Shown here: positions 1 through 64,000 of the stretch, piece by piece | Layout of the letters: the number at the start of each line of letters is the position of its first letter | Numbering within the stretch: the stretch's first letter is position 1 | Origin: a virus | DNA: 64,000 nucleotides | Virus record (IMG/VR): IMGVR_UViG_3300036981_000286 | Coordinates: 1-64,000 of that record | Direction: 5' to 3' (one strand) | Made by a program: the position numbers and the translations under genes | Notes under the pieces: model-generated | What the model was told of the DNA's origin: nothing | The model's database searches: none | The model's input: the letters and a program-made list of their open reading frames with translations, nothing else

Positions 1-61
1 TGACGCCGTGCGCAACAAGTTATTTGACGAGTTGAGCGACAGAAATATTGTGCTGGAATGA
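1..61 (+). CDS. 3' end of a gene truncated by the window edge
   Basis: Frame 2 reads open (DAVRNKLFDELSDRNIVLE) to TGA at 59-61. Confidence 0.4.
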   Translation, partial: DAVRNKLFDELSDRNIVLE

Positions 62-92
62 TCTTTGTAACTAAATATTAAAGGACAATTTA

Positions 93-494
93 ATGGCCGA
101 TTTAATTACCCAAGGAACTGCTGAGGCTGCTATTGCCGTGAGCCTGAGTGGCTTGACAGTAGAGTTGATGGGCAAGGGCGCTGAAAACATCAGGGCCCGA
201 GTTATCGCTGATACTGTACTGATAAGACTAATCGGCTCGCTGACAAATACTGAGCAGCACTTAGCCTCGACGCCGGACGGCTGTGAATTACTGCAGTTGT
301 TCAGACGGCGCTTGATGGTTACTGGCATTGGCCCGCCTTTGCGCGTAGCCATAGAAAAGCTGCTTTGTACGGCTGTGTTAGGTATGTTTTACGACTGCAA
401 CGTCCTAATGAACGAAGAAATCTTTGTATTTACCTTGCTTGCGGCGCCTGTGTTCCGCGCTAACGGGAGAGATAAAAAAAGCACGTGGAGCTAG
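93..494 (+). CDS. DUF2294 / MpsC-like family protein
   Basis: TQGTAEAAI...MGKGAENIRARV...LIGSLTNTEQHL...EEIFVFTL matches the DUF2294 pattern; SD aagga upstream. Confidence 0.75.
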   Translation: MADLITQGTAEAAIAVSLSGLTVELMGKGAENIRARVIADTVLIRLIGSLTNTEQHLASTPDGCELLQLFRRRLMVTGIGPPLRVAIEKLLCTAVLGMFYDCNVLMNEEIFVFTLLAAPVFRANGRDKKSTWS

Positions 495-513
495 CAACTC
501 CGCGTGTTTTTTT
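475..513 (+). terminator. Intrinsic terminator
   Basis: aaaaaagcacgtggag-ctagcaa-ctccgcgtgttttttt hairpin with U-tract. Confidence 0.75.
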
Positions 514-514
514 A

Positions 515-562
515 GCTATTCCAACTTACTGGTAATTCCAGATAGTTGCGCTGACAGCTAAA
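515..562 (+). repeat. 48-bp direct repeat, copy 1 (inter-cassette spacer)
   Basis: gctattccaacttactggtaattccagatagttgcgctgacagctaaa, identical to 949-996. Confidence 0.95.
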
Positions 563-610
563 AAAGATCTTTGCAGGTTGATATCAAAACTAAATAACTA
601 CGATATCTTT

Positions 611-622
611 GGCATATTAAAT
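611..622 (+). promoter_or_regulatory. Putative phage early promoter motif GGCATATTAAAT
   Basis: Motif recurs at 1013, 3164, 3687 and 56717, always upstream of a terminator-bounded unit. Confidence 0.65.
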
Positions 623-702
623 GAGCTACGGGCGCGGTATCCGTAGTTTGCCAGCGTGTGGTTAGCTTTAACCCGCGGCTACACATACCGAAGGAGCGCG
701 TT

Positions 703-903
703 ATGTTTACTATTATTCTGGCGGTGATCACGGTAGCCCTCGTGGCCGATAGAATCAGGCTAAGTTTCTTGGTCCACGATCTGGAAACGGATCTGGATCG
801 CAGTCAAGGGGAGGCTATATTTCTCTGGTCCTGCATCAAGGACAAGGAAAAGGAAATCTGCCGGCAGCACGAACTGCGCGCCCAGCAGCGCAAGCTGGGC
901 TGA
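703..903 (+). CDS. Small membrane protein with coiled-coil tail (early cassette)
   Basis: SD aaggag then ATG 703 (track ORF starts at 658); N-terminal hydrophobic helix. Confidence 0.6.
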   Translation: MFTIILAVITVALVADRIRLSFLVHDLETDLDRSQGEAIFLWSCIKDKEKEICRQHELRAQQRKLG

Positions 904-953
904 AGAAAAGCGCACCTGGGCGAAAGCCTAGCTCTGCGCTTTCTTTTTGCTAT
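902..953 (+). terminator. Intrinsic terminator, 52-bp repeat copy 1
   Basis: aaagcgca...tgcgcttt stem with U-tract; identical to 1486-1537. Confidence 0.8.
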
Positions 954-996
954 TCCAACTTACTGGTAATTCCAGATAGTTGCGCTGACAGCTAAA
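949..996 (+). repeat. 48-bp direct repeat, copy 2
   Basis: Identical to 515-562. Confidence 0.95.
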
Positions 997-1012
997 TATC
1001 TACGATATCGTA

Positions 1013-1024
1013 GGCATATTAAAT
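1013..1024 (+). promoter_or_regulatory. Putative early promoter motif GGCATATTAAAT
   Basis: Preceded by ctacgatatc, as at 598-607. Confidence 0.65.
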
Positions 1025-1074
1025 AAGGGACATACCGCCGTCCCAAAATTGGCGGCAGTTAAAAGGAGAAAAGC

Positions 1075-1485
1075 ATGTACACGATCTGGACTAGCTCTAC
1101 ACGTTTTGAGTACCACCCGCCCCTCGACGCCGACAAGAGCCGGGGCAATGTGCAGGAAACTGCATATTGGTTCGAGCCGGTCGCGGTCGCCTCGGGGCTC
1201 TCGCATGTGCAGGCCATCGGCCTGATCCGAGAGCTCTCGGACGCTGCCGTCATCCCTGGCGCGGAAAGGATTAGGTCTGCCGGGTACGGCCCGCGGGACC
1301 GCCGCGAGCTCGCCGCCGAAATGGCCTTCGGCAACAAGACCACCGTCACCGTCCGCTCGTACTGGGCCACCCAGGACGGTGTAGGCCCCGAGGGCGAACT
1401 GTTGATGGACACGGTGGCTGGGGAAGCTACCCCAGCTGGGAACTTCAGCGGTGGTCTGTTCTCGTGCAGTTCCCCGCCCGCCTGA
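1075..1485 (+). CDS. Hypothetical protein (early cassette)
   Basis: Strong SD aaggag; GC-rich third codon positions; lies between promoter motif and terminator. Confidence 0.7.
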   Translation: MYTIWTSSTRFEYHPPLDADKSRGNVQETAYWFEPVAVASGLSHVQAIGLIRELSDAAVIPGAERIRSAGYGPRDRRELAAEMAFGNKTTVTVRSYWATQDGVGPEGELLMDTVAGEATPAGNFSGGLFSCSSPPA

Positions 1486-1537
1486 GAAGAAAAGCGCACC
1501 TGGGCGAAAGCCTAGCTCTGCGCTTTCTTTTTGCTAT
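1486..1537 (+). terminator. Intrinsic terminator, 52-bp repeat copy 2
   Basis: Identical to 902-953. Confidence 0.8.
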
Positions 1538-1633
1538 CAGCCCGGGCTTATGCTTGTGCGCGCCCTGGCCTTCTGCGAAAATAGCTTTGCATTCAGCTTG
1601 GGAAGCTTTTTATTACCTTATGGTAATTCTCTT

Positions 1634-1954
1634 ATGACACCATATGAATTTGGCCGAAGTATAAAGCTCGCTGTAACTAGCGCGCAGCCACCAGCCCCGA
1701 CAGCTTATGAGAAGACATGGCAGCCCAAGCAGCAGTCTTACGGTGGCACTACCAAGCTCATTCCCCCGATGACGCCTGCCATGGCTGCCCCAGGGCGCTC
1801 AGGTGGGACGTATAGGCACGCTATTGCTCGCCCGGCCCAGCTCAAGATCCAAGGCCGCCCCGAGCAAACTGAGCAGCTACGGCTTTCTCCAGACGGCGAA
1901 ATGGAGATCTATAACCCGCAGGCTGAATACGACGCCCGGCCGAATAACACATAA
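1634..1954 (+). CDS. Putative virion internal protein with N-terminal YEFG..KLA motif
   Basis: MTPYEFGRSIKLA resembles the FG/KxA motif of other ORFs; the track's 1451 start would run through the terminator. Confidence 0.6.
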   Translation: MTPYEFGRSIKLAVTSAQPPAPTAYEKTWQPKQQSYGGTTKLIPPMTPAMAAPGRSGGTYRHAIARPAQLKIQGRPEQTEQLRLSPDGEMEIYNPQAEYDARPNNT

Positions 1955-1980
1955 AATATCTTTGTAGGAATATACCAATT

Positions 1981-3066
1981 ATGCCTTTTCGTTCAGAAAA
2001 GCAACGTAGATATTTATTCTCTAAACACCCTGAACTTGCCAAGCGGTGGGCGCAGGAATACCCCGAATCGAATAAGGGCTTGCCAATGTATGCGCATAAT
2101 AACAAAAACCAGCATTCTGACGACTCTGTAAGCAAAGAGCAAGGAATCAAGCAGGGTATCTTGGGAATAATCAAAGCTTCTAGGTATATGGGTAAATTCC
2201 CTAATGATATCTTTGTAGCTCGAGTAAAACAGCGTAATTCCCCAGTAAACACCAAGGTTTCCAACTCTATTTTGAATTACGTGGCTGTTCCGCATAGTAG
2301 CCAGCCAGTTTCAGCCGGCGAAGAGCAAGTAATGTCTGCGGGTGCTGTCCTTGGGAATAAAGACAACGATAAGTCTTTGTCAGTAAGTAATAAAAACCAA
2401 GATCCTGTAGAGAGATTATTTGGGATCTCGAGCAAGTGTTCTTCGGCTTCGGCAAACCCTGCGAATGCAGAAATTGCGCCGATACTGAAGGAATTAGGCT
2501 TAGCGTGGCAGAAAGCTAGTGCGGTGATGAAACCCGGGAAAAACGTGCAGGCGATGATCCAGGCGAACATGGCAGCAAAGGATAAAGCGCAGAATGTGGC
2601 TCGTGGAATATTGGGCTCGGCGCGTGGGCTAGATCGTGGAACGGCCCAAATTTCAGCTCCCGACCCCTATCGCTTCTCTTCCCAGCAAAAAACTGATGGA
2701 TTAAACCTCCCGGCACTTTCCCGCGGTGTGAATACCCTGAAATTGCAGCGCCAAATGGCTCAAAACCCACTACCCTTGGGCCATCCGAGCGGAAATGGGC
2801 AGCAAACCCCGAATAATACCCCTGTTGCGAGCTATCCGGGTATGGCTAGTTCTCCTCCTCCAGCGAACACGCGATTGAACAGCAACGTAGCCGCTGGCCG
2901 AAGTGCCCGGACTGATCCTATTGGGAAACAGGGCCCGCTAACTATGGAAAACGGCAAGCCAAGCTTTACTCAGAATTTAACTGGGAATAACGCCCTTGGA
3001 GGCGCCGGGAATATGCACGGACTCGAAGGCGGGATCTCAAGCTTTGGTATCAAGCGCATGTCGTGA
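1981..3066 (+). CDS. Low-complexity putative virion internal protein
   Basis: N-terminal MPFRSEKQRRYLF...AKRW motif of a type seen in phage proteins; N/G/P-rich remainder; QKAS junction. Confidence 0.65.
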   Translation: MPFRSEKQRRYLFSKHPELAKRWAQEYPESNKGLPMYAHNNKNQHSDDSVSKEQGIKQGILGIIKASRYMGKFPNDIFVARVKQRNSPVNTKVSNSILNYVAVPHSSQPVSAGEEQVMSAGAVLGNKDNDKSLSVSNKNQDPVERLFGISSKCSSASANPANAEIAPILKELGLAWQKASAVMKPGKNVQAMIQANMAAKDKAQNVARGILGSARGLDRGTAQISAPDPYRFSSQQKTDGLNLPALSRGVNTLKLQRQMAQNPLPLGHPSGNGQQTPNNTPVASYPGMASSPPPANTRLNSNVAAGRSARTDPIGKQGPLTMENGKPSFTQNLTGNNALGGAGNMHGLEGGISSFGIKRMS

Positions 3067-3163
3067 TAAAATACCTAGAGAGATATTCAGAGAGAGATAT
3101 TTTCTAGCGTTTCTGGCCCCACCCCCAGCAAACTCCTGATACCTAAAAAAAAGCTGAAATACT

Positions 3164-3175
3164 GGCATATACTAT
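3164..3175 (+). promoter_or_regulatory. Putative early promoter variant GGCATATACTAT
   Basis: Same motif family; precedes an ORF-less structured region. Confidence 0.55.
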
Positions 3176-3538
3176 GAGGGAGCTTATGCTCTCCTCATAA
3201 GCTCGTCTCCGGACCCAGCCCCCTGCGCACTTGTCGAACACCCAAGTGCGTAGGGCGAGGCTGGGTTCAGGCGTTTACGGGCGTGTCAGCAGCAGGGCCC
3301 ATACTAAAAGCACTGACTCTCTCGCCCCAACGGATCTGCAGCGCGCTAGATCCGTGGCAAAGTTGCTCGTTTCGCAACTGGGCGAGAGATGAGCCGAAAC
3401 GCTTAAGCTTAAACGCTTAAGAGTAAATCATGTACACCAGAGAAGCTTAGTCAGCGCGCGACTCGGCTTCTCTGGCGCGGTATCCAGCCGTAGTGACGAA
3501 AGTGGACTAGAGCAGGCTTCGGCGCTGCTCTTTTTTTT
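3174..3538 (+). ncRNA. Candidate ~350-nt structured non-coding RNA
   Basis: No ORF in the track; bounded by promoter motif and terminator; several long stems (cccagcc/ggctggg, tgcgcacttg/caagtgcgta, ctctcgccca/tgggcgagag, ccagagaagc/gcttctctgg). Confidence 0.6.
3509..3538 (+). terminator. Intrinsic terminator
   Basis: agagcag-gcttcggcg-ctgctct followed by a T run. Confidence 0.8.
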
Positions 3539-3686
3539 GATATTAGCGCTTAGGGATATAGCTGGGTTATATCTCTCTAGCTATCTCTCTGGCATTACTG
3601 GGGCTAATACTAGGAGTATAAGCACGCGTAATACTCGGGTTATTAGCCCGAAAGCTAGCATTGGGCTAAATACAGGCCAAATACCC

Positions 3687-3698
3687 GGCATATGAAAT
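3687..3698 (+). promoter_or_regulatory. Putative early promoter variant GGCATATGAAAT
   Basis: Same motif family, upstream of ORF 3785. Confidence 0.55.
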
Positions 3699-3784
3699 AA
3701 GGAAGATTATGGTGTTCCGAGGGTATTCATCCTCGCCATGTTCTTCTCTGGGGACTAGCACCCTAAGCTAGAAGGAGAGTTATC

Positions 3785-4327
3785 ATGTCCAATAACAACA
3801 CCGCCGTCGAGATCACCACCCCGGTCGAGGCGGTCGTGGCCGAGACCCCGGTCGTCGAGACGCCCAAGGCCCCCGAGGCCAAGGCGCCGAAGATCGACAT
3901 CGTGACCCGCTTTAAGGCGGACGCGGAGTCGGTCAAGAAGGCGTTCCAGGCGCGCTTCTCGGCGGTGAGCATCAAGACGCCCACGGAGATCGGCATCGCC
4001 TGCCTGATCTGCCTGATCGTCGGCAGCCTCGGGGCTACGACGATCAACGCGGCCTCGATCGCCGCGGCCGAGAAGGCGAAGGTGCAGGCGGTGGAGGAGG
4101 CCGACAAGGCCGTGCGGGTGGCGAAGGCGGAAGCCGGAGTGCCCCCGACGTTCCTGCAGAGCCTGTACGGCGTGACGGTCCGGCCCGTGTCGGACGCCGC
4201 GCAGTATAGCTACGGCGCGGCGAAGAACGCGGACGGTCGCGCTTATGGCGCGGTCACGTCCACGTTCGCCTCGGGCTCCTCCGAGGCCCCGACGGTCAAG
4301 GTGGTGGCTCCGGCTGCGACCAAGTGA
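3785..4327 (+). CDS. Membrane-anchored Ala-rich hypothetical protein (early cassette)
   Basis: SD aaggag; very high GC3; central hydrophobic segment IGIACLICLIVGSLG. Confidence 0.75.
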   Translation: MSNNNTAVEITTPVEAVVAETPVVETPKAPEAKAPKIDIVTRFKADAESVKKAFQARFSAVSIKTPTEIGIACLICLIVGSLGATTINAASIAAAEKAKVQAVEEADKAVRVAKAEAGVPPTFLQSLYGVTVRPVSDAAQYSYGAAKNADGRAYGAVTSTFASGSSEAPTVKVVAPAATK

Positions 4328-4373
4328 TCTAGTAGGCGTTACTCACGGGTAACACTCACGGGTAACGCCTACG

Positions 4374-4428
4374 AAAGAAAGCGCATGGGGTAACGCCCAA
4401 GCCCTGTGCGCTTTTCTTTTGCTATCAG
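4374..4428 (+). terminator. Intrinsic terminator related to the 902/1486 copies
   Basis: aaagcgca...tgcgcttt stem then tcttttgctatcag. Confidence 0.75.
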
Positions 4429-4642
4429 AGCTTCCATGTATAAAGCCTAATACAGCCTAGGCCTAGCCTGCCCCGGGGTACACCTCAATGAAGTGTTTTT
4501 TAAAAAACAAGGGGGGTGGGGTCGAGGAGTCCCTGGTTTATAAATTCCAGAAAACAAAGCAAATCGTTATTTTGGTACTTTTTGAGTTTGCTAGTTTTTT
4601 TGCATACGCTGAGTTAAAATCAGCATATATTCGGAGTGTGCT

Positions 4643-5809
4643 ATGCCTGAAAATTCTGCGCCGACTGTAGAAAACACCCCCGCAGGTGTACAACCGTATA
4701 GGGGTCACTTTTCGGATCCGTTAGCGACCGGCGGTGTGGGTGCGCTTTTTGGCGCTGCTATAGGTGGCGCACACGCTCCAAAGGGGAAGTTGCTGAAATA
4801 CCTATTAGGCGGAGCTGGCATAGGTAGTGTTGCTGGCGCGACAACCAGTTTAGGCCGAAATATGGGACAGTACGCCGCGAATCACGTTTCTGACAAATAC
4901 CAGCTTACTGGAAATTCTGAAGCGCTCGCCCAGCTCGGTCTTCCGATCTCTGGAATTATTGGCGGCGGATTACTCTCGTTGCCAGTAATTCACCGGATCA
5001 ACGAAGAACTCGAGCACAACCCCGAAGCTCGCCAGCGCAAACAAGAAAAAACAGCGGCGTATAAATTTGGCAAAAGCATAGCTGACAATCTCTCGACGCT
5101 ATCGCTGGGGAATTCTTCGGCGCCGGCCCAAAATAAACTTATGACTAGCGGCTCGGGGATGTCTTTACCGCCTATGCCAAAATCACCGCCCCCGACATAT
5201 TCTGGCGGCAATGGTTATACCGGCAAAACTCCGTCGTGGTCTAATCTAGCAAACAATATGGCGGCAAACTCTGGTCGGGTAGGCAACGGTATTCTATCGA
5301 CCGCCGCGGGAAGTGTTGGCGCGCTCGGTGGTTCTGTAGCGGCCTTGGGAAACAGCATGTGGAACGCTGTCACGCCAAAAAGCATGAACACGTCTGACAA
5401 TTTTACTGCCGGCATTAGCGATGGCATAGACGCGTCTGGCGAGTTTGCCCTCAATGGCGCACAAGACGTTTATGGGGGCCTGGGCGGCGACACAAATTAC
5501 CAAACACAAAACGCATGGAATCAAATGGAGCGCGCGCAGAACGACTCAAGCGTTTCGCCAGCGCTCAGGACTACATCGCAAATATCTAGCAATGTCGGGT
5601 ATGGCGCAATGGCCGCGGCTCAGGCGTTAGCAAATCCCGCCAAAGCTGGTTTAGGTTACGCCGCGCTTGGAACTGGGCGGTTTGGCTCTGGCCTGCAAAA
5701 CATGTCAAATGTAAATCGCGGCGCAAAGACGCTCGCTACAATAAATAACGTCGACACCGTATCCGGTCTTGGCCAAATGGGTAACAGCTTTTTAAATGCC
5801 GCACAATAA
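4643..5809 (+). CDS. Glycine-zipper putative virion internal/ejection protein
   Basis: GxxxG-rich helices; EKTAAYKFGKSIA junction. Confidence 0.65.
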   Translation: MPENSAPTVENTPAGVQPYRGHFSDPLATGGVGALFGAAIGGAHAPKGKLLKYLLGGAGIGSVAGATTSLGRNMGQYAANHVSDKYQLTGNSEALAQLGLPISGIIGGGLLSLPVIHRINEELEHNPEARQRKQEKTAAYKFGKSIADNLSTLSLGNSSAPAQNKLMTSGSGMSLPPMPKSPPPTYSGGNGYTGKTPSWSNLANNMAANSGRVGNGILSTAAGSVGALGGSVAALGNSMWNAVTPKSMNTSDNFTAGISDGIDASGEFALNGAQDVYGGLGGDTNYQTQNAWNQMERAQNDSSVSPALRTTSQISSNVGYGAMAAAQALANPAKAGLGYAALGTGRFGSGLQNMSNVNRGAKTLATINNVDTVSGLGQMGNSFLNAAQ

Positions 5810-5829
5810 AAAGAGCACAGGAGTTAAGC

Positions 5830-7497
5830 ATGAGCGACGCTACTAATTTTGGAAAACAAGCTGCTAATGCCTGGGGCGCAGCTGGAACTCTTGCAAGAAG
5901 AGCAATTACGGGTTTAACCGGCGCAGGAACGCCGGCAGCGAAGGCTACAAATATGCCGAAAGTCACGATCTCGCCTGCGGATGTTGCTCAAGCCGGCCGG
6001 CAAATGCCTGCTCCGGCTATGCCCAAGCCCCCGACCGCGCCCAAAATTACAGTCTCTCCCGCCGAGGCTGCTGCTGGTCGGGCTAAAGTCACAATTACAA
6101 ATAATGATCTTGCGGCTAAACCTTCTGCGGCGGCCACTGCGACGCCACCCAAATTAACGCCTGTGGAAATGGCTGAAATGAAGCGCATGAACGCCGCTGG
6201 CCAAGGATATACCCTTCCGACTAATCGAGCTCCCGTCGTCGCGCGAGCTACCCAGCAAAACGCAGACGCGGCCATGCGAGCGCGACTTAATGCTGGCGGC
6301 GGAACTCCTCAAGAACTGCAGAAAGTTTTGGGCCCGACATTTGGTGAAAATGCCGCGCGTGTTGCTGGTGCGGGCAAAGCTCAGCCAGCCATGCCTCCTG
6401 CGGCGCCAATCAGAATTTCGCCATTGGAAGCTGCTGCCGGCCGGGCTAAAGTCACAATTACGCCCGAAGAAGTGGCTGCTGTGAAATCTGGCGCGGCTAA
6501 GTTTGGCCGCAAGGTCGCAAACCGCGTGGACTTCTACGAACGGGCCCCAAAAGACGAAACTAAAAAGAAGCTGCCTGACCACGAGATTTTTAACAACGCG
6601 CTCATGCGGGCCGAAGCTGCAGGCGAGAAGCCGAGCGCTGAGTTATTTAACAGCATCGGCAGCGAATACAAGGAAAAAGCTAAAAAAGAAGCTAAGAGCA
6701 AGTGCGTTCCGTGTGATTCGGGTATGTACAAGAATTATGACCGCGGCGTGTATCAAACTGGCCCGATGCAAGCTATGGACGCCGACGAGGCCATTTCAAA
6801 AGCTAATGGCGGCGTAGAAGCTACTGAAGAGACCGAGCACGCTGAAAAAGACATTCACAACTCTGGCCAAAAAAGCGCTTACGCGTTTGGCTGGAAGGTT
6901 GCATTTGATTTAGAGAATTTAACGGGTAATGTTGCGCCGTCCTCGAGTCGGCCGATGCGACCTAATATGCTGGATCAAATGCCTGCAAAAGTGTCGCCGT
7001 ATTCTTCTGAGTATGCGCCCGGGCAAGCACCGTCGCGAATGCCGCCAGTGTCGCCGCAGAAACTTGACCTTGTTCCAGAAAAACTTACGCTGCTGGCGTC
7101 GTTGCTTAATGCTGGGCGTAGTGCTGGGCGTAGTGCTAGCAACGCAATAAGCTCGGGCGTGTCTGCGGTAAACGACGCACGGCTTAGCACCGGCAAAGCA
7201 ATAGGCGAGGGCGCTCATGCGCTCAGCGCGTACGGCCCTGAGCTTTGGACTGGCCCTGCAAAACCGGGTATGACACCGGGCTACAAGGCCCCTAAAGCTG
7301 ACGCCCCTAAAGCTGACGCTCCTAAAGCTGACGCCCCTAAAGCTGACGCGCCGGGTGCTGCGGCTGGTTTAGCTGGCTTGCCGTGGGGCACAATTGGCGG
7401 TGCTGGTCTTGGCGCTGCTGGGTTATCCGCGCTGGCGTATCACCTCATGAGCAAGAAGAAGAAAAAGAAACAAGACGGTAGCGACGAAGAAGGTTGA
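5830..7497 (+). CDS. Ala/Pro-rich modular putative virion protein
   Basis: Three FG/KxA junctions (NFGKQAA, KFGRKVA, KSAYAFGWKVA); C-terminal Gly-zipper plus poly-K. Confidence 0.7.
   Translation: MSDATNFGKQAANAWGAAGTLARRAITGLTGAGTPAAKATNMPKVTISPADVAQAGRQMPAPAMPKPPTAPKITVSPAEAAAGRAKVTITNNDLAAKPSAAATATPPKLTPVEMAEMKRMNAAGQGYTLPTNRAPVVARATQQNADAAMRARLNAGGGTPQELQKVLGPTFGENAARVAGAGKAQPAMPPAAPIRISPLEAAAGRAKVTITPEEVAAVKSGAAKFGRKVANRVDFYERAPKDETKKKLPDHEIFNNALMRAEAAGEKPSAELFNSIGSEYKEKAKKEAKSKCVPCDSGMYKNYDRGVYQTGPMQAMDADEAISKANGGVEATEETEHAEKDIHNSGQKSAYAFGWKVAFDLENLTGNVAPSSSRPMRPNMLDQMPAKVSPYSSEYAPGQAPSRMPPVSPQKLDLVPEKLTLLASLLNAGRSAGRSASNAISSGVSAVNDARLSTGKAIGEGAHALSAYGPELWTGPAKPGMTPGYKAPKADAPKADAPKADAPKADAPGAAAGLAGLPWGTIGGAGLGAAGLSALAYHLMSKKKKKKQDGSDEEG
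7291..7350 (+). repeat. 15-bp tandem repeat x4 (PKADA)
   Basis: cctaaagctgacgcN four times, in frame. Confidence 0.9.
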
Positions 7498-7528
7498 AAA
7501 AGCGGCTCACACATTAGGAAGCTTTTTC

Positions 7529-8797
7529 ATGTCAGACTTCACCGTTGACGACGCAGCGCAAATTGCACAGACAGACCCCACGCTAAGTGCAAACACTGAG
7601 CCGGGGTTTACGAACACGTACACGCCATACTCCAATATCCCAAAGGGTTATTTGGCTGCTGGCGTGCCTCTTGCAGGCGTCGGCGCACTTGGCTTAATGC
7701 TGCTGTATAAACGGCATCAAGAAGACCAGCAGCGTAAGAAACTTTTAAAAGCTGCAGACTGGCAGAGCATTAAAGCGCAGCTGCCGGGTGTGCATGCCAA
7801 GGATATTTTGCTTGGAGCTGCTGCGGGAGCTGGTGGTGGCGCGCTTTATGACCTGTTTTCTCCGACGCCTAAAGACAAGAAAAAATTACCGACAGCATTG
7901 CGGCGTATTCTTACGGGCGCGGCGATCGGTGGCGTGGGCGCAAATGTCGTCGGTGACCGCGCGCGTCGGTATATCTCTAACGTTAAAGTTCCGATTGGGT
8001 ACGGCAGCGCTGATTTAACGCCTAAATCTTTTGCGCAATTTGGGCGCGCGTTTTTTGCCGACAAGCCAGCCTACGATCCCGAAGAGCTCAAGGCACTTTT
8101 ACCCGCGTTTGGCGGGAACAAGGCCATACTCGACGACGTTGTGCAATCGCGCCGTGAACTTACTCGGCGGTCTTTTGGCGTGCATAGTGACGCGGGGGCA
8201 GATTACTGGCAGAAAAATAAAGGCGGCAAAGGCCCGGACTATTATTCGCTTAACGAGAAAGCGCCGGACTATTTGCAGCGCTTGAATAATTTGTTTATGC
8301 CGTCGCCTCGGAAACCAGAAGTTGCTTACAAAGGCCAGAATTTTACGCTCAGTAATCCGCAGAAAGCTATAGCCGCGCTAAATAACGCGGGCATGTCAGG
8401 GCAACACGTACAGCCAATCGACATTTTTGGTAGTAATACTCTTGTGGGCGACCAGCAGCTTGCTACAAAGCCAGACGGTAAAAACCTGGAAGGCCGTGTG
8501 CTTGATCGGTGGGACGTTACGCCAACTTCTGCCGAGAAGAAATACATCTGGGACGCGATCACCGGCCGAAAAGTTTTAAATCCTCGGTGGTATGGCGCGC
8601 AAGCAGAGCTGCCCGGTTATTCAAAAGACCAAACAAATACGTCTTTTATCGGCAGCTTGCTTGGCCGGCTTTTCTGGGACAACGTGCTTACTGAAGAGCA
8701 CCCGTGGGTAAGTCAGCGGTTTCGGTTTACAGAACCAAAAAGCATGCAGCTTATGAATGAAGCTGGTACGCCGCAATTAGAGCTTGAAGGCAAATAG
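7529..8797 (+). CDS. Glycine-zipper hypothetical protein
   Basis: Hydrophobic helix, LKAAD junction, GAAAGAGGG...KKK...GAAIGG hairpin, globular C-terminus. Confidence 0.7.
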   Translation: MSDFTVDDAAQIAQTDPTLSANTEPGFTNTYTPYSNIPKGYLAAGVPLAGVGALGLMLLYKRHQEDQQRKKLLKAADWQSIKAQLPGVHAKDILLGAAAGAGGGALYDLFSPTPKDKKKLPTALRRILTGAAIGGVGANVVGDRARRYISNVKVPIGYGSADLTPKSFAQFGRAFFADKPAYDPEELKALLPAFGGNKAILDDVVQSRRELTRRSFGVHSDAGADYWQKNKGGKGPDYYSLNEKAPDYLQRLNNLFMPSPRKPEVAYKGQNFTLSNPQKAIAALNNAGMSGQHVQPIDIFGSNTLVGDQQLATKPDGKNLEGRVLDRWDVTPTSAEKKYIWDAITGRKVLNPRWYGAQAELPGYSKDQTNTSFIGSLLGRLFWDNVLTEEHPWVSQRFRFTEPKSMQLMNEAGTPQLELEGK

Positions 8798-8891
8798 CAG
8801 CCGTCGCGCCTCTTTTCGATAAACTGTAAGTTAACGCCGGGGGATACTATGCACATTTTATAACGCAGCACTCAGCCGCAAGGAGGCGAAC

Positions 8892-9725
8892 ATGCGACGC
8901 GTCAATCTATTGCTATCTTTAATTTTGGGTATTACGTTTCTACTACCAACCCCAAGTTACTCAGGCACTCGCGACCCCAACACTCCAGACACTAAATATC
9001 TTGTTTATGGCGCAAAATTTAATTGCGTCGCTCGCGTGCAGGCTGTCTACCCCCGCAAAACTGGCCGCACAACGGCTTTTGCGTCTGCTGTACTTATACG
9101 GCCTAATTGGGCAATCACAGCCGCGCACGTGCTACATGAGTCTAACGAAGCTGCGCTAATGCTTGACGACGGCCGTACGGTGCCGGTTGCAAAGCAGATT
9201 ATTCACGCAGACTACACACCAGAGCCGCAGATTTTGGGCCTGCACGACATAGCGCTGTGTTATATTGCCGATGATATGAAATTAGCGTTTTATCCAGAGC
9301 TCTATAAAGACTTTGACGAGCAAGACCAGATTTGCAGCTTAGCCGGCTATGGCTCAAACGGCACATTCTTGACGGGCCCAAACGCCGATGACGAAAAACG
9401 CCGCGCTGGAAGCAATAAAGTAGAGCTTGCCCGCGGACCTGCGCTTATTCTTACGCCTAGCCAGCAAAACCGAACTGAGCTTGAGTACTTAATTTGCTCA
9501 GGAGACTCAGGCGGCGGGCTTTTTCTTGGTAACAAATTAGCCGGTATTCACTCGTTTGTCATGTGTGAGATCGGAAAAAAACCTGACAGCCGGTATCATA
9601 CAGAATCCGGCCATACGCGCGTGAGCCTGTACTACGACTGGATTAACGCGCAAATCGAGCTGCATGAGCTCACCATTCAAAGCCGGTTAACGCTGAGTCC
9701 TACCCTCCCCACACTAGAAAAATAG
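8892..9725 (+). CDS. Secreted trypsin-like (S1) serine protease
   Basis: Signal peptide; triad motifs TAAHV, HDIAL, GDSGGG. Confidence 0.9.
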   Translation: MRRVNLLLSLILGITFLLPTPSYSGTRDPNTPDTKYLVYGAKFNCVARVQAVYPRKTGRTTAFASAVLIRPNWAITAAHVLHESNEAALMLDDGRTVPVAKQIIHADYTPEPQILGLHDIALCYIADDMKLAFYPELYKDFDEQDQICSLAGYGSNGTFLTGPNADDEKRRAGSNKVELARGPALILTPSQQNRTELEYLICSGDSGGGLFLGNKLAGIHSFVMCEIGKKPDSRYHTESGHTRVSLYYDWINAQIELHELTIQSRLTLSPTLPTLEK

Positions 9726-9729
9726 ACTT

Positions 9730-9978
9730 ATGGAAAGCCTTGCCTTATTAGTTGTATGGTTATTTATTCTCACCCACCTGTGCGGCCCGTTGGCGCTGGT
9801 TTTATCATTTAGCACGTATTGGCTGAATTTATGGCTAGCGGTACTTATTGGCTGTTTAGCTGTTTTTTTAGGCGTGCACTGGTTTACCGGGGTTTACACG
9901 TGGCCGCGCTATCTTGGGTTAATTTCGGCTGGATTTGGTATATTTGCAGTTTACAAGGCAATAAAGAAACTGTTTTAG
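9730..9978 (+). CDS. Small multi-pass membrane protein
   Basis: Three hydrophobic helices. Confidence 0.65.
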   Translation: MESLALLVVWLFILTHLCGPLALVLSFSTYWLNLWLAVLIGCLAVFLGVHWFTGVYTWPRYLGLISAGFGIFAVYKAIKKLF

Positions 9979-9987
9979 GGCCGGACA

Positions 9988-10212
9988 ATGCCCGACGCAA
10001 AATCATATTTGGCCATTTGCTACCGGCCGCCGCGTGCAGATAGCGCAGGCGGTTACGTGATGATGCCGGTTGATACATGTGATCCAGATGACGTTTTTAT
10101 GCAATTAGAGTCGCGTTTTGGCGGAGAACTGTGGTCGTGGCCAATTATTGTTAAAAATGGCGGCACACACCCCGAAGCTGTAAATCACAGTACAGAAAAC
10201 AAATTAACGTAA
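9988..10212 (+). CDS. Hypothetical protein
   Basis: Fills the gap between neighbours with tight spacing. Confidence 0.55.
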   Translation: MPDAKSYLAICYRPPRADSAGGYVMMPVDTCDPDDVFMQLESRFGGELWSWPIIVKNGGTHPEAVNHSTENKLT

Positions 10213-10213
10213 C

Positions 10214-13198
10214 ATGCCAGCGCCAGCTCACACAGCGGTTATCATTCGCGGCAACCCGAAGTTTATTACGGGCAACCCGGCTGCAGACAAATTCTATGCC
10301 GAGCTGCAAAAACACATGGAACAGCAAGGCTACTCTGTTACTCAAGATGCAGGCGAGCCGAAGACCTCGCCGCCAGCCGCAAATGTGTGGCTGGGACATA
10401 GTCGTGGTGTAGACCGCTTTCGCTTTGCGCCAGAAGGCACGCGCACTATTGGATTAGGGGCGCCAGACGGCATTAATCACCCAGACGACACCGCCATGGC
10501 CCCCGGTGACGTGCCAACTTCTGCGCATTACAAACTGACGCCAGAGATGCTCAAAGCTCTTTCGGCGCAGCTACAGCAAAAGCAAGCCACTGACACCGCG
10601 GCCAAGTTCCAGCCTGATTACACCCCCGAACAACTCGAAGCTCTGGGCGTGTATGACTCGCTGTATAGGGGCCAAGGGCCAAGGTTAGCCAGTCTGGGCG
10701 AATGGAAGCCTGAATGGGTCTCTGAGCACGACCCAAAGGGCTGGGCGCAGTGGTACAAGCGGTATTCGTCTGGCCGGCGGATTCCCGAGGAAGACACCCG
10801 GCAGATTAAGCGTTGGCTGAGTTTTAAAGCGCGCCATGGGAAGCCATTTGCTAAAAACCCGACTCCAAGGCGCGGCTGGGCGTTACGTAACTGGGGTATC
10901 GACCCTGCGAAACTGGTCACTAACGAGCCGCAAAATGGTGCAGTAGACGAAATGCTTGATACCTACAAAACAAAAGCCATGCAGAAGTATGTGGCAGAGA
11001 AAGTGGCTGACCTGCTGCCTGAAGTTAACCTTCAGCCGCATCAAGAGCGCATTCAAGATGCCGTAGACGACGAAAACCCGCGGATGATTGTGTATCACGG
11101 GTTAGGCTCTGGAAAGTCACTCTCGGCCCTTGCTGCTGCTGAGGCCGCTAAAAAGAAATACCAAGACGACTACGGTATCGTGGCCCCGGCAAGTTTGCGG
11201 GGGAACTTCCAGAAAGAAGTCGAGAAATTCACGACCGGCTCAAGCCCCGAGATCTTGAGCTATACAGCGCTCGGCATGGGCAAGAAGTTTAAGGGCGCTC
11301 CGCAGACGCTCATTATGGACGAAGCGCACAGGCTTAGAAATCCCGGGGGCTCTGCGGCTCAAGCTGCTCGCGACGCTGCTGATCAGGCCAAGCGCGTCTT
11401 ACTGCTGACCGGCTCGCCCATCACGAACTCGCCGACCGACCTTGCTAACCTTATTTCGATTGTTGCGCGAAAGAATATTTCCCCGCAAGAGTTTGAGAAG
11501 AAGTTTATTGGTTACAAGACTGTTCACCCGGGTTTGTTTAATTTTCTTGGCGGCGTAAAACCCGGCGTAAAGCCTGTTATTAAAAACGAAGCGGAGTTGC
11601 GCAGCTTGCTTGAGGGTCGCGTTGATTACCAAGCCAGCAAAACTCCCGAAGGCGTGAACGTCAACGAAGAAAAGATTGAAGTCCCGATGTCTGGTTCGCA
11701 GCAGAAGATCCAGAAAGCGCTGCGTACAAAGATTCCGCCGGGTTTTCTTTGGAAACTAGACCGCGAATTTCCGCTTAGCAAAGACGAGTTGTCAAAGCTC
11801 AATAGCTTTTTAACTGGCTTGCGGCAGAACTCCGTGAGCACTCGGCCATTTCGTCAAGATAACGACGCGTTTAAGTCATTCCAGCAGTCTGGAAAGCTTC
11901 AAAACGCCTATTCCAAGTTACAGGAAATGCTTGACTCTGATCCGCGCAAAAAAGCGATTATTTACTCAAATCATATTGGCGCAGGTGTAGAGCCTTATGC
12001 CGCAGCGCTAGATAAATTCAATGTGCCGTACGGCGTGTTTCACGGCGGCGTCCCAATGAAAGCGCGACAGAAGGCACTTTCGGATTACAACGCCGGCAAG
12101 CTTCGCGCGCTGTTAATTGGCCCTGCTGGCGCTGAGGGCTTGTCCACAAAGGGCACGAACTTGATTCAGCTTCTTGACCCGCACTGGCATGAAAGTCGGA
12201 CACAGCAGGCGCGTGGCCGTGGCTTGCGCTTTGACAGCCATGACGATTTACCGGAAGAGCTCAAGGACGTGCGTGTGCAGCGGTTTATCTCAAAGTCAGA
12301 AGAGCCGAGCTGGTTGGGCAAGTTAATGGGCCATCGCCGCGAACGCACAGGAGACGAAATCTTGGAAAGACTATCTAACGAAAAAGAAAAGCTCAACGAA
12401 CGTTTCCGAGAGTTGCTCCGCGAAATGGGCACTAAAAAGACAGCTGCGTTTGATTTTGGCAAACGCTCTGCGGGTAATGAAGCATTAGCTGCGCTTACCA
12501 GCATGAATCTTTCACTGCCCCCAGACCCCGAAGATTTAGACATCGACGACGAGTGTTTTTCAGATACCGCAGAGGGCAAAAATCAAAAAGAAGCCGGCGG
12601 AACGCCGGCTTGGCAGCGCTCAGAGGGCAAGAACGAAGAGGGCGGGCTCAATGAAAAGGGCCGGAAAAGTTACGAGCGCGCGACCGGTGGAAATTTAAAA
12701 GCGCCTGTCACAGAAAGCAAACCGACCGGCGAACGAGCAGATCGGCAGAATTCGTTTTGTTCCCGCATGTGCGGCATGAAGCGGGTGAACACCGGCGCAA
12801 GTACCGCTAACGATCCTGATTCGCGTATTAACAAATCACTACGCAAATGGCGATGCAAGTGCAGCGCGGAACTTATGGAGTTTGGTAAGCAGGCTGGTTT
12901 TCGATGGTATAAGCGTTTTCCAGTAAACGAAAATATGGCGCTTAATTTATCGCTTGGCGGGCCGAGCCTTACACTGAAAAAAATTATTCCCGGCACAAGC
13001 ATGACGTTTGGAAATCGCGCTCCCCGGTTATATGTCGGCACGCCGATTCCGGGGCTGGCGTATCAAAAATATCTCTCGCCAAAGAAACACAAAGTAATAG
13101 CTGAAAAAGAATTTAAAGACGAGCCAGAAGATAAGCGGACAACTTACGAAAAGCTCCGAGATTTCCTAATCGGCTCAGACCCTAACGCCGACGACTGA
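10214..13198 (+). CDS. Modular polyprotein: mini alpha/beta-hydrolase + unknown domain + SF2 (Snf2/NPH-I-like) helicase + small phage domain + DUF4236-like
   Basis: GHSRG; YHGLGSGKS, DEAH, TGSP, QARGRGLRFDSH; TPAWQRSEGKNEEGGLN; GFRWYKRF...LNLSLGGPSLT; modules separated by KQA/KVA/KTA/KEA. Confidence 0.85.
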   Translation: MPAPAHTAVIIRGNPKFITGNPAADKFYAELQKHMEQQGYSVTQDAGEPKTSPPAANVWLGHSRGVDRFRFAPEGTRTIGLGAPDGINHPDDTAMAPGDVPTSAHYKLTPEMLKALSAQLQQKQATDTAAKFQPDYTPEQLEALGVYDSLYRGQGPRLASLGEWKPEWVSEHDPKGWAQWYKRYSSGRRIPEEDTRQIKRWLSFKARHGKPFAKNPTPRRGWALRNWGIDPAKLVTNEPQNGAVDEMLDTYKTKAMQKYVAEKVADLLPEVNLQPHQERIQDAVDDENPRMIVYHGLGSGKSLSALAAAEAAKKKYQDDYGIVAPASLRGNFQKEVEKFTTGSSPEILSYTALGMGKKFKGAPQTLIMDEAHRLRNPGGSAAQAARDAADQAKRVLLLTGSPITNSPTDLANLISIVARKNISPQEFEKKFIGYKTVHPGLFNFLGGVKPGVKPVIKNEAELRSLLEGRVDYQASKTPEGVNVNEEKIEVPMSGSQQKIQKALRTKIPPGFLWKLDREFPLSKDELSKLNSFLTGLRQNSVSTRPFRQDNDAFKSFQQSGKLQNAYSKLQEMLDSDPRKKAIIYSNHIGAGVEPYAAALDKFNVPYGVFHGGVPMKARQKALSDYNAGKLRALLIGPAGAEGLSTKGTNLIQLLDPHWHESRTQQARGRGLRFDSHDDLPEELKDVRVQRFISKSEEPSWLGKLMGHRRERTGDEILERLSNEKEKLNERFRELLREMGTKKTAAFDFGKRSAGNEALAALTSMNLSLPPDPEDLDIDDECFSDTAEGKNQKEAGGTPAWQRSEGKNEEGGLNEKGRKSYERATGGNLKAPVTESKPTGERADRQNSFCSRMCGMKRVNTGASTANDPDSRINKSLRKWRCKCSAELMEFGKQAGFRWYKRFPVNENMALNLSLGGPSLTLKKIIPGTSMTFGNRAPRLYVGTPIPGLAYQKYLSPKKHKVIAEKEFKDEPEDKRTTYEKLRDFLIGSDPNADD

Positions 13199-13292
13199 GA
13201 AGGAGGCCGTTTCAGTAAAATAGCTCTACCCCCAAAGTACATACTGTGCGACACTGACTAACCGCAAAGACTGCGGGATAAGGAGCCAAGGA

Positions 13293-13640
13293 ATGGCCAA
13301 TTTCAAGACTTATAGAAACCTGATTAAGGCGCTTCGGGCGGCGGTACCTGCCGCATACCCCATATCAGTTCGCCGCGTAAAATTAAATAAAAAACTTGAG
13401 GGTCGCTGCTGGAAACACGGTAAAAAATTTCTTATTCAAATTGACACCTCGCTGGACGAAGCCCGCGCCATGGATGTGTTAGTTCATGAGTGGGCACACG
13501 CGCGAGCGTGGAACCACATGCTCGACGCCGCACCCACCGACGAGCTGTTCAATAAGCTTGCGCATGACCCGGCGTGGGGCGTTGCATACAGCGAGGTGTA
13601 CTCGGCGTACGAACGTAGTTTTATGCAGTCTGTACTATGA
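13293..13640 (+). CDS. Small HExxH zinc-metalloprotease-like protein
   Basis: VLVHEWAH plus downstream H(DPAW), SprT-like layout. Confidence 0.65.
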   Translation: MANFKTYRNLIKALRAAVPAAYPISVRRVKLNKKLEGRCWKHGKKFLIQIDTSLDEARAMDVLVHEWAHARAWNHMLDAAPTDELFNKLAHDPAWGVAYSEVYSAYERSFMQSVL

Positions 13641-13885
13641 AAGACTTTGACCCGCAGACTGCGTTTACTATTTTTTGCGTGTACGTTGTAATTGATGTAC
13701 TCTACGCATGGTATATTATTGCTGTAAACAACCGGCAGCCGGTCGTTGCGGCAATGATGACGTCGGGGATTTACACGTTGGCCGCGCTTGGCGTTATGAC
13801 GTACTCAAGAAACCCAGTTTATATCTTACCGCTAGCCGCCGGCGCATTTCTTGGAACGTATCTTGTGGTCAAATTTAAAAAATGA
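13637..13885 (+). CDS. Small membrane protein
   Basis: Three hydrophobic segments; ATGA overlap with upstream gene. Confidence 0.7.
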   Translation: MKDFDPQTAFTIFCVYVVIDVLYAWYIIAVNNRQPVVAAMMTSGIYTLAALGVMTYSRNPVYILPLAAGAFLGTYLVVKFKK

Positions 13886-14037
13886 CAAAACCGCTCACGG
13901 CCGAACAGCTTTTAAAGTACGGCCGGTGTTGCGGACACAAATGTAAAAACTGCCCGTACACTCCCAAGTACAAAGCTGGAAGCACTGAGGTGATAGCATG
14001 CAGCAGCTCGTCACAGGACGCGAAGACATCGGGCTAA
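13882..14037 (+). CDS. Small Cys-rich protein (DUF5522-like), absent from ORF track
   Basis: MTKPLTAEQLLKYGRCCGHKCKNCPY...; ATGA overlap with upstream stop. Confidence 0.65.
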   Translation: MTKPLTAEQLLKYGRCCGHKCKNCPYTPKYKAGSTEVIACSSSSQDAKTSG

Positions 14038-14528
14038 GCCTCTACGCAGATTTTATTACGGTAGAAGAAGAAGCTGCGCTTATCGCTACGCTCAACAACA
14101 CCGAGCGCAAAAAGCAATTAAAGACTTCCGGCCGCTCGAGCGTTCAACGCTTTGGCTCGAACATTCCGTACAATTCGTTTATGCAGGCTAAGTACGTTCC
14201 TGACTACTTGGACAATTACTCAGAGCGGCTACTGGCGCATAATTTACTGCTCACCAAGCCTGACTCTGTTTCAATTAACGAATACGAGCGCGGGCAGACT
14301 ATCCAGCCGCACGTTGACAGTAAAAACTCTGGCGCCATAATTACGGTACTGAGCCTCGAGTCTGCCGCAATTATGCGGTTTGACCGAGAAAAGCTTACGT
14401 TTGACGTGGAGCTCCCAAAAAGAAGTTTAGTTCAGATGCGCGGCGAAATTCGCGATATTTGGCTTCACTCTATTTTGCCGGTCCCGGGGCATCGATATTC
14501 CGTGGTTTTTCGCTGTACCGGAAAGTGA
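13998..14528 (+). CDS. AlkB-like 2OG-Fe(II) dioxygenase
   Basis: NEY...I.PHVD, WLHSI, RYSVVFR (HxD...H...RxxxxxR). Confidence 0.85.
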   Translation: MQQLVTGREDIGLSLYADFITVEEEAALIATLNNTERKKQLKTSGRSSVQRFGSNIPYNSFMQAKYVPDYLDNYSERLLAHNLLLTKPDSVSINEYERGQTIQPHVDSKNSGAIITVLSLESAAIMRFDREKLTFDVELPKRSLVQMRGEIRDIWLHSILPVPGHRYSVVFRCTGK

Positions 14529-14535
14529 GTTTGTT

Positions 14536-14643
14536 ATGTGCCCGCTGTGTTGCGTAAAAGCTATTGAAATTAGGGGCAAATTAATCTGCCCAAAATGCCA
14601 TATGATTTTAGAGACCTGCTGTGAAGGCGGGCGTTGCGGTTAG
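14536..14643 (+). CDS. 35-aa zinc-ribbon microprotein, absent from ORF track
   Basis: MCPLCCVKAIEIRGKLICPKCHMILETCCEGGRCG; two CxxC motifs plus CC. Confidence 0.55.
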   Translation: MCPLCCVKAIEIRGKLICPKCHMILETCCEGGRCG

Positions 14644-14694
14644 CTTTGCAAATAGCTAGAATTAAACCAGTTACCGACCAATTGGAGTATTATC

Positions 14695-15162
14695 ATGAGT
14701 GCTAAAGACGTACAAGTTTTACGCCGGTTTACGCAAAAGATTGCCGCAGGCGAAAGCATGCTTCCTGACTTTTCGGCTCTGTCGCAGTATATGACGCCGG
14801 AAGTTCTGGGCGCCGCTGGCGGCGCTGCTGCTGGCGGTCTTGGCGCGATGGGGATCCAGAAGCTCATGCGCTCAAAGGAAGACGAAGAGCGCGGCGAAGG
14901 TTCCTATATGCCGGCTATTCTTGGCGCGCTTGCTGGCGGCGCTGGCGGCTACGCTGCTGGCCCAGAACTGGCAAAGCTTTTAGCCGCAAAGCCGGCACAA
15001 TCGGCAGAAGTTAAGCTAAATCCGTATACAGATTTAAACCCAAAAGCGCCGCAAAGCTTTAGGCCTATTGACTCGTTTAAGCCAAAAAAGAGCAACCCTG
15101 TTGAAGAGCTTGGCGACGCTGGCGCGCTTGACGGCAAATCAAAAATGCCCGGCCAAGTCTGA
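14695..15162 (+). CDS. Glycine-zipper putative virion protein
   Basis: QKIAA junction; paired GAxxGxxxG helices. Confidence 0.7.
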   Translation: MSAKDVQVLRRFTQKIAAGESMLPDFSALSQYMTPEVLGAAGGAAAGGLGAMGIQKLMRSKEDEERGEGSYMPAILGALAGGAGGYAAGPELAKLLAAKPAQSAEVKLNPYTDLNPKAPQSFRPIDSFKPKKSNPVEELGDAGALDGKSKMPGQV

Positions 15163-15186
15163 CGCGTTTAAACTAGCGCTGACACA

Positions 15187-15226
15187 ACGAAAACCGCAGA
15201 AGCAAAACTTCTGCTGTTTTGCGTTG
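15187..15226 (+). terminator. Probable terminator hairpin
   Basis: gcagaag-caaaa-cttctgc stem followed by T-rich tract. Confidence 0.5.
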
Positions 15227-15309
15227 TTTGCTATTTTCTAAATTGCCGTTTTGTGCTGTAATACGCCTCGTACGTCATTTTCTGTATACTTGTACTGAGG
15301 AGCCATATC

Positions 15310-15726
15310 GTGGGCGCCAACCAAAAACGGTTTGTAGTTAACGCTGAGCAACGCGTATACGTTGAAAAGAAGTGGGGCTACGAGGATTGGATTTGGAACG
15401 GGCGCTATTGCGGCAAAAAGCTGTTTATTGAAAAAAGCAAAGAGTGCAGCTTTCACTACCACAAAGTTAAAGACGAGGTGATGTATCTAGAGCGCGGCAA
15501 AGTGCTTCTAACCTACGGATGGGACGAAGACGTAAACGCCGCCGCACAGTTGATACTGATGCCTGATATGGCCTTCCATATTCCGCCGGGAATGTGGCAC
15601 AAGTTTCATGGGCTTGAAGAATCGATGATGTTTGAGTTCAGCACGCACCACAGCGACAAGGACGTCGTTCGTGCTGGCCAGCCAGACAAGGATGTACCAA
15701 ATGCCGCAGAAGAAATTAGCGACTGA
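15310..15726 (+). CDS. Cupin (sugar-isomerase-type) protein
   Basis: KKWGYEDWI, SFHYHKVKDE, HIPPGMWHKF. Confidence 0.8.
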   Translation: MGANQKRFVVNAEQRVYVEKKWGYEDWIWNGRYCGKKLFIEKSKECSFHYHKVKDEVMYLERGKVLLTYGWDEDVNAAAQLILMPDMAFHIPPGMWHKFHGLEESMMFEFSTHHSDKDVVRAGQPDKDVPNAAEEISD

Positions 15727-18550
15727 GATTCTGCACCGCGAATACGCAAAAGCTTTAGTTAATTTGGCGCTGGCCCGCGCGGATAAACTAGACACTGTAA
15801 AACAAGCTGCTAATGCCTGGGGCGCGCTTGGAACTCTTGCGGGAAACGCAGTTACAGCTTTCAGAGGCGCAGCAAAGCCTGCGGCTAAAGCTGTAACTCC
15901 AGTTGTTGATGCAGCTGCAACAGCCGCAAAGCCAGCAGCAAAGGCCGTAGCCCCAGTTGTTGACGCCGCCGCAACAACGGCTAAACCATCTTTTAATTTA
16001 CCGGGCGCGCCTCTGAGTTCGCCTAAGCAGCTCGCGGCGCTCCGTGCGGCGCAGGCGCAGGCGAGGGCAACCGGCGACTCAACACCGGTTAATAAGATGC
16101 TGTACAACTCCACAAACGCGCAGGCACCGGCGCCAAAGATAGCGCCAACTCCTGCACCGGCGCCAAAGCCCGGACCAGCTCCAGCCCCCGCGCCGACACC
16201 AGCTCCAGCCCCCAAACCAGCGCCTGCGCCAGCCCCTGCGCCCGCTCCGGCCGCGGGCGGCGTGCCAGCGCCTTCGGCGCCTGTGCCTGCCCCTGCCCCT
16301 GCCGCTGCGGGCGGAAATCCGGCTAAAGCTATTTTTGATCGATGGAAGCGTTTAACCGGACTGGGTGGCCGTTACGCATATCCGGTTGCCGTAGGTAATG
16401 GTGCATTGTATCAAGGCGCACAACGAGTTGAAGAAAATACAGGCATACCTTTAACGACAAATCCAATTATTAGCGGCTTAGCGTTTCCGTTTTCGACTGC
16501 GGGAGTCGCTCTCGGCAATCTAGCGGTTGGCACTGCTGACCGTGTGGTTCCGCCCCCGTCGGCGTCTGCACCTCCCCCCGCATCTCCGATTGCGGACAAA
16601 GAGCGGCTGCCTTATGCCGCTGGTGGCGCAGGCGGCGTAGCTGCAACAGGTGCCGGTACCGTGGCTCCAGTTGCGGATAAGCCGACAAGCCAATTTGAAA
16701 CGTTCTTAGCCAATAATAACATTAGTTCGATGGATGATGTTGCAAAACTTAGCCCTGAGCTGCAAGCGCAGTTTAATACGCTAGCAGTTGACGCTGTTGG
16801 CGCTAATCCGAAACCGGAAGCGCCTCCGCCTGCGCCTCCCGCCGCGGCTCCGATTGCGGACAAAGAGCGGTTGCCTTATGCCGCGGGCGGTGCGGGCGGT
16901 GTAGCTGCTACAGGTGCTGGCACCGCGGCGCCAGTTGCTGATAAACCGCAACTTACGCCAGAGCAGCAAACTGCCGCGGCTACTGACCTGCAGGCAAAGC
17001 TTAAAACTACAACGGACCCGAAAGCGCGCGAGACGCTTATTACTGATTACGCTAGCACGTTAAACCTTGACGCGCCGACGCAAACAGCAGCAGCCGCGTT
17101 TGCAAGAGGCGAAAAGACGCCAGAGGCGCAAGCGTTTGAAAAAGAATACATGCAGCCTGCGCTCGGTAATTTTGTTAACGACGCCACAGGCGGGTCCGGC
17201 GCCAACAGTCCCCGCGAGTTTGGGCAAATTACTCAGATGTGGGAAGGTTTAGGCACTGCTGGGCAGATGGCTTTTGCCATTGGCGTACCGTTAGCGCTTC
17301 TCGGTGTGTTAGGCGGCAGCGGAGCCGGTATGTTACTGGGCGCCCTCGGTATTGGCGCGGCTGGCTTGGCCGCTGCTTCAAGCGGCTTGTTCGGCGAGAC
17401 TGCGCAAAATACTGTTGCTGGCGCAACTGACGCCGCCGCATCTGCAGCCGGTATTTCAACAAAAGCACCAGAACAGGTTCCGTTTGAATACACACCGGAA
17501 AACGCCAGTCAGATTTTAAATCAATTGTCTGGTACTGATACCGGTATGTTTGCCAATCTGGGCGCAGGCTCACAAAACTCGTTGCGGTCATTTGCTACGG
17601 CAAATAAACCCGCTTTGGAAAACATGCTTGCACGACCCGCGGAAGAGCTCGCCGGACTCGTCACAAATTTAGCGCCCGAAGCGCAAACAAACTTAGCTGA
17701 AAGATTGCAACTTATGCGCAGTAGACTACCAGATAATCCAAAAACGCCAGACGTAAACGAAACGCAACAAGGGCAGCAGAAAATTGACGCGGTGCTCGCC
17801 GCAATAAAGACAAGCATGTTTAACGAAAAATTAGCTGCTATTTTGGTTATGCGCAAAGCCGCCCGTTGCTGGGCCGGTTACGAACCAGTGCCGGGCAAGA
17901 AGCCCTACAGCAACGACTCATGCCGCCCGATTGGCGGTAAGAAAAAGAATAAAAAGACTGAGAAAAAAGCAGTACAGGCCGCGTGCCCTGGTGGTGTGTG
18001 CCCGCGGCCGCGAGCTGCCCCGCAACAACCAGCGCAGCCGCAGTATAGTACAATCCCGTTTGACCGCGCTTATGCGGAAGCGGCGTTTAAACATCACGGA
18101 ATACCCTATAACGCAGAAGCTACAGATCAGCAGCTGTACAACAAATTCACCCACCTAGGCAAAATACCGCCCAATAAACCCCCGAACAAATTTCAAGAAA
18201 TGGTTGGCGTGCATCACGGCCGCCTCCCTCCGCCGCCACTGCAGCCGACCGTTGCGCGTCCTAGGGTGATTCCGTCCACCGATATCGCTCCGCCAGCTGT
18301 AACGCCAGCGCCAGCGCCGTCTCCGTTTAAGGCAGCGCCCCGCCCTCAAAGCCCGCCAACGAGCGCTGCCCCGGCCGCGCCTGCCGAAAAGCCCATTCAT
18401 ATGCGGAACCCTGCCACGCTAGACGCGGCCGGCATGGATGCTTGGTGGGCCCACCAGTTCAAACAGCAGGCGATGGCTAACGCAGCTCGTCGGCCGCCGC
18501 CGGTAACCGCTGCGCCCGCAAAACCAGCGACGCCACCGAAAGTGCGGTAA
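15701..18550 (+). CDS. Large Pro/Ala-rich modular putative virion protein
   Basis: Likely start 15701 (track 15632); KQAANAWG junction, PA repeats, duplicated 33-aa block, Gly-zipper, RCWAGYEPVPGKKPYS..SC motif. Confidence 0.75.
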   Translation: MPQKKLATEILHREYAKALVNLALARADKLDTVKQAANAWGALGTLAGNAVTAFRGAAKPAAKAVTPVVDAAATAAKPAAKAVAPVVDAAATTAKPSFNLPGAPLSSPKQLAALRAAQAQARATGDSTPVNKMLYNSTNAQAPAPKIAPTPAPAPKPGPAPAPAPTPAPAPKPAPAPAPAPAPAAGGVPAPSAPVPAPAPAAAGGNPAKAIFDRWKRLTGLGGRYAYPVAVGNGALYQGAQRVEENTGIPLTTNPIISGLAFPFSTAGVALGNLAVGTADRVVPPPSASAPPPASPIADKERLPYAAGGAGGVAATGAGTVAPVADKPTSQFETFLANNNISSMDDVAKLSPELQAQFNTLAVDAVGANPKPEAPPPAPPAAAPIADKERLPYAAGGAGGVAATGAGTAAPVADKPQLTPEQQTAAATDLQAKLKTTTDPKARETLITDYASTLNLDAPTQTAAAAFARGEKTPEAQAFEKEYMQPALGNFVNDATGGSGANSPREFGQITQMWEGLGTAGQMAFAIGVPLALLGVLGGSGAGMLLGALGIGAAGLAAASSGLFGETAQNTVAGATDAAASAAGISTKAPEQVPFEYTPENASQILNQLSGTDTGMFANLGAGSQNSLRSFATANKPALENMLARPAEELAGLVTNLAPEAQTNLAERLQLMRSRLPDNPKTPDVNETQQGQQKIDAVLAAIKTSMFNEKLAAILVMRKAARCWAGYEPVPGKKPYSNDSCRPIGGKKKNKKTEKKAVQAACPGGVCPRPRAAPQQPAQPQYSTIPFDRAYAEAAFKHHGIPYNAEATDQQLYNKFTHLGKIPPNKPPNKFQEMVGVHHGRLPPPPLQPTVARPRVIPSTDIAPPAVTPAPAPSPFKAAPRPQSPPTSAAPAAPAEKPIHMRNPATLDAAGMDAWWAHQFKQQAMANAARRPPPVTAAPAKPATPPKVR
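16586..16948 (+). repeat. Internal duplication (PIADKERLPYAAGGAGGVAATGAGTxAPVADKP x2)
   Basis: Copies near 16586-16684 and 16850-16948. Confidence 0.85.
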
Positions 18551-18590
18551 TGTATCGCGCAATAGCTAATACTTAAAACAAGGACGTTTT

Positions 18591-19322
18591 ATGGCTAAGT
18601 CCAAACGATCAGCGTACAAATCGAGCCGCGGCGCACAACGAAAAACTACACGACAAGAAAAAAAGGAAAAAACGCAGCAAGCTATTATTGCGCCAATAGA
18701 AGTTAAGCCGCGCACTAAAGCGCAGCATGAAGCGCTAAAGTTAATTGAGAAAAATCACATTACGTTTTTGCTCGGCTCAGCTGGTTCCGGCAAAACGTTT
18801 CTAGCGATGGCGTACGCTATTAATGAGATTCTTGCGGGCACGCGTAACAAGATCGTGCTCACGCGACCTATCGTCGAGGCCGGCGAGAAACTAGGGTTTC
18901 TTCCGGGCACGTTTGGCGACAAGGTAAACCCGTACATGCAACCGCTGTACGACACAATGGATTTGCTTCTGGGCAAGCAATCCGCTGCCCGAGAGTTTGT
19001 TAATCGATCTATTATGTTGGCGCCGTTGTGCTACATGCGGGGCCGTACATTCCACGACGCCGTCTGTATCTTCGACGAAGCGCAAAACGCGACGTACACG
19101 CAATTAAAGCTGTTTCTCAGCCGTTTTGGCGATAATACCAAAGTGATCGTAACAGGTGACCCTGAACAAAGCGATCTATTTGATAAAGCGCATTACGACT
19201 ATTGTGCGTTAAGTGAAGTTCAGAAAAGACTGCAGGAATTAGACGGGGTAGGCATGATGGAGTTCGCCAACAGTGACGTTGTGCGCCATCCGCTAATTAC
19301 GCAGATTTTGAACCGCCTCTAG
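18591..19322 (+). CDS. phoH: PhoH family ATPase
   Basis: GSAGSGKT, TRPIVEAGEKLGFLPG, MRGRTF, DEAQN, GDPEQSD, VVRHPL. Confidence 0.95.
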   Translation: MAKSKRSAYKSSRGAQRKTTRQEKKEKTQQAIIAPIEVKPRTKAQHEALKLIEKNHITFLLGSAGSGKTFLAMAYAINEILAGTRNKIVLTRPIVEAGEKLGFLPGTFGDKVNPYMQPLYDTMDLLLGKQSAAREFVNRSIMLAPLCYMRGRTFHDAVCIFDEAQNATYTQLKLFLSRFGDNTKVIVTGDPEQSDLFDKAHYDYCALSEVQKRLQELDGVGMMEFANSDVVRHPLITQILNRL

Positions 19323-19407
19323 TATTGCACACTTGTGTAAGTGCCGTTACACTTGGCGCTCTGTAAAGATTGCCTTGCACAACTACGGCCCTACGCCCGA
19401 GGTAACC

Positions 19408-19878
19408 ATGTCAGTCGAGTTACTGCAAAAGTTAAACGACGCGCTTGAGCAAGAACGTAAGCATTTAGGTTTTTATCTTTACCATACTAGCGCTGTTACT
19501 GGCCTGCACGCGCAAGAGTACAGCGAGTTTTTGTTTGAGCAGGCTAAGAGCGAGCTTGAGCACGTAAAGCAGTTTCAAGACCTATTATTAGGCCTTGGAG
19601 CCTCGCTATCGCTCGGCTCCAAGGCCTTTCCGGTGTATGAAGACATCAAGTACATCATGTCATACGCGCTGCTGATAGAAGCAGAGGTCGTAGAGAATTA
19701 CACAGCTTTAATTGCCTCGTTAGATAGCGTACCGGTAGTTACGCTGACTACAGCTGACGGCGGTCCTCAGCCAGTTGGGCTTACGGCGGCAGACCTAAAA
19801 TGGATTGAGATATTTTTGGAAAAACAAATTGAGGACAGTCGGCAGGATTTAGATCGTATTAAACGGATTCTTACTTAG
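19408..19878 (+). CDS. Ferritin-like / bacterioferritin-like protein
   Basis: LNDALEQE...Y...ELEH...E.EVVENY...E four-helix di-iron pattern; start chosen at ATG after gaggt SD. Confidence 0.75.
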   Translation: MSVELLQKLNDALEQERKHLGFYLYHTSAVTGLHAQEYSEFLFEQAKSELEHVKQFQDLLLGLGASLSLGSKAFPVYEDIKYIMSYALLIEAEVVENYTALIASLDSVPVVTLTTADGGPQPVGLTAADLKWIEIFLEKQIEDSRQDLDRIKRILT

Positions 19879-19884
19879 TGAAGC

Positions 19885-20125
19885 ATTTCAGGAGAGCAGC
19901 AAGGATGGCGCGTAGTGCGACACATCTCCCTCACATCGGTGGCGCGCGCGAGTGATTCTTGTTGGTTCCGGCTGTACACATACAGCTGGAATTGCACGGC
20001 GTCGGATAAGCCGCCGTGCCGGACGTTGGTTGCTGGGTTCTAACGGTGTCCGACCGCCCCTTTCGCCCCTACGCAACACGAGCACAAGCAGGACGCGAGC
20101 GGTCCTGCTGCCAACGGTCCAGCCT
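19885..20125 (+). ncRNA. Candidate structured RNA upstream of tRNA-Ser
   Basis: Hairpins at 19966-19991, 19994-20019, 20088-20108; long-range pairing 20021-20029 with 20111-20120. Confidence 0.4.
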
Positions 20126-20134
20126 GTTTAAATT

Positions 20135-20221
20135 GGATGGGTGGCAGAGTGGTTTAATGCACCGGTCTTGAAAACCGATGAACTTTAACTTGTTCCGGGG
20201 GTTCGAATCCCTCCCCATCCG
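20135..20221 (+). tRNA. trnS: tRNA-Ser(TGA)
   Basis: Acceptor ggatggg/cccatcc, anticodon loop cttgaaa, long variable arm, T-loop gttcgaatc; CCA not encoded. Confidence 0.95.
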
Positions 20222-20282
20222 CATAGGTTGCGTTATTTTCTGTGTGCTTGTAAATTGACTGTACCTTTAAAGGAGCTTTTTT

Positions 20283-20618
20283 ATGGCTATGGACTATATC
20301 GTAGATATCACAACGTTGTTTGGCCAGAACGCGGCTATTACCGGAACTGGCGCCGCAGCTGAGCTGACGTATCGCCCGGCTGAAACCGGCAGCGGCTCAA
20401 ACTTCGGCAACCCCGAAACAGCTGCGCCAGAAGGCTTGTTACTGGCGCTTTTGCAAAAAGCGTTCGATGAGCAGCTGATTACTCTGACGCGTGCTATGGA
20501 AATTACTAAAAGCGCGATCATTTCTACTAAGGATGGCGTGCAGGTAAACGGCGAGCAGTACACAGTGCGGATCTTTTCGGGCACGGCTCTGGGCGCTCTT
20601 GATCCTGACGGGCTGTAA
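20283..20618 (+). CDS. Hypothetical protein
   Basis: SD aaggag; clean ORF. Confidence 0.7.
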   Translation: MAMDYIVDITTLFGQNAAITGTGAAAELTYRPAETGSGSNFGNPETAAPEGLLLALLQKAFDEQLITLTRAMEITKSAIISTKDGVQVNGEQYTVRIFSGTALGALDPDGL

Positions 20619-20620
20619 AC

Positions 20621-22132
20621 ATGTCTGCGCCAGTTTACGTAGCGTTTCATCACGGCCTAGGAGATTGCGCAAATTTTGCGCACCAAGTGCTGCTGTATCG
20701 CCGCCGCGGCGTTGATCTGGTGGTTGTGTGCGCAAAAAACAAACGCGCGGTCTTCGACGCCATCGGCGTTCCGACGCAACTAACTACAGAGAACGGGGCG
20801 GCTCGGCCGCATCCGTGGTACGAGCCTAACCGACACCGCGCGTTAGGTCCGGATGACTTTTTGGCTGAGAATAAAATTCGGCGAAATTTTTGCAGTCCGC
20901 CGATGCCTCCGCGCGTCAAAGCCACCACTGAGCTTTGGGACGAGTATCTCGAAAATCGCGACTTGCTAGCGTTTAAATCTTACGCCGAACGCGTGGCGCC
21001 AATTGTGGCCGATCTGCAGCGCCCAATTACGTTAATTCACGCGCAGGGCAACACGTCGGCGTCGGAAAAAAACATGCCGCCGGATATGGCTAGCGACATC
21101 GCGCGTATCTTGCTGTCAAACACGACCGGCTCCGTTATCTTTCTAGATTGGGATCACAGAACATCGTGGTTTCACTCTGCGCGCTCACGGCACATTTTGT
21201 ATCACTACGATCGTAAACTTACTGGCCCCGACGCGCTTGTTGGGTTGATCGGCCTTGCCGATTTAATAATTGGCGTAGATAGCGGTCCGTATCATCTGGC
21301 CGGCATGATTGACGCGCCGTCGTTGGGCGTGTGGTTCGGCCACAATCCGGCAAATTACGCTATTCCGCGCAAAAATTGCGTAAACATTGTTCGCAATCAA
21401 GTTGAATTAAATACAGCCAGCGCGCATATGTACAACACTGTGCCGCAGTCTGCGATTACTGCGGAGTACGTGGCGCAAGCAGCGCAGCTTATGCTCGCCC
21501 CGCCGCGCTGGATTGAGGCAAATCAGGCGCATGATGTACAGCTGCAGCTTTGCACAAAAAAGTGCGATGGCGGCGTATTAGGCGTTGCGCACGCGCCCAA
21601 CGTGCTTGTTGACCGCCACTTGAGTTTTGGCCTGATCTTCGACCATTTGGCCGCTCGTTGTCGCCCACCGGTCATGGTCGAGACGGGCTGTATACGTTCT
21701 GACAACGACTGGGCCGGCGCCGGGTACTCAACGTTTTTATTTGGTTTATTTGCGCAACGCCTAAAAGGCCGGCTGCTCAGCATCGATTTAAGCCTTACGC
21801 ACAGCGCGTATGCCGCCCGTATTTGCAAGAACCTCGCCGCAGTCACAACCAAGTGTGCCGACTCGTTGGTCGCGCTGCGAGAAATAAATGAGCCAGTAGA
21901 TCTGTGCTATCTCGACAGCATGGACACGTACGTCGCCGGCCATGAAGAGCACGGCCTCGCGGAAGCCCAACTCTGCGCTGATAAGGTAGCGCCCGGTGGT
22001 CTGATTGTATTTGACGACACGCTGTACGAAGGCGCGATGTGCCGCGGCAAGGGCGCGAAAGCCGTCCCGTGGCTGCTGAACAATGGGTGGCGTATTTTAT
22101 TCGCCGGCCATCAGGTAGTACTTACGCGTTAA
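20621..22132 (+). CDS. GT9 (heptosyltransferase-like) glycosyltransferase fused to class I SAM methyltransferase
   Basis: HGLGD and IIGVDSGPYHLA (GT9); MVETGC, YLDS, GGLIVFDD (Methyltransf_24-like). Confidence 0.8.
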   Translation: MSAPVYVAFHHGLGDCANFAHQVLLYRRRGVDLVVVCAKNKRAVFDAIGVPTQLTTENGAARPHPWYEPNRHRALGPDDFLAENKIRRNFCSPPMPPRVKATTELWDEYLENRDLLAFKSYAERVAPIVADLQRPITLIHAQGNTSASEKNMPPDMASDIARILLSNTTGSVIFLDWDHRTSWFHSARSRHILYHYDRKLTGPDALVGLIGLADLIIGVDSGPYHLAGMIDAPSLGVWFGHNPANYAIPRKNCVNIVRNQVELNTASAHMYNTVPQSAITAEYVAQAAQLMLAPPRWIEANQAHDVQLQLCTKKCDGGVLGVAHAPNVLVDRHLSFGLIFDHLAARCRPPVMVETGCIRSDNDWAGAGYSTFLFGLFAQRLKGRLLSIDLSLTHSAYAARICKNLAAVTTKCADSLVALREINEPVDLCYLDSMDTYVAGHEEHGLAEAQLCADKVAPGGLIVFDDTLYEGAMCRGKGAKAVPWLLNNGWRILFAGHQVVLTR

Positions 22133-22133
22133 C

Positions 22134-23117
22134 ATGACAACACCGCAAAAACTGATTCTAAAAAATTTCCAGAGCCCCGGCGACATAGTAATGCTACTGT
22201 ACGCCATCGCAAGCTTGCACGAATCCAATCCGGGCAAGTTTATTACTGATGTGCGCACACCCGCGCGCGAGATATTTGACGGCTGCAAATTTATCACGCC
22301 GCTGGATGACGCAGATCCAGAGGTCACAGTGATGCGGTGCGATTATCCTGCTATTCACCGCAGCAACACGCATCCGGTAAGGTTTTCGACAGCCTTCGGC
22401 GAGTTCTTAGCCGAGCGCCTTGGCGTGACAATTAAACCGACACGGTTCCACAGTTTAATTAACATTACAGACGCTGAGCAATCTTGGCTGTCTGCGGTAC
22501 ACGAGATCGTCGGGCGAGACGTGCCGTATTGGATAATCAACGCGGGACACAAACAAGATTTTACCGCTAAAGCTTGGGCGTTTTATCGGTATCAAGAACT
22601 TGTGGACAAATTCCCTGACGTGTGGTTTGTGCAGGTAGGTGCAAACGAGCACATTCATCCAACGCTAGCCGGCAAGAACGTAATTAACATGGTCGGAAAG
22701 ACTGACACGCGGCAGCTTATTCGTCTTGTTTATCATAGTTTTGGGGTTATTAGCGGCGTTAGCTTTCCTATGCATTTATCGTATGCCGTTCCGCCGCACC
22801 CGCGATTTAAGCGCAAGTCCCGTGCAAGCATTGTTATTGCGGGCGGCCGCGAACCGGCACACTGGGAGCACGGGCCGGATCAGCAATTTTTACACACGTG
22901 CGGCATGCTGCCCTGCTGCGATCAGGGCGGCTGCTGGAAAAGTCGCGTTATCCCGCTAGGCGACGGCGACAGCAAAGACAAGAGTTTATGCCTGTCGCCC
23001 GTCATGCTTGAAGACGGGCAGTGGATTGCGCAGTGCATGTTCATGATCGAGGTTGATGATGTAGCGCGCATTATCTCTCGATATATGGATAACTTGGAAT
23101 ACGAGCCTAAAAAATGA
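22134..23117 (+). CDS. GT9-like glycosyltransferase
   Basis: QSPGDIVML, TAKAW...YQELV, FVQVG, NMVGKT, SFPMHL. Confidence 0.8.
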   Translation: MTTPQKLILKNFQSPGDIVMLLYAIASLHESNPGKFITDVRTPAREIFDGCKFITPLDDADPEVTVMRCDYPAIHRSNTHPVRFSTAFGEFLAERLGVTIKPTRFHSLINITDAEQSWLSAVHEIVGRDVPYWIINAGHKQDFTAKAWAFYRYQELVDKFPDVWFVQVGANEHIHPTLAGKNVINMVGKTDTRQLIRLVYHSFGVISGVSFPMHLSYAVPPHPRFKRKSRASIVIAGGREPAHWEHGPDQQFLHTCGMLPCCDQGGCWKSRVIPLGDGDSKDKSLCLSPVMLEDGQWIAQCMFMIEVDDVARIISRYMDNLEYEPKK

Positions 23118-23548
23118 CTCCGCATAGGACGCTGGTTTTTGCGCTTGATTTTGATTGCACGTTTACAGCTGATATTGAATTTTGGCGGCTTTTCGTGCAC
23201 CTCTGTGTTGTACGCGGGCATCGTGTGTGGGTGCTCACTGCGCGGCACGATACGCCAGAGAACCACGCACAACTTGACGACGTTATTGGCGCGCAAACGC
23301 TAACGCTTATCTCCGGCACTATTTTTTCTAATCACAAGCCAAAACGAGCTGTTGCCGAAGAGCGCGACATAAAAATCGACATTTGGATTGACGACCTGCC
23401 GGAGTTTGTTGGCGACGCTAGCCAAACAGTCTTAGACCACATTAAATCGCGGCAATCCATTACTGAGACGTTGCCCGTGTTTTCGCCCGGCGCTGTAGAC
23501 CCAGCAGCTATTTGGGCGCCTAAATTACCAACACTGGGCGTTAATTAA
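23114..23548 (+). CDS. HAD-superfamily hydrolase
   Basis: ALDFDCT, VLTAR, K, IWIDD motifs I-IV. Confidence 0.8.
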   Translation: MTPHRTLVFALDFDCTFTADIEFWRLFVHLCVVRGHRVWVLTARHDTPENHAQLDDVIGAQTLTLISGTIFSNHKPKRAVAEERDIKIDIWIDDLPEFVGDASQTVLDHIKSRQSITETLPVFSPGAVDPAAIWAPKLPTLGVN

Positions 23549-23634
23549 TTTCTAAACCGCTGCTTAAAAGGTTAAATTGATATTAGCGGTTAGTTTGATC
23601 TAGCCGCGCCTACAGCACTGAAAGGACTCAGTGT

Positions 23635-24261
23635 ATGGAAAAGCGCTGGCATTATGTTTACGTTATTTTGTATCCCGCGTTGGACTACAAATTTTATTAC
23701 GGGTCACGCATAACCGACGTGAGCCCAGCGGCGGACGTTGAGTATTTTGGCTCATTAGTCACGTTCGCGCACTACAACGACGTAAAGGACGCTGAATATC
23801 AGGCAGACGCCTTAAAAGTCGTGCTGCACGCGGAGTACAGGGCTGTTTCCCGCACTAGTTTGCGGCGGCTTGCGGTGCGGGAAAATACGCTAATTAAAGA
23901 AGCATTGGAAGCCAGCCACGTCGGGCCTGCAGTCTGTATAAATCGCAATATTGGCGGTCGCATATACGCGACAACGGACGAGCGACGGCAGTGGGGCGCG
24001 CTTGGCGGTAAAAAGGCGGCAGCCTCGTGCTTAGGCGCTCACGCGCTTGTTTATGACCACAGAGGGCAACCGCAAAAACTTGGCGCAGCCATGGCGCAAG
24101 CGCAACAATCCAAAACTTTTAAATTTTTGGATCCAACTGGTAATACGCAGACCGTGCACAATTTAAGAGAATTTTGCCGCGAAAATAACTTAGACCAAGC
24201 CCACATGTGCTGCGTGCATCGCGGCTCGCGAAAAAGCCACAAAGGATGGTCTAAACCATGA
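23635..24261 (+). CDS. Homing-endonuclease-like protein (GIY-YIG variant + NUMOD-type DNA-binding tail)
   Basis: YVY...FYYGSR...YFGS N-terminus; FLDPTG...NLREFCRENNL...KSHKGW C-terminus. Confidence 0.65.
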   Translation: MEKRWHYVYVILYPALDYKFYYGSRITDVSPAADVEYFGSLVTFAHYNDVKDAEYQADALKVVLHAEYRAVSRTSLRRLAVRENTLIKEALEASHVGPAVCINRNIGGRIYATTDERRQWGALGGKKAAASCLGAHALVYDHRGQPQKLGAAMAQAQQSKTFKFLDPTGNTQTVHNLREFCRENNLDQAHMCCVHRGSRKSHKGWSKP

Positions 24262-24566
24262 CGATAAACCTTATCGTATTTTTAGGTATTTTGGGTAGTT
24301 TTGTACTTGGCTATCTTGTTGGGCGCGTAGATAAAATAGCTGGCGCGTTGCAGTCTAATACACAACAGCCCGCTAGCTTTCTAAAGGCGGCTAAAACGTC
24401 AGCTGCAGTAAAAGCAGCTGTAAATATTGACGACACCAAATACGTAGCGCCAATTCGGACGGACGGTTTAGCTAAAACGCAAGATACCGCTATTGGCAAA
24501 ACTACGACAACACAGGATGATATTCAAACCTCGGTTTCTAAACTCGCTCAGTTAAAGGGCAAATAA
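24258..24566 (+). CDS. Single-pass membrane protein coupled to the actin-like gene
   Basis: N-terminal TM helix; stop lies 1 nt before the next ATG. Confidence 0.7.
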   Translation: MTINLIVFLGILGSFVLGYLVGRVDKIAGALQSNTQQPASFLKAAKTSAAVKAAVNIDDTKYVAPIRTDGLAKTQDTAIGKTTTTQDDIQTSVSKLAQLKGK

Positions 24567-24567
24567 T

Positions 24568-25572
24568 ATGGCAAAAGGTTTAGACGTTGGTACATCGTTC
24601 ATTGTCCTCGCGAAAGACGGCGCAGAGGGCAACGTGGACTACAAAGACTTTCGCGACGCGTTTTACGCAATTAAGCCGACCACGCCAGTCGCTACCAAAA
24701 TGATTGAAAAGGGGCTTGCCGGCAAAGTATTCGTAAAAGACGAGGACGGTACCTTTATTCTGCTCGGGCAGGACGCAATCGAGAAAGCCGTTGAGCGCAA
24801 TGACTCGGCTAAGCGCCCGATGTACCGCGGCGTTGTTAGCCCTAAAGAAAAAGACGCAAAACGCGTATTAGCTTTTATTCTGCAAGAAGTCGTGGGCAAA
24901 GCCGACGAGGCGGACGAAAAGATCGTGTTCTGTATTCCGGCGCAACCCGTGGATCAAGAAGACACAGATTTTGACGTTGGGTACCACGAAGACGTCGTTA
25001 AGCTTATTTTGTCTGGGGCCGGCTATCTTGCGCGGGCTATTAACGAAGCTGAGGCGCTGTGCTACTCAGAATTTGAAAACGACGATTACACCGGTATTGG
25101 CTTATCCTTCGGCGCCGGTATGGTAAATGTATGCGTAATGCTTAGCGGCGAGCCTACTGTGATGTTTTCGACAACCAAATCCGGCGACTGGGTTGATCGA
25201 ATGTCGGCCGTGGCTGTTAACGAGCCTGATAGCGTTGTGCAGGCGGAAAAAGAGCACGGCGTGTTTCAAGTAGGCGAGCCAAACGAAAATCACATTTTGG
25301 CTGCTGTGTCGGCGTATTACGACCGACTGATTGACTACACCACAAAGCAACTTGCCGCGGCGCTAACCGGGCACAAGTCACTACCAAAGTTTAAAGATCC
25401 GCTACCTATTGCCGTAGCGGGCGGAACATCAAAAGCTGCAGGTTTTGTTAAATTATTTGCCGAAAAACTGGCTGCAAATGGGTTCCCGCTGGCCGTTAAA
25501 GAAGTTAGGCATGCAGCGGATCCGCTTCACGCAGTTGCCAGAGGCTGTTTGATTGCCGCGAAAATTTTGTAA
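24568..25572 (+). CDS. Actin-like ATPase (MreB/MamK/ParM superfamily)
   Basis: GLDVGTS (phosphate 1), INEAEA (connect 1), SFGAGMVN (phosphate 2), VAGGTS (adenosine), DPLHAVARG (connect 2). Confidence 0.85.
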   Translation: MAKGLDVGTSFIVLAKDGAEGNVDYKDFRDAFYAIKPTTPVATKMIEKGLAGKVFVKDEDGTFILLGQDAIEKAVERNDSAKRPMYRGVVSPKEKDAKRVLAFILQEVVGKADEADEKIVFCIPAQPVDQEDTDFDVGYHEDVVKLILSGAGYLARAINEAEALCYSEFENDDYTGIGLSFGAGMVNVCVMLSGEPTVMFSTTKSGDWVDRMSAVAVNEPDSVVQAEKEHGVFQVGEPNENHILAAVSAYYDRLIDYTTKQLAAALTGHKSLPKFKDPLPIAVAGGTSKAAGFVKLFAEKLAANGFPLAVKEVRHAADPLHAVARGCLIAAKIL

Positions 25573-25591
25573 ATTTCTGTTAAACTTAACG

Positions 25592-25811
25592 TGTTGTAAG
25601 TTAGTCGTGGTGGCCGACTGGTTAGGGAAGCAGCTCGTACAACAGGGATGTTTTACGGGCTGACAGGAATCCGTGGTCAGGCTTTGGCCGCGCTCACGGT
25701 TGGTGGAGCAATGAATGCCGCACGAGGTTGAGTTTACGCCTTAGAAAGTCATTGCATGCCTCGTTTCGACGAGGTCCGGGCCTGTGGAGGGGATCACAGG
25801 AGCTTACAACA
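25592..25811 (+). ncRNA. Candidate ~220-nt structured, GGA-rich small RNA
   Basis: 11-bp closing stem 25592-25602/25801-25811 enclosing several hairpins, including aac-agggat-gtt and cctcgt-ttcg-acgagg. Confidence 0.55.
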
Positions 25812-25851
25812 AATACACACACAAATTTTACATAACTTACTAGGTAGCAAC

Positions 25852-26202
25852 GTGTTAGACGAATATTTTCATTCGTTAGCTGTGTTTGCCAGCGCATTCG
25901 GGGTCGCGGCCTTTGCCGGGCTAGCGACATTTTTGCGTTTCGCCCGAAAACTCTCTAAACTGGCGTTAATAAGCGCGATGTTAAACGCCGGGTTTCTCGG
26001 CCTAGCCGTCGCACTTTTGTGGTATCAAAACTACCGAAACGCCGAAAATGTAAGTGGCTTAATTGGGATATGCGTATTAGCGGGTATGGGCGGATCAACT
26101 GTTACTGACATTTTAATTTCTATCCTGTCTGGCGCTGGAATTAAAGTAATTATTCACCACGAGCGAGATCGCGATGACACACTCCGTAACGATGACGCTT
26201 GA
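25852..26202 (+). CDS. Holin-like three-TM membrane protein
   Basis: Three TM helices, GMGG motif, charged C-terminus; GTG 25852 preferred because the track's extension overlaps the RNA candidate. Confidence 0.55.
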   Translation: MLDEYFHSLAVFASAFGVAAFAGLATFLRFARKLSKLALISAMLNAGFLGLAVALLWYQNYRNAENVSGLIGICVLAGMGGSTVTDILISILSGAGIKVIIHHERDRDDTLRNDDA

Positions 26203-26356
26203 TCAGCGCTGCCGGCTTAGCCTTGTAGCGTGGTTTTTAGCCGCTGTTTGTGCGCTTGGTTTGTTGTTTGCCGCCAGCGCCGCCGTTAGTAGCCAATCCC
26301 AAGACATCCAAACACACGATTTTAATTACAGCAGCCATAACAATACAGCTGCGTAA
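26192..26356 (+). CDS. Small membrane protein
   Basis: Single TM helix; overlaps the upstream stop. Confidence 0.45.
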   Translation: MTLDQRCRLSLVAWFLAAVCALGLLFAASAAVSSQSQDIQTHDFNYSSHNNTAA

Positions 26357-26359
26357 TTT

Positions 26360-26431
26360 TGCCCGATGGCGCAACGGTAGCGCGGAGCACTGTTAATGCT
26401 TAGGTTCTAGGTTCGAATCCTAGTCGGGCAG
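26360..26431 (+). tRNA. trnN: tRNA-Asn(GTT)
   Basis: Acceptor tgcccga/tcgggca, anticodon stem gagca/tgctt with loop ctgttaa, T-arm ctagg-ttcgaat-cctag. Confidence 0.95.
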
Positions 26432-26436
26432 CTGGA

Positions 26437-28371
26437 GTGAGTATGGATGGCATATCTTTTTTACAGCCGCTATCTCCTGAACTGCAGGAAGTTTTCTACG
26501 CGCGCGGACACGCACACGGCTGTGTAGCGCTTAATTGCAAAACTGCTGCTACAAACTATCATCTTGCCGGCCGCCTGTACCTGTCTAAAAGCGGCTGGCT
26601 GCTGCTGTCAGTGCCGAACGCTTTCGTGCGGGGTCTGTTTTCGGCGTTAACCGCGCCCGGCGCTGAGCTCCCGATCGCAGGCCTCATGAACGTCACCGGG
26701 GTGGCTGAAGACGCGTTAAATGCGCATATCTCGGTGCTCACGGCCGATGAGGTGGCGGCTATCGGCGCGGACAAGATTAATGAACGCGGGCAAATGTTCA
26801 ACTACGGGCTCGGGCCTGTAAAGGAAATACCGGTTAGCAACGTAGACGGTATTAGCCGCGTCTGGGCTGTGCAAGTTGTTAGCCCCGCGCTGACCGCGCT
26901 CCGCAAAAGTTACGGGCTAACGCCGCTCCCGCACGGCGACCACGCATTTCATATCACGATTGCTTGCCGCCGTAGACGCGTTCTTGGCAATAATGCCGTA
27001 AGTAAATTTGACGCTGCGTCTGGCCGCGGCGAGCTGAAGGCCGCATCTGACGATAAAACAACTTACGACTGCTGTTGTTCTGGTGCGTGCACCTGCCCCG
27101 CGACATGTGTTTGTAAAAAGTTTGGTTGTTGCAGTGTGCGCAAGACTGCAGCGCACGAAGGCGCGCCGTGGGATACGCCGGCCGACAAGTTACCGTGGCG
27201 CGAACGCGTAGAGGTGTACGCGCACGACCCTAAAGGCCGCATTTACGGCGGAATTTGGAATACAGACAAATCTTTTGCTGTTCCGGGGGGCGGTATAGAC
27301 CCCGGTGAAGATCCCGGGCAAGCGGCGATTCGCGAGCTTGAAGAAGAGACCGGCATAAAAGCGACAAATCCGCGTGTATTGCCGGTAGCTCCGGTAGACA
27401 ATGCGTGGAGCGAAAAACATCGCCAAGAAAAACAGCGCAATTTTGCGGGGTCTCGCACTCATTTCGTCGCGGTGGACATTCTTAATAAGTTGCAACGAAA
27501 AAATCTTGATAAGTGGGACGCAGCCCAGCGCAAGATGTATGACCCGTCCGCAGCAGCGGAAATGATGGCAGGCCACAAAAACTTTATGGCGCCAAGTGTC
27601 GCCGCCGGCCGACTCGCGGCCTTGCGGCATATTATTGCTAACGCCGCTAAAAAGACAGCCGCCGATTTACTTCTAGGCGGAGCAGCAGACAACAAACCAG
27701 ATTCAGATTTTCCGGCAGATAAACTCCAAGAGGGCACAGAACATGAGCGAGAACATACCGACAATGATCAAATCGCCAAAGAAATTGCCAAGGATCATCT
27801 GCAAACAGAACCCGCCTACTACACGCACAAAGAACAAAAAGAAGCGGTAAATAAAATACCCGCAATCATCTTGCAGCTACGTGCCGCCAAAGAACATTCT
27901 GACGCTAAACGATACGATCAAAAGAATGCTATCTTACGTGAATTAATGCTTAAGGCGCCGAACGAGTGGTATGTCGACGACCCGCTGCCGCATCACATGG
28001 GCGTCACGCATGACCCCACTAAATTCAAGTTCCACGCCGACCCGACTATTATCCCGCCTGACGTAAAGGTGCGGGCAAAAGCAGCTGAAGCTGAGCCGTA
28101 TTTAGCGCAACTTAAAGCTACGCCGGTCGCTTACAGCAAAGACGAATCGGTATGGCGAAATTTCGTAAAGCATTTAATGACCGTAAAAAATAGAGGCGAC
28201 AATCAGCTGCATATGCAGGCAAATACTGAAAGCTGGCGCAAAACACTAGACCCGGCTTACCGGCATCAGCAAAATATGGCATTAGCTCGCGGTGAGGCTC
28301 CTAAACAGCCCGGCTTCGCGACGCAGATGATTAACCGTCACGGAGGCAACGTACTCGCTGCGTTGTCATAA
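26437..28371 (+). CDS. Polyprotein: 2H phosphoesterase + Cys-rich mini-domain + Nudix hydrolase + DUF5661-like + unknown domains
   Basis: AHISV/FHITI; CCCSGACTCPATCVCKKFGCC; GGIDPGEDPGQAAIRELEEETG; EGTEHEREHT...AKEIAKDHL; KTA/KAA/KEA junctions. Confidence 0.85.
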   Translation: MSMDGISFLQPLSPELQEVFYARGHAHGCVALNCKTAATNYHLAGRLYLSKSGWLLLSVPNAFVRGLFSALTAPGAELPIAGLMNVTGVAEDALNAHISVLTADEVAAIGADKINERGQMFNYGLGPVKEIPVSNVDGISRVWAVQVVSPALTALRKSYGLTPLPHGDHAFHITIACRRRRVLGNNAVSKFDAASGRGELKAASDDKTTYDCCCSGACTCPATCVCKKFGCCSVRKTAAHEGAPWDTPADKLPWRERVEVYAHDPKGRIYGGIWNTDKSFAVPGGGIDPGEDPGQAAIRELEEETGIKATNPRVLPVAPVDNAWSEKHRQEKQRNFAGSRTHFVAVDILNKLQRKNLDKWDAAQRKMYDPSAAAEMMAGHKNFMAPSVAAGRLAALRHIIANAAKKTAADLLLGGAADNKPDSDFPADKLQEGTEHEREHTDNDQIAKEIAKDHLQTEPAYYTHKEQKEAVNKIPAIILQLRAAKEHSDAKRYDQKNAILRELMLKAPNEWYVDDPLPHHMGVTHDPTKFKFHADPTIIPPDVKVRAKAAEAEPYLAQLKATPVAYSKDESVWRNFVKHLMTVKNRGDNQLHMQANTESWRKTLDPAYRHQQNMALARGEAPKQPGFATQMINRHGGNVLAALS

Positions 28372-28372
28372 A

Positions 28373-28678
28373 ATGGCTGGCCCTGTCATAACAAAAATCA
28401 TAGATTGGTTTACGCCAAAAAAGGTAGAGCCTGATCCGGCACCCGCGCCGGCACCAACACCGCCGGAACCAGAAATTCCCGCAATCCGCCCAAGCAATCT
28501 GCAGTTCGTAAACTACATCCGCGCCTTGATGATCTTGCAACGTATCCCAATAACAAAACTAAAAAAAGAGCTTGCAAAGTTACCGTGGCTCGACATCGCG
28601 TATTTGTGCGGCATTTTTATTTGGGTTTTTATGTCTTGTTTATTTGTAGTGCAACTTTGGCGAACGTTTCTGTCATGA
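28373..28678 (+). CDS. Membrane-anchored hypothetical protein
   Basis: Pro-rich linker and C-terminal TM. Confidence 0.6.
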   Translation: MAGPVITKIIDWFTPKKVEPDPAPAPAPTPPEPEIPAIRPSNLQFVNYIRALMILQRIPITKLKKELAKLPWLDIAYLCGIFIWVFMSCLFVVQLWRTFLS

Positions 28679-29715
28679 ACACTCCACCGACACAACTTAC
28701 TCTCGCGGAGTGGCAGCAAGTTCCTGCGCGCGTGCAGGCTCTCTTGCCAACAGCTTGCGCGTTACAGTTAATGCATAACAAGGTAGCTAGCGAGACTGGC
28801 ATCCTGGCTATTGCAACAATTAGCTGGCAACCTGAGAAAAATGAAATATTTGTACATACGCCAAACCGACTGTCGACTCGCGTAAAAGAAGCGTACGCAA
28901 ATACGCTACATGCCGGCGTGCCAATTTTGTTTACGCAAACAACCCCGGACGGCACACATAGTGTTTTAATTAAGCAAGCCAGCATGACGAAAACTATTGG
29001 CGCTGGCTGGAACACAGCAAATACGGCCCTTGGCGGCCCGACCCCGCTATCAAACGCTATTGTGTCGAGCCTGCTTCTTGGCGGAATTGGTTACGGCGCC
29101 GGCACGTTAGCCGAGCAGTTATTTCCAGAGCGTTTTTTAGAGCCGGGGCAATTACGAAAACCGTTAGGGATCGCCGGCGGTTTAATTGGATTAGGTTACG
29201 GAGCGTTAAACGCCGGAGAAACTCGGCGGCAAATCCCGGGTACGGGTTATTTGGACTCTTGGGTAACCAGCAACAACGCCAAGCTACCAAACGAGCAACC
29301 GCCTGTCCCCGGAAAAAAGGCGAATTTCTTTGGCGCCGATAAAATGCAAGGCAACACTGGGTTATACGCCCCGACTATCCCTGTAGACGCGTTTAACCGC
29401 GCTGTCTGGGCTGACGCCAGCAAAGGCTACAGTCAAGCCGGTATTATCCCGCACACGAGCCCAGCGGTAGCTGCGGCCACTACCGGTTTAATGACAGGGC
29501 TTTCTACTCAGGCGCGGTCCTCTATTATTAGCCCGGCTACTGTTATTACCGGTTTAGCTTCTGCGGGCGTTGGTTTAGCCACGGCAAGTATTGCTGGGCG
29601 GACGCTCGGGGCGCTGGCTGGTTTAACGCCTATGGCCCAAGAAAAAATTCAAGATGCCGGGCTGTGGGCTGGCATGTTACACGCCGTCGTGCCGCCGCTT
29701 TTTGGCATGCGGTAA
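28675..29715 (+). CDS. Glycine-zipper putative virion protein
   Basis: KVAS, KQAS, KKAN junctions; Gly-rich hydrophobic helices; ATGA overlap start (track 28585). Confidence 0.7.
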   Translation: MNTPPTQLTLAEWQQVPARVQALLPTACALQLMHNKVASETGILAIATISWQPEKNEIFVHTPNRLSTRVKEAYANTLHAGVPILFTQTTPDGTHSVLIKQASMTKTIGAGWNTANTALGGPTPLSNAIVSSLLLGGIGYGAGTLAEQLFPERFLEPGQLRKPLGIAGGLIGLGYGALNAGETRRQIPGTGYLDSWVTSNNAKLPNEQPPVPGKKANFFGADKMQGNTGLYAPTIPVDAFNRAVWADASKGYSQAGIIPHTSPAVAAATTGLMTGLSTQARSSIISPATVITGLASAGVGLATASIAGRTLGALAGLTPMAQEKIQDAGLWAGMLHAVVPPLFGMR

Positions 29716-29789
29716 CAATGTAATTAAACAGCGTCTTGCGTTGCGCATGTTGATTAGAGAGAATATTACTTACAAGGAGATCTATTTAC

Positions 29790-30173
29790 ATGACTACAAA
29801 GAAAACATCTGCTAGTAAGCAGCCCGTTGAATCCCTTCGCGCTGAGCTGCGCGTGTTAAATAACGCCGCTACTGACGTGGCGGATGACAAAGATTGGATT
29901 ACGCCTGAGTTTGTCTCGATGGTGAGCTCGGTTGCCGTAAATTTGATTACCGCCGCTACAGTAGTTGGCTGGCTTGATGCGAACAACGCACAAGAAGTCA
30001 CAAAGGCTATTACGGCGCTTATTGCCGCCGCAAGCACAATTAGCGTTAACGGCTTTATTGTGTGGAAATACTTAGGCGGCCGCGAGGCTGTGAAAAAGGA
30101 AGCTATTCAAGCGCAATACCGCTATGCGGAAACGCTGCTTGTTGAGCGTATGCGTGCGGACAGTGCCTACTAA
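29790..30173 (+). CDS. Holin-like two-TM membrane protein
   Basis: W.TPEF motif followed by two TM helices; start of the protease block. Confidence 0.5.
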   Translation: MTTKKTSASKQPVESLRAELRVLNNAATDVADDKDWITPEFVSMVSSVAVNLITAATVVGWLDANNAQEVTKAITALIAAASTISVNGFIVWKYLGGREAVKKEAIQAQYRYAETLLVERMRADSAY

Positions 30174-30570
30174 CGATAAGTTAATCGCTAGGATCGAATC
30201 GAGTCAGGTTTTGCGGCGAGCAAGGGAAAGTCTTTTAAGTGAGCTTTCTTTTCGCGCTGACGGGCCGGCTCGATTCGACCCTATGCTGATCTTAATGGCA
30301 ATTTCGATTATCGTGCAAGTTATCATAGCGTGCCGAAATAGAAATTCTGACGCAAAGATTGTTAACTGGTTACGCAATGCTCGGACGCTTCCGCGCTTGC
30401 GCACCATTCGGCTGCGCAGAAAGCTAGACGCGCTGTGGCAAGAAACTTGCGGCAAACCAGATTGCGGCAAAAACGTGTTGTTTGATGCTTTGCTGGACGC
30501 CTCAGAAAACGCTTCTGACGAAGAGCTATCAGAAATTTTGCAATTGGCGGCGCAAGAAGGTGCTGCATGA
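30163..30570 (+). CDS. Single-TM hypothetical protein
   Basis: FDPMLILMAISIIVQVIIAC helix. Confidence 0.6.
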   Translation: MPTNDKLIARIESSQVLRRARESLLSELSFRADGPARFDPMLILMAISIIVQVIIACRNRNSDAKIVNWLRNARTLPRLRTIRLRRKLDALWQETCGKPDCGKNVLFDALLDASENASDEELSEILQLAAQEGAA

Positions 30571-30594
30571 ATAACACTTGCAAGGAAGCAAATC

Positions 30595-31410
30595 ATGGCA
30601 AAATCAAAATCAGAACAAAAAAACGTTTTATCAGCAACAGAGATACTCAAGCGGCTGCAGAAGCTTGGTTACTTCGGTAGCCAGTCGTGGGCGCAGATTA
30701 AAAAAATTAGCGGCAAGTCATTAGAAGCCGTTGTTCGCGAGTATCAGAATTTTCACGGTCTTGAGCCGACCGGCATTGTGGGCCCGCGTACGGCGCACGT
30801 CATGGCCCGCCACCGCTGTGGTTTGCCGGACTTTAATATCACGAGCAAAGATAGCGTGTGTAAATGGCCGCATAAAAACATTACGTATCACTCTAAATTA
30901 GTGCTGCCCGGCATTACTGATGTGCAGGCTACGTTGGCGTTTGACGCGGCTATTATGCAGTGGGCTAATGTGTGCGCCATCGAGCCCGTGCGTGTAGACG
31001 ACGTTAATCAGGCAAACATTTACGCGCGGTCTGGGAAAGGCCGCGGCGTGAACCTAGACGACCGCGGCGGCACACTCGCGTGGAGCGAGCTGCCGTGCGG
31101 TGTTACGCCAAACATGCAACTTGACCAGATGTACGACGAGGCGGAGGAGTGGACTTTTGACATGGCAGTAGCCGTTACCTGCCACGAACTTGGACACGCG
31201 CTTGGTTTAGCGCACCTCGGCCGCGGTAACTTAATGGCGCCCTACTACGACCCAACTGTCACCAAGCCGCAAAAAGGCGACATCGACGAGATGGTAAAAC
31301 TTTACGGCAAAGTCAGTAAAAACACACAAAAAAAGAACAAGGGCGTTGTAGACGTTAGCGGCACAATTTTAATTAATGGAAAACCATATCGGCTTGTGCC
31401 ACAGTTCTGA
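30595..31410 (+). CDS. Matrixin-like (M10) metalloprotease with N-terminal peptidoglycan-binding-like domain
   Basis: LQKLGY...YQNFHGLEPTGIVGPRT, RCGLPD cysteine switch, HELGHALGLAH, LMAP Met-turn. Confidence 0.9.
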   Translation: MAKSKSEQKNVLSATEILKRLQKLGYFGSQSWAQIKKISGKSLEAVVREYQNFHGLEPTGIVGPRTAHVMARHRCGLPDFNITSKDSVCKWPHKNITYHSKLVLPGITDVQATLAFDAAIMQWANVCAIEPVRVDDVNQANIYARSGKGRGVNLDDRGGTLAWSELPCGVTPNMQLDQMYDEAEEWTFDMAVAVTCHELGHALGLAHLGRGNLMAPYYDPTVTKPQKGDIDEMVKLYGKVSKNTQKKNKGVVDVSGTILINGKPYRLVPQF

Positions 31411-31445
31411 TAAAATACTCGTATCTCAATAAACGGAGCGTTACT

Positions 31446-31733
31446 ATGAGTTTGTTTCAAGGCGTTTTAGCCGGATTATTTTTATTTACGCTAGTTTTGA
31501 CGTACGTCAAACAACTAGCGCCTCTCGTCAAGCTGGCTGTTCCCGCTTTTTTTAACGATTCAGCCCCGAAGGTTCAGCCGTCAATTGCTGTTTCTCTCGT
31601 AGCGGATATTAAATCTGTCACAGAGTTGCGAGATCGGCTGGCCGCGGAAGGCTGCGAAGATGGCGTAACTGCGTGCACAACGCTGCTTCGCGTAATTGTC
31701 GAGTACCAACAACCGTCTAAGGGTGTTGTATGA
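31446..31733 (+). CDS. Membrane-anchored hypothetical protein
   Basis: N-terminal TM helix. Confidence 0.6.
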   Translation: MSLFQGVLAGLFLFTLVLTYVKQLAPLVKLAVPAFFNDSAPKVQPSIAVSLVADIKSVTELRDRLAAEGCEDGVTACTTLLRVIVEYQQPSKGVV

Positions 31734-32200
31734 AAAAAGTAGTTTGGTTTCTTGGAATTCTGCTGTTGCTGTCGTTCGTATTCCCGAACGGCGTAGCAGA
31801 CATTAAATTTCCTGTTAAGCCGCCTGTTGTCGCACCCGACCACGTTGTCGTCACCGATCCGACTATTGTAAAACTGCTGCAAAACGCTACCGACGCTGAT
31901 CGCGGGCGGGTGCAAAGCATTTACACGGGATTAAAGACCGTGGTAGGCCGAGATAACGGCGAGCTAGTAAACACGACAGAGCGTTTTGCGGTACTGCACG
32001 CAAACACATTAAAATTAGCTGTAGAGCAAGTAAACAAGTATCCGGGGCTTGACGTTGCGATTAATGAAGTGATTAAAGCGCAAATGGGTACCGACGAGGT
32101 CGTGCAGCTAAACGCAGACACGGTTAAAAAGCTGGTAACAGCTTGTGATATCATTGCTGATTCTGCGGTGACCAAGTCGGCACCCGCTGAGAAAAAGTAA
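31730..32200 (+). CDS. Exported hypothetical protein
   Basis: Signal-peptide-like N-terminus MKKVVWFLGILLLLSF. Confidence 0.7.
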   Translation: MKKVVWFLGILLLLSFVFPNGVADIKFPVKPPVVAPDHVVVTDPTIVKLLQNATDADRGRVQSIYTGLKTVVGRDNGELVNTTERFAVLHANTLKLAVEQVNKYPGLDVAINEVIKAQMGTDEVVQLNADTVKKLVTACDIIADSAVTKSAPAEKK

Positions 32201-32202
32201 CA

Positions 32203-32709
32203 ATGATCAGTTTTTTGCCGTTTGTAATTATAAGCGTTGTTTTGCTGGCGTATTTAACGTGGCGCACTCTAGCAGTGCCCACAAGCGCGCCAGTTGGTTT
32301 GAGGGTGATTCAACTTAGGAGTAATCAGATGGCAGATATGCTTTCATATAAAGTTTCCGCCGGCGTGCCCGTTGATGGGGATGTCGTGTCGCGTGTTGTA
32401 ACGGTAACAGTAAACGGCGAATCGAAGGGTTCGACGTCGTACGCTGGTGATTCAGTTGAGCTCGGCGTAATCTCTGTGCCGCAAGATTCGAATGTTGTTT
32501 TAACGCTTGTCGACGTCGATGACGCCGGCAATTCGTCGGAGCCCGCCACGGTAACGTTTGTTGCCGTTGATACGGTTGCCCCGACGCAGCCCGGGTTTTT
32601 CGGGGTAACGCTTGTTGGCGAGACACACGAAGCGGCAACGCAAGTCGTGGTCGATACCGACACAGTAGTCGAGCCCGCCACAGTAGTCGAGCCCGAGTCG
32701 GCTGAGTGA
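32203..32709 (+). CDS. Ig-like beta-rich protein
   Basis: DVDDAGNSSEPA...DTVAPTQP typical of bacterial Ig-like repeats; alternative start at 32329. Confidence 0.6.
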   Translation: MISFLPFVIISVVLLAYLTWRTLAVPTSAPVGLRVIQLRSNQMADMLSYKVSAGVPVDGDVVSRVVTVTVNGESKGSTSYAGDSVELGVISVPQDSNVVLTLVDVDDAGNSSEPATVTFVAVDTVAPTQPGFFGVTLVGETHEAATQVVVDTDTVVEPATVVEPESAE

Positions 32710-32726
32710 AATAGCTGGAGCACGCC

Positions 32727-33752
32727 ATGGCCGATAAAGAGCAATTTTTTGACAGCGTCTTTGACGTTGCAAAAGCGTATCAGACAGGTTTCGTGGGCGC
32801 TTACAGCAACCCCGAAGCTGCGGAAGCATTGCGCGCGCAAATTAAAAGTGCGGGCGGTATTCCGGATGGGGCCATGGCGTGCTTCGCGTATGGTCTCGAG
32901 GAAACGGGCAAAGGAAAACTTTCTGCGCCCTTCCTTGAGATCTTAAAAATTTATCCAGACTGCCTCCCGGGCGGCTCGCAGGGTCGAGGGGATTGCGTAA
33001 GCTGGTCGACTCGGAACGCCTGTCTCGGCACTATGTGCTGCGATATTACTTGCGGCATTCCTGACCCAAAATCAGGCCGCCTTGAAGGCCCGCCAGAAGT
33101 TAGCGATACAGCGCGTTTAAACGGCGTGCTCAGCACTGAAGCGTTTTACAACTGGCGGCGGCATGGGGGCGACGGCTGGAGCTGCGCTGAAGCTGCTCAA
33201 GTAGCGCTAAACGAAAGCGGCCTCTGGCTGCGTAAAAAATACGACGAGATTAACGTTGATTTTACGCAATACAGTTCGCGTAACGCTGGTCTCTACGGCT
33301 CCCGCACTCCGCCAACCTCTTGGCTTGCGGTAGGTAAAGACCACCTCGTACAAACAATCACCGAGGTCGAAATATATGAAGTCTTGCGCGACTTACTCGC
33401 TAACGGTTATTGCGTAAGTTCCTGCGGCAGTGAGGGCTTCTCGGACCAGCGCGACGCTAATGGCGTGTCTAAGCGCAGCGGGAGCTGGGCGCACGCGCTT
33501 GCTTATCTGGCCGCGGACGACCGGCCCGAGACTATTAAACTTTACGGCGAGCCGCTTATATTAGTCCAAAACAGCTGGGGCGCGTGGAATGAAGGTGGCC
33601 GCAGGATTTTAGGCACAGCCTTTGACATTCCAGTTGGCGCGTTTTGGGCAAAATGGTCTGATATCAAAAACCGATACATGGTGGCGATTTCTGGCGTAAA
33701 CGGTTGGCCGCGTAAAAAACTGCCGCATTATGGCTCGCTAGGCAATATTTAA
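32727..33752 (+). CDS. Papain-like (C1) cysteine peptidase
   Basis: QGRGDCVSW, WAHAL, VQNSWG catalytic motifs. Confidence 0.8.
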   Translation: MADKEQFFDSVFDVAKAYQTGFVGAYSNPEAAEALRAQIKSAGGIPDGAMACFAYGLEETGKGKLSAPFLEILKIYPDCLPGGSQGRGDCVSWSTRNACLGTMCCDITCGIPDPKSGRLEGPPEVSDTARLNGVLSTEAFYNWRRHGGDGWSCAEAAQVALNESGLWLRKKYDEINVDFTQYSSRNAGLYGSRTPPTSWLAVGKDHLVQTITEVEIYEVLRDLLANGYCVSSCGSEGFSDQRDANGVSKRSGSWAHALAYLAADDRPETIKLYGEPLILVQNSWGAWNEGGRRILGTAFDIPVGAFWAKWSDIKNRYMVAISGVNGWPRKKLPHYGSLGNI

Positions 33753-33779
33753 ACACCTGTTTGATTTGGAGTAGTTCCT

Positions 33780-34121
33780 ATGTTCGAGTGGCTTATGCTT
33801 TTAGCCCCGGTGACGTATGCCGAATTGCCCAAAAAAGATTGTGTCGGCATGGTCGCTGCAGAGGCTGCTTATGTTTCTTTCCTTCCTGACGCGATTCCGC
33901 CAAAAGTATTAGTGGACACAAAGGACTGCACAAGATGTAATCGTACGGGTAGAATTCCGACGGGAGACAGTAATAACCCGTGGACGGACTGCCCGGAATG
34001 TGAGCCGAAAGACGGCAAAGTAAACGCCGAGCCAAAACTGTCGCCGGTTATGAAATTACAGAAACGCGCGGTACCTGATAATTGTGCATCTGGTACATGC
34101 CCAATTCCGGCAAATAAATGA
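33780..34121 (+). CDS. Small Cys-containing (CxxC zinc-finger-like) protein
   Basis: CTRCNRTG...CPEC; C-terminal CASGTCP. Confidence 0.6.
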   Translation: MFEWLMLLAPVTYAELPKKDCVGMVAAEAAYVSFLPDAIPPKVLVDTKDCTRCNRTGRIPTGDSNNPWTDCPECEPKDGKVNAEPKLSPVMKLQKRAVPDNCASGTCPIPANK

Positions 34122-34128
34122 GGACATC

Positions 34129-34629
34129 ATGGCTGACCGCAAGGATGTGATTGGTAAGTGTTACACGTACCGCGGCCTTAAATTTTACGCACAAAACGGG
34201 TTTGTGTGTCTGCACGACGAGCAGACAGGCGAGTTCTTCGTGTTAACCCGCCGCGAGTTTTTGGAGCGTGCCACCGCGCTGAGTGCTGAGGCAAAACAAC
34301 TGCGCGAGATGATGGTTAAGAACCCTGGCAAGCGGTGGCTTTCCCACGACCGCATGGATTTACAGCAGGGCGTAGACATGATGGTCGAGTGCGCGCGTGA
34401 CGCTAAAAATCAGGGCGACAGGACAGACCCGAAAGTAGACGCGTGGTTTATGCGGCACCGGCCAAACCGTAAAAGTGCTGTTTCGCTATCCTCGTCTGGT
34501 AATTTCTCAACCGCCCTGCCCCCTTCTCTGCCTGTAGGTAGGGATACCGGCAAGCATGTATCGCCTGACTTTTCTGTTTCTTCGGGGCAATCTGGTAAAA
34601 AGAAGCTCATCCTCCCCGGAGACTTCTGA
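34129..34629 (+). CDS. Hypothetical protein
   Basis: SD gagga before ATG 34129 (track 34084). Confidence 0.7.
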   Translation: MADRKDVIGKCYTYRGLKFYAQNGFVCLHDEQTGEFFVLTRREFLERATALSAEAKQLREMMVKNPGKRWLSHDRMDLQQGVDMMVECARDAKNQGDRTDPKVDAWFMRHRPNRKSAVSLSSSGNFSTALPPSLPVGRDTGKHVSPDFSVSSGQSGKKKLILPGDF

Positions 34630-35048
34630 TGGATATTACAGAGCAGGATGCGTTCAAGCTTGGGTTTTTGACCCGATGCGCCGAGGAAAAGCTGACCGGC
34701 GACTCACTCGAGGCGCGGCTGGATCAAGTTGCTAGTTTTAATAAACGAGCTACAGAGTTAGTTAAAGTCTCGCCTGTGACTGTTGGCGGCGGAACTGCGG
34801 CTGACATGGTCGGCTCTGCCGGTAAAAGCTTGGTAGATGCTTTCCAGATGATCACCGCCGTCCCGATCGCCGGTTCAATTATTGGGGGCGCGGGGCTTGG
34901 TTATGGTACCGCCAAAATGCTTGAGCCAAAACTAGATGACGACGAGCTTAAAGCGCAAGAATTAGCCGCAACTTACAAGCTTTACGCGGATAAAGCTAAA
35001 AACCGCAAAAAGGTTCGTCAGTACCGTCTGGGGCGTGGGTCGTCGTGA
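34629..35048 (+). CDS. Glycine-zipper putative virion protein
   Basis: AFKLGF N-terminal motif, NKRA junction, GGAGLGYG helix. Confidence 0.7.
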   Translation: MDITEQDAFKLGFLTRCAEEKLTGDSLEARLDQVASFNKRATELVKVSPVTVGGGTAADMVGSAGKSLVDAFQMITAVPIAGSIIGGAGLGYGTAKMLEPKLDDDELKAQELAATYKLYADKAKNRKKVRQYRLGRGSS

Positions 35049-35395
35049 GTCTCAAAAAATACTACGGCGAAACCGGCGGCGAGTCGCATGGCGGCGAGCG
35101 GCTGCACTGGCCCGGAACAGTGGACGGGTATCCTGTCCGCGGAAATACGCTGCCGCCCGATCTTAAAAAAGAAGAGATGGAGAACATCGATCTCCGCCTC
35201 GATTTTAAGAGCAAAATGTTTGAATTATGGGATCCGGCGCAGAAAGCGGAATTTGACGACGTAAACGATAAAATAGTCAATGGATGGTATTTACTTCAAC
35301 GCCGTAACGACAACTGGGACGACGAACATAAGCATTTTCGTGTCTGGGTAGAGTGGGCGCAAGTTTACGGTATGTTGCCGCCAAAGGTGCAATAA
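35045..35395 (+). CDS. Hypothetical protein
   Basis: GTGA overlap; clean ORF. Confidence 0.7.
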   Translation: MSLKKYYGETGGESHGGERLHWPGTVDGYPVRGNTLPPDLKKEEMENIDLRLDFKSKMFELWDPAQKAEFDDVNDKIVNGWYLLQRRNDNWDDEHKHFRVWVEWAQVYGMLPPKVQ

Positions 35396-36360
35396 TGACA
35401 ACAAAAACAGCTAGCTGGCTCACTCAATACGTTACAGACCCGCTGAGTTCGGGGCTTGATTACGCTCTGGGCGGCGCAATGCCGAACGGCGCTACTGAGC
35501 AAAACGCCGCGGCGGTCGCGGCCCGCGCGGCAGCGCAGGCGGACGCCGCCTCGGCCAAAACGCTTGGCCCCGAACTGCTGAAGTACACGCTTGCCGGCGC
35601 GGGGTTAGGGCTAGGCGGCGCAAAGCTGTATCACTTACTTAGCGACATGAATAAGCCAAAACAAAAATACACAAAGTTTGGCCCGGGTTCTAAATCAATC
35701 GACGAAGACGAGAAGATCGCCGAAGCGGGCATTTTAGAGACTATTGGCAGCGCGCCCGGTAATTTGCTCAATAAAGTGTTGAGCAACCCCGCCGATCGCA
35801 ACGCAGCCCGCGCAGCTGCTTTAGTCGCGACTACCGGGCTTGGCATATACGGCGGCTCGTCGCTTATGAATGCTATTATAGCGCAAAAGAAAAAAGACGA
35901 ATTGAACGACCAAGTCGACGACGCAAAAAAAGAATATCAGCGCGCGTTAATCGGGCGTAAAGCCGCAGCGCTCGATGAGGCGTTTAATAAGTTTGCCGAA
36001 GTTACAAAAAAAGCCGATAACCCAATTGCAACTGCTATCGGCAGCACATTTTCAGGCCCGCTCACCGCAGTCTCTAGCGCCGCAAAAGCTGCAATGCCGA
36101 CTGTTGGTGGTGCCGCCAGCGCCGCGGTAGCGGCTCCGTTTGACATTATGCGGCAGTATCCGGCTGTCTGGAATGCGTACGTAATGTCAACGCTTGGGCT
36201 TGGCGCGCTGTCCGGGAAAATGACATACGACTGGACGCGTGAACGCAGCCGAGATAAGGCTGTATCGCGCGCACAGAAAGCACGAGCGCGCATTGCCGGA
36301 GCAGCGCCAATTTATGTGGACCCAGAACAAATTGCGGCTATTAAGCAAATCGCTGACTAA
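35395..36360 (+). CDS. Glycine-zipper putative virion protein
   Basis: KTAS, EKIAE, RKAAA, KKAD junctions separate helical modules. Confidence 0.7.
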   Translation: MTTKTASWLTQYVTDPLSSGLDYALGGAMPNGATEQNAAAVAARAAAQADAASAKTLGPELLKYTLAGAGLGLGGAKLYHLLSDMNKPKQKYTKFGPGSKSIDEDEKIAEAGILETIGSAPGNLLNKVLSNPADRNAARAAALVATTGLGIYGGSSLMNAIIAQKKKDELNDQVDDAKKEYQRALIGRKAAALDEAFNKFAEVTKKADNPIATAIGSTFSGPLTAVSSAAKAAMPTVGGAASAAVAAPFDIMRQYPAVWNAYVMSTLGLGALSGKMTYDWTRERSRDKAVSRAQKARARIAGAAPIYVDPEQIAAIKQIAD

Positions 36361-36377
36361 CTCGATGAGCCGCTGCT

Positions 36378-39300
36378 ATGCCACTTCCCGAACAGTCAAA
36401 CTCGATCCTAGGACCGCAGACCCGAGAATTCGGCGACGTTAACGCGTTACGTCAAAATATCTTTCAGCAATCGCAGCAGTCTGCAATTGGCGTAGCGCCG
36501 TTCGAGCCCGTTTTTACTCGAGAAGATATTTTTAATACTGCGGCTACTCAAGCCCGCGGTATTAAACCGGTCCAGAATGATCTGTATACGCTCAGCCTCG
36601 GCGATGTGGGTTACGAAGGCCCCGAGCGGTTTACAAAAAAAGATCACAAGCAAGCTGTGCTTTCTCACGGCTCCCTCGCGCGAAAGCTGCGCGGTACGTG
36701 GAACCTGACTGACAATAAAACGGGAACTGTTATCGCTCAGAAGCGGTCAACGTTGGCTAACGTGCCGTACATGACCGACGCTGGTACGTTTGTGCATAAC
36801 GGCGTGGAATATACGCTGGCCCATCAGATGCGACTTCGCCCGGGCGTATACACCCGCGAAAAAGACAACGGCGAACTTGAAGCGCATGTAAATGTGCTCC
36901 CCGGAAAAGGTCGAATGCACCGATATTATCTTGACCCCAAAACGGGTGTATTCAAGATCAATATCGGACAGGCGCAAATTCCGCTTATGCCGCTGCTCAA
37001 AGCGCTCGGCACTTCGGAGCAAGATATTCGCAAGGCGTGGGGCAACGAGCTTACCGCCGTGAATATGGAAAAGGGCGACGCCGGCACGCTAGACAAGCTG
37101 TACAGCCGGCTTGTCTACAAAGCCATACCCGGAATTGACGCCCCGGGAAAACAAAAAGCCATCGCCGACGAGTTTTTAAAAATGGAGATGGATCCCGAGG
37201 TGACAAAGCGCACGCTTGGCGAGCCTATCAAAAATTTAACGCCTGACGCCATTCTCAAGATCACGAAGAAGCTGATTGCCGTAAACCGGAAAGAGACCGA
37301 ATCAGACGACCGCGACAGCATGGCTTTTCAACAAGTTCTTGGCCCTGAAGATTTAATTGCTGAGCGCTTCTCAAAAGATAGGGCCATGCTGCGGCAATTG
37401 CTATGGAAAGCCACGGCAAAGAAAACACTCGATCATGTACCGACTGGTGCGTTTAACAAAGCGATCGTGGCTGCGCTTATTGGTAGCGGTCTCGGGTCTA
37501 GTCTTGAGGAAATCAACCCGGCGGAAATTTACGACCACCAAACGCGGGTTACCAGATTAGGCGAGGGTGGCATTGGCTCGCTTGACGCCGTGCCGCAAGA
37601 ATCGCGCAGCGTGCAGCCGAGTCACTTCGGGTTTGTAGATTATCTCCGCACGCCGGAGTCTGGAAAAGTCGGCGTGGACATGCGGTTCGCCCGCGGAGCA
37701 GTAAAAGGCTCTGACGGCAAGGTCTACATGAAAGTAAAGAATCTGAAGACAGGCGAGCTTGAGTACAAGTCGCCGCAGGACATTGCTGATATGCCTCTCG
37801 TGTTCCCGGGTGAGGATAAAAGCGACCTCCCGACCGTGGCCGCAATTGTTAACGGCAAGATGAAATACATTCCGCGCGATCAGGCGCAGTACATGGCTCC
37901 AAATATGGATGCGTCATTCTCGACGTTGTCTAACATGGTGCCGCTTAAATCCATGATGAAGGGGCATCGCGTTATCATGGGTTCGCGCATGTTTACGCAG
38001 GCGCTGCCCCTTGTTGGCGCTGAATCGCCGTTTATTCAATCAGCCATTGCCGACGACCCTTCGCGCTCGTACGAAGACGATATGGGCAAGAGCATGGGCG
38101 CCGCATACGCCGACGAGCTTTCGCAAGTTGTATCTGTTACGCCAGACGAGATTGTTTTACGCAATAAAGACGGCGAGCAAAAAACAGTTGAGCTTTACAA
38201 TGACGCGCCGTTTAACCGAAAAACTTTCTGGACACAAACAGCAGCGGTAAAACCCGGCGACACAGTTAAACCCGGCCAGCTTATTGCTCAGTCAAACTTT
38301 ACAGACAAGAACGGCACCGCAGCGCTTGGTTTAAATATGCGCGTGGGTTACTTACCGTTTCGAGGGCTTGTGTACGACGACTCAGTGGTGATATCTGAGT
38401 CGGCAGCAAAGCGCCTGACATCTGAGCACATGTATCAGCACGAAGCCGAATCGGACGACAACACGCACATAGACAAGAAGAAATTTATTAGCTTGTTCCC
38501 GAGTGAGTACGACAAAAAAACTTTAGATAACTTTGACGATAATGGCGTAATTAAAAAAGGCGCTGTTGTCACGTACGGCGACCCGCTTATTCTCGTGAGC
38601 AAAGCGCGAGAAACCACATACGGACAAGTGTTTCGCGGCAAGTCGGCTAACTTCACCAATGACTCTGTTACTTGGGAGCACCACTCGCCGGGCGTTGTTA
38701 CAGACATCGCTAAAACAAAACACGGCTACAGCGCAATTGTTAAAAGCAAAGCCCAAATGGAGGTAGGCGACAAACTTACCGGGCGATTCGGTGACAAGGG
38801 TGTCGTGGCTGGGATTATCGCTGACGATCAAATGCCGCAGGATGCGCAAGGCCGCCCAATGGAGGTGCTTGTCAGCCCGCTTGGTTTAGCCAGCCGAATT
38901 AATCCGTCGCAGATCGTAGAGGCAGCGCTCGGTAAAGTAGCTGAGAAAACTGGGCAGCCGTTCAAAATTAAAGATTTTGACGACCAGACCGACCTTATCG
39001 ATTTTGCTAAAGCAGAATTACGAAAACACCAACTCACAGATCTTGAGGATGTTACTGATCCCGAGACTGGGCGCAAAATTAAAGGCGTGCTTACTGGTAA
39101 TCGTTTTTTCATGAAACTGCACCACACGAGCGAAAGCAAAGCGCAGGGCCGGTCTACTGGCGGATACACGGCTGAGGGCGCGCCAGCCAAGGGCGGGTCC
39201 GAAGGCGCTAAGCGCGTCGGCATGCTCGATCTGGGCGCTTTGCTCTCGCACGGCGCCGGTCAGGTTATTCGTGACGCCAAAATGGTTCGCGGGCAAGCTA

Positions 39301-40826
39301 ATCCGGAATACTGGTCGCAGGTAATGGCGGGCTATACGCCGCCGCTTCCAAAGATTCCGCAAGTTTACACAAAATTCGTTGAGCAGCTTCGGGGCGCAGG
39401 CATTAACACCGTGCGCGAAGGCACAAAGACGCACATCATGGCGTTGACCGACAAAGAAATTGACAAACTCACCGGCGACCGCGAAATACAAAACGCCGAT
39501 ACGGTTGATTGGAAATCTGGCTTGCGGCCTAAAACTGGTGGGCTTTTTGACGAAAGTCTGACCGGTGGCCATAACGGTAATCGCTGGGCTAAGGTCACCC
39601 TGCACGAGCCCATGCCGAATCCGGTTATGGAAGAGCCAATTAGGCGCACTCTTGGGCTTACTGAAAAAAAGTTCAGAGATATCTTAGCCGGCCAAGAGAA
39701 GCTTAACGACGAAACCGGTCCAATGGCTATTAAGAACGCGCTAAAGCGTATTAATGTGCCTAAAGCTATAGAGCAGGCGCGTCAAGATATTCAGTCCGGA
39801 CGCAAGGTCGCCCGGGATGCTGCCGTCCGCCGATTAGCCTTTTTAAAAACCTCAGAAAAAACTGGCACACACCCCGAAGAGTGGATGTTGACCAAGATGC
39901 CGGTAATACCGCCAGCGTTTCGGCCCGTCTCGACGATGGGGCAGAAAAAACTACCGCTCGTTGCCGACGCAAATTATTTGTACAAAGAATTGCTCGACGC
40001 AAACTCTGTATTAAAAGATTCTGCTGGCGTACTTACCGACGTGGGCAACGAACGGCTAGGGCTGTACGACGCAATGAAGGGCGTGACTGGCATGGGCGAC
40101 CCTGTGCAGGCCAAGAACGTCGAGCGGCGTGTGCGCGGCTTTTTATCTCAGATTTTTGGAAGCTCGCCAAAGTACGGCACTGTGCAACGCAAACTTCTCA
40201 GCTCAACTGTGGATCTTGTTGGTCGCGCTGTAATTACACCTAATCCGGATTTGGATATGGATCAGGTCGCCCTCCCCGAAGAAAAAGCGTGGGAAATTTA
40301 TAAGCCGTTTATTGTGCGCGGGCTGGTTCGTCGTGGGTTACCGCGCATGGAAGCAATTAAGTCGTTTGACGACAAAAACAATATGGCTCGCGGTGAATTA
40401 AACCAGCAAATGAGTTCTCGGCCAATTATTATTAATCGCGCTCCGGTACTGCACCGTTACGGCATAATGGCGTTTTATCCGCGCCTTACTAAAAATAAAA
40501 CAATGGAAGTGAGCCCGCTCGTAACCAAGGGTTTCGGCGCTGACTTCGACGGCGACGCCATGCAATTCCATGTGCCGAGCACTGACGCCGCGGGCCGAGA
40601 AGCCGCTGAAAAAATGCTGCCAAGTCGTAATTTATTTGCGGCGTCAACGTTTAAGGGTCATTACACCCCAGTAGCGGAATTACAGTCTGGCCTGTATGTT
40701 GCTTCCAACCGGATTAACAAGAAGTCGCCCACGCGGGTCTTTAAATCCGCTAAAGATGCTATTGCCGCTTATCGGCGTGGCGATATTGAGGTCGACACGC
40801 CGGTGCATATTGTGGAGAATGATTAA
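36378..40826 (+). CDS. rpoBC: DNA-directed RNA polymerase, beta subunit fused to N-terminal part of beta'
   Basis: Beta motifs QMRLRPGVY, RLGEGG, TPESGKVG, GDKLTGRFGDKGV, SPLGLASRIN, MKLHH...GRSTG; beta' motifs PVIPPAFRP, GRAVI, NRAPVLH, catalytic ADFDGD. Confidence 0.95.
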   Translation: MPLPEQSNSILGPQTREFGDVNALRQNIFQQSQQSAIGVAPFEPVFTREDIFNTAATQARGIKPVQNDLYTLSLGDVGYEGPERFTKKDHKQAVLSHGSLARKLRGTWNLTDNKTGTVIAQKRSTLANVPYMTDAGTFVHNGVEYTLAHQMRLRPGVYTREKDNGELEAHVNVLPGKGRMHRYYLDPKTGVFKINIGQAQIPLMPLLKALGTSEQDIRKAWGNELTAVNMEKGDAGTLDKLYSRLVYKAIPGIDAPGKQKAIADEFLKMEMDPEVTKRTLGEPIKNLTPDAILKITKKLIAVNRKETESDDRDSMAFQQVLGPEDLIAERFSKDRAMLRQLLWKATAKKTLDHVPTGAFNKAIVAALIGSGLGSSLEEINPAEIYDHQTRVTRLGEGGIGSLDAVPQESRSVQPSHFGFVDYLRTPESGKVGVDMRFARGAVKGSDGKVYMKVKNLKTGELEYKSPQDIADMPLVFPGEDKSDLPTVAAIVNGKMKYIPRDQAQYMAPNMDASFSTLSNMVPLKSMMKGHRVIMGSRMFTQALPLVGAESPFIQSAIADDPSRSYEDDMGKSMGAAYADELSQVVSVTPDEIVLRNKDGEQKTVELYNDAPFNRKTFWTQTAAVKPGDTVKPGQLIAQSNFTDKNGTAALGLNMRVGYLPFRGLVYDDSVVISESAAKRLTSEHMYQHEAESDDNTHIDKKKFISLFPSEYDKKTLDNFDDNGVIKKGAVVTYGDPLILVSKARETTYGQVFRGKSANFTNDSVTWEHHSPGVVTDIAKTKHGYSAIVKSKAQMEVGDKLTGRFGDKGVVAGIIADDQMPQDAQGRPMEVLVSPLGLASRINPSQIVEAALGKVAEKTGQPFKIKDFDDQTDLIDFAKAELRKHQLTDLEDVTDPETGRKIKGVLTGNRFFMKLHHTSESKAQGRSTGGYTAEGAPAKGGSEGAKRVGMLDLGALLSHGAGQVIRDAKMVRGQANPEYWSQVMAGYTPPLPKIPQVYTKFVEQLRGAGINTVREGTKTHIMALTDKEIDKLTGDREIQNADTVDWKSGLRPKTGGLFDESLTGGHNGNRWAKVTLHEPMPNPVMEEPIRRTLGLTEKKFRDILAGQEKLNDETGPMAIKNALKRINVPKAIEQARQDIQSGRKVARDAAVRRLAFLKTSEKTGTHPEEWMLTKMPVIPPAFRPVSTMGQKKLPLVADANYLYKELLDANSVLKDSAGVLTDVGNERLGLYDAMKGVTGMGDPVQAKNVERRVRGFLSQIFGSSPKYGTVQRKLLSSTVDLVGRAVITPNPDLDMDQVALPEEKAWEIYKPFIVRGLVRRGLPRMEAIKSFDDKNNMARGELNQQMSSRPIIINRAPVLHRYGIMAFYPRLTKNKTMEVSPLVTKGFGADFDGDAMQFHVPSTDAAGREAAEKMLPSRNLFAASTFKGHYTPVAELQSGLYVASNRINKKSPTRVFKSAKDAIAAYRRGDIEVDTPVHIVEND

Positions 40827-40849
40827 GGCCACCAAACAAGGAGATTTTC

Positions 40850-41566
40850 ATGTCCATGATCAATTACGAACTTTTGCGCCTTGCCCGCGCGACCATGCAA
40901 AAAGCTGCCGCCGTACCACCACCGCCGGCTGATCCTGCCGCCATGGGCGGTATGGGGGCGCCTCCGATGGATCCGGCCGCTATGGGCGCTGACCCGATGG
41001 CTGCGATGGCCGCTGCGCCTATGGACATGGGTATGGGCGCTGGCGCCCCTGCCCCGGCCCCTGCGCCCGCTCCGGCTCCGGCTCCCGCCCCGGCTCCTGG
41101 CGCCGCACCTGCTGGCGCGCAGCAAAAACTTAAGCCGGAACAAATGATGCAAATGATCGATTACCGCATGTACAACATGCAGCAGCAGCTTACGGCGATC
41201 ATGAACGCAATGGGCGTGCAATTGCCGCCTGAGGCGATTGTTCTCCCGCCGGGCTCGACCAGCGCACCGTCAGTTGAGTCGGCTTTGCCGGGCGCTGCTA
41301 ACGCGCCTACGGCCGCAGCTGACCCTGCCGCTGCTGGGCAATTGCCACCGGATGTGTACGCCGGGCAAGACCCCACCCAAAACGGCGGCGCAGTAGCTCC
41401 GATCCCGCCCGCGAAAGCCGCTTGGTGGCAAGTTGACGAATCGCCAAAATCGGCTTCGTATATCGGTGACCCGGTTGCGCGCACAGAAGCGCAGCAAATT
41501 AACTTACAGGTTTCAGCGGACGCAGCTTCAGCGCTGTACAGGAGCTTGATGCGGAATGCGCGTTAA
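40850..41566 (+). CDS. Pro/Ala/Met-rich putative virion protein between the RNAP genes
   Basis: QKAAA, AKAAW, PKSAS junctions; PMDPAAMG repeats. Confidence 0.7.
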   Translation: MSMINYELLRLARATMQKAAAVPPPPADPAAMGGMGAPPMDPAAMGADPMAAMAAAPMDMGMGAGAPAPAPAPAPAPAPAPAPGAAPAGAQQKLKPEQMMQMIDYRMYNMQQQLTAIMNAMGVQLPPEAIVLPPGSTSAPSVESALPGAANAPTAAADPAAAGQLPPDVYAGQDPTQNGGAVAPIPPAKAAWWQVDESPKSASYIGDPVARTEAQQINLQVSADAASALYRSLMRNAR

Positions 41567-41798
41567 AACGCAGCACTATCTTCAACCGAGTGTTACTGAC
41601 GCGCATAGCGTTATTGTTGAAGATCGTTTTGGAAATATTCTGTACGTAGCGGTAGAAGTAGACAACGGCGCTATCGTAACGGCGCAAGCAGGCGACAGTA
41701 ATTTTGCTGCCGTCATTAAAGCGTTAGGTTTTGATAAAGTTACGACAGTGCACGATATTAAGCCAAAATCAATAGAAGAAACAAAGAGCTTGTTGTGA
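41556..41798 (+). CDS. Small hypothetical protein
   Basis: Overlaps upstream gene; stop lies 1 nt before the beta'-C start. Confidence 0.65.
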   Translation: MRVKTQHYLQPSVTDAHSVIVEDRFGNILYVAVEVDNGAIVTAQAGDSNFAAVIKALGFDKVTTVHDIKPKSIEETKSLL

Positions 41799-41799
41799 A

Positions 41800-43680
41800 A
41801 TGTTAAAAACAACGCTTGGCCAACTTCTGATAAACAGCGCGCTCCCGGCGGATATGCGCGACTACAATCGCGTATTAACAAAGAAAAACGTGATTGACCT
41901 CGCTACTGATCTTGCCACGCGGTACCCAGACAAGTACCGCGAGGTGATGAAGCAGATGCAAGACATCGGCTCTGAAACCGCGTACACGACAAACGGCATG
42001 TCTGTTGGCTTAGACGCAATCACGCCGTCGATTGCCGCGCGAAAAAAGCAGCAGGAAATTAAACAAAAATTGCGCGGCGTGCTGTCCGACGCGCGCCTTG
42101 ACGACAAATCGCGAAACCTCAAAATACTTGAGTTATCGTCGCAGGCTCAAAAAGAACTTATCGACATTGTTTACAAAGACGCTGAAGAGCAAGATAACCC
42201 GCTCTTTCATCAAGTGTCGTCTGGCGTTAAGGGAAATAAATTTCAGCTTAATAGCATTCTTGGCGCCGACATGCAGTACGTAGATCACCGCAACGAGCCA
42301 ATTCCAATTCCGGTGATGCACGGCTACAGTCAGGGCTTGCGTCCTGTAGAGTATTTTGCCGGAGCGTTCGGCACGCGCAAAGGTTTGATGGACTTAAAAA
42401 CCGCAACATCTGACGCTGGCTTTTTTGCCAAACAGTTAACGCAAATGAATCACAGGTTGCTTGTTACGTCTGACGATGAGGATCAGCCTGAGTTACTAGC
42501 CGGCGCCGATAATCGCGGCTTTCCGTCGGACGTTGACGATGTAGATAACGAAGGGGCGCTATTGGCCAGAGCCTCAGGTCCGTACAAACGGAACACGGTG
42601 CTTACGCCAAAAATCTTAAAAGACCTAAAGCAACTTGGCATCAAAGACATACTTGTGCGTAGCCCCACGGTAGGCGGCCCGGCGGATGGCGGTGTGTACT
42701 CTAGAGACGTTGGGTATCGCGAAAAGAACCGGCTACCGCCGATTGGTGATTATGTCGGAATCGCCGCCGCCCAAGCATTAGCTGAGCCGGTCACACAAAG
42801 CCAGATTTCGTCTAAACACTCTGGCGGCGTGGGCGGAGCTGGCGCTATTTCTGGATTTAAAGCTCTTAACGCTTTAGTTCAGGTACCGGAAAAATATCCC
42901 AGCGGGGCCACGCACGCGCAGCTAGACGGCGCGGTACAGGAGATTCGACCAGCGCCACAGGGCGGTCATTACGTCATCGTTGCCGGAAAAGAACATCACG
43001 TTCCAACAGACGTGGCGCTTAAAGTTAAAAAAGGCGATGTACTTGAGGCTGGTGACGTGTTGTCAGAGGGCATGCCCAGCCCGGCCGAAATAGTCAAATA
43101 CAAAGGCGTCGGAGAGGGTCGCCGTTACTTCGTACAGGCCATGAAGCAGGTACTCGGTAATAGCGGAATCACAGGACATCGGCGTAACATTGAATTGTTA
43201 TCCCGCGGACTCATTAATCATGTCCGGTTGACCGACGAATACGGCGATTACGTGCCAGACGATATCGTGCCGTATTCTATGCTGGAGCGGTCATGGCAGC
43301 CGAGAACCGGCAGCGTCCACGGTAACCCAAAAAGCCTAACTGGACATTATTTAGAAAAGCCGGTGCTGCATTACTCAATTGGCACTAAAATTGGCAAATC
43401 TGTTTTAGACAACTTTGACAAATACGGCATCAAAGACATTGAAGCCCACAAAGAGCCGCCGCCGTTTGAGCCCGAGATGGTGCGGGGTATGGCAAGCGCT
43501 ACTACAGACCCGGACTGGATGACGCGCATGATGGGCTCGTATCAGCAAAAAAGCTTATTAAACGCTACACACCGCGGTGGCGTGAGTGACACGGCTGGCA
43601 GCAGTTTTGTGCCTACTTTAGCCCGCGGAGAGACGTTTGGCCTGTCGGGCGCGACTGCCGGATGGCAATCGCAACCATAA
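41800..43680 (+). CDS. rpoC: DNA-directed RNA polymerase beta' C-terminal part
   Basis: KTTLGQ, SSGVKG, bridge helix GLRPVEYF...GTRKGLMD...TSDAGF, trigger loop GIAAAQALAEPVTQSQISSKHSGG, RRNIELL. Confidence 0.92.
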   Translation: MLKTTLGQLLINSALPADMRDYNRVLTKKNVIDLATDLATRYPDKYREVMKQMQDIGSETAYTTNGMSVGLDAITPSIAARKKQQEIKQKLRGVLSDARLDDKSRNLKILELSSQAQKELIDIVYKDAEEQDNPLFHQVSSGVKGNKFQLNSILGADMQYVDHRNEPIPIPVMHGYSQGLRPVEYFAGAFGTRKGLMDLKTATSDAGFFAKQLTQMNHRLLVTSDDEDQPELLAGADNRGFPSDVDDVDNEGALLARASGPYKRNTVLTPKILKDLKQLGIKDILVRSPTVGGPADGGVYSRDVGYREKNRLPPIGDYVGIAAAQALAEPVTQSQISSKHSGGVGGAGAISGFKALNALVQVPEKYPSGATHAQLDGAVQEIRPAPQGGHYVIVAGKEHHVPTDVALKVKKGDVLEAGDVLSEGMPSPAEIVKYKGVGEGRRYFVQAMKQVLGNSGITGHRRNIELLSRGLINHVRLTDEYGDYVPDDIVPYSMLERSWQPRTGSVHGNPKSLTGHYLEKPVLHYSIGTKIGKSVLDNFDKYGIKDIEAHKEPPPFEPEMVRGMASATTDPDWMTRMMGSYQQKSLLNATHRGGVSDTAGSSFVPTLARGETFGLSGATAGWQSQP

Positions 43681-43761
43681 AACAGTGGATCGCAAAGTCA
43701 AATACAGGTAAATTATCAGTTATCTGTTTCCGAATAGCGCAAATGCCGCATGGAGGTGGCT

Positions 43762-46164
43762 GTGTACAACAAAAAAAGTAACAAACCCGCTTGGAAGCAA
43801 CAGCTCGAGAAGTTGGGGCAATACTCCCGCTCGAATGTTAAGTACGCGGCGTTAGGCGGCAACGGTGACGACACCCCGTTTGAGCAGGCATTTAGCAACT
43901 TAGCTCACGCTTACCTGCAAGACAAAGCTCCCGGCTTACTTGACCACGAAGTCGGCTTCCAGCTCCTTGACCGCAATAACGAAAATACCAAGGCTGTTGG
44001 TGTTTTTGCGTTTAAGCTCGGGACGATGTGGCTGTACGCGCCGATGTTCTTTTTAAACGGCGACTTAAAGGGCCACGAACTACTGTACCTGAAAAATCAG
44101 GACATGTTTGTACCGCTCAAAGAAAACTGGATTAATTATCTAGTTAACCGAAAACCCGGTATTCTTGGTCACGGCGTCGACCGCAGCCTTTCCCGGCTCG
44201 GCCAACGGCAGCCTGACTTTACGCAGCTTAGCCGCTCGCCGTCTAAGTTCGGTTCGGCAAACCCGACGCTTAAAGAAATGATCACAGAAGCCATGCCGGC
44301 GTTTGCAAAAGCTGCAACGCTGAACACCTCCGCCGCATTTCAAGAAATCAGCGTGAGCCTCGATCTGGGTACTTTTTTAAAGTCGGCTCGGCTTGAGACA
44401 CTCGACTTCCTCGTTAAGGCTTGTCAGCGCGCGCCGCAACTGGCGTCGGCTATTGAGCAGTTTCACGGGCTCAATATTATCAAAGAAGCAATTGACGCGG
44501 CCAAGATTCGTGAAAACGCGCCAAAAATCGCCAGCATTGTGTCAGAGGCGCCTGAGAAGCCAAAGGCTCTCAAGGGCTTAAAGATCGTAACTATGGACGT
44601 AACGATCCAAACAATGCTGCCCCCGGGACACACAGAAGAAGATCAAGAAAAACTTCTTAACGACGGTATTCTTATCGACGATCAGCGCGACCGCGATAAC
44701 GTGGCAATTCCGTATCATATCCAAGTAGATAAGAAGCTTTTCAACCCCACTCAAAGCGGGCTGTACGACATCCTTGTTAAGCCGGGCGACATTGAACGCT
44801 GTTACGTAGCCGCGTATCCGATGGGCGCGGCCAAGCGCGCAGACTTTATTACCGTAGTTCGCGTAGACGGCAAACCGGACTGGGTTAATACCCGCGCGGA
44901 TCAAGTGTTCGCGCTAGCCCGAATTGAAGGCGAAGAGTTTGACAAGTGGTTTGACGCGCTGCCAGAAGCCAATAGCGTGTCCAAGTCTGGCCGCCACATG
45001 GCGATCTGCAAGCGCGGCGACGCAACTGTTCCGTTTCGCGTTATCCGCGAGTACGGCGAATCGGAGTACGGCACGACAAGTTACGAGGCGCATCTTGAAG
45101 ATCACTCGAAATTCCCGCCCAAGGGGCACATTTCACCGTGCTGTTACACCGACCCGCTAAATTACGATAAATGGCGCGACGGCGTGCGCATCCACCTTAA
45201 CGGCAAAAAGGGCGGCAGCTTGCGCTCAAGCATGGGCGACATCTTCGTCCCCGAGGGCTACAAGCTGCTCAAAGTCAGCAAGGGGGCGGACGACGCTGAG
45301 TCTGCCGATGACCAAGGCGCTTGCGGTTGCGGCGAAAGCGACCAGCCAGCTCTCATGCCCGGAAATCTTATTGACGCGCAGCTTTGCTTAATGAGCAAAA
45401 CGGCTTCGCTAGAGCTAACGCATAACGGCACGGAAGTCGAAATAAATGGCGGAAAGAAACTTTCCGAAAAACAAGCGTTGGTAAATCTGCTTGTTGAACA
45501 TCATCTGCGAGAAGACGCCGCCCGTGAAATTTTAACTCGGGCTGCCTCGTCCCGTAAGTTCTCTTGCCGGCTTAAGCTAGCAGCTGATCCGTATGGCGGC
45601 CCGATGATGATTAACGGCGCGCCCAGTGCGCCCACTATGCCGTCACCGGTAATGGGCGGCGAGTTTGTCATGGGTACAAATGTGCCCACGCAACTCGGTA
45701 TTGATCAGGGCGTACCGGTTCCCGACATGCTTGCTCTTAATACGGACCGCAGCGTTTACAACCCAAACCCGATGTACGACAAGGGCGTGCTGGGCTCCGG
45801 AACTGACCAAGAACTGCAACGCGTTCTTGACGCGGCGCAGTCTGGCCAAAAAGAAGTATTTGATACGGCTATGATCGGCAGCATGTTACGCGCCGTGCGT
45901 GACGACTCGCTCGTGGATCGCTACATGGGCGACTTAACCAAGGGGTTAGATAAGCTCGGCCGTATCTTGTTTATGTTCTATTGGCACGGCGACCGATTCG
46001 CTGACCGCTACGGCAAGAGCGACATGCCCGAACTTGAAGACTCGCTGCGTAACGCGTTTGAAATGCTCGGCGATGTTATTCTCTTCCTGAAGCAGAAGAC
46101 GATCGACCCGAACCCGAACAATAGCGCGCAGGATATCGACCTGAGCGCCGTAGCTAACTCGTAA
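43762..46164 (+). CDS. Large putative virion protein of unknown function
   Basis: ~800 aa; KYAA, KAAT, KSAR, KTAS, KLAA motifs; GTG 43762 follows a GGAGG SD (track ATG 43750). Confidence 0.75.
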   Translation: MYNKKSNKPAWKQQLEKLGQYSRSNVKYAALGGNGDDTPFEQAFSNLAHAYLQDKAPGLLDHEVGFQLLDRNNENTKAVGVFAFKLGTMWLYAPMFFLNGDLKGHELLYLKNQDMFVPLKENWINYLVNRKPGILGHGVDRSLSRLGQRQPDFTQLSRSPSKFGSANPTLKEMITEAMPAFAKAATLNTSAAFQEISVSLDLGTFLKSARLETLDFLVKACQRAPQLASAIEQFHGLNIIKEAIDAAKIRENAPKIASIVSEAPEKPKALKGLKIVTMDVTIQTMLPPGHTEEDQEKLLNDGILIDDQRDRDNVAIPYHIQVDKKLFNPTQSGLYDILVKPGDIERCYVAAYPMGAAKRADFITVVRVDGKPDWVNTRADQVFALARIEGEEFDKWFDALPEANSVSKSGRHMAICKRGDATVPFRVIREYGESEYGTTSYEAHLEDHSKFPPKGHISPCCYTDPLNYDKWRDGVRIHLNGKKGGSLRSSMGDIFVPEGYKLLKVSKGADDAESADDQGACGCGESDQPALMPGNLIDAQLCLMSKTASLELTHNGTEVEINGGKKLSEKQALVNLLVEHHLREDAAREILTRAASSRKFSCRLKLAADPYGGPMMINGAPSAPTMPSPVMGGEFVMGTNVPTQLGIDQGVPVPDMLALNTDRSVYNPNPMYDKGVLGSGTDQELQRVLDAAQSGQKEVFDTAMIGSMLRAVRDDSLVDRYMGDLTKGLDKLGRILFMFYWHGDRFADRYGKSDMPELEDSLRNAFEMLGDVILFLKQKTIDPNPNNSAQDIDLSAVANS

Positions 46165-46174
46165 TAGGTGAAAA

Positions 46175-46570
46175 ATGGCTGGCACTATTTGGTCTGGCGA
46201 AACAAGCTTTTCGGCGCCCTCCGCAACAGAAACAGTCGTGACGCTAAAAGTACCGCATCGCGGCGTGCTGCGTGGCTATAGCCTGACGCAAACGTCTGGC
46301 GCGAACGTTGGGGCATCGGCGGCGTTATTCACAAGCAAGCAAGATACAGCGCCAAATTCCACACTGCCTGCCGAGGCGTTCCACATACTAGACATCACAC
46401 TTGGCTCTACCAGCAAGGTAGACAATCATGATCTAAACGTGGCGTACTTAAATCGCGACGGTTCTCCGACTAATGCTCAAAGATATCTTTACTTGAAAAT
46501 CACACCTGCTGGTTCTGGCATCAAGAATTTCGTGATGTCTGTAACGATTGAAACCCCGACGCTGCGATAA
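46175..46570 (+). CDS. Beta-rich hypothetical (putative structural) protein
   Basis: Clean ORF in the structural region. Confidence 0.65.
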   Translation: MAGTIWSGETSFSAPSATETVVTLKVPHRGVLRGYSLTQTSGANVGASAALFTSKQDTAPNSTLPAEAFHILDITLGSTSKVDNHDLNVAYLNRDGSPTNAQRYLYLKITPAGSGIKNFVMSVTIETPTLR

Positions 46571-47499
46571 TGCTTCAAGCTCTGCGGGATAATCCGCTTC
46601 GCGCGCCGCACTGGCGTTGGCTGCGGGCTGTGCAAATTGATGCTGGTGGCCCAAAGCCGTCCAAAGCCGTTGACGGCTCCGACGGCTTTGAGTGGATTCG
46701 GCGCATTGTGCGGTTAAAGCGGCGGCACGCTATGGCTGCAAATAAACCACACGCTGTATACGCCTTAGTGCGTTTAGACCGCGGGTTATTCTGGGCGCAT
46801 TCAATTTGGGCAGAAGAAAAGGCCCCGACACGTTGGGCTATCGAGGCTTACATTCTGGCCGGCGCGTCTGACGAGGAAATTGCTGAAAAAGTGGGTTGCG
46901 AGCCGGACGTAATTGCCGCATACGCTGCCGTGTTTTTTGATGTGCGCGGAAAGCTGCATAATGGCAATTATATCGTAAACGTTGTGATGGCAGACGCCGT
47001 TTCCCGCGGGCTGACCGAGCGCCAATACGACCTGCTGTGGAAAATGTTTGGCTACCAAGGCGGTGTTTACGTTCTCGACGCGCTTATCGGTAAGTTCACA
47101 AATATCCATAAGCCGCAAAATGCCAACGAGGTTTCTGAGTTTTTCCAGACCTCGGCCATTAATTCTATGCGACATAAAGCCGCCGTGGCCGCGCTCACGG
47201 TGCCAATTAACACGCACACCCAGCTTCCGCTCCTCGAGTCGTACGTTAAGTACGTTGAAATCGAGCGGACCACGGAAAACACCGAAAAGTCTCAAATTAG
47301 TATTGTTCAAAATATTGGTGCTATGCTTAGTCATCTGCCGTTCAAAATTGGTACAAAGCTGGATTCCGAGGGGGATAAAATGGTACCCTTTGATAATAAC
47401 GCCGCAGAATTGCGCAGTGACGAATTAATGATTGTGGCGGCTGGCGGCAAGCTCGAAAATCAAAAGATGCTTGAGAACTTAAAGTTCCCGGGAGAATAA
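46570..47499 (+). CDS. Hypothetical protein
   Basis: TAATG overlap; possible helix-turn-helix ASDEEIAEKVGCEPDVI. Confidence 0.7.
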   Translation: MLQALRDNPLRAPHWRWLRAVQIDAGGPKPSKAVDGSDGFEWIRRIVRLKRRHAMAANKPHAVYALVRLDRGLFWAHSIWAEEKAPTRWAIEAYILAGASDEEIAEKVGCEPDVIAAYAAVFFDVRGKLHNGNYIVNVVMADAVSRGLTERQYDLLWKMFGYQGGVYVLDALIGKFTNIHKPQNANEVSEFFQTSAINSMRHKAAVAALTVPINTHTQLPLLESYVKYVEIERTTENTEKSQISIVQNIGAMLSHLPFKIGTKLDSEGDKMVPFDNNAAELRSDELMIVAAGGKLENQKMLENLKFPGE

Positions 47500-47502
47500 C
47501 GA

Positions 47503-48837
47503 ATGCGTCCTTTAAGCAAAGACGCCGAGACAAAACTGCTCTCGGCTATCGAAAAGGCCGCCGCGCTCGTGAATGACGGCGCGGAACCTAACGACGCGAT
47601 TATAAAAGTCGCGACAGCGGAGAATTTTCCCGCTAATTACGTAAACCTTATGGTGCACGCCTACAACACAGGCCGCACCACCAAACAACGTGAGCTTGGC
47701 GAGACAGTTAGCGAAAAATCAGCAGATTTTAAGCTCGCCGACGTGGACACAATTATTGACGCGCTTTACCCCAAAGCCGTAAAAACCGCAGGCGAGATTA
47801 TTCGCGACACGGCTATCTCAACTGAGTACGCGGTATCGCCGTCCGGGTTTTTAGCGCGCCGAAAAGCGACTATGGAAAAAGCGGCTGCTGCGCTTTTGCC
47901 GCTCCCGGAAAAGACGTTTACGCCGCCACCGAGAGACGAGCACGCTGCGGTCATGCGCGAGCAAAGCCGCAAGGTAGCAGAAAAGCGCGCGACAGAAGAA
48001 ATTCGCCGTGTTGCTACCGTGGCGTACAGCAAAGCCGCGGTCGCGATGGACGAGCTTGCGACGTATTTTCGGTCGCCGGGCAATATGAGTTTTGGAGACG
48101 CTGTTCGGGAGACTGAGCTGCGACTTGGCGACGAAGGCGTATCAGTGCTCAAAAAGCTTGCGGAAGTTTACCCGTGGCTGAATAAACAAGCCGCCACCGG
48201 CAAACACCACTTCGGCGACAACGGCCCGTACGCCACTGTGCAGACAGTTCTTGAAAAACTGGCTGAGTACAAGGAGTATCAGGGCAAATTTAACGCTGCC
48301 AGCCCACCGCCTAAAGAGAAGAAAGCGGAAATGGTTGTTACGACAGGCTCGATTCTGCGAAACCCCGCCGAGGAACCCGTCGAACTAAAAAAAGCTAACG
48401 CGTTGTCGGGATACCCAACCGGCCCGGTTTCGGCAACGCGTTCGCTGGGCGAGACGATGTGGCAGGGCGCCAACAGCTATATTAAATCACCAGATGAAAT
48501 GCGCAATGAGGCATTTAAAGACATTACAGATCCAGACCATGACCGGAAGCTGCGCAATATTCGAGCGCAGGGCGTGCTGGCTGATTTGGTAACTAACGAT
48601 CCTGTTATTTCAGGTCACGATCCGCGGGAGGTTGCAAATGCGTTTAATGAATTGGCTGAGGTCGCTCCTAGTTTCATGGATTCGTCCGCAACCGTGCAGG
48701 CTCTTTTGCGAAAAAGACTCGAGGCCGGGCAGCTTGCTGATTTTGACATAAAGCAGCTGTTAGAGCTTGAAAAAATTAAGGCCGAGCGGACGCGTAACCT
48801 CATTGACGTACAAGATAAACAACGTGGTTTAGTTTGA
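47503..48837 (+). CDS. Helical putative virion (inner head) protein
   Basis: Dense KxA motifs (KVAT, EKSAD, KTAG, EKAAA, EKRAT, KQAA, KKAN). Confidence 0.7.
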   Translation: MRPLSKDAETKLLSAIEKAAALVNDGAEPNDAIIKVATAENFPANYVNLMVHAYNTGRTTKQRELGETVSEKSADFKLADVDTIIDALYPKAVKTAGEIIRDTAISTEYAVSPSGFLARRKATMEKAAAALLPLPEKTFTPPPRDEHAAVMREQSRKVAEKRATEEIRRVATVAYSKAAVAMDELATYFRSPGNMSFGDAVRETELRLGDEGVSVLKKLAEVYPWLNKQAATGKHHFGDNGPYATVQTVLEKLAEYKEYQGKFNAASPPPKEKKAEMVVTTGSILRNPAEEPVELKKANALSGYPTGPVSATRSLGETMWQGANSYIKSPDEMRNEAFKDITDPDHDRKLRNIRAQGVLADLVTNDPVISGHDPREVANAFNELAEVAPSFMDSSATVQALLRKRLEAGQLADFDIKQLLELEKIKAERTRNLIDVQDKQRGLV

Positions 48838-48844
48838 GGACGTT

Positions 48845-50020
48845 ATGAACGAGCAGACAACTGAAAAATTTGCCAACCTCCTCGGTGTTTATGCGACCAC
48901 CGGCAACAGCGCCGGCCTGCAAAAAGAAGCTGCGGAAAACGGCCTAATTAAATCAGCTATTAGTTCCTTAATGTACATGCCGCTTCTCGGCGCTGGCATT
49001 GGTGGCGCTAGCGGTTATTTCGGCACATCGGGCAAGGAAAAGAAAAAGCAGCGTAACGCGATGTACGGCGCGCTAACTGGCGGTTTGGGCGGTTTTGCTG
49101 GCGCGGCATTAACGCCGGTAGTCAGAGAAATGCTCTCGGCAAAGGCTGCACCTGCCGCGGCTTCTGAGCCTAAGGGCGACGGCGGTAAAAAAGAACCGCC
49201 GGGGAGCGTTTATGGCGGGCCGAACTCGACTCCGGTTGGCGGAGCGGTCGTTGGCGCCGGTGCCGTGGCTGGCGGTTTTGGCGGCCAGCGTGCGGGCGGT
49301 CAGCTTTACGACAGAGTAACCGGCACTAAGCCGGATCACGGCTCTCTTGCGCGCCTCGCTGACGCGTCCGGTAAGGCCACGAAAGGTAAAACAGGTCCGG
49401 CAGCAAAAAACGAATACGGGGTCTTAAAGAAAATTTTTGAGGCGCATAACCAGCGCGGCCAGCCCGTCGCGGCTAGTTTAGACGCGCTGCCGGCAGTACC
49501 GCCTAGACTTAGACCGGCACCGACTATGCCTCGAAGCCCTGAAACGCTCCCCGGCTTCGCGTCCGGCCACCCGAGCAGTGTAGCTGCAATGACTGATTAC
49601 AACAACGCCGTAGCGGCATACAATAACGAGCTCAAAACGTGGCGGGGCGAAGCAGCAGCGTACAATACACAACTTAAACAATTTCAAGCCGCGCGCGCAG
49701 GATTAGCTGGAAAATTGCAAGATGCTGAAGCTATTGTGCGGACGCAAAGTCTGGGCGGAACACCGGCTGAGCAAGCCCGCCGCGCAGCAATTCTTGATGA
49801 GATGATTAGAAACAACAAAGGCGCGCCCAGCGGGCGAACACTAACAGATGTTAAGCCGCATTTAAAGGGCACTACCGGGCGGCGCATTGCGCGTGTAGGT
49901 GGCGGGGGTGTGGGTGCCGTAGCCGGCGGCGCGATCACTAACCTTCTTGGGCGGATTCTTGGCAACGTGGCAGACCGCACGCTTGGCAATGTTCCCGCAC
50001 CAACAAAGCAGGAAAAATAA
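48845..50020 (+). CDS. Glycine-zipper putative virion protein
   Basis: EKFAN, QKEAA; GAGIGG...KKK.RNA.YGALTGGLGG hairpin. Confidence 0.7.
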   Translation: MNEQTTEKFANLLGVYATTGNSAGLQKEAAENGLIKSAISSLMYMPLLGAGIGGASGYFGTSGKEKKKQRNAMYGALTGGLGGFAGAALTPVVREMLSAKAAPAAASEPKGDGGKKEPPGSVYGGPNSTPVGGAVVGAGAVAGGFGGQRAGGQLYDRVTGTKPDHGSLARLADASGKATKGKTGPAAKNEYGVLKKIFEAHNQRGQPVAASLDALPAVPPRLRPAPTMPRSPETLPGFASGHPSSVAAMTDYNNAVAAYNNELKTWRGEAAAYNTQLKQFQAARAGLAGKLQDAEAIVRTQSLGGTPAEQARRAAILDEMIRNNKGAPSGRTLTDVKPHLKGTTGRRIARVGGGGVGAVAGGAITNLLGRILGNVADRTLGNVPAPTKQEK

Positions 50021-50021
50021 C

Positions 50022-51497
50022 ATGAGCATGATCAAGGTTATCCAGCCAAATTCGCAAGACTTCAGCGAACCGGTTGCGTCGCTTATTAAAATTTCTAGCC
50101 GCGGGATTATTGGCGCCGACAAGCTTGACCTTGTGAAACGCGCTGGCGCAGAATTTGTGCACAAAATGGAGCACATTAAATTCGCAAAAGATGAAGTTCC
50201 TGTGCACTTAATTGCAATTGGCGCCACTGAAGACTACGGCCCCAATCGTAACGGCGACGGTTTTAAACGCGCCTGCTGCGAAAAATATCACGACACGTTT
50301 GTTAAACATGCGCGATTTTACCGCGACCATATCAACAAAAATCCGGCTAAAAGTTACGGGATCGTAAAGGCCTCGGCGTACCACGACCCCATGCGCCGCA
50401 TTGAACTTGTATGCGCGCTTAACGCGACAAAAGAAGCGGCTGACCGCAACGGCGGGTTATTAGCCGATAAAGAGCTTGAGAAGCTTGCCAACGGCGACGA
50501 TATCGGCGTGTCTATGGCGTGCACCATTCCGTTTGACGTGTGCAGCCATTGCGGCAACAAAGCCCGCACCCGCGCGGAGTACTGCGACTCAATTGAAAAC
50601 GGCGGGCACTGCAAGGCCGGCGGTTTAAAGCACAACATGGGCAAGTGCGCGTATGACGGTAGTATTTTATTCGCTGATAATACCCAACCTCGATTCTTTG
50701 ACATTTCTCACGTTTACCGCCCCGCTGACCGTATTGCCTATATCTCAGGGCGCCTTAAAGCGGCGTCAACTGGTGTAATTTCCGGCGCTGAGTTGGCAGA
50801 GCAACTTGGCGTCACCGCCCCTATGTTTTTAGACGTAGACGGCGTTTCAGCGCATACCCGCGGCCAGCTTATCGCCCTAGAAAAGCTATCCTCTGCCGAA
50901 TCTGACCCTGACTTTGGACGCAGCTGGGCAAAGACAGCACTGGCCGAATCGCCGGCTGTGCAAGAAACAATTAATATCGCGGAACTGGCCAACGTAAAGC
51001 TGGCTGAGGCTTTTCGCGCGCTTGCTGATGCGGGCGTTATCCTGCCTGTTAAGGATTTTTTAAACCTCACTGTTAAGGCCGCTGGACAAGAATTGGTTAC
51101 GTCCGTGACCGACGCCCTGCCCGGCATATTTTCAAAGTTGGCTGCTGAGCAAGATATTGTTTCAAGTTTGGAGCAAAATGCTTATAATCCAGCATATGCA
51201 GCAAATGCCCGACTTCACAGTTGGGCAGAACGGGTTGCAGCTACGCGAAGCATGTTGCCGAAAGCCGTTGAAAAGCGCGCTTATCTGGCTGTGATTCGTA
51301 ATGCAACGCCGGCGGCTATTAACGAAACAAATTTTCAATCGATGACCAAGAAAGCAGAAACAAGCAGTGCGGCGGTGAAAGCCCTTGCGCGTCATTACGC
51401 TCTGTATAAAATTGCTGCGTTCTCGGAAATCATGAAAAAATATGATGCTGATGGGTTGACAGCACAGCATTGTGTTATGCAGAATTATGTGATGTAA
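50022..51497 (+). CDS. Prohead (capsid maturation) serine protease, HK97/assemblin-like, with C-terminal extension
   Basis: NRNGDGF, FYRDH (His), VSMAC (Ser) followed by CSHCG, FFDIS.V.RPAD; upstream of scaffold and capsid; start 50022 (track 49947). Confidence 0.75.
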   Translation: MSMIKVIQPNSQDFSEPVASLIKISSRGIIGADKLDLVKRAGAEFVHKMEHIKFAKDEVPVHLIAIGATEDYGPNRNGDGFKRACCEKYHDTFVKHARFYRDHINKNPAKSYGIVKASAYHDPMRRIELVCALNATKEAADRNGGLLADKELEKLANGDDIGVSMACTIPFDVCSHCGNKARTRAEYCDSIENGGHCKAGGLKHNMGKCAYDGSILFADNTQPRFFDISHVYRPADRIAYISGRLKAASTGVISGAELAEQLGVTAPMFLDVDGVSAHTRGQLIALEKLSSAESDPDFGRSWAKTALAESPAVQETINIAELANVKLAEAFRALADAGVILPVKDFLNLTVKAAGQELVTSVTDALPGIFSKLAAEQDIVSSLEQNAYNPAYAANARLHSWAERVAATRSMLPKAVEKRAYLAVIRNATPAAINETNFQSMTKKAETSSAAVKALARHYALYKIAAFSEIMKKYDADGLTAQHCVMQNYVM

Positions 51498-51539
51498 CAA
51501 ACGCCGACATAAAATGTGCGGTGTACAAAGGAGACAACT

Positions 51540-52829
51540 ATGGCACGGATGCAACGTTCGCTCTTCGCGCAACTAAACGCGCTGGCTGAAGAAATTTCTC
51601 AGAACGCGGAAAAGGTCGCGGCTGCTAAGCAAGCCTCGCCGGTTCCCGCTGACCCGGGTGGGTATCAGGGCGCATCGACGCACCCCAGCGCGCACGTTGA
51701 TAACGATGTGCAGAAGGCGACGACGGGCGCTCGTGCATCTGAGTACGAGGCGGACGTTAAGAAGCAGCAGGGCGCGCTCGCTGTAGATAACACACCTGAG
51801 ATGTCGCAGGAAGGTCGTCAGGATGATGTTCAATTAAACATCAACACCAACGCCGCTGCGACAGGCGAAGATCCGGCCGCTGAAAAAGATTACAAGGGTA
51901 CGAAAGACGACCCGGGTACATCGCATCCCGCCAAGACCAACGACGGCGAGAAGTACAGCCACGTATCGTTTAAAGAAGCTCACACCAAGTGCAGCAATCT
52001 TGGTAACGAGATTCTGGCTGACCTCGTCAACTTCGGAACAGCTACTTTTAAAAAGGCTGAAAAAGACGTTGCCGAAGCGGTGACAGGAAAAAAAGACAAT
52101 AGCGGCAATTTAAAGGGCAACCAAAACAAGCTCGACGTCGATAAGGACGGCAAGCTCGAGGGTTCCGACTTTGCCGCGCTGCGTAATAACGACAAGGCTG
52201 CCGCTTTTTCGGCCGGCTACGAGTTAGCCGCTGCGCTTGGTATGGATAAGGCTGCGGCCGAGGCCAGTGTCCGCGACGTATGCGCGAACACGCTGCGCGA
52301 AGCTGACGAAATGGCTGATCTGTTCGTTGGGTTCTACACAGCGAAGCAGGCTGACGACGCCGCCGCTGAAGAAGGCGAAGATCACGCCGAAGAAGGCGAA
52401 TCCGAGGGCGGCGAAGAAGCGCCAGCTGTTAGCGTTGAAGAAATGATGGGCGGCGGGGCCCCGGCCGGTGAGCCCGGACTTGAGCAGGCTCCTCCGTCGG
52501 AAGACGAGGCGCTGCAAGAGCTGGCGATGGCGTTACAAGAACTAGGCATTCCGCCGGAAGCGCTGCTGCAGGGTCTTGCGGGCGAGGCCGGCGGCGAGGG
52601 AGCGATGGCTCCTGAAATGGCCCCCGAGATGGCTCCTGAGATGGCTCCTGAGATGGCTCCTGAAATGGCCCCGAAGATGGCGGCCGCTCGAGAGCTGCAA
52701 ATGATCGGTAACGCTGTTATTAACTTTCAGAGTTCCGGTAATTTTCAAGTCAAAGAGGCTCGCACCAAGCGGTCGCGCCATCTGCGAGATATCATGAAAG
52801 ATCATGTGCGCGAACTCGTTGGTCGCTGA
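51540..52829 (+). CDS. Scaffold-like acidic head protein
   Basis: Between protease and capsid; acidic/helical; KQAS, KAAA, KQAD, KMAA; GNQNKLDVDKDGKLEGSDF EF-hand-like motif. Confidence 0.6.
   Translation: MARMQRSLFAQLNALAEEISQNAEKVAAAKQASPVPADPGGYQGASTHPSAHVDNDVQKATTGARASEYEADVKKQQGALAVDNTPEMSQEGRQDDVQLNINTNAAATGEDPAAEKDYKGTKDDPGTSHPAKTNDGEKYSHVSFKEAHTKCSNLGNEILADLVNFGTATFKKAEKDVAEAVTGKKDNSGNLKGNQNKLDVDKDGKLEGSDFAALRNNDKAAAFSAGYELAAALGMDKAAAEASVRDVCANTLREADEMADLFVGFYTAKQADDAAAEEGEDHAEEGESEGGEEAPAVSVEEMMGGGAPAGEPGLEQAPPSEDEALQELAMALQELGIPPEALLQGLAGEAGGEGAMAPEMAPEMAPEMAPEMAPEMAPKMAAARELQMIGNAVINFQSSGNFQVKEARTKRSRHLRDIMKDHVRELVGR
52605..52676 (+). repeat. 12-bp tandem repeat x6 (MAPE x5 + MAPK)
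   Basis: atggcYccNRaR units in frame. Confidence 0.9.
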
Positions 52830-52847
52830 ACTTAAACGGAGGTTTCC

Positions 52848-53270
52848 ATGCCTGATACGAATCAGTTAGTTCAAAAAGTCATCGACTACATCGGTTTTTC
52901 CGATGCCGCGATGAGCAAGGCTGCGTCGGTGCTCGCTAATCGCGACGCGCAGCAAGAGAAGATTGCTCAGTTAATTCCCGAGGCTGTGAAGGCGTGCACT
53001 GAAAACGAGCGCATCGAATCGCACCAGAAGGAAGCGCTGGCCGCTGCTCTGCAAGACCCAGTTCGCGCTATGGAACTGGTCATTAAGTTAGCGTCGCACA
53101 AGAATGCCGCCGAAATGGCCCGCATTGGTGCGCCGATAACGCAGAAGTCAGCTGGATATGATCCGAATACCAGCGTCACAAGCTCGTACGTGGGAGCTCG
53201 TGACGGCAAGCTCAGGGCAAGTGACATTAAGTTGTTCACAGGTCTTGGTCTTAATCCGCCCACGAGTTGA
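52848..53270 (+). CDS. Head-associated helical protein
   Basis: KAAS, EKIA, KLAS, QKSAG; located in capsid operon. Confidence 0.65.
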   Translation: MPDTNQLVQKVIDYIGFSDAAMSKAASVLANRDAQQEKIAQLIPEAVKACTENERIESHQKEALAAALQDPVRAMELVIKLASHKNAAEMARIGAPITQKSAGYDPNTSVTSSYVGARDGKLRASDIKLFTGLGLNPPTS

Positions 53271-53316
53271 TTTCTAATACGTTACTTCACCACCAATAAG
53301 ACACGGAGGTCTTACA

Positions 53317-53877
53317 ATGGCTGTTTCTCCTGATCTTCCTTTCGAACATGGCCTTGATATCAAAAAGGGCTGGTTCGACATGGCGTCGCTCGACTACTCG
53401 GCTAAGCTGGGTAGTGTCAGCTTCGTAGTCCCCCGCGGCCGAGTTGTGCATCTCGAGGTTGTCGGCGGCGCAGAAGTGTTTCTGCCCGGCGTACGCAACA
53501 CCGACGTTGCAATCTTCCTGCTGAATGGCTCGTCCGATGCCGATGTGTCCAACCCGGGCACAACTGCGTCTGGTCGGTTTATGCATCAGGCGATCTCGCC
53601 GTCTGGCAAGTTGTCTGGCGTAGTTGCGACTGGCGGTTACGAAATTGACTCGACCGAGTTCAACGCCAATCTGTCGTACGCCCCCGGCGATCTTCTGACG
53701 GCACCGACTGGCACCTCTGCTGGCTCTGTTGCTACAGCCGGTGTTCTTACGAACGCTTCTGTCACTGTATACGTCACGCCGGTCGTCGGCGTCGTATCGA
53801 GCGGCAAGCATGTCAACCACAACGGCGTTGATACTCTCTCCTTTTGGAGCGTTTATCTCCCCGGCACTGCGGAATAA
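53317..53877 (+). CDS. Putative capsid decoration/cement protein
   Basis: Immediately upstream of the capsid gene; YAPGDLLT...G.L...VVGVV pattern. Confidence 0.55.
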   Translation: MAVSPDLPFEHGLDIKKGWFDMASLDYSAKLGSVSFVVPRGRVVHLEVVGGAEVFLPGVRNTDVAIFLLNGSSDADVSNPGTTASGRFMHQAISPSGKLSGVVATGGYEIDSTEFNANLSYAPGDLLTAPTGTSAGSVATAGVLTNASVTVYVTPVVGVVSSGKHVNHNGVDTLSFWSVYLPGTAE

Positions 53878-53916
53878 CTAACTCTTTAACTTCACCGGAA
53901 CACGGAGGTTCCAACA

Positions 53917-54846
53917 ATGCCCACTCAGCAAGAAATCCAGCTGCTTAACGAGACTCTCTTTGAGCAGCTTGACACCCCCGGCATGCAAAAGCAGGCCATT
54001 GATGCGGTTAACGACTTCACGCGCACCAAGATGCGTGAAGACGGGTTCTACCGGCGGATCATGCCGCCGCTGACCATCACCAACGACGAGCTCGACCGTC
54101 AGGTTGATACTGACAAGCCCGTTAAGGTTGTGGACAAGGAGCCCGATTCCCCGGCGGCTGTGTCGCTTCCGTTCGCGACGCTTCCGATTAACTTCTACAT
54201 CCGTGGCCCGCGCTACCGCGTCATGTTTGACCGGATCGTGTCGCCCCGCGCTGTAAAAGACGTCGACGAGCTGCGTACTTACGTCATGGACATCCGGCAG
54301 GTTCTGTCGGACAACATGATCAAGGACATGCTCGCCGAGGAAGACTCGAAGTTTATTGCTGCTCTTAACGCCGTTCTTGGCGACACTCCCGGCGCGACTA
54401 ACCTCGCTTCGGGCGCTGTGCAGTACGAGGAGATCTATGGCGGCATCACCCGCGAGACGCTGGTTGATGCTCTTAAGATCATGCCCCGTACGCCGTCGCA
54501 CTTTGAGGTTGAAACCTGCCTCGTGAATAACCTCACGATCAAGGAGCTCCTCAAGTTCGGTCGCGATGAGATGGGTGGTGACTTCTCGCAAGACATCATC
54601 AAGAACGGCTGGGCGGAAACCAATTTCCTCAACTGCCGTTGGATCGTCACGATCAAGACCGGTCTTGTCCCGACGGACACGATGTACATGTTCGCGTCGC
54701 CGAAGTTCATCGGCAAGAACTACGAGCTCGAGCCCACCACGATGTATATCCGTCGTGAGGCGTTCATGCTCGAGTACTTCGCCTACAACACGCAGGGCGG
54801 CTCGTTCGGTCATACGAACGGTCTCGCTCGCGTGGACTTCAAGTGA
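53917..54846 (+). CDS. Major capsid protein (probable HK97 fold)
   Basis: 309 aa, strongly biased high-expression codons, position after protease/scaffold/decoration; REDGFYRRIMPP, EEDSKF; N-terminal QKQA site. Confidence 0.75.
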   Translation: MPTQQEIQLLNETLFEQLDTPGMQKQAIDAVNDFTRTKMREDGFYRRIMPPLTITNDELDRQVDTDKPVKVVDKEPDSPAAVSLPFATLPINFYIRGPRYRVMFDRIVSPRAVKDVDELRTYVMDIRQVLSDNMIKDMLAEEDSKFIAALNAVLGDTPGATNLASGAVQYEEIYGGITRETLVDALKIMPRTPSHFEVETCLVNNLTIKELLKFGRDEMGGDFSQDIIKNGWAETNFLNCRWIVTIKTGLVPTDTMYMFASPKFIGKNYELEPTTMYIRREAFMLEYFAYNTQGGSFGHTNGLARVDFK

Positions 54847-54872
54847 TAACAACGTAACAAGGAGCACATGAC

Positions 54873-55256
54873 ATGGATCAGGTTAAGCAAGCCGCCGATC
54901 AGAGCGTTGCGGTACTCGTAAACGAACTGGCGGCGCCCTACTTCTTCGAGAAGCTTTCAGCGCACGGCATTCGGCCGCGCAATGAGAGCGAAGCCTCGGG
55001 TATGTGGGCTGCAGCCCAGAAACTTCACGTGCTCTATACGGCAGAGCAGCAAAAGGCCGCCGCGGTCGAAACGTCCAAACTGGCTAGCGCCAACGAGCAG
55101 CTCGACGCTGTTCTTGTCGCTGCCGGTCTGGCCGGCTCGGAAAAGGTTGCGGCGTTTAATCAAGCTGCCGACGTCGTGGCCCAGCAGCCGCACATCGCTG
55201 ACGCGGTGTTGCGGCTGCAGGCCGCGCTGGCGATTGCCGCTCAAGACGCAGGCTAA
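54873..55256 (+). CDS. Head-associated helical protein
   Basis: VKQAA, FFEKLS, QKAAA, KLAS, EKVAA. Confidence 0.65.
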   Translation: MDQVKQAADQSVAVLVNELAAPYFFEKLSAHGIRPRNESEASGMWAAAQKLHVLYTAEQQKAAAVETSKLASANEQLDAVLVAAGLAGSEKVAAFNQAADVVAQQPHIADAVLRLQAALAIAAQDAG

Positions 55257-55275
55257 CTAACAAACGGAGTGAACA

Positions 55276-55599
55276 ATGGCACTTGTACCCGGTTTATACA
55301 CAACAGTTAAGAACACCTCAGGCGCGGAAGCGACCTTTGGTTTTCTTGGCGCCCACGGCAAGCGGCTTGCGAACAACGGCACGTACACTGTGCCCGGCGA
55401 TCTCGTAGCTAAGCTTGGCAACGGCGGCAAAGGCTCGCAGCGCGCGTTTAAGGCGCTCGAGAAGGCGCTCAATGACGGAGACATGGTTATCACCAAGTCT
55501 CCGGCGGTTTACCTTAGCGATACAGCTGACGGCAGCATCGACGAGGTCAAGCTGACCAGCGACACGCTGGGCATCCGCTCGCCGGCGGGCTGGGACTGA
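55276..55599 (+). CDS. Hypothetical structural protein
   Basis: SD ggag; last gene before terminator. Confidence 0.65.
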   Translation: MALVPGLYTTVKNTSGAEATFGFLGAHGKRLANNGTYTVPGDLVAKLGNGGKGSQRAFKALEKALNDGDMVITKSPAVYLSDTADGSIDEVKLTSDTLGIRSPAGWD

Positions 55600-55634
55600 C
55601 AATTTAATTATTGCGATTCGTCGTGATAAGATAC

Positions 55635-55667
55635 AAAGGCTGGCCTTCGGGTCAGCCTTTTATTTTT
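55635..55667 (+). terminator. Intrinsic terminator closing the capsid operon
   Basis: aaaggctggcc-ttcg-ggtcagccttt then T-rich tail. Confidence 0.85.
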
Positions 55668-55684
55668 CCCCAATGAGGTGAAAC

Positions 55685-56692
55685 ATGGTCGTAATTGCGA
55701 CTCCCGGCACGCCGCCCGCTGCCCCGTGCTGCAATGTAAACGAACTGGCGCCATCGCCGCCTACCCCTGTATCCGCCGTTACACAAAACGTCGTCAGCGC
55801 GCCTGTTTCGACTGTTAACGGCCAGCCCGTTCTGACCCGAATGCGCGCTATCAGCATTAATCAGGGGCAGTGCGCAACAATTGACTGGCAATTGCACGAT
55901 AACGCAGGTCACCCTGTAGATCTGACAACCGTTGGATTTAGCACGGGGGCGGCGCAGGTTGCGGGGTACGCGATTACGCTTCGAGTAAAGGAGCAGATCA
56001 CGCTGGGCAACCAGCAGGCTCCGACAGAGCTAATCGGGCAAGTGACCGACGCCGCGGTGGGCAAGGTGCAGTTTGCCCTTACAGCAGCCATGGTAGCGTT
56101 TCCGGGCATATACTACGCCGAAGCTGCGCTGATGACGGTAAGTGAAGACCCGGCAGTATCCCCGTGCGTAGTTTTCTCAAATATCTTCTCGTTAATCATT
56201 TCGCGGAGCTTGCACGGAAACGCTACGCCAGACGGTCCGCCCTCGATAGCCGAAATCAGGTTGCACCTCCGCGACTCTGCTCCCGGCGAAAGCTTTCTGC
56301 TCGATAACTTAATGTTTGATGACGCGGAAATTGCTTTGGCTATCCAGCGGCCTGTGCAGTACTGGAATGAAGTTCCGCCGCCAATCGGCACGTTCACGAC
56401 GCAGAATTTTCCGTTTAGATATCATTGGCTTGAAGGCATTTGCGCTAATTTGTTTTTTATGGTGGCGGAGCAGTATCGCCGTAATCAGTTAGATTACTCA
56501 GCGGGCGGGGTGCAGATTAGCGACCAAAATAAAGAAGCTAATTACGAGCGCGCCGGGCAGGCTCGGTGGCAAACTTACCGAGAATGGGTGCGCGGTAAAA
56601 AGGCGTCCATTAACCTCGAGGGCGGCTACGGCGAGGTGGGCTCTTTATATCAATACGGCGCATACTCGTCAGGTATTCGCTCGCGTTATTAA
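55685..56692 (+). CDS. Putative head-tail adaptor/neck protein with N-terminal Ig/BppU-like domain
   Basis: PVDLT...GKVQFALT...PGIYYAE; C-terminal IRLHLRD...N.L.YSAGGVQI.D; position after capsid. Confidence 0.55.
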   Translation: MVVIATPGTPPAAPCCNVNELAPSPPTPVSAVTQNVVSAPVSTVNGQPVLTRMRAISINQGQCATIDWQLHDNAGHPVDLTTVGFSTGAAQVAGYAITLRVKEQITLGNQQAPTELIGQVTDAAVGKVQFALTAAMVAFPGIYYAEAALMTVSEDPAVSPCVVFSNIFSLIISRSLHGNATPDGPPSIAEIRLHLRDSAPGESFLLDNLMFDDAEIALAIQRPVQYWNEVPPPIGTFTTQNFPFRYHWLEGICANLFFMVAEQYRRNQLDYSAGGVQISDQNKEANYERAGQARWQTYREWVRGKKASINLEGGYGEVGSLYQYGAYSSGIRSRY

Positions 56693-56716
56693 CAGCTAAA
56701 AAACGCGCAAAAAAGC

Positions 56717-56728
56717 GGCATATTAAAT
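56717..56728 (+). promoter_or_regulatory. Putative early promoter motif GGCATATTAAAT
   Basis: Exact match to 611 and 1013, preceded by cagctaaaaaa. Confidence 0.65.
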
Positions 56729-56874
56729 AGCTAGCATTTTGTGTTAGCGTATGTCGTTTTTTGGTGCGTGTTTTTGCGCACCAAGCGGCAAGACAAGCCG
56801 GCGCTAAATTTATGGCGTCGGTTTACCTAAGGAGCGGTTATGCGTAATAACTGCATGTTCAAGGACGACAGGAG

Positions 56875-57237
56875 ATGACAATGGCAAAGAGCGCCATGCC
56901 TTGGTTGTGTGAGTGCGCGATTACGATGCGCGAAATTCGGGCCCGTATTAATTTTGGCCGTGAGCTCCGAGGACTTAGGCCGCTGACTGCACTGCGGTTT
57001 TACACCCTTCGGCAGGAGGCTGCGGAAAAGTTTCTGGACGCGCATCCGCACGGCAACAAAGGGCTGGACCGTAATCCGTTCCTTCCAGACCGGCTGATCG
57101 GAAATAACTATATCTTCAAGCCGCGGAAGGCAAATCGTTTGATTAGCCTCGGCGTGGCTGTGGAGATCAAGAACACCGGCCGAAAGCCGGGTACTCGCGT
57201 CGTATCCGGCCGAGTGCTGCAACCGGCCGGCTGCTGA
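56875..57237 (+). CDS. Basic hypothetical protein in an inserted early-type cassette
   Basis: SD aggag; Arg/Lys-rich; bounded by promoter motif and terminator. Confidence 0.65.
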   Translation: MTMAKSAMPWLCECAITMREIRARINFGRELRGLRPLTALRFYTLRQEAAEKFLDAHPHGNKGLDRNPFLPDRLIGNNYIFKPRKANRLISLGVAVEIKNTGRKPGTRVVSGRVLQPAGC

Positions 57238-57263
57238 TCTTGCTAGTTCGGCTATGTTATCTT

Positions 57264-57312
57264 AGGGGTTTCCGGTAGTCCAAGACCGCTGCCCCTTTTT
57301 TTTAGCTATCAG
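57264..57312 (+). terminator. Intrinsic terminator ending in tttagctatcag
   Basis: agggg...cccct stem with T run; same gctat end as the other cassettes. Confidence 0.65.
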
Positions 57313-57348
57313 CGCGGTCATAATAACGTTTTACTGCTTGCGCCGGTA

Positions 57349-58584
57349 ATGCCTATGTCGCTGCAAAAGTCTTACCCGTTTCGGCGCGTTTCCGTAGATC
57401 ACATGATCCGGGGCGTTACTCGCGTTTGGTGGCAGCTTGAGCCCAGTTTTAATGACCCGGGGCCGTACGTATTTCAATTGCAGACCAGCGACACCGGGCT
57501 GCCTGACGCGCATAACTGGCGCACAGTTGGGGCGCCGGTAACTAACGTCGTTTACGCTACTGACGCAAAACGCCGTAATGCCGGCGATTTAATTATTAGT
57601 CATTATCGCGTAACTTTAACAACAGCGGCTGGGGAGTACGTTTCAGCTCCGGCGTCTTGCTGGGGCGAATTGGCGGAACACGACTGGGTTACCGCGCGCG
57701 AGATTATTCGCAAAGAAACGCTGCGGCATCAAAAAGTATCGACAAGCGGCTATTTGCTTAAGATCCTGCGTTATGGCACGCCCTGCTCACGATGCCGCGA
57801 AACCCTAACGCAAGAAGCTTCCAATGGCGACTGCCCGCTCTGTTACGGCACAAATTACGAAGGCGGTTACCATCCCCCGCTCGCCATGCAGTGTTGGGAT
57901 TTAAGCCCGCAAATTATTCAAGAAGATTCAGACGACAAGCTTCGTGGCTCTACACGCGAGAATCCCGTTGTCACAGCGCGCGTCATAGGTTTCCCGGGCT
58001 TGAATTACCGCGATATTTGGGTTAACGACAAAACTGACGAACGGTGGCGAATTGACGACATAAAGGTCGTAGCGGCTATCCGTGGCGTACCGCTTATTTA
58101 TGAAGTCATCATGGGTTTAATCCCGTTTGCCAACATAGCGTATACAATACAGTTAGCGCACGACGAGCCAGATTACCCAGACGTGCCGATTCTCGGTACC
58201 GGGTGCGTCGCGGTAACTTCCAGCTACAACGGCGGCGACCTGCGATACCGCACGGCTGAAGACAACCCCGTCGCCGGCGCATACGTATTTGCGTTTGAAA
58301 AAGAAACGTTTGACGAGTCAGAACCGCAATTCCCTCCTCGAAACCGCGCAGTAGCCGCCACAACTACAGACGCAAATGGCGACTGGACTTCGACGCTTCA
58401 TTTAAATCACGGCCCTCACGTATTACTGTATGAAAAGCATCACGAGTACGGGCCTGACACAAAAGAACTAGTTATTTCGCATTTGTCTAGCAGTTCCTCT
58501 AGCGGCGCCTCGAACGCCTCGGCTAGCAGCTCCTCGTCGTCATCGGCGTCAAAACGCAAAGTTAACAATTTTTGGGATATTTAA
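57349..58584 (+). CDS. Putative head-closure/neck protein with zinc finger
   Basis: CSRC...CPLCYGT.Y.GGY; position between adaptor and tail terminator; Ser-rich tail. Confidence 0.55.
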   Translation: MPMSLQKSYPFRRVSVDHMIRGVTRVWWQLEPSFNDPGPYVFQLQTSDTGLPDAHNWRTVGAPVTNVVYATDAKRRNAGDLIISHYRVTLTTAAGEYVSAPASCWGELAEHDWVTAREIIRKETLRHQKVSTSGYLLKILRYGTPCSRCRETLTQEASNGDCPLCYGTNYEGGYHPPLAMQCWDLSPQIIQEDSDDKLRGSTRENPVVTARVIGFPGLNYRDIWVNDKTDERWRIDDIKVVAAIRGVPLIYEVIMGLIPFANIAYTIQLAHDEPDYPDVPILGTGCVAVTSSYNGGDLRYRTAEDNPVAGAYVFAFEKETFDESEPQFPPRNRAVAATTTDANGDWTSTLHLNHGPHVLLYEKHHEYGPDTKELVISHLSSSSSSGASNASASSSSSSSASKRKVNNFWDI

Positions 58585-58757
58585 TGACTGCCGAAAACGA
58601 CGATAAAATAAAATTGCAGCAGACTATTCGGCTATTAGATAAACCGTTAAAATTTGCGGATAAGCCAATAAAACTTATCGAGCCAATTAAAATTCGCCTT
58701 GAGCCCCAAACAGACGATTTTTTAAAGAATTACCTACAAAATGTCAGACGAAGATAA
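58584..58757 (+). CDS. Small hypothetical protein
   Basis: TAATG overlap; DKP(L/I)K repeats. Confidence 0.45.
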   Translation: MTAENDDKIKLQQTIRLLDKPLKFADKPIKLIEPIKIRLEPQTDDFLKNYLQNVRRR

Positions 58758-59424
58758 CTGCCCGCTTGACCGCGTCCCGGAAGACCGCATTGCGCGCGTA
58801 AGCTCACTCTGCTCTTACGGCATGCGCCCGCACGTCGTGACTGGCCTTTTACGCCAGCTGCTCATCGCGCACTTCTCCGACGCAAATAACATAGAAGAGC
58901 CGCAGCTTCGTCAGAAATTTATTGACGAGGGCCCGTGGGTTAAAAACGAAAACGGTCTGAGCAACAGCAGCATACTTATTGAAAGTATTACCCGCTGGCT
59001 CCCGAACGAAGCCGACAACCGCCCCGCTATCCTTATTAAAAGAGGCAGCTGGGCGTGGAAAAGAACCGGGATAGGCGATCAGGCTGGCGCTAATGTTTTT
59101 AGCGGTTCTAGTCAGTATCATGGTTTGTGGGAGGGTAGTCATACGTTATACTGTTTAGCGTTAACTGGCCTAGAAGCTGAGTTATTAACAGTCGAAGTTG
59201 TTAAATTTTTACAGCACTTCGGCCCATGGATTCGCGAGCAGATGGGGTTTATGCGCTTCATTGTTAGCGAAGTGGGCGGAATAGGTGAGGTGCAAGAGGT
59301 GGTACAGGGCTATGCCGTACCTGTTACCGTAGCATATGTGGCCGAGGAGTCTTGGGAGCTCCAGCCCGCTGCGCCGCGACTTAAGCGGTTTGTCCTAAAG
59401 GCGTCTGAATTGTTTGCGTGCTAG
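58741..59424 (+). CDS. Putative tail terminator/completion protein
   Basis: RPAILIKRG motif; immediately upstream of the sheath. Confidence 0.5.
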   Translation: MSDEDNCPLDRVPEDRIARVSSLCSYGMRPHVVTGLLRQLLIAHFSDANNIEEPQLRQKFIDEGPWVKNENGLSNSSILIESITRWLPNEADNRPAILIKRGSWAWKRTGIGDQAGANVFSGSSQYHGLWEGSHTLYCLALTGLEAELLTVEVVKFLQHFGPWIREQMGFMRFIVSEVGGIGEVQEVVQGYAVPVTVAYVAEESWELQPAAPRLKRFVLKASELFAC

Positions 59425-59530
59425 AAACCAACTTCATAAACTTTGTGTAGGTGCTTTTTTTGAAGTTACCGGTTACTTATACTGAGTACCAGAGCACCGA
59501 CCACAGCATTACGGCATGGAGAGCTTTAAT

Positions 59531-62419
59531 ATGGCATACGTAAAACCGCAGGTTCTTGTCTTTCAGGAATTCACTATTGTTCCGACGGAAATCACTGAAC
59601 CGCTGCGCGCACACATTTCCGGCCCGAATGCGATCCTGCATCGCTATTTAAATGCGTCTGAAAAGGCCCTGTCCGGCCTCGGCGCTTACAATTCGGCCGT
59701 TGATACAAATTACGCCTACCCGCAGCGTCGGGCTGGCTCCAAGGTCGATAACGCTTACGTCAAGCTATTTGCTGATAACGCGCTGCTGCGTTACCTCGAG
59801 CACACCACAGCCAGCGCGGACACGGTTGTTCGCGCGGTCGACGGTAAGCGTAACTGGGTCGAAGCTGTCTCGGCAAATGAGATTGGCTCGCCGTTGTATT
59901 TCAAGGCGAACGGAACATTTGAGCTTAGCGGCGCGTTCTACGACCGCGATGTAAAAATTGGTGACGTGGTCCGCCTGCGCGGCATCGTCGATAGCGGCGA
60001 GACATGCGTAGAGAAAACTTTAGAGACAAGCGTTGCCGGTTTTGCCAGCGAGACGGTTGCCTCTGTAATTAACGCCGCAGTAATGGACAGCGGTAACGCC
60101 GCTGATTTTCTTTCAGAGGGCGGCAACGAAGTGCTGGACAGCGGGCAAATTTCTGGCCCGGTTAATTGCGTTGAAATTTCTGATATTGACGCTAGCGAGT
60201 ATGACGGCATTGTTGACGGCGCTCTTAACGAGACGTACACAATTGAAGTAATTAATTCGTCAGTTGCGGGCTGCACAGGTACGCGTATGCGCGTGCGCTC
60301 GGCCAGCGGCCTTGACGATGTTGCCGAGTTAAACCCCGGCAACATCGGGGACGAAATTGTAATCGGCGCGCGTGGGTTAAAAGTTACATTTAGCGCTCCC
60401 GCGAGCCCTACGTGCACAGCGGCAGCCGCTGCGGCTGATATCGTTGCGAATAACTTTGTGATTGGGCAGAAGTGGAGCATCACTGTTCGGCAGGACTTCA
60501 CCAAAGTGCGCGCAAAGTCGAACATCAGCGGCAGCTACACTGGCAACTACAACGACACGTATATTTTAGAGTGCGTGAAGGGCGGCTACATCTCCGGCGG
60601 CGGGGAGGGCGACACGCCGCCGCAGGTAAGCGTCCGCACAACCAAGGGCCTCGATTACGCGGCGCCTTTTGAGGTAACGAGCTCTGGCACCGCAGCCGGT
60701 AATTACTTTCCGGTAGGCCAGTACGGCGTAAGCGTTGCTTTCGTAGCCAACAGCGACGGAACATCACCGATTACGGCCATGGTTAAAGGCGATAAGTGGT
60801 ACGTTTCTGTAGTGGCCAGCACGGCCGGCGCTGTAAACAAGCTTATCCTCCGCGACAATCTCCCGACCGACATGCTGGATATTACCAGTCTGGACATGAG
60901 CCTATTCATCAAAGATGATATTCAAATTTCTGAGAATCGGCTGAACACGACTTCGGGCGTTAATTACGAGCTGGAAGCTACTCAGATTGTTGTTAAGTCT
61001 GGCATGACCGCGTTCCATCCCGAGTGGACGGACGCAGGCACCGCGCTACCGCTGCCTGTTGTGCGTGGGCAGCTGTACCTTGAGTACCGCGAATGGGTTG
61101 CTGATCTGTGCGACACGGTAGAGTCTATTTCAAGCGTCGGCGACCTTGACGTTATCCCTGGCCAGCTTGACCCTGATAACCCGCTAAAGTGGGGCGTTTT
61201 CAAAGCGCTCTCAAACTCAAACGGAACAGCCGTTAAGTACACGGGCGTATGCGAGCCTGACGATCTGGACAGCTGGGCCGAGGTACTTGAGCGGCTCACG
61301 GGTCGCGACGATCTGTATAACCTCGTGCCGATGACGTTCAACAAGCAGGTGCAGGCGCTATACGCAGCGCACATCAATAACGAGTCGAATGAAATCGCGA
61401 ATAACTGGAAGGCCGGGTTCTTCGGCATTCAGTCCACTGCGACCAAACTCGTAGTCGGCGAGGGCGCGGCCATCGGCGGCGTTTCCGGCAATGTGTCTGA
61501 CGCAGTGCTTGCGACTGTCAGCGATAACGACACTGCGAGCGGTGACCAGTTCACGCTGCTTCTAGTAGAAGAGAACAACAGCTACTTTATTACAAACGGA
61601 GTGGTTCCGGGCGACATCGTTCGCTACGGTTTCGCGGTTAACGGTTTTGGCGAGACAACGTACAGCGAGTACGTTGTTGACGAAGTGCTCTCTGAGAACT
61701 CGCTGCTGCTTTACACAGGTACCGGAGCCCCGGTGACTGAAGCTGAGCGCGTTGAAGTTTGGCACAACCTGAGCCGCACAGAGATGGCCGACGATATTGC
61801 CACGCAAGCTGGTGCTTGGGGCAATCGGCGGATCGTCGCGGTATGGCCTGATCAGGTTGGTTCCGCCGGTCGTCTGCAGCCCGGGTATTATCTGGCGGCC
61901 GCGCTCGGTGGTCTTGTGTCCGGTGTTGTACCGCATCAAGGCATGACAAACGTTGAAGTTGCGGGTTTTGACGACTACACGCGCTCGTACAAGATGTTTA
62001 ACGAGACGCAGCTTAACCGTATGGCCGAAGCTGGCGTGTGGATCGTAACAGAGGATCGAGACGGCACGCCGTTCACGCGGCACGGCCTCACGACCGACAA
62101 CCTCGACCTCAACCGCCGAGAAGAGATGATTCGACGTAACGTTGACTCGCTGTCGTACCTGTTCCTGCGTCGTCTGCGCCCGTACATCGGCCGCACAAAC
62201 GCCACGCCCGGAATGGTCGACTACATCGTGAATCGCGTTAACGAAATCCTCGATTTTCTCGCGACAAGCGGTTACACAGCAGAGCTTGGCTCGCAGTTAA
62301 TAAGCGGCGAAATCCGCGTGCTGCGTATTCACCCACTGCTCAAAGACCGGATCGAGGTCGTGCTTGATTTGGTCGTGCCCGCGCCGTTGAACAATATTGA
62401 ACTTCACTTGGTCGTATGA
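59531..62419 (+). CDS. Contractile tail sheath protein
   Basis: MAYVKPQVLVFQE start; C-terminal PGYYLAAA.GG...PHQGMTN, QLNRMAEAGVWIV, RHGLTT, E.IRRNVD, PAPLNNIEL. Confidence 0.85.
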   Translation: MAYVKPQVLVFQEFTIVPTEITEPLRAHISGPNAILHRYLNASEKALSGLGAYNSAVDTNYAYPQRRAGSKVDNAYVKLFADNALLRYLEHTTASADTVVRAVDGKRNWVEAVSANEIGSPLYFKANGTFELSGAFYDRDVKIGDVVRLRGIVDSGETCVEKTLETSVAGFASETVASVINAAVMDSGNAADFLSEGGNEVLDSGQISGPVNCVEISDIDASEYDGIVDGALNETYTIEVINSSVAGCTGTRMRVRSASGLDDVAELNPGNIGDEIVIGARGLKVTFSAPASPTCTAAAAAADIVANNFVIGQKWSITVRQDFTKVRAKSNISGSYTGNYNDTYILECVKGGYISGGGEGDTPPQVSVRTTKGLDYAAPFEVTSSGTAAGNYFPVGQYGVSVAFVANSDGTSPITAMVKGDKWYVSVVASTAGAVNKLILRDNLPTDMLDITSLDMSLFIKDDIQISENRLNTTSGVNYELEATQIVVKSGMTAFHPEWTDAGTALPLPVVRGQLYLEYREWVADLCDTVESISSVGDLDVIPGQLDPDNPLKWGVFKALSNSNGTAVKYTGVCEPDDLDSWAEVLERLTGRDDLYNLVPMTFNKQVQALYAAHINNESNEIANNWKAGFFGIQSTATKLVVGEGAAIGGVSGNVSDAVLATVSDNDTASGDQFTLLLVEENNSYFITNGVVPGDIVRYGFAVNGFGETTYSEYVVDEVLSENSLLLYTGTGAPVTEAERVEVWHNLSRTEMADDIATQAGAWGNRRIVAVWPDQVGSAGRLQPGYYLAAALGGLVSGVVPHQGMTNVEVAGFDDYTRSYKMFNETQLNRMAEAGVWIVTEDRDGTPFTRHGLTTDNLDLNRREEMIRRNVDSLSYLFLRRLRPYIGRTNATPGMVDYIVNRVNEILDFLATSGYTAELGSQLISGEIRVLRIHPLLKDRIEVVLDLVVPAPLNNIELHLVV

Positions 62420-62459
62420 TTTAACGGCGAATCAAACAACAAAGCAACGGAGCTAGAAT

Positions 62460-63008
62460 ATGGCAGATAGAGCAAATATTTTTGAAACCAAAGACCAGAC
62501 AATTGGCGGCGCATTTACCGCTGAAAATTGCACGCTGGACCTTGGCGGCACTACCGGTGCCATTGTACAACGCGTGCAATTCAACATCGAGCGGCCGATC
62601 AACTTTGTTTATGAGATCAGCCCGGAGAACTCCGCTGGACAAAACGTCTATTACATCGGCGGGCGGCGACGAGGCCAGGCCACGTTTGAGCGCGTCGTAG
62701 GCGGCTCAGGTACGTTTAAAGCATTTATCGATAACTATGGACCTTTGTGCGCAGCGAAGGGTGCAGACATTATACTTAAAGCTAAGGGCGGGTGCGCGAT
62801 TGGCGGCAGCAGCCCCCTCGCCAACAGCAAAACGATTACGTACACCCTCAAAGTCCCGAAGATCACAGCGCTAGGCGGTAGCGTATCGGCACAAGATATC
62901 ATAATCATGGAGACGGTGCAGATGGTCTTCCTTGAGCTGAAGTACGAAGAGACAGCCGCCGGCGGTGGTGCGGAACGCGGCGGCGGCGAGATCGGGGCGA
63001 CTATTTAA
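62460..63008 (+). CDS. Tail tube protein
   Basis: Follows the sheath; IVQRVQFNIERPINFVYEI...YYIGG...GQATFERVVG. Confidence 0.7.
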   Translation: MADRANIFETKDQTIGGAFTAENCTLDLGGTTGAIVQRVQFNIERPINFVYEISPENSAGQNVYYIGGRRRGQATFERVVGGSGTFKAFIDNYGPLCAAKGADIILKAKGGCAIGGSSPLANSKTITYTLKVPKITALGGSVSAQDIIIMETVQMVFLELKYEETAAGGGAERGGGEIGATI

Positions 63009-63021
63009 TTACAAAACCAAG

Positions 63022-63052
63022 AGCGGCGGTTGCTTAAAACACAGCCGCCGCT
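63022..63052 (+). terminator. Probable terminator hairpin
   Basis: agcggcggttg...cagccgccgct. Confidence 0.55.
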
Positions 63053-63113
63053 TATGGTATTGGGCAGTAATGCCCGGGGCTTCGGCCCATAACCTGACCC
63101 TAGTGGTTGTAAA

Positions 63114-64000
63114 ATGCTCGATAGACGAAATCGCGCAGAGCCGTTGCCGGGCTCTGGTGAGCGCGAGCACCGCTTAGAGACTGTAGCAGGCAGCAAAGGC
63201 GGCTCGACAGCTCACGAAAGTAATTTAACGCCAACTGCCGACCCGCGCAGTCGTTACACTTCGTACGCCACAAGCTTCGGCAACAACGGCCAGCTGCTCA
63301 TCGGCGAGATCGTAGACGGCACGCCGTTAGCTAATTGCTACCGCGTGCAGTTTGAGCGCGGGACAATGCCGATTATCTGCACTGAAATAGGCGGCACCAG
63401 TCAGACATCTATCGGCGCCGTAGAAATTAAAGCTTACGTTCCCGGCACCTTAGTGCTGGCTTACAGGCATAATACGCAACCGCACGGGCTTATTTTTGGC
63501 GTGGTGCCCGAGCCAGCGACAGTCGGCCGAGAATCTGTTCACGACTGGATTACGCAAGCGTCCAGAAACCGGGTAGATGAAGCGCAAAAACGTTATCTTA
63601 ACATGGTAGATAGCGGCGGCCTTGCTAACTACAGCTGCTGGAAACCTTTTGACGGCACGCAGGCTGGCGAGTGGGGCGCGATTACGACTACCGGGCTGAA
63701 AGTCACACTTGACGATTTTATGGTCCAGATGGCCGTAAATGAGTTTACGGGTGTATTTGGTTTCTATCACGATCAGCTATTGCGCGTCAGCGGTTACAAC
63801 CTGCAAACGTGGACTGCCGGCCACGAACGTGACGCGTTCATGGACGAGGCAGAATATAACGATACGCAGGGTTATTCGCCGTATCCTTGGGAAGCGATGG
63901 GCGCGCTGAATCCCGGACAAGATATTATTCAAGAATATGAGCACAATACGTTTGCGGTCTCAGGCGGACGGCCGTATTACGCGCACTGGGAAAACAAATA
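63114..64000 (+). CDS. Partial gene, probable baseplate spike (gp5/VgrG-like OB fold)
   Basis: Open from ATG 63114 to the window end (not in track); IGEIVD...YRVQF...PGTLVLAY...G.IFG. Confidence 0.5.
   Translation, partial: MLDRRNRAEPLPGSGEREHRLETVAGSKGGSTAHESNLTPTADPRSRYTSYATSFGNNGQLLIGEIVDGTPLANCYRVQFERGTMPIICTEIGGTSQTSIGAVEIKAYVPGTLVLAYRHNTQPHGLIFGVVPEPATVGRESVHDWITQASRNRVDEAQKRYLNMVDSGGLANYSCWKPFDGTQAGEWGAITTTGLKVTLDDFMVQMAVNEFTGVFGFYHDQLLRVSGYNLQTWTAGHERDAFMDEAEYNDTQGYSPYPWEAMGALNPGQDIIQEYEHNTFAVSGGRPYYAHWENK

Follow-up and report, generated by a model that had tools for sequence, protein, structure and literature searches.

A Lys-x-Ala signal shared by the capsid, scaffold-like, protease and multi-enzyme proteins of an uncultured giant phage

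The 64,000-nucleotide stretch analysed here (the window) belongs to the genome of an uncultured giant phage in which one Lys-x-Ala signal marks the capsid protein, the scaffold-like protein, the head protease and the joints of large multi-enzyme proteins (Table 1; ORFs are named by their first nucleotide). The motif, [E/Q]-K-x-A-[A/S], is probably what the head-maturation protease encoded by the phage itself, ORF 50022, recognises. This assignment is well supported, if indirectly, because the motif is enriched in the head module with conserved Lys and Ala and variable x, because sites flank the predicted gp21/assemblin-fold protease domain and occupy every module joint of the polyvalent proteins, and because the T4 motif behaves statistically in the same way in the proven substrates of T4 gp21. 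A preliminary description of the window had proposed K-x-A as a maturation cleavage site; its distribution, its conservation and the protease fold agree with that proposal, while cutting itself is what we infer from them. If K-x-A is cut by the head protease, the big multi-enzyme proteins would be true polyproteins.

Table 1. Position of the genes and sequence elements discussed in the text (nucleotides of the window).
Feature	Position	Strand	Basis or sites
Small ORF opening with an M-x4-FG-...-K-L-A leader	1634-1954	+	leader 1649-1672 (FGRSIKLA)
Gly-zipper-rich protein with KTAA-Y-K-FGKSIA (KTAAYKFGKSIA)	4643-5809	+	motif 5048-5083
Low-complexity protein, N-terminal FG leader	5830-7497	+	FGKQAA 5848-5865
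Internal FG-x-K-x-A elements of ORF 5830		+	FGRKVA 6502-6519, AYAFGWKVA 6877-6903
Trypsin-family protease with signal peptide	8892-9725	+	PF00089, E 1e-16; outside the favoured system
Polyvalent protein	10214-13198	+	Pfam; KVAD 11000-11011, KTAA-F-D-FGKRSA (KTAAFDFGKRSA) 12437-12472, FGKQAG 12881-12898
Pro/Ala-rich 972-aa protein with KQAA-NAWG	15632-18550	+	candidate substrate; 15800-15811
Polyvalent protein	26437-28371	+	Pfam domains
Delimiters of ORF 26437		+	KTAA 26539-26550, KAAS 27037-27048, KTAA 27142-27153, KTAA 27652-27663, KAAE ~28078-28089
Other candidate substrates	35353-36360, 40850-41566		candidates only
Multisubunit RNA polymerase genes (context only)	36378-43680 (36378-40826, 41800-43680)	+	Pfam
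Head-module proteins with conserved sites	43750-50020 (43750-46164, 46175-47499, 47503-48837, 48845-50020)	+	sites e.g. 47605-47616, 47716-47727, 48184-48195, 44524-44535, 45397-45408
Head-maturation protease (predicted)	50022-51497	+	AF2 model, fold match, invariant residues
K39-R-A-G site, protease N-terminal arm	50136-50147	+	K39 and A41 invariant
K246-A-A-S, right after the protease domain, release-site-like	50757-50768	+	conservation
Scaffold-like protein, six K.A[ASD] sites	51540-52829	+	e.g. 51612-51638, 52248-52259, 52674-52685
Small head-module protein, three or four sites	52848-53270	+	53085-53096, 53145-53156
Major capsid protein	53917-54846	+	28% identity to the annotated Arash major capsid protein
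Capsid K25-Q-A27 site	53989-53997 (KQAI 53989-54000)	+	conserved K and A
Small Ala-rich head-module protein, four sites	54873-55256	+	e.g. 55053-55064

The window holds 58 K.A[ASD] sites, where shuffling whole proteins or blocks of 30 aa gives 34 ± 5.7, and Lys is the sole first residue that stands out. About half of the single sites are explicable as chance, and an unbiased three-letter scan of the window alone did not single out K-x-A. The signal is stronger, and unambiguous, at the level of the clade (1,911 ORFs of related IMG/VR contigs). All 22 top over-represented 4-mers, each being compared with its own permutations, fit (E)-K-x-A-(A/S). K.A[AS] is found there in 776 distinct contexts versus 316 for the permutations, while Arg shows no excess (R.A[AS], ratio 1.00); the motif is specific to Lys. 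Its logo has E at −1 (3-4x), Q or T at +1 and A or S at +3. Codons at the motif are used as in the background, and the signal thus resides at the protein level.

In the head module as a whole K.A[AS] occurs 24 times for 6.2 expected (P 5e-8). All 11 diverse homologues of the capsid protein keep K25 and A27, the residue between them being Q, T, R, E or D. ORF 51540, located between the protease and capsid genes, would be a scaffold-like protein, a name based on gene position and composition; it has 1.4 sites per 100 aa, and those at residues 25, 30, 237 and 379 are retained in 80-96% of 25 homologues. At sites 35, 72 and 228 of ORF 47503, K and A are kept in 94-100% of 36 homologues (flanks 41-47%), and at site 61 of the small ORF 54873 (3.15 sites per 100 aa) 96% of 26 homologues share the K and 100% the A. 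The motif noted by the preliminary description in capsid, scaffold and protease is thus present in all three, with K and A kept and x variable at the capsid N-terminus, in the scaffold-like protein and on both flanks of the protease domain. The same description reported no such junction pattern in the PhoH, GT9, AlkB and tail proteins. RNA polymerase, tail and other proteins are indeed at chance level, without significant depletion (RNA polymerase genes: 0 K.A[AS] versus 1.9 expected).

ORF 50022 has a predicted protease fold at residues ~16-245, interrupted by a Cys-rich insertion and followed by a helical C-terminal extension. The AF2 model of residues 1-255 (pLDDT 79) matches best, among PDB folds, T4 gp21 (5JBL; Foldseek probability 1.0; VIA Z 8.9, 143 residues aligned), followed by the assemblins of VZV and HCMV (Z 5.8 and 4.1). 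Pfam and PHROG assigned it to no family, and neither an hhalign match to gp21 nor a sequence match to S77, S78, S80 or S21 was found. The protein is accordingly a sequence orphan predicted to be a serine protease of the T4 gp21/herpes assemblin fold. H62, H103, S164 and D172 are invariant in 24 homologues and, by this invariance, are the putative catalytic residues. K39 and A41 of the N-terminal arm do not vary among 24-32 homologues, the most distant of which are 43% identical, and Arash gp222 carries a KQAA at residue 30. In the site that follows the domain, K246 is conserved in 94% and Ala in 100% of 32 homologues (flanks 61%). Mycobacteriophage Cali, which has a distant member of the protease family, shows no clear K-x-A excess; the specificity is therefore not family-wide.

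The distantly related, cultured Salmonella phage Arash has the same K-x-A code. Its head proteins gp220, gp223 and gp225 have seven, six and five sites, its capsid protein has KEA at the position matching K25-Q-A27, and its metabolic enzymes have none. In the Arash virion mass spectrometry table, which gives coverage figures only, scaffold-like gp223 stands at 100%, so that the table is compatible with processing and with its absence. In Arash virion preparations the RNA polymerase homologues gp206 and gp216 rank with the proteins of highest abundance (PMC10585845).

T4 served as control. The substrates of its protease gp21 are gp23, gp22, gp67, gp68, gp24, Alt and IPI-III. Three proven substrates, gp22 (16 versus 5.8), gp21 and gp68, are enriched in [LI].E, the proven T4 motif, and K.A[AS] is at chance level in T4.

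The polyvalent protein ORF 26437 is organised as leader, 2H-SAK phosphoesterase, Cys-rich peptide, Nudix, DUF5661 region and C-terminal domain. In its AlphaFold model the five sites all lie within one residue of linkers with pLDDT below 50, which make up 17% of the chain. A site is present in each of the 25 Pfam inter-domain gaps of 10 homologues with other module sets, and only one of 49 sites in the 2H/Nudix polyvalent homologues falls inside a Pfam envelope. The location of K-x-A at domain boundaries, central to the preliminary description, is confirmed by these positions. They alone are significant: the number of K.A[AS] in the polyvalent proteins of the window is not (15 versus 10 expected). 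ORF 10214 reads N-domain, KVAD, SNF2 helicase, KTAA-F-D-FGKRSA, DUF6321, FGKQAG, DUF4236. Its homology stops at residues 739-753, at KTAA, in at least 15 related loci, and the KTAA is retained although its flanks vary. Residues 267-738, the SNF2 module between two sites, correspond to the entire stand-alone Arash helicase gp217, which was detected in virion preparations (PMC10585845). The "plug-and-play cargo" proposed earlier fits this correspondence and the module shuffling seen across 120 homologues; packaging and injection would follow from the model below.

Could the motif be an uncleaved short linear signal, with or without FG, that docks proteins on the scaffold core, portal or shell, or a Lys modification site or linker convention? 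Docking motifs, too, occur in N-terminal arms and disordered linkers such as those that hold K-x-A, which speaks for this, as does the T4 capsid-targeting sequence, a 10-19-residue N-terminal leader in which aromatic targeting residues are followed by processing residues (PMC9026906). We nevertheless consider it unlikely: many tandem copies in scaffold-like proteins, a copy exactly where the protease domain ends and a single one at each joint are what protease substrates look like, and docking would not require each module to be delimited. It is very improbable that Lys/Ala-rich helical composition, read post hoc, gave rise to the pattern. Composition (Ala 11.7%, Lys 6%) does account for the sites expected by chance in the window and the motif is not ranked first there, but permutation-matched and local-shuffle controls (22 top 4-mers, Lys versus Arg), the 25 of 25 joints, column-wise conservation and absence in T4 contradict it.

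Cutting by another protease, which would place polyvalent processing outside the capsid or after injection, is rather unlikely too. The candidates are the trypsin-family ORF 8892 (cutting after Lys), the papain-like candidate at 32727-33752, which an Atlas lead connects with Peptidase_C1, and a host protease. The strict requirement for Lys, not Arg, and the position of the S1-family gene among FG-motif genes, with homologues in 31 related loci, count in favour of this, as do the two further peptidase candidates themselves. On the other side, Ala is conserved as much as Lys, although a protease that simply reads Lys at P1 could do without it; the signal peptide puts ORF 8892 outside the cytoplasm; no trypsin-like homologue of it was found in any cultured phage, including Arash with its K-x-A head proteins; and sites bracket the gp21-fold domain itself and are dense in scaffold and capsid proteins, as in T4.

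In the preferred reading, cleavage by ORF 50022, the protease would free itself inside the prohead at the K-x-A sites flanking its catalytic domain, trim ~27 residues off the capsid protein and chop the many-site scaffold-like and other core proteins. Co-assembled polyvalent proteins would be cut at the single site of each inter-module linker into separate enzymes (2H phosphoesterase, Nudix, SNF2 helicase, small DUF modules; kinase or GNAT in relatives), which may then exit along with the DNA, as T4 packaged enzymes are delivered (PMC9026906). The scissile bond is probably A|(A/S), by analogy with assemblins, which cut x-x-A|S/T (in PrV e.g. YLQA|T, VQA|S; PMC4498786), and with the P3-x-P1 layout of T4 (L/I-x-E|) and phiKZ/SPN3US (A-x-E|). 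The proposed Ala rather than Glu specificity thus has a herpesvirus precedent.

T4 gp21, the closest structural match, likewise has a short P3-x-P1-type motif that crowds scaffold/core proteins and occurs in the protease itself. It differs in the motif ((L/I)-x-E versus K-x-A-(A/S)), in lacking sequence similarity to ORF 50022 with its Cys-rich insertion and 240-residue C-terminal extension, and in the absence from T4 of multi-module polyproteins in which each joint holds a site. The herpesvirus assemblins (MEROPS S21; R and M sites) rank second in fold, and KAAS at residue 246 is placed like the R-site between protease and scaffold (PMC4498786); P3 is Lys here and hydrophobic there, and this is a phage with many more substrates. 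phiKZ (gp175) and SPN3US (gp245) are also giant phages with a packaged multisubunit RNA polymerase and many internal head proteins. In SPN3US one protease cuts 14 A-x-E| sites in nine substrates (PMC10052503). Their motif and their capsid and protease lineages are other ones, and the SPN3US cuts remove N-terminal propeptides, modular dissection of polyvalent enzymes not being described there. Polyvalent proteins of phages and conjugative elements were predicted by Iyer et al. 2017 to be packaged, injected and processed by embedded zincin-like, rarely C-terminal assemblin-like, peptidase domains, with no cleavage motif defined (PMC5512222). The proteins studied here share the unrelated domains per polypeptide ("Swiss Army Knife" 2H, Nudix, GNAT, SNF2) and the rapid module shuffling. 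They differ in having no embedded peptidase domain and the head-protein motif at every joint, an arrangement suggesting that the head protease cuts them in trans.

The F-G-x-K-x-A element is real (FG.K.A in 32 distinct contexts at clade level versus 1-11 for GF/FA/LG/YG controls) and represents an extended or second putative cleavage site. The FG and K-x-A strings quoted in the preliminary description, KTAAYKFGKSIA and KTAAFDFGKRSA included, were found in the respective ORFs; AFKLGF (ORF 34629) and AAFSAGY (ORF 51540), also given as examples, are not FG motifs. The element is often an N-terminal leader of ~12 residues arranged like a T4 capsid-targeting sequence, for which a subclass [S/T/A]-[A/P]-[Y/F]-x-F-G-x-K-x-A may be written. 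A capsid-targeting role, as proposed earlier for an FG helix, is plausible, and FG could equally provide additional protease subsites. That many small proteins open with the leader, and that it is retained at joints, suggests a leader-first fusion of modules. The leader's M-x4-FG-...-K-L-A type starts at least eight distinct clade proteins and ORF 1634, a gene weakly supported by one homologue. The beginning of ORF 5830, a protein that ends in a hydrophobic segment plus poly-Lys, has a homologue in the Pro/Ala-rich ORF 15632.

The window spans the first 64 kb of a contig of 79.6 kb, and every gene of that contig lies on the + strand. IMG/VR contigs, many of them ~200 kb long, hold 64 relatives of the major capsid gene, and the contig is thus regarded as a piece of an uncultured giant-phage clade. 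Among cultured phages, relatives of the capsid protein are found only in Salmonella phage Arash and three Vibrio phages (27–28% identity). ORFs are named here by their start nucleotide, and gpN designates the proteins of Arash.

Genes and segments of the contig referred to in the text
Feature	Position	Strand	Description
K-x-A/FG protein	4643–5809		Gly-zipper-like hydrophobic segments (G-x-x-x-G runs)
K-x-A/FG protein	5830–7497		Gly-zipper-like segments; C-terminal end with a hydrophobic segment, then poly-Lys
K-x-A/FG protein	7529–8797		Gly-zipper-like segments
Trypsin-family serine protease	8892–9725	+	PF00089, E 1e-16; N-terminal signal peptide or anchor
Polyvalent protein	10214–13198		SNF2 + DUF6321 + DUF4236
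Fusion protein	20621–22132	+	503 aa; GT9 heptosyltransferase-like domain fused to Methyltransf_24 domain
Volactin	24568–25572	+	Giant-phage actin-family protein; full-length PF25216 match, E 1.9e-63, residues 1–331 of 334; homologues in six related loci, 73–77% identity
Polyvalent protein	26437–28371		2H "Swiss Army Knife" (2H-SAK) + Nudix + DUF5661
Papain-like cysteine peptidase candidate	32727–33752	+
K-x-A/FG protein	34629–35048		Gly-zipper-like segments
K-x-A/FG protein	35353–36360		Gly-zipper-like segments
Split multisubunit RNA polymerase, first gene	36378–40826	+	Single 1,482-aa chain joining beta to the N-terminal half of beta-prime; the two polymerase genes are homologues of Arash gp206 and gp216
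Split multisubunit RNA polymerase, second gene	41800–43680	+	Rest of the polymerase, 626 aa
Head module	~43.7–55.3 kb
K-x-A/FG protein	48845–50020		Gly-zipper-like segments
Putative head protease	50022–51497
Scaffold-like protein	51540–52829		Perfect (A-P-E-M)x5–6 repeat at 52560–52640, directly before a conserved K-M-A-A site
Major capsid protein	53917–54846
Protein resembling Arash gp10	74229–75074 (beyond the window)		281 aa

The preliminary description had drawn attention to a K-x-A motif shared by many ORFs, an observation that was confirmed. The pattern K.A[ASD] occurs 58 times in the window against 34 ± 5.7 in shuffled sequences, also when shuffling was confined to 30-residue blocks, and Lys was the sole first residue to stand out in this comparison. 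K.A did not come first when all 3-letter patterns of the window were scanned without bias. With these two results, the signal of the window by itself is modest and about half of the single matches may be due to chance. The clade was examined with 1,911 ORFs on the + strand of 102 related loci, 576,000 residues in all; every 4-mer was set against the permutations of its letters, and only distinct sequence contexts were counted. The 22 most enriched 4-mers all have the form (E)-K-x-A-(A/S) (e.g., EKQA, 55 vs 6; KTAA, 60 vs 13). K.A[AS] is present in 776 distinct contexts versus 316 for its permutations, and the ratio for R.A[AS] is 1.00, showing that the signal is Lys-specific. The clade logo features a 3–4 fold enrichment of Glu at position −1, Gln/Thr at +1, Ala/Ser/Glu at +3, and Asp/Glu at +4. 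Codon usage at K-x-A equals the background; the signal thus acts on the protein and a DNA-level motif is ruled out. A signal-peptidase A-x-A site is ruled out on general grounds by the Lys at −3 and the lack of a hydrophobic core, while a compositional artefact is excluded by the permutation test together with the conservation and junction analyses described below. When phage T4 was submitted to the same test as a control, [LI].E, the established motif of the gp21 protease, was enriched in its proven substrates (gp22, 16 vs 5.8; gp21 itself, 7 vs 2.6; gp68, 5 vs 1.9) and K.A[AS] was at chance level.

The head module of this genome carries 24 K.A[AS] sites where 6.2 are expected (P 5e-8). The pattern is at chance level elsewhere, namely in the RNA polymerase (0 vs 1.9), in the tail and downstream genes (3 vs 5.8), and in the remaining genes (6 vs 7.1). 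A depletion of sites in RNA polymerase or tail proteins was considered and rejected, this “avoidance” not being significant. Alignments of head-module orthologues revealed that K and A are kept at 90–100% at many sites with variable x and flanks. K25 and A27 of the capsid protein never change across 11 diverse sequences in which x is Q, T, R, E, or D. Other conserved sites are K39-R-A41 and K246-A-A-S of the protease, the latter directly C-terminal to the protease domain, and several in the scaffold-like protein.

The putative protease ORF 50022 belongs to the head module, where it is followed by the scaffold-like and capsid genes, an order that matches Arash gp222–gp226. Sequence searches with ORF 50022 found no Pfam or PHROG family and no PDB match, and none of 24 protease-family members matched Pfam at E values up to 10. 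Comparison with T4 gp21 by hhalign returned a probability of 0.1% and the Atlas leads were weak. On account of these results, ORF 50022 is not placed in Pfam S77, S78, S80, or S21 but filed as a protein predicted to share the gp21/assemblin fold (MEROPS clan SH). An AlphaFold model of residues 1–255, built from 24 homologues (pLDDT 79), has the protease fold of this clan. Its best structural match is T4 gp21 (5JBL; Foldseek probability 1.0, E 6.6e-3; VIA-align Z 8.9, rmsd 3.9, 143/165 residues aligned), followed by the assemblins of varicella-zoster virus and cytomegalovirus. Residues H62, E70, H103, S164, and D172 are invariant in the 24 homologues, with H62, H103, and S164 as candidate catalytic residues. 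Inteins adjoin the S164-M-A-C and G-x-N-R-N-G-D motifs in many relatives, which suggests that these motifs are the functional core of the protease. About a quarter of the best family matches have their protease domain broken by inteins of the Hint plus LAGLIDADG type (P0122, P0148, P0159, P0180). These relatives reach 600–1,300 aa and have insertions near profile positions ~72–102 and ~168, beside the most conserved motifs. In public data the family forms 3,615 clusters at 50% identity and takes in the Cluster C mycobacteriophages. Mycobacteriophage Cali has a homologous protease domain and no clear K-x-A excess, so the K-x-A specificity is not family-wide. The Cali domain opens gp93 (NC_011271, 45351–49211; 25.6% identity across 88% of the query), whose gene lies a short way upstream of that for the major head protein; the annotation of gp93 as “tape measure” is probably wrong.

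The head proteases of T4, phiKZ, and SPN3US are known to trim many head and internal proteins at motifs of three residues. The most likely mechanism here is that K-x-A-(A/S) would be the site of the head protease, which would release itself, trim the capsid protein, break down the scaffold and core proteins, and split co-assembled polyvalent proteins into modules. The scissile bond is probably the one following Ala, because the structurally related assemblins cut x-x-A↓S/T and the T4 and SPN3US proteases have the same P3-x-P1 spacing as proposed here. The PrV assemblin cuts YLQA↓T and VQA↓S (PMC4498786) and the SPN3US motif is A-x-E↓ (PMC10052503).

It is very likely, on balance, that K-x-A is a cleavage code. 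The sites could also be cut by a second protease, for which the genome offers two candidates. One is the trypsin-family serine protease; 31 related loci share its gene, but no record of a cultured phage, Arash included, holds a homologue. The other is papain-like: inspection by eye revealed a Cys motif, a His, and an N-S-W-G motif, and 14% of the members among its Atlas neighbours carry Peptidase_C1, while the protein itself had no Pfam match. The lack of cultured-phage homologues speaks against the former, the K-x-A sites that surround the gp21-fold domain itself speak against either enzyme, and we consider a second protease quite improbable. Only slightly better chances are given to K-x-A being a docking or modification motif that stays uncleaved.

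The two polyvalent proteins, ORFs 10214 and 26437, each combine at least two unrelated effector-type domains, to which relatives add SKI/AAA kinase and GNAT. Iyer et al. (2017) predicted processing of polyvalent proteins by embedded zincin-like or C-terminal assemblin-like domains, which are frequent but not obligatory, and named no motif (PMC5512222). Pfam scans of the two window proteins and 10 homologues detected no such peptidase (zincin-like MPTase or C-terminal assemblin-like). A locus-level search with ORF 26437 yielded only near-identical contigs and a protein search, which found 428 relatives, was used instead. Among the best 120 of these 428, the modules exchanged are 2H, a Cys-rich peptide, two kinds of Nudix, SKI/AAA kinase, GNAT, DUF5661, and a C-terminal domain. 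The preliminary description had located K-x-A at boundaries between unrelated domains, and this proved correct: in ten architecturally different relatives, 25 of the 25 gaps between consecutive Pfam domains contain at least one K.A[AS], typically ~10 residues N-terminal to the next domain, and a single site out of 49 touches a domain envelope. In the AlphaFold model of ORF 26437 itself, all five K.A[A/S/E] sites lie at most one residue from low-confidence linkers that make up 17% of the chain. Joint position was judged by these two tests in place of BLAST HSP breakpoints, which were noisy (only ~2x enrichment near sites). In ORF 10214, the SNF2 module (residues 267–738) is bracketed by KVAD (263) and KTAA (742) and corresponds to the entire stand-alone helicase gp217 of Arash. 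Homology ends at residues 739–753 in at least 15 related loci; loci that extend past SNF2 retain KTAA with changed flanks.

The strings quoted in the preliminary description were all found in place except for two weak examples of FG, AFKLGF and AAFSAGY, neither of which is an FG motif. The “FG helix” that it regarded as a capsid-targeting tag is better described, from the sequences, as [S/T/A]-[A/P]-[Y/F]-x-F-G-x-K-x-A, with FG just upstream of K-x-A. Across the clade, FG.K.A occurs in 32 distinct contexts versus 1–11 for the GF, FA, LG, and YG controls. At least eight distinct clade proteins, including ORFs 1634 and 5830, start with M-x(3–10)-F-G-x-K-x-A. Met is found 3–12 residues upstream in 21 of 49 distinct FG sites (null 19%, P 1e-4) and a second K-x-A/S at most 16 residues upstream in 25 of them (null 13%, P 1.5e-10). 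In view of these three results, the element looks like a short N-terminal leader kept through gene fusion. It ends in the putative protease motif and is common to unrelated proteins, as expected for a capsid-targeting sequence (CTS). Like the T4 CTS it places aromatic residues and then processing residues within ~12 residues; in T4, targeting depends on residues 4 and 7 and processing on residues 8 and 10 (PMC9026906). The FG element possibly targets cargo to the capsid, by analogy, and it is also possible that it simply provides extra protease subsites.

The pattern of sites in Arash gives the same picture as the head module of the window. Its capsid protein, only 28% identical, carries KEA in the corresponding position, KQAA stands at residue 30 of the protease homologue gp222, and seven, six, and five K-x-A sites were found in gp220, in the scaffold-like gp223, and in gp225, respectively. 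The Arash metabolic enzymes have none. The RNA polymerase subunits gp206 and gp216 and the SNF2-module homologue gp217 rank with the most abundant proteins detected in virion preparations of Arash (PMC10585845), which makes packaging of such enzymes in the virion plausible. Their detection is not a proof, because the preparation, of uncertain purity, also contains ribonucleotide reductase and similar enzymes. The mass spectrometry table gives coverage values only and is silent on cleavage (PMC10585845).

The preliminary interpretation of a protease-processed virion cargo therefore stands in part: the cleavage code is very likely and cargo polyproteins are likely, while FG as a targeting tag is only possible. 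The complete scheme is a tentative one, which we would not yet expect to hold as a whole: polyvalent proteins would be true viral polyproteins, loaded into the prohead by a portable ~12-residue FG leader, after which a head protease of Lys-x-Ala↓Ala/Ser specificity, undescribed for phages, would cleave them at each K-x-A joint. If it is true, any module placed behind the leader-plus-site cassette would become injected cargo, a natural and evolvable protein-delivery system in a widespread giant-phage clade. The cassette could also load foreign proteins into capsids, a use already made of the T4 CTS. Capsid-targeting leaders and polyvalent proteins are well known (PMC5512222); new are the proposed Lys-x-Ala specificity, the presence of its motif at all joints of multi-enzyme proteins without an embedded peptidase, and the FG leader. 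Our literature search found no published K-x-A specificity of a phage protease and no processing of phage polyproteins by a prohead protease, and the phage G genome paper holds no cleavage data. Confirmation would establish, next to the Glu-directed enzymes of the T4 and phiKZ types, a third specificity class of tailed-phage head proteases and a mechanistic link to the herpesvirus assemblins that cut after Ala. It would also explain how polyvalent proteins lacking an embedded peptidase yield separate enzymes, by polyprotein processing inside a dsDNA phage capsid. The motif is a simple predictor of head-internal or injected proteins and of mature protein ends across a large uncultured clade, for whose K-x-A rule Arash provides a cultured system.

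The K-x-A/FG proteins with Gly-zipper-like segments may be membrane-inserting ejection proteins. Arash gp10, which the protein encoded beyond the window resembles, carries an RNA polymerase sigma factor annotation and was found in Arash virion preparations.

What the first reader, a model, noticed from the sequence alone, without database searches (positions are those of the whole stretch)
3164..3540. Early cassette that encodes only a ~350-nt highly structured RNA
Seen: the promoter motif (3164) and terminator (3509-3538) enclose no ORF but a series of stems. These include atgagggag/ctcctcat, nested cccagcc..tgcgcacttg/caagtgcgta..ggctggg, gtcag/ctgac, a multibranch closed by ctctcgccca/tgggcgagag containing acggatct/agatccgt and agttgc/gcaact, and ccagagaagc/gcttctctgg. 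I see no tmRNA, RNase P, SRP or hammerhead core. Inference: a novel early-expressed phage ncRNA, possibly a decoy, antitoxin, anti-defence RNA or RNAP-associated RNA.
Basis: partly seen in the sequence, partly recalled or inferred. Interest (0 to 1): 0.72.

Follow-up and report, generated by a model that had tools for sequence, protein, structure and literature searches.

The report
ORF-less early phage RNA cassette
An uncultivated large phage carries a promoter-to-terminator unit that encodes no protein but a folded RNA of about 360 nt; its first ~100 nt are conserved in distant relatives, the rest is a lineage-specific add-on, and its function is still unknown.

Summary
Window 3143-3538 is a complete transcription unit. 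It starts at a bipartite promoter motif, CTAAAW-N15-GGCATAT (5 copies in the window, all on the + strand, 0 expected by chance). It ends at a strong hairpin plus U8 terminator. It has no conserved ORF and no Rfam, tRNA or tmRNA match. It folds far better than shuffles (z = -8).

The RNA is a composite.
- **Conserved core (3173-3268).** This comprises a 5' hairpin P1, the motif UCUCCGGACCC (invariant except its first base in the close relative L002) and a 23-bp hairpin P2. It is single-copy and syntenic in four phage lineages whose flanking protein is only about 35-40% identical. In P2, 8 of 22 pairs show changes on both sides.
- **Role of P2 in relatives.** There P2 is followed by a U-tract and ends a roughly 100-nt RNA. 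It is also the first terminator after the upstream operon.
- **Extension (3278-3538).** In the window lineage the U-tract is lost, and about 260 nt of extra hairpins (P3-P7) follow up to a new terminator. This part is absent from the searched records of three more distant relatives and only modestly structured (z = -3.6 and -2.0). It contains a swapped 77-nt patch, and one metagenome contig shows different sequence after P2.

Expression is untested, because no RNA-seq run was available. My best reading is a new phage early ncRNA that acts in trans (about 0.45). Rivals are an attenuated leader, a cassette relic, and a DNA-level signal.

The parts
3077..3100 (.). Left pair of tandem AGAGAGATAT(T) repeats. 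They are inverted relative to the 3568-3590 repeats. Possibly operator-like sites bracketing the cassette.
   Evidence: the repeat finder D6 and I1-I3. Partly kept in L002. Absent from the short-form relatives.
3143..3175 (+). Promoter: CTAAAA-N15-GGCATAT followed by ACTAT. If CATATA is a -10-like hexamer, the spacer is 17 bp. The inferred start site is about 3176-3180.
   Evidence: 5 of 5 copies on the + strand, 0 expected. The same motif precedes the core in L002, L167 and L168, and precedes other genes in L007, L008, L087 and L174.
3173..3199 (+). P1, a hairpin at the 5' end. Its base GAGG/CCUC is kept in L167 and L168. L087 and L177 lack it.
3206..3216 (+). Motif UCUCCGGACCC. CUCC is single-stranded and GGACCC forms the base of P2.
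   Evidence: CTCCGGACCC is identical in all 5 sequences. The motif occurs once in the 79.6-kb genome.
3211..3268 (+). P2, a 23-bp hairpin (10 bp + 13 bp, with a 3-nt bulge). Its loop UCGAACACC is shared with L002, L167 and L168.
   Evidence: 95.5% of cells are paired and 8 of 22 pairs change on both sides. 0 of 500 shuffles reach this, and slid controls give at most 2 such pairs. It is single-copy in each record.
3269..3284 (+). Former U-tract position, and a swap junction. Relatives read GGGTTTTCTTTTGCTAT here; the window reads GGGTTCAGGCGTTTACGGG, so transcription should read through.
   Evidence: Alignment A4. A contig of metagenome run X10 matches 3164-3277 and then continues with unrelated sequence (table 7).
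3285..3317 (+). P3: a 5-bp stem with a 23-nt loop.
   Evidence: All differences from L002 lie in the loop.
3318..3389 (+). P4, a three-way junction closed by TCTCTCGCCC/GGGCGAGAGA. It holds P4a (3330-3355) and P4b (3361-3379).
   Evidence: (I10). P4b changes from U-A to C-G in L002. The closing helix is weaker in L002.
3372..3448 (+). Patch replaced in L002 and in run X7 by a stretch of the same length with 47% divergence. The replacement again forms the P4b 3' arm and a P5 hairpin. The window's P5 is 3399-3424.
   Evidence: table 5.
3437..3475 (+). P6: a 16-bp hairpin with loop AGCGCGC.
   Evidence: (I5). It is kept in L002 with an internal loop.
3476..3508 (+). Highly conserved tract, mostly unpaired. 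It shares the 12-mer GGCGCGGTATCC with the 5' hairpin of the cassette at 631-642.
   Evidence: The 3449-3540 segment that contains this tract differs from L002 at 3.3% of positions, against 15% at 4-fold sites. 12-mer.
3510..3538 (+). Intrinsic terminator: stem GAGCAGGC/GCGCTGCTC, loop UUCG, then U8. It is followed by the GATAT variant of the cassette end signature.
   Evidence: Identical in L002.
3568..3590 (.). Right pair of (A)TATCTCTCT repeats, the inverted partners of 3077-3100.
   Evidence: the repeat finder D5 and I1-I3.

Best explanation
This is a real, independently transcribed non-coding RNA gene of the phage's early cassette class. A phage-type bipartite promoter (CTAAAA-N15-GGCATAT) starts transcription near 3178.

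The first ~100 nt form a conserved small-RNA core. It has a 5' hairpin P1 that probably protects the 5' end, as the hairpins after the other cassette promoters would. It then has a short single-stranded CUCC next to the invariant base of a long hairpin, P2.

In related phages P2 plus a U-tract is the terminator. It ends a ~100-nt RNA and also the upstream operon, which has a different promoter type. That layout matches bacterial sRNAs that have their own promoter but share the terminator of the upstream mRNA.

In the window lineage the U-tract was lost. The polymerase therefore reads on through ~260 nt of added hairpins (P3-P7) to a new U8 terminator, giving a ~360-nt RNA.

I infer that the RNA acts in trans as a structured ligand, that is, as a sponge or scaffold for a host or phage protein. 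Recognition would be through the invariant P2 base and loop and through the conserved unpaired 3476-3508 tract. I do not expect long antisense pairing. The 3' extension would be an exchangeable accessory module. P2, at 23 bp, may also be an RNase III site that separates core and extension.

Shown: the unit's anatomy, its non-coding nature, the conservation and covariation of the core, purifying selection on both ends, and the lineage-specific extension. Inferred: transcription, early timing, trans action, protein binding and processing.
For: - **Promoter.** The motif is present with exact spacing: 5 copies, all on the + strand, 0 expected. The same motif precedes the core in L002, L167 and L168.
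- **Terminator.** A hairpin plus U8 ends the unit.
- **Non-coding.** There is no conserved ORF, and natural variants carry 1-, 2- and 4-nt indels.
- **Not a known family.** No Rfam family matches.
- **Core is specific.** It is single-copy and syntenic in four lineages.
- **P2 covariation.** 95.5% of cells are paired, 8 of 22 pairs change on both sides, and 0 of 500 shuffles reach this.
- **P2 outlives its terminator role.** Its sequence is kept although it no longer terminates. The core segment 3171-3277 diverges from L002 by 3.7% and the 3' segment 3449-3540 by 3.3%, against 15% at 4-fold sites of the adjacent gene (P about 2e-4 each).
- **Structure-preserving change.** Outside the swapped patch, differences fall in 3.9% of paired and 11.6% of unpaired positions (Fisher P = 0.016). 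All changes in the firm helices give wobble or compensated pairs.
- **Swapped patch.** It has the same length and rebuilds the same hairpins, which implies a divergent homologous donor RNA.
- **No long antisense target.** None was found in the phage's own 79.6 kb.
- **Timing.** The closest isolate by RNAP similarity, Salmonella phage Arash, packages RNAP beta, beta' and a sigma-like protein in virions (PMC10585845). This is consistent with phage-specific early promoters.
Against: - No expression data could be obtained.
- Promoters, 5' UTRs and other terminators are also unusually conserved in this phage group. For example, the terminator at 902-953 recurs in L087 and L177. Conservation alone therefore does not prove an RNA function.
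- The extension is only modestly more structured than shuffles, and no more than the adjacent spacer.
- Its P3-P4 part diverges at about the neutral rate (13.8%).
- It is confined to one lineage.
- No partner protein, target or repeated loop motif was identified.
- Only four independent lineages support the covariation.
Confidence: 0.45

Rival explanations
1. It is a cis-acting attenuated leader, comparable to lambda PR'-tR' '6S' RNA or to nut/put elements. Promoter A fires constitutively and stops at the promoter-proximal terminator: P2 in relatives, 3510-3538 here. A phage factor would recognise the invariant CUCCGGACCC/P2 element on the nascent RNA, make the polymerase terminator-resistant, and so extend transcription into 3785 and beyond. 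On this reading the RNA is a by-product, and the sequence between P2 and the terminator is a largely free spacer.
For: - The unit sits directly upstream of a gene cassette, in conserved order, in all relatives.
- The base and loop of P2 are sequence-invariant while its upper helix covaries. That pattern fits a protein recognition site.
- The P3-P4 part diverges at the neutral rate, and the sequence after 3277 is swappable.
- Another promoter followed at once by a hairpin plus U-run occurs before an ORF at L087:908-995.
Against: - A full second promoter (3666-3698) with its own conserved 5' UTR lies between the terminator and the gene in every lineage, so read-through is not needed to express it.
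- The 3' part of the extension (3449-3508) is under purifying selection.
- No antiterminator candidate was identified.
Confidence: 0.23
2. It is an empty or decayed expression cassette. Recombination between the shared promoter and terminator modules removed a former cargo gene. What remains is a 5' stabiliser hairpin, an ex-terminator (P2) and debris of other cassettes. It is transcribed, if at all, without any function of its own. P2 is kept in relatives only because it terminates the upstream operon.
For: - Cassette parts are repeated and exchanged in this genome: 902-953 equals 1486-1537, and this terminator also occurs in L087/L177.
- The tract at 3474-3485 shares a 12-mer with the 5' hairpin of the cassette at 631-642.
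- Both the extension and the neighbouring spacer are similarly hairpin-rich.
- The extension has a narrow distribution.
Against: - P2 stays 96% identical after losing its terminator role.
- Both ends of the RNA diverge 4-5 times more slowly than 4-fold sites.
- The substitutions spare the helices.
- The promoter-plus-core unit persists at the same place in lineages with ~35-40% protein identity.
- The 12-mer match is at chance level (E = 1.4).
Confidence: 0.2
3. It is a DNA-level signal rather than an RNA. The 720-bp ORF-free block (3067-3784) has inverted tandem repeats at both sides, strong palindromes and an iteron-like array. It could be an injection-stop signal of the T5 type, a replication origin activated by transcription, or a packaging site.
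For: - Inverted tandem AGAGAGATAT repeats bracket the unit.
- A repeat array at 3541-3660 includes a 10-nt unit present once here and three times in L002 and X7.
- In three of the assemblies the locus lies within about 0-3 kb of a contig end.
Against: - The repeats and the array are absent from L167 and L168, which keep the core.
- In G004 the locus is not at a contig end.
- The promoter and the U8 terminator give the block a clear strand and RNA logic.
- P2 tolerates G-U pairs. These are meaningful in RNA but not in a DNA cruciform.
Confidence: 0.06

Closest known systems
Bacterial sRNAs with their own promoter that share the terminator of the upstream mRNA (DapZ/MicL type); comparison from my own knowledge
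   Same: The promoter lies between the stop codon of the upstream operon and that operon's terminator. The short RNA ends at the shared hairpin plus U-tract. A short conserved unpaired stretch precedes the terminator hairpin (short-form relatives).
   Different: It is phage-encoded and uses a phage-specific promoter. No Hfq or ProQ link and no target is known. In the window lineage the shared terminator is disabled and the RNA is 3.5 times longer.
Lambda PR'-tR' '6S' transcript and nut/put antitermination RNAs (own knowledge)
   Same: An ORF-less short transcript runs from a phage promoter to a promoter-proximal terminator upstream of genes. Conserved stem-loops lie right after the promoter.
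   Different: An independent promoter follows the terminator here. No Q/N-like factor was identified. There is no sequence or Rfam similarity.
phi29 pRNA, and T4 stable RNAs C and D (own knowledge)
   Same: These are stable, ORF-less structured RNAs encoded by virulent phages. pRNA comes from an early promoter at the genome's left end.
   Different: No match to any Rfam model. This phage group is unrelated. No packaging role is indicated.
RNA-based counter-defence (RNA anti-CRISPRs, pseudo-ToxI antitoxin mimics; own knowledge)
   Same: Small promoter-driven non-coding units lie in a variable early or accessory region. Module content varies between strains.
   Different: There is no tandem repeat array. 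Resemblance to CRISPR repeats could not be tested because the host is unknown.
phiKZ early transcriptome (PMC8244752)
   Same: phiKZ is a phage with its own multisubunit RNAP and phage-specific early promoters.
   Different: In phiKZ, one 75-nt sRNA was predicted and could not be confirmed by northern blot. An early ORF-less cassette like this one has no described counterpart there.

Membership tests
Any Rfam 15 family (including 6S, pRNA, tmRNA, RNase P, SRP, ribozymes, riboswitches, GOLLD/ROOL/HEARO) | Covariance-model score at or above the family's gathering threshold | tested here: not met
   The only window-wide hits are two tRNAs, elsewhere. In 3000-3850 at E<=10 the best hit scores 22 bits against a gathering score of 47, and all E-values are >=0.15.
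tRNA / tmRNA | Cloverleaf, or tRNA-like domain plus tag ORF, detected by ARAGORN | tested here: not met
   Only tRNA-Ser (20135) and tRNA-Asn (26360) were found.
Intrinsic (Rho-independent) terminator, applied to P2 | G+C-rich hairpin immediately followed by a U-tract | tested here: not met
   In the window and L002 the stem is followed by UUCAGGCG. In L167, L168, L087 and L177 it is followed by UUUUCUUUU, so the feature is met there.
Intrinsic terminator, applied to 3510-3538 | G+C-rich hairpin immediately followed by a U-tract | tested here: met
   A stem of 8 pairs with one bulged base, loop UUCG, dG -12.5 kcal/mol, then U8.
Terminator-sharing sRNA with its own promoter (DapZ/MicL type) | Promoter downstream of the upstream ORF's stop codon, with a 3' end at that operon's terminator | tested here: met
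   By sequence signals only. The motif lies between the stop codon and P2 in L168, and in the window between the stop codon at 3064-3066 and the first terminator. L167 starts at the promoter, so its upstream gene is not seen.
Terminator-sharing sRNA with its own promoter (DapZ/MicL type) | Accumulates as a discrete RNA and regulates targets in trans through a seed | not testable with these tools
   No RNA run was available and the host is unknown.
Cis-antisense or long-antisense phage RNA | Extended complementarity to another transcript of the phage | tested here: not met
   blastn-short against the whole 79.6-kb record gave no complementary match longer than 11 nt, all at chance E-values.
Type III antitoxin (ToxI-like) RNA | Tandem array of direct repeats of about 34-36 nt | tested here: not met
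   The only tandem repeat inside the RNA is a 14-nt imperfect pair, D4.
RNA anti-CRISPR (solitary repeat unit) | Sequence and structure resemble the CRISPR repeat of the host's system | not testable with these tools
   The host and its CRISPR repeats are unknown.
Protein-coding gene or small ORF | An open frame conserved between relatives, with in-frame indels only | tested here: not met
   ORFs differ in frame and length between the window and L002. Indels are 1, 2 and 4 nt.
MITE or other small transposon | Terminal inverted repeats bound the inserted segment and are flanked by a target-site duplication | tested here: not met
   Inverted repeats exist, but they enclose the promoter and core, which are ancestral in repeat-free relatives. 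No flanking duplication was seen.

The most novel reading that the evidence does not exclude
The conserved core (P1, CUCCGGACCC, P2) is a dedicated recognition RNA for the phage's own transcription machinery or for a host factor. The site just 3' of P2 is a slot where exchangeable RNA cargo modules are plugged in and swapped between strains. These modules would be RNA-only accessory or counter-defence elements. That would make this the RNA counterpart of the protein 'moron'/accessory cassettes of phage early regions.
Probability: 0.12. Interest if true: 0.8.

Novelty: new member of a known kind. Interest (0 to 1): 0.45.

Why it matters
Few non-coding RNAs are known from virulent phages, and early ones from phages that bring their own RNA polymerase are essentially undescribed. 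This locus offers three things. First, it is a cleanly delimited candidate with a defined promoter class. Second, it has a conserved core that can be compared across lineages. Third, the window lineage and its relatives form a natural experiment: the same core exists as a ~100-nt terminated RNA in relatives and as a ~360-nt read-through RNA here. It also shows how an RNA gene can grow through loss of a terminator U-tract followed by capture and exchange of hairpin modules. The practical value is limited until a host or isolate is available.

Tried and rejected
- About 20 homologues of the upstream protein at 31-39% identity, some on contigs of 100-205 kb, could therefore not be inspected for the RNA.
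- **No RNA holder listed**, so expression could not be examined.
- **INPHARED phages.** No DNA match to 3060-3790 and no tblastn match to the upstream protein.
- **Downstream protein.** Scanning IMG/VR with it gave nothing.
- **Profile scans with the upstream protein.** These mostly recovered unrelated phages that share only its N-terminal MPFxSEKQRR domain.
- **Pattern scans for the core.** They added L167, L168 and L177. The other hits were chance matches in coding DNA, plus one antisense tRNA at L173. Two GTDB hits were chance.
- **Alternative continuation in run X10.** It was not found in IMG/VR.
- **Extension in relatives.** No homologue in records G001 or G003-G005.
- **Core model R1.** No further copies in 178 loci or in five whole records.
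- **Antisense targets.** None in the phage's own genome.
- **P6 and the downstream 5' UTR.** The P6 5' arm is complementary to 9 nt of that UTR (3743-3751). This is not conserved in L002, so I rejected it as chance.
- **Shared loop 8-mer.** CAGCGCGC occurs in the P4a and P6 loops, but one such repeat is expected by chance in 377 nt, and it is not conserved in L002.
- **Anti-SD idea.** CUCC pairs with only 5 nt of the phage's ribosome-binding sites, which is too little to claim.
- **MITE reading.** Rejected (see the membership test).
- **Sigma factor.** No Sigma70_r2 match in this 39%-complete record, which is uninformative.
- **Promoter motif in isolates.** Absent from Salmonella phage Arash and Vibrio phage D69.

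Full report
**Context.**
- The window is the first 64 kb of a 79.6-kb IMG/VR record, estimated 39% complete. All large ORFs are on the + strand.
- The record encodes large multisubunit-RNAP-like proteins at 36378-43680. Their nearest isolates are Vibrio phage D69 and Salmonella phage Arash, at only 32% identity.
- Arash virions contain RNAP beta, beta' and a sigma-like protein (PMC10585845). Phage-specific early promoters are therefore plausible for this group.

**The observation.**
- The stop codon of a 361-aa ORF ends at 3066 and the next start codon is at 3785. The 718 nt between them have no conserved ORF.
- 3164-3540 folds at -173.7 kcal/mol, z = -8.1 against dinucleotide shuffles. The minus strand folds equally well, as expected for hairpins. 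Only the + strand has the U8 tail.
- In a GC-corrected scan of the whole record, most 200-nt windows starting from 3076 to 3601 are in the top few percent (two dip to about 6-7%). A few other intergenic spots are more extreme.
- GGCATAT at 3164 is half of a bipartite motif, CTAAAW-N15-GGCATAT. The motif has five copies, all on the + strand and intergenic, against none in 100 shuffles.
- The spacing equals a 17-bp spacer if CATATN is a -10-like hexamer. That suggests a sigma-type recognition, which is an inference.
- The same motif precedes genes in related and more distant metagenomic phages: L007, L008, L087, L168 and L174. It is absent from Arash and D69.

**Not a known RNA.**
- No Rfam family reaches its gathering score, and relaxed searching gives only noise.
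- ARAGORN finds only two tRNAs, elsewhere.
- INPHARED holds nothing similar.

**Comparative anatomy.**
- One close relative, L002, has the upstream protein at about 93-96% identity, with 15% divergence at 4-fold degenerate sites. It carries the whole RNA.
- More distant phages have the upstream protein at roughly 35-40% identity: L167, L168, and L087 with its near-twin L177. At the same place, upstream of a conserved promoter and 5' UTR and (where the contig reaches that far) after the same gene, they carry a short version.
- L167 and L168 have the full promoter motif. L087 and L177 have a TGGTATAAT-type variant instead.
- In the short version P1 follows (L087 and L177 lack it). Then come the invariant UCUCCGGACCC and a long hairpin P2. 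There are exactly 45 nt between that motif and GGGTTTT. After P2 come a U-tract and the cassette end signature TTTTGCTAT.
- P2 is well supported. 95.5% of cells are paired, and 8 of 22 pairs change on both sides. 0 of 500 shuffles reach this, and slid controls collapse.
- The lower helix and the 5' flank of P2 are almost invariant, while the upper helix covaries freely. The loop CGAACACCC is shared by three of the four lineages.
- A covariance model of P2 finds exactly one copy per genome record and none in about 170 other loci. P2 is therefore a specific element, not the phage's generic terminator.
- The upstream operon has a different conserved promoter-like sequence: window 1570-1606, and likewise in L168. 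In the short-form phages P2 is thus both that operon's terminator and the end of a ~100-nt RNA made from its own promoter.

**What is special in the window lineage.**
- The U-tract after P2 is replaced (GGGTTCAGGCG). About 260 nt follow: P3, the P4 three-way junction, P5, P6 and a conserved unpaired tract. They run to a new hairpin plus U8 terminator.
- This extension has no homologue in the searched records of three more distant relatives (G003-G005) or in G001, a close relative whose contig seems to lack this end. None was found anywhere else I could search.
- On its own it is moderately structured, z = -3.6 in the window and -2.0 in L002. That is comparable to the adjacent spacer, z = -3.0.

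**Divergence between the window and L002** (the neutral proxy is 15% at 4-fold sites):

| Segment | Divergence | Note |
|---|---|---|
| 3171-3277 (core) | 3.7% | P about 2e-4 against the neutral proxy |
| 3278-3371 (P3-P4) | 13.8% | about neutral |
| 3372-3448 (patch) | 47% | same length, rebuilds P4b 3' arm and a different P5 |
| 3449-3540 (3' end) | 3.3% | P about 2e-4 against the neutral proxy |

- Outside the patch, 7 of 181 paired positions differ against 13 of 112 unpaired ones (P = 0.016). The changes in firm helices give wobble or compensated pairs.
- A replacement that keeps both length and architecture implies recombination with a more divergent homologous RNA. The extension family is therefore probably wider than the databases show.
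- Contigs from four further metagenomes (runoff and freshwater, separate studies) carry variants with 1-, 2- and 4-nt indels.
- One contig matches 3164-3277 and then continues with unrelated sequence. The point just after P2 is therefore a swap junction.

**A control that limits the claim.**
- Other regulatory modules are also strongly conserved across these lineages.
- The terminator at 902-953, repeated at 1486-1537, recurs in L087 and L177.
- The promoter and 5' UTR of the next cassette are nearly identical in L167 and L168.
- Long structured leaders are common after these promoters in related phages. One promoter in L087 is followed at once by a hairpin plus U-run.
- Conservation by itself therefore does not prove a trans-acting RNA.

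**Interpretation.**
- I favour a genuine non-coding RNA gene, at confidence 0.45. It would be a conserved small-RNA core that shares the upstream operon's terminator. In this lineage it was extended by terminator loss and acquired an exchangeable 3' module.
- It most likely works as a structured protein ligand. Recognition would be through the invariant P2 base and loop and through the conserved unpaired 3476-3508 tract.
- It has no extended complementarity to the phage's own genome.
- Retention of P2 at 96% identity after it stopped being a terminator is the strongest single argument that P2 does more than terminate.
- The main rival, at 0.23, is a cis-acting attenuated leader or antitermination site of the lambda PR'-tR'/nut kind. 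That reading explains the invariant recognition-like base and the near-neutral spacer. It is weakened by the independent promoter that follows the terminator in every lineage.
- A decayed or empty cassette (0.20) and a DNA-level signal (0.06) remain possible. The inverted tandem AGAGAGATAT repeats that bracket the unit, and the repeat array at 3541-3660, point to extra DNA-level regulation. They are absent from the short-form relatives.

**Limits.**
- No RNA-seq holder was listed.
- The host is unknown.

**Verdict.** The feature is real, and it is a new RNA family candidate of a known general kind, a phage-encoded ncRNA. The '350-nt structured RNA' is a composite whose conserved part is only the first ~100 nt. 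Function is unresolved.

Noticed in passing
window 590-622, 992-1024, 3143-3175, 3666-3698, 56696-56728: A bipartite promoter, CTAAAW-N15-GGCATAT(T/G)AAAT, occurs five times, each followed within ~10-40 nt by a hairpin. The same motif occurs in related and more distant metagenomic phages (L007, L008, L087, L168, L174). It defines a promoter class for this uncultivated phage group.
   Followed up: partly
window 3077-3100 and 3568-3590: Two tandem AGAGAGATAT repeats lie upstream, and two inverted copies lie downstream, of the RNA unit, 468 nt apart. This looks like paired operator sites (DNA looping?). They are present in altered form in L002 and absent from L167 and L168.
   Followed up: partly
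window 3541-3660; L002 equivalent: An iteron-like array of ATA(C/T)-N-GGG-type units lies between the terminator and the next promoter. The 10-nt unit GGAGTATAAG is present once here and three times in L002 and in metagenome run X7. L087 and L177 have a different TATAC-rich array at the same place.
   Followed up: no
window 3694-3784; L167:186-276; L168 minus strand 2563-2472; G002:93964-94031: The 5' UTR of the next cassette starts GAAATAAGGAAGATTATGGTGTTCC, nearly identical across lineages with ~35-40% protein identity. Its 3' part is repeated at a second place in the L002 record. The apparent mini-ORF in it is not conserved: the ATG is ACG in L087.
   Followed up: partly
window 902-953 = 1486-1537; L087:5904-5950; L177:5407-5453: A second terminator type (AAGCGCAYCTGGG...GCGCTTT, then a T-rich run, then GCTAT) is duplicated exactly in the window and about 85% conserved in distant relatives. 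Terminators here behave as conserved, exchangeable modules.
   Followed up: partly
window 1570-1606; L168 minus strand ~3690-3650: A different conserved promoter-like sequence (TTCTGCGAAAATAGC..TTCAGCTTGGGA) precedes the operon that ends at the RNA locus. It suggests a second temporal promoter class, interleaved with the early cassettes.
   Followed up: no
window 631-642 and 3474-3485: The 12-mer GGCGCGGTATCC, followed by CGTAGT, is shared between the 5' hairpin loop of the first cassette and the conserved unpaired tract of the RNA. By BLAST statistics this is at chance level (E = 1.4), but both copies lie in early transcripts.
   Followed up: partly
window 24568-25572: This ORF matches Pfam Volactin (an actin-like family) at E = 2e-63. 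Other context genes are PhoH (18591-19322), a ferritin-like protein (19333-19878), a GT9-methyltransferase fusion (20621-22132), a 2H-phosphoesterase plus NUDIX polyprotein (26437-28371) and an MpsC-domain protein (93-494).
   Followed up: no
L007:1410-1490: A tRNA-like T-arm (GCAGGTTCGAATCCTGC) lies in the intergenic DNA after an early-type cassette of a more distant phage.
   Followed up: no
L087:908-995 and L087:1716-2150: There are further units with little or no coding capacity behind the same promoter class. One is a promoter followed at once by a hairpin plus U7. The other is a stretch of ~400 nt with only a 26-codon ORF.
   Followed up: no

Follow-up and report, generated by a model that had tools for sequence, protein, structure and literature searches.

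The preferred RNA sites of the CsrA/RsmA family have been summarized as the RsmE optimum (A/U)CANGGANG(U/A) and the SELEX consensus RUACARGGAUGU (PMC7652899, PMC6849547), and the CsrA SELEX set typically features six-nucleotide loops on stems of at most four pairs (PMC6849547, PMC7652899). Targets with a single site are known, and the R44 residue of CsrA is functionally important (PMC7652899). CsrA/RsmA homologues have also been published from phages (Sobrero and Valverde 2020, PMC7366521; Campa et al. 2021, PMC8450108; PTXU04, PMC11879866). Their proposed action is on host mRNAs such as CRISPR-Cas, with no phage targets described (PMC7366521, PMC8450108, PMC11879866), and knock-down of the phage csrA in PTXU04 led to small plaques (PMC11879866). 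In the literature we found phage csrA genes, but no report of a phage with operator hairpins of this kind on its mRNAs.

The DNA analyzed here (the window) comprises the first 64,000 nucleotides of a 79.6-kb record, itself a 39%-complete fragment of the genome of an uncultured freshwater jumbo phage. This phage belongs to a clade of freshwater jumbo phages of ~200 kb that encode both an RNA polymerase and a csrA of their own, and sequencing runs point to sediment, freshwater, runoff and aquaculture metagenomes as the habitat. The capsid region, used as a DNA query against the phage collection, gave no match, and the corresponding protein search retrieved only distant relatives of 27-28% identity, namely Salmonella phage Arash and the Vibrio phages D69, D148 and D181. 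Several genes of the window present their Shine-Dalgarno (SD) sequence in the loop of a small hairpin. We propose that the phage probably controls the translation of its own genes via these CsrA-type hairpins, which we consider fairly likely to serve a CsrA-family protein as operators.

The initial annotation had listed eight such SD hairpins, and all eight strings are indeed present in the window, on the plus strand. Six of them are supported, with 4-7 contiguous pairs flanking an ANGGAN hexaloop and a minimum free energy (MFE) fold that keeps the GGA in the loop. The major capsid hairpin (GGAAC-ACGGAG-GTTCC, 53897-53912) has 5 bp, lies 5 nt upstream of the ATG at 53917, carries the SD in its hexaloop and constitutes the MFE fold of the leader, at -6.3 kcal/mol. 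The hairpin of the decoration-like gene (TAAGAC-ACGGAG-GTCTTA, 53297-53314; ATG 53317) has 6 bp and is likewise the MFE fold, as is that of the gene for an 800-aa protein (GCCGC-ATGGAG-GTGGC, 43745-43760), which includes one G-U pair. The true start of the latter gene is the GTG at 43762 and not the ATG of the loop, since the loops of relatives, ACGGAG or AGGGAG, have no ATG. Upstream of a matrixin/PG-binding gene (ATG 30595; Pfam Peptidase_M10 and PG_binding_1), the 4-bp hairpin TTGC-AAGGAA-GCAA (30578-30591) is part of the MFE fold. The longest stem, with seven pairs including one G-U, belongs to a gene matching the PHROG HNH endonuclease (GCACTGA-AAGGAC-TCAGTGT, 23615-23634); it adjoins the ATG at 23635 and forms the MFE fold of its leader (-13 kcal/mol). 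Finally, the 6-bp hairpin of the Pfam PhoH gene (TAAAAC-AAGGAC-GTTTTA, 18574-18591) is also the MFE fold, and its 3' arm reaches into the ATG at 18591.

The other two examples fared less well. The hairpin of the trypsin-like protease gene (CGC-AAGGAG-GCG, 8877-8888; ATG 8892) is marginal and the weakest example: it has only 3 bp, the MFE fold adopts a shifted register with a 7-nt loop, and neither the G001 nor the G003 orthologue has the hairpin. The string AC-AAGGAT-GT (15686-15695) was rejected as a hairpin, with only 2 bp and its GGA paired in another helix of the MFE fold. Its agreement with the SELEX core ACARGGAUGU is one of letters only, and the start of the gene is ambiguous among 15671, 15692 and 15701.

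Short stems beside a word as common as the SD, picked by eye, might be an artefact of chance or composition. The two failing examples out of eight, both at chance level, fit this explanation, as do the fold-energy z-scores of single leaders, which are not significant and are uninformative for stems so short. The frequency of the hairpins points the other way. In the window, a stem of at least four pairs closes 6 of the 25 SD-positioned ANGGAN against 2 of the 133 ANGGAN elsewhere on the same strand, and permuting the 3' flanks among genes gave 1.1 expected hairpins versus the 6 seen (p about 1.5e-4). A scan of loop lengths 3 to 9 at all offsets yielded a sole outlier, the 6-nt loop with 2 nt before the GGA. 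When seven CsrA-encoding relatives were pooled, 100 SD GGA were found in an NNGGAN hexaloop closed by at least four pairs, versus 19.4 expected (z=20), while other loop lengths and offsets gave z of at most 2, except for the same hairpins minus the closing pair. Each of the seven genomes was enriched, 2.6- to 9-fold (p <=0.005), and closure by at least four pairs concerned 19.5% of SD-positioned ANGGAN against 2.4% of those inside genes (Fisher 1e-40). About 4-15% of the clade genes have their SD GGA in such a hairpin; the end of the GGA lies 6-11 nt from the start codon in most sites, so that the hairpin overlaps the SD. The simple gene caller used skips the window's capsid gene in favor of a longer antisense ORF and is also rough in high-GC genomes; these faults lower the hairpin counts and do not inflate them.

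Conservation of the stems bears on the same point. The capsid hairpin is kept in 36 distinct relatives, with compensatory changes at four of the five pairs and no variation in the C-G closure or the A.GGAG loop, and the stem of the decoration hairpin covaries in 38 relatives. In these two alignments, double changes occur at 4/5 pairs, 86-88% of the cells are paired and none of 500 shuffles was as good. The hairpin of the 43762 gene is kept in about 35 relatives, with stem variants such as cagc/gctg and gtcgc/gtgat, and a homologue of only 41% identity harbors a different 6-bp stem. For phoH, clade relatives display 3-4 bp stems of differing sequence at the same place, whereas phoH genes of unrelated phages have no such hairpin; the G005 orthologue of the matrixin gene has a 4-bp hairpin too. 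The HNH-like gene had no orthologue in this comparison. Chance is rejected by the permuted and the shuffled flanks, by the register scan and the inside-gene control, and by the covariation, and we regard it as extremely improbable.

Regarding the identity of the site, loop position 1 is an A in 86% of the hairpin sites versus 35% of unstructured SDs (Fisher 9e-23). A C-G pair closes the loop in 65% of the hairpin sites, giving C-ANGGAN-G. This clade consensus equals both (A/U)CANGGANG(U/A) and RUACARGGAUGU, in agreement with the assignment to the CsrA/RsmA type. A is not enriched at the loop base adjoining the GGA, and this speaks against an SD that is simply extended. A second GGA at 10-63 nt, as would suit bridging by a CsrA dimer, was sought: plain GGA counts in the -70..-10 and +13..+66 regions did not differ between hairpin leaders and others, and upstream ANGGA in hairpin leaders was only weakly raised (0.31 vs 0.21, p 0.036).

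This absence of an enriched second site is compatible with hairpins that act without any protein, by keeping the GGA single-stranded for the 30S subunit or by fixing the initiation rate, and so boost or tune the translation of virion genes. The presence of hairpins on high-output genes (capsid, decoration and sheath) would suit such a role, and the GGAGG consensus of the SD partly accounts for the GGAG of the loop and for the G that closes it on the 3' side. However, SD presentation by itself predicts neither a loop of exactly six nucleotides with the GGA at positions 3-5 (z=20 versus at most 2 for 5-, 7- and 9-nt loops) nor an A at position 1 beside a free position 2. It would also be ill served by concealing the GU of GGAGGU SDs in the 3' arm, and phages of the outgroup have strong SDs without hairpins. 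We therefore consider a protein-free role unlikely and retain operator sites for a CsrA-family protein as the preferred reading.

The initial annotation had seen no csrA in the window, which is correct and extends to the whole 79.6-kb record, and had supposed a CsrA encoded by the host or the phage. A phage-encoded protein is supported: PF02599 was found in 16 of the 19 relatives of at least 90% completeness, among them G006, which is 93.6% identical to the window record and encodes a 73-aa CsrA about 21 kb beyond the point where our fragment ends. As the record is a fragment, we infer the window phage's own csrA from this close relative. The G006 protein scores 68 bits against PF02599 (cut-off 27) over positions 1-51 of 53, and those of the relatives 50-90 bits. 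It can be aligned over its full length with E. coli CsrA, and in an alignment that also included 1y00 and 2jpp the MLxLxRR motif and the Arg44 position are retained; all clade CsrAs retain MLVLSR[KR] and the Arg. Judged by sequence, the clade encodes a bona fide CsrA family protein. The G006 CsrA returned almost no matches as a tblastn query, and a more canonical clade CsrA was required. In G004, the SD of the csrA gene itself sits in such a hairpin. No FliW antagonist was found in five relatives.

The link between csrA and the hairpins was examined in other phages. The three near-complete relatives without CsrA are the most distant ones, with observed versus expected counts of 1 vs 3.8, 6 vs 3.0 and 7 vs 2.9, the last being marginal (G010, p 0.02). 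Pooled, this outgroup has 1.4% closed SD sites versus 1.8% inside genes, hence no clear excess. G027 (84% complete) has no csrA match and an empty syntenic slot, yet displays a mild excess (8 vs 3.0, p 0.01), an observation that SD presentation would accommodate. Conversely, the unrelated csrA-positive temperate phages F116, Vibrio D65 and Dartukuta (3/3) have no SD hexaloop hairpins, so that csrA alone does not predict them. The association rests on essentially one clade versus its outgroup, a single evolutionary event, and may thus reflect shared ancestry.

The loops could also be read by another phage factor, either a RegB-like endoribonuclease or an unrelated RNA-binding protein restricted to the clade. 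The sites of the T4 RegB endoribonuclease are GGAG in the SDs of early mRNAs, and GGAG is required. Like RegB, such a factor would read the purine core of the SD; many hairpin loops are ACGGAG, ATGGAG or AAGGAG, and most genes of the clade phages are without known function (Pfam, PHROG), leaving room for such a protein. In contrast, at least 21 of the 100 clade hairpins and three of the six in the window have loops ending in GGAC, GGAA or GGAT and not GGAG; with GGAC or GGAA in half of the window hairpins, identity with RegB sites was rejected. Moreover, conservation in the loop concerns the A and the GGA, as in CsrA sites, and the lineage encodes a CsrA with intact RNA-binding residues. Another reader appears improbable, and a CsrA-family protein remains the favored one.

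In the mechanism that we propose, a CsrA dimer, the phage's and possibly also the host's, would bind the SD hexaloop. As the loop is the SD itself, bound CsrA would compete with the 30S subunit and thereby set the timing or the amount of translation. Both the binding and the resulting repression are predictions, and their purpose might be to delay virion proteins, to control dosage or to provide feedback. For the most abundant virion protein, repression would seem paradoxical except as temporal control. The genes with hairpins lean to the virion module (capsid, decoration and sheath), but phoH and the HNH gene are among them too, as is the RNA polymerase gene in relatives; the timer put forward in the initial annotation, taken as a timer of late genes, is therefore only one possible logic. 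The hairpins suggest a layer of translational control in large phages that encode an RNA polymerase of their own, and the candidate operators on the capsid, decoration and sheath mRNAs are concrete, testable CsrA targets.

A structured non-coding RNA, conserved in relatives and about 220 nt long (25590-25815, plus strand), may belong to the same system. One of its hairpins has an invariant hexaloop, C-AGGGAU-G, and three further GGA are conserved; in an alignment of 13 relatives, the stems of this RNA covary and indels break the reading frame, and the fold z-score of the RNA is only -2.2. No Rfam family matches it, nor were Csr/Rsm RNA families found in the window or in G006. It is possibly a CsrA-binding RNA, and the invariant hexaloop and conserved GGA recall the CsrB/RsmY/RsmZ sponges. 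It differs from CsrB by far fewer sites, by extensive conserved sequence beyond the needs of a sponge and by the lack of an Rfam match. Clusters of GGA-loop hairpins were also considered as sponges and set aside: the permissive scan was too noisy, and its top match turned out to be a minus-strand tandem repeat at the record's end. One can imagine a Csr circuit that is complete within the phage, in which the phage's own CsrA acts on hairpins at the ribosome-binding sites of 4-15% of the genes, centered on the virion module, and is titrated by the 25590-25815 RNA to free capsid translation on time. We put this forward tentatively, as a doubtful extension; if true, it would be a viral post-transcriptional timer made from a borrowed bacterial regulator.

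Among known phage elements, the PeSL cassettes of T4-type phages are GGGG...CCCC terminator stem-loops that lie within a sigma70-like promoter or next to it, and the SD is not part of the stem-loop (Arbiol et al. 2010, PMC2839356). They resemble the present hairpins as small repeated stem-loops of phage intergenic regions near the SD, but identity was rejected, as the hairpins described here have the SD as their loop, on 4-7 bp stems of varied sequence. Compared with published phage CsrAs, the clade similarly has a PF02599 protein with conserved RNA-binding residues and differs in that its genome itself carries candidate targets. The closest counterparts are the RsmE-hcnA and CsrA-glgC operators, which share the ANGGAN hexaloop, the C-G closing pair (often AC...GU), the short stem and the position of the loop over the SD (PMC7652899, PMC6849547). 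Unlike CsrA operators with two or more sites, most leaders of the clade phages have one. The candidate sites described here, predicted from sequence, also differ from RsmE-hcnA and CsrA-glgC in lying on the virus's own mRNAs, dozens per genome, including that of the capsid.

In the window, the initial annotation had described at least eight genes whose Shine-Dalgarno (SD) sequence sits in a stem-closed ANGGAN hexaloop and had read these as CsrA-gated. All eight strings given as examples lie at the coordinates it quoted, and six of them form in the minimum-energy RNA fold. At 8877 the predicted fold takes a shifted register, and at 15686 RNA folding shows no hairpin at all. With mechanical gene and start calls, each ANGGAN with a GGA ending 2-13 nt ahead of a start was scored by the pairs directly flanking the hexaloop. 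At least four pairs were found at 6 of the 25 SD-positioned ANGGAN (18580, 23622, 30582, 43750, 53303, and 53902), belonging to phoH, an HNH gene, the matrixin gene, the gene of an 800-aa protein, the decoration gene, and the capsid gene; the ANGGAN at 8880 is the single case with three pairs. Elsewhere on the same strand, only 2 of 133 ANGGAN reach four pairs. The six observed sites compare with 1.1 expected when 3′ flanks are permuted among genes (p ~1.5e-4) and with 0.37 under flank shuffling, an excess over both controls. In a register scan over loops of 3-9 nt at all offsets, the sole outlier was a 6-nt loop beginning 2 nt before the GGA.

The window makes up the first 64 kb of a 79,593-bp IMG/VR virus record rated 39% complete; the long ORFs of the window are all on the + strand, and GC content is ~53%. 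A search with the capsid protein retrieved 64 related loci. Their contigs reach 235 kb and several have terminal repeats, which indicates a jumbo phage of roughly 200 kb. The nearest cultured relatives, Salmonella phage Arash and Vibrio phages D69, D148, and D181, are distant (27-28% capsid identity), and the sequence occurs in sequencing runs of sediment, freshwater, runoff, and aquaculture metagenomes. Products named by Pfam and PHROG include a trypsin-like protease (8892), PhoH (18591), an HNH-like protein (23635), a matrixin with a peptidoglycan-binding domain (30595), and a sheath-like protein (59531), and tRNA-Ser(TGA) and tRNA-Asn(GTT) lie at 20135-20222 and 26360-26432, all on the + strand. 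The phage carries a multisubunit RNA polymerase of its own: a 1482-aa beta-like protein (36378-40826, +), with PHROG RNA polymerase beta matches and 32% identity to the beta subunit of phage Arash, and, downstream of it, a 626-aa partner (41800-43680, +). An antisense ORF of 329 aa (53878-54867, minus strand) covers the whole capsid gene and is almost certainly spurious; as it exceeds that gene in length, it misled length-based gene calling. Beyond the window, ~42-nt units rich in GCTGGAGCTGGAG are repeated in tandem up to the end of the record (79,300-79,593), which probably explains why assembly went no further.

Stem covariation in related phages was borne out by compensatory changes at the capsid-gene and decoration-gene hairpins. 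The hairpin upstream of the capsid gene is kept in relatives down to ~68% protein identity with differing stems (ggaac/gttcc, agaac/gttct, aagac/gtctt, ggcac/gtgct, and cgatc/gatcg). When 36 distinct sequences are aligned without gaps, 87.8% of cells pair and two-sided changes occur at 4 of the 5 pairs, a level matched by 0 of 500 shuffles and by no slid register; neither the closing C-G nor A.GGAG varies. The decoration-gene hairpin gave the same outcome over 38 sequences. Some 25-30 nt upstream of it, several relatives (L004-L008 and L052) show a second small hairpin, absent in the window, such as CACA-CGGATC-TGTG or GAAC-AGGAT-GTTC, with GGA in the loop in some. The hairpin of the 800-aa gene is present in ~35 relatives, where ACGGAG and AGGGAG loops identify GTG 43762, not the loop ATG, as the start. 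At the corresponding position by phoH, clade members have stems of 3-4 bp that vary in sequence; unrelated phages showed no hairpin there.

A PF02599 search confirmed that no csrA lies in the window. Extended beyond it, the search gave no match in the window's own record (79,593 bp, 39% complete) and found the gene in relatives: in 5 of the 5 complete relatives first searched, in G006, and in 11 of another 12 near-complete records, being present in 16 of 19 records at least 90% complete. G006, the closest long relative, is colinear with the window's record at 93.6% identity over 70 kb, and its csrA lies ~21 kb past the end of that record. The 73-aa product scores 68 bits (cut-off 27), aligns over its full length with the E. 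coli CsrA and RsmE structures, and keeps MLxLxRR and the Arg44 position, residues retained by all clade CsrAs. In the distant CsrA+ relatives G004, G005, and G026, the neighbor of csrA is a convergent gene homologous to the N-terminal portion (2H phosphoesterase-like) of the 26443 gene in the window; the lineage to which the window belongs has its csrA at another location. Locus L067 (G004:C1:11238-11729, minus strand) codes for a tandem CsrA of 163-184 aa, in which PF02599 matches two to three times in the same frame and which might form a single-chain pseudo-dimer; the SD of this gene lies itself in a hairpin, tcga-AAGGAG-tcga.

A census of whole records counted SD-positioned GGA in NNGGAN hexaloops with at least four pairs, the expectation being derived from permuted flanks. 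Among records with csrA, observed and expected numbers were 7 and 1.1 in G006, 9 and 2.2 in G001, 11 and 2.6 in G003, 10 and 3.8 in G020, 32 and 3.6 in G004, 20 and 4.7 in G005, 11 and 3.0 in G026 (p ≤0.005 for each), and 15 and 3.9 in G028 (p <0.001). The CsrA-less G009, G030, and G010, which are also the most distant records (55-60% capsid identity), gave 1 against 3.8 (p 0.98), 6 against 3.0 (p 0.08), and 7 against 2.9 (p 0.02). Pooling the CsrA+ records except G028 yielded 100 sites in the hexaloop register against 19.4 expected (z=20), all other registers remaining at z≤2 save the same hairpins counted minus their closing pair; this outgroup, pooled, gave 14 against 9.8. In the CsrA+ clade, 19.5% of SD-positioned ANGGAN have at least four pairs versus 2.4% inside genes (Fisher 1e-40); the outgroup values are 1.4% versus 1.8%. 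Three unrelated csrA-bearing temperate phages, F116, Vibrio D65, and Dartukuta, showed no such hairpins. G027 (the record of L049, 84% complete) has no csrA match, yet a mild hexaloop excess (8 against 3.0), and at ~94.0-95.1 kb another gene takes the place that csrA has in G028 between its two flanking genes; this phage may depend on CsrA of the host, or the part missing from its record may contain csrA.

In relatives, hairpins precede 23 of 127 orthologues of the 43-79 kb block, mainly virion genes, versus 3 of 62 orthologues of genes at 1-43 kb (p 0.013). Several relatives have hairpins at the sheath-like gene (59531) and at its neighbor (62460), where the window has none, and the G004 RNA polymerase gene has one too. 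From this variable membership, the hairpin set is dynamic and centered on structural genes without being restricted to them. The best reading of the hairpins is as putative CsrA-family sites, at which a protein of this family, the phage's and perhaps the host's too, would bind the loops and compete with the ribosome.

Between the 24568 gene and tRNA-Asn lies a conserved structured RNA of ~220 nt (25590-25815, +), with covarying stems and frame-breaking indels among 13 relatives, and without a family match in Rfam. It contains an invariant C-AGGGAU-G hexaloop and three further conserved GGA and could be CsrA-binding, a candidate third component; its many other conserved blocks suggest some additional role. 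The 3′ part of ORF 25756-26202 is real, judging by protein matches in G001 and G003. Its annotated ATG falls within the RNA, in a stretch lacking frame conservation; the true start is probably downstream, e.g. GTG 25852.

Phage csrA genes have already been published (PMC7366521, PMC8450108); our literature search turned up no account of CsrA-type operators on mRNAs of the phages themselves. Of the 100 hairpin sites, 86% have A as the first loop base, versus 35% of unstructured SDs (Fisher 9e-23); the second base shows no A enrichment. The loop is closed by C-G in 65% and by G-C in only 4%. An extended SD would favor A beside GGA; the split A-N-GGA seen instead is the CsrA signature. The SELEX consensus for CsrA is RUACARGGAUGU, from a set in which 44 of 55 ligands had a six-nucleotide loop with AC...GU closure, mostly on four pairs or fewer, and the RsmE NMR structures contain ANGGAN hexaloops with the optimum (A/U)CANGGANG(U/A) (PMC6849547, PMC7652899).
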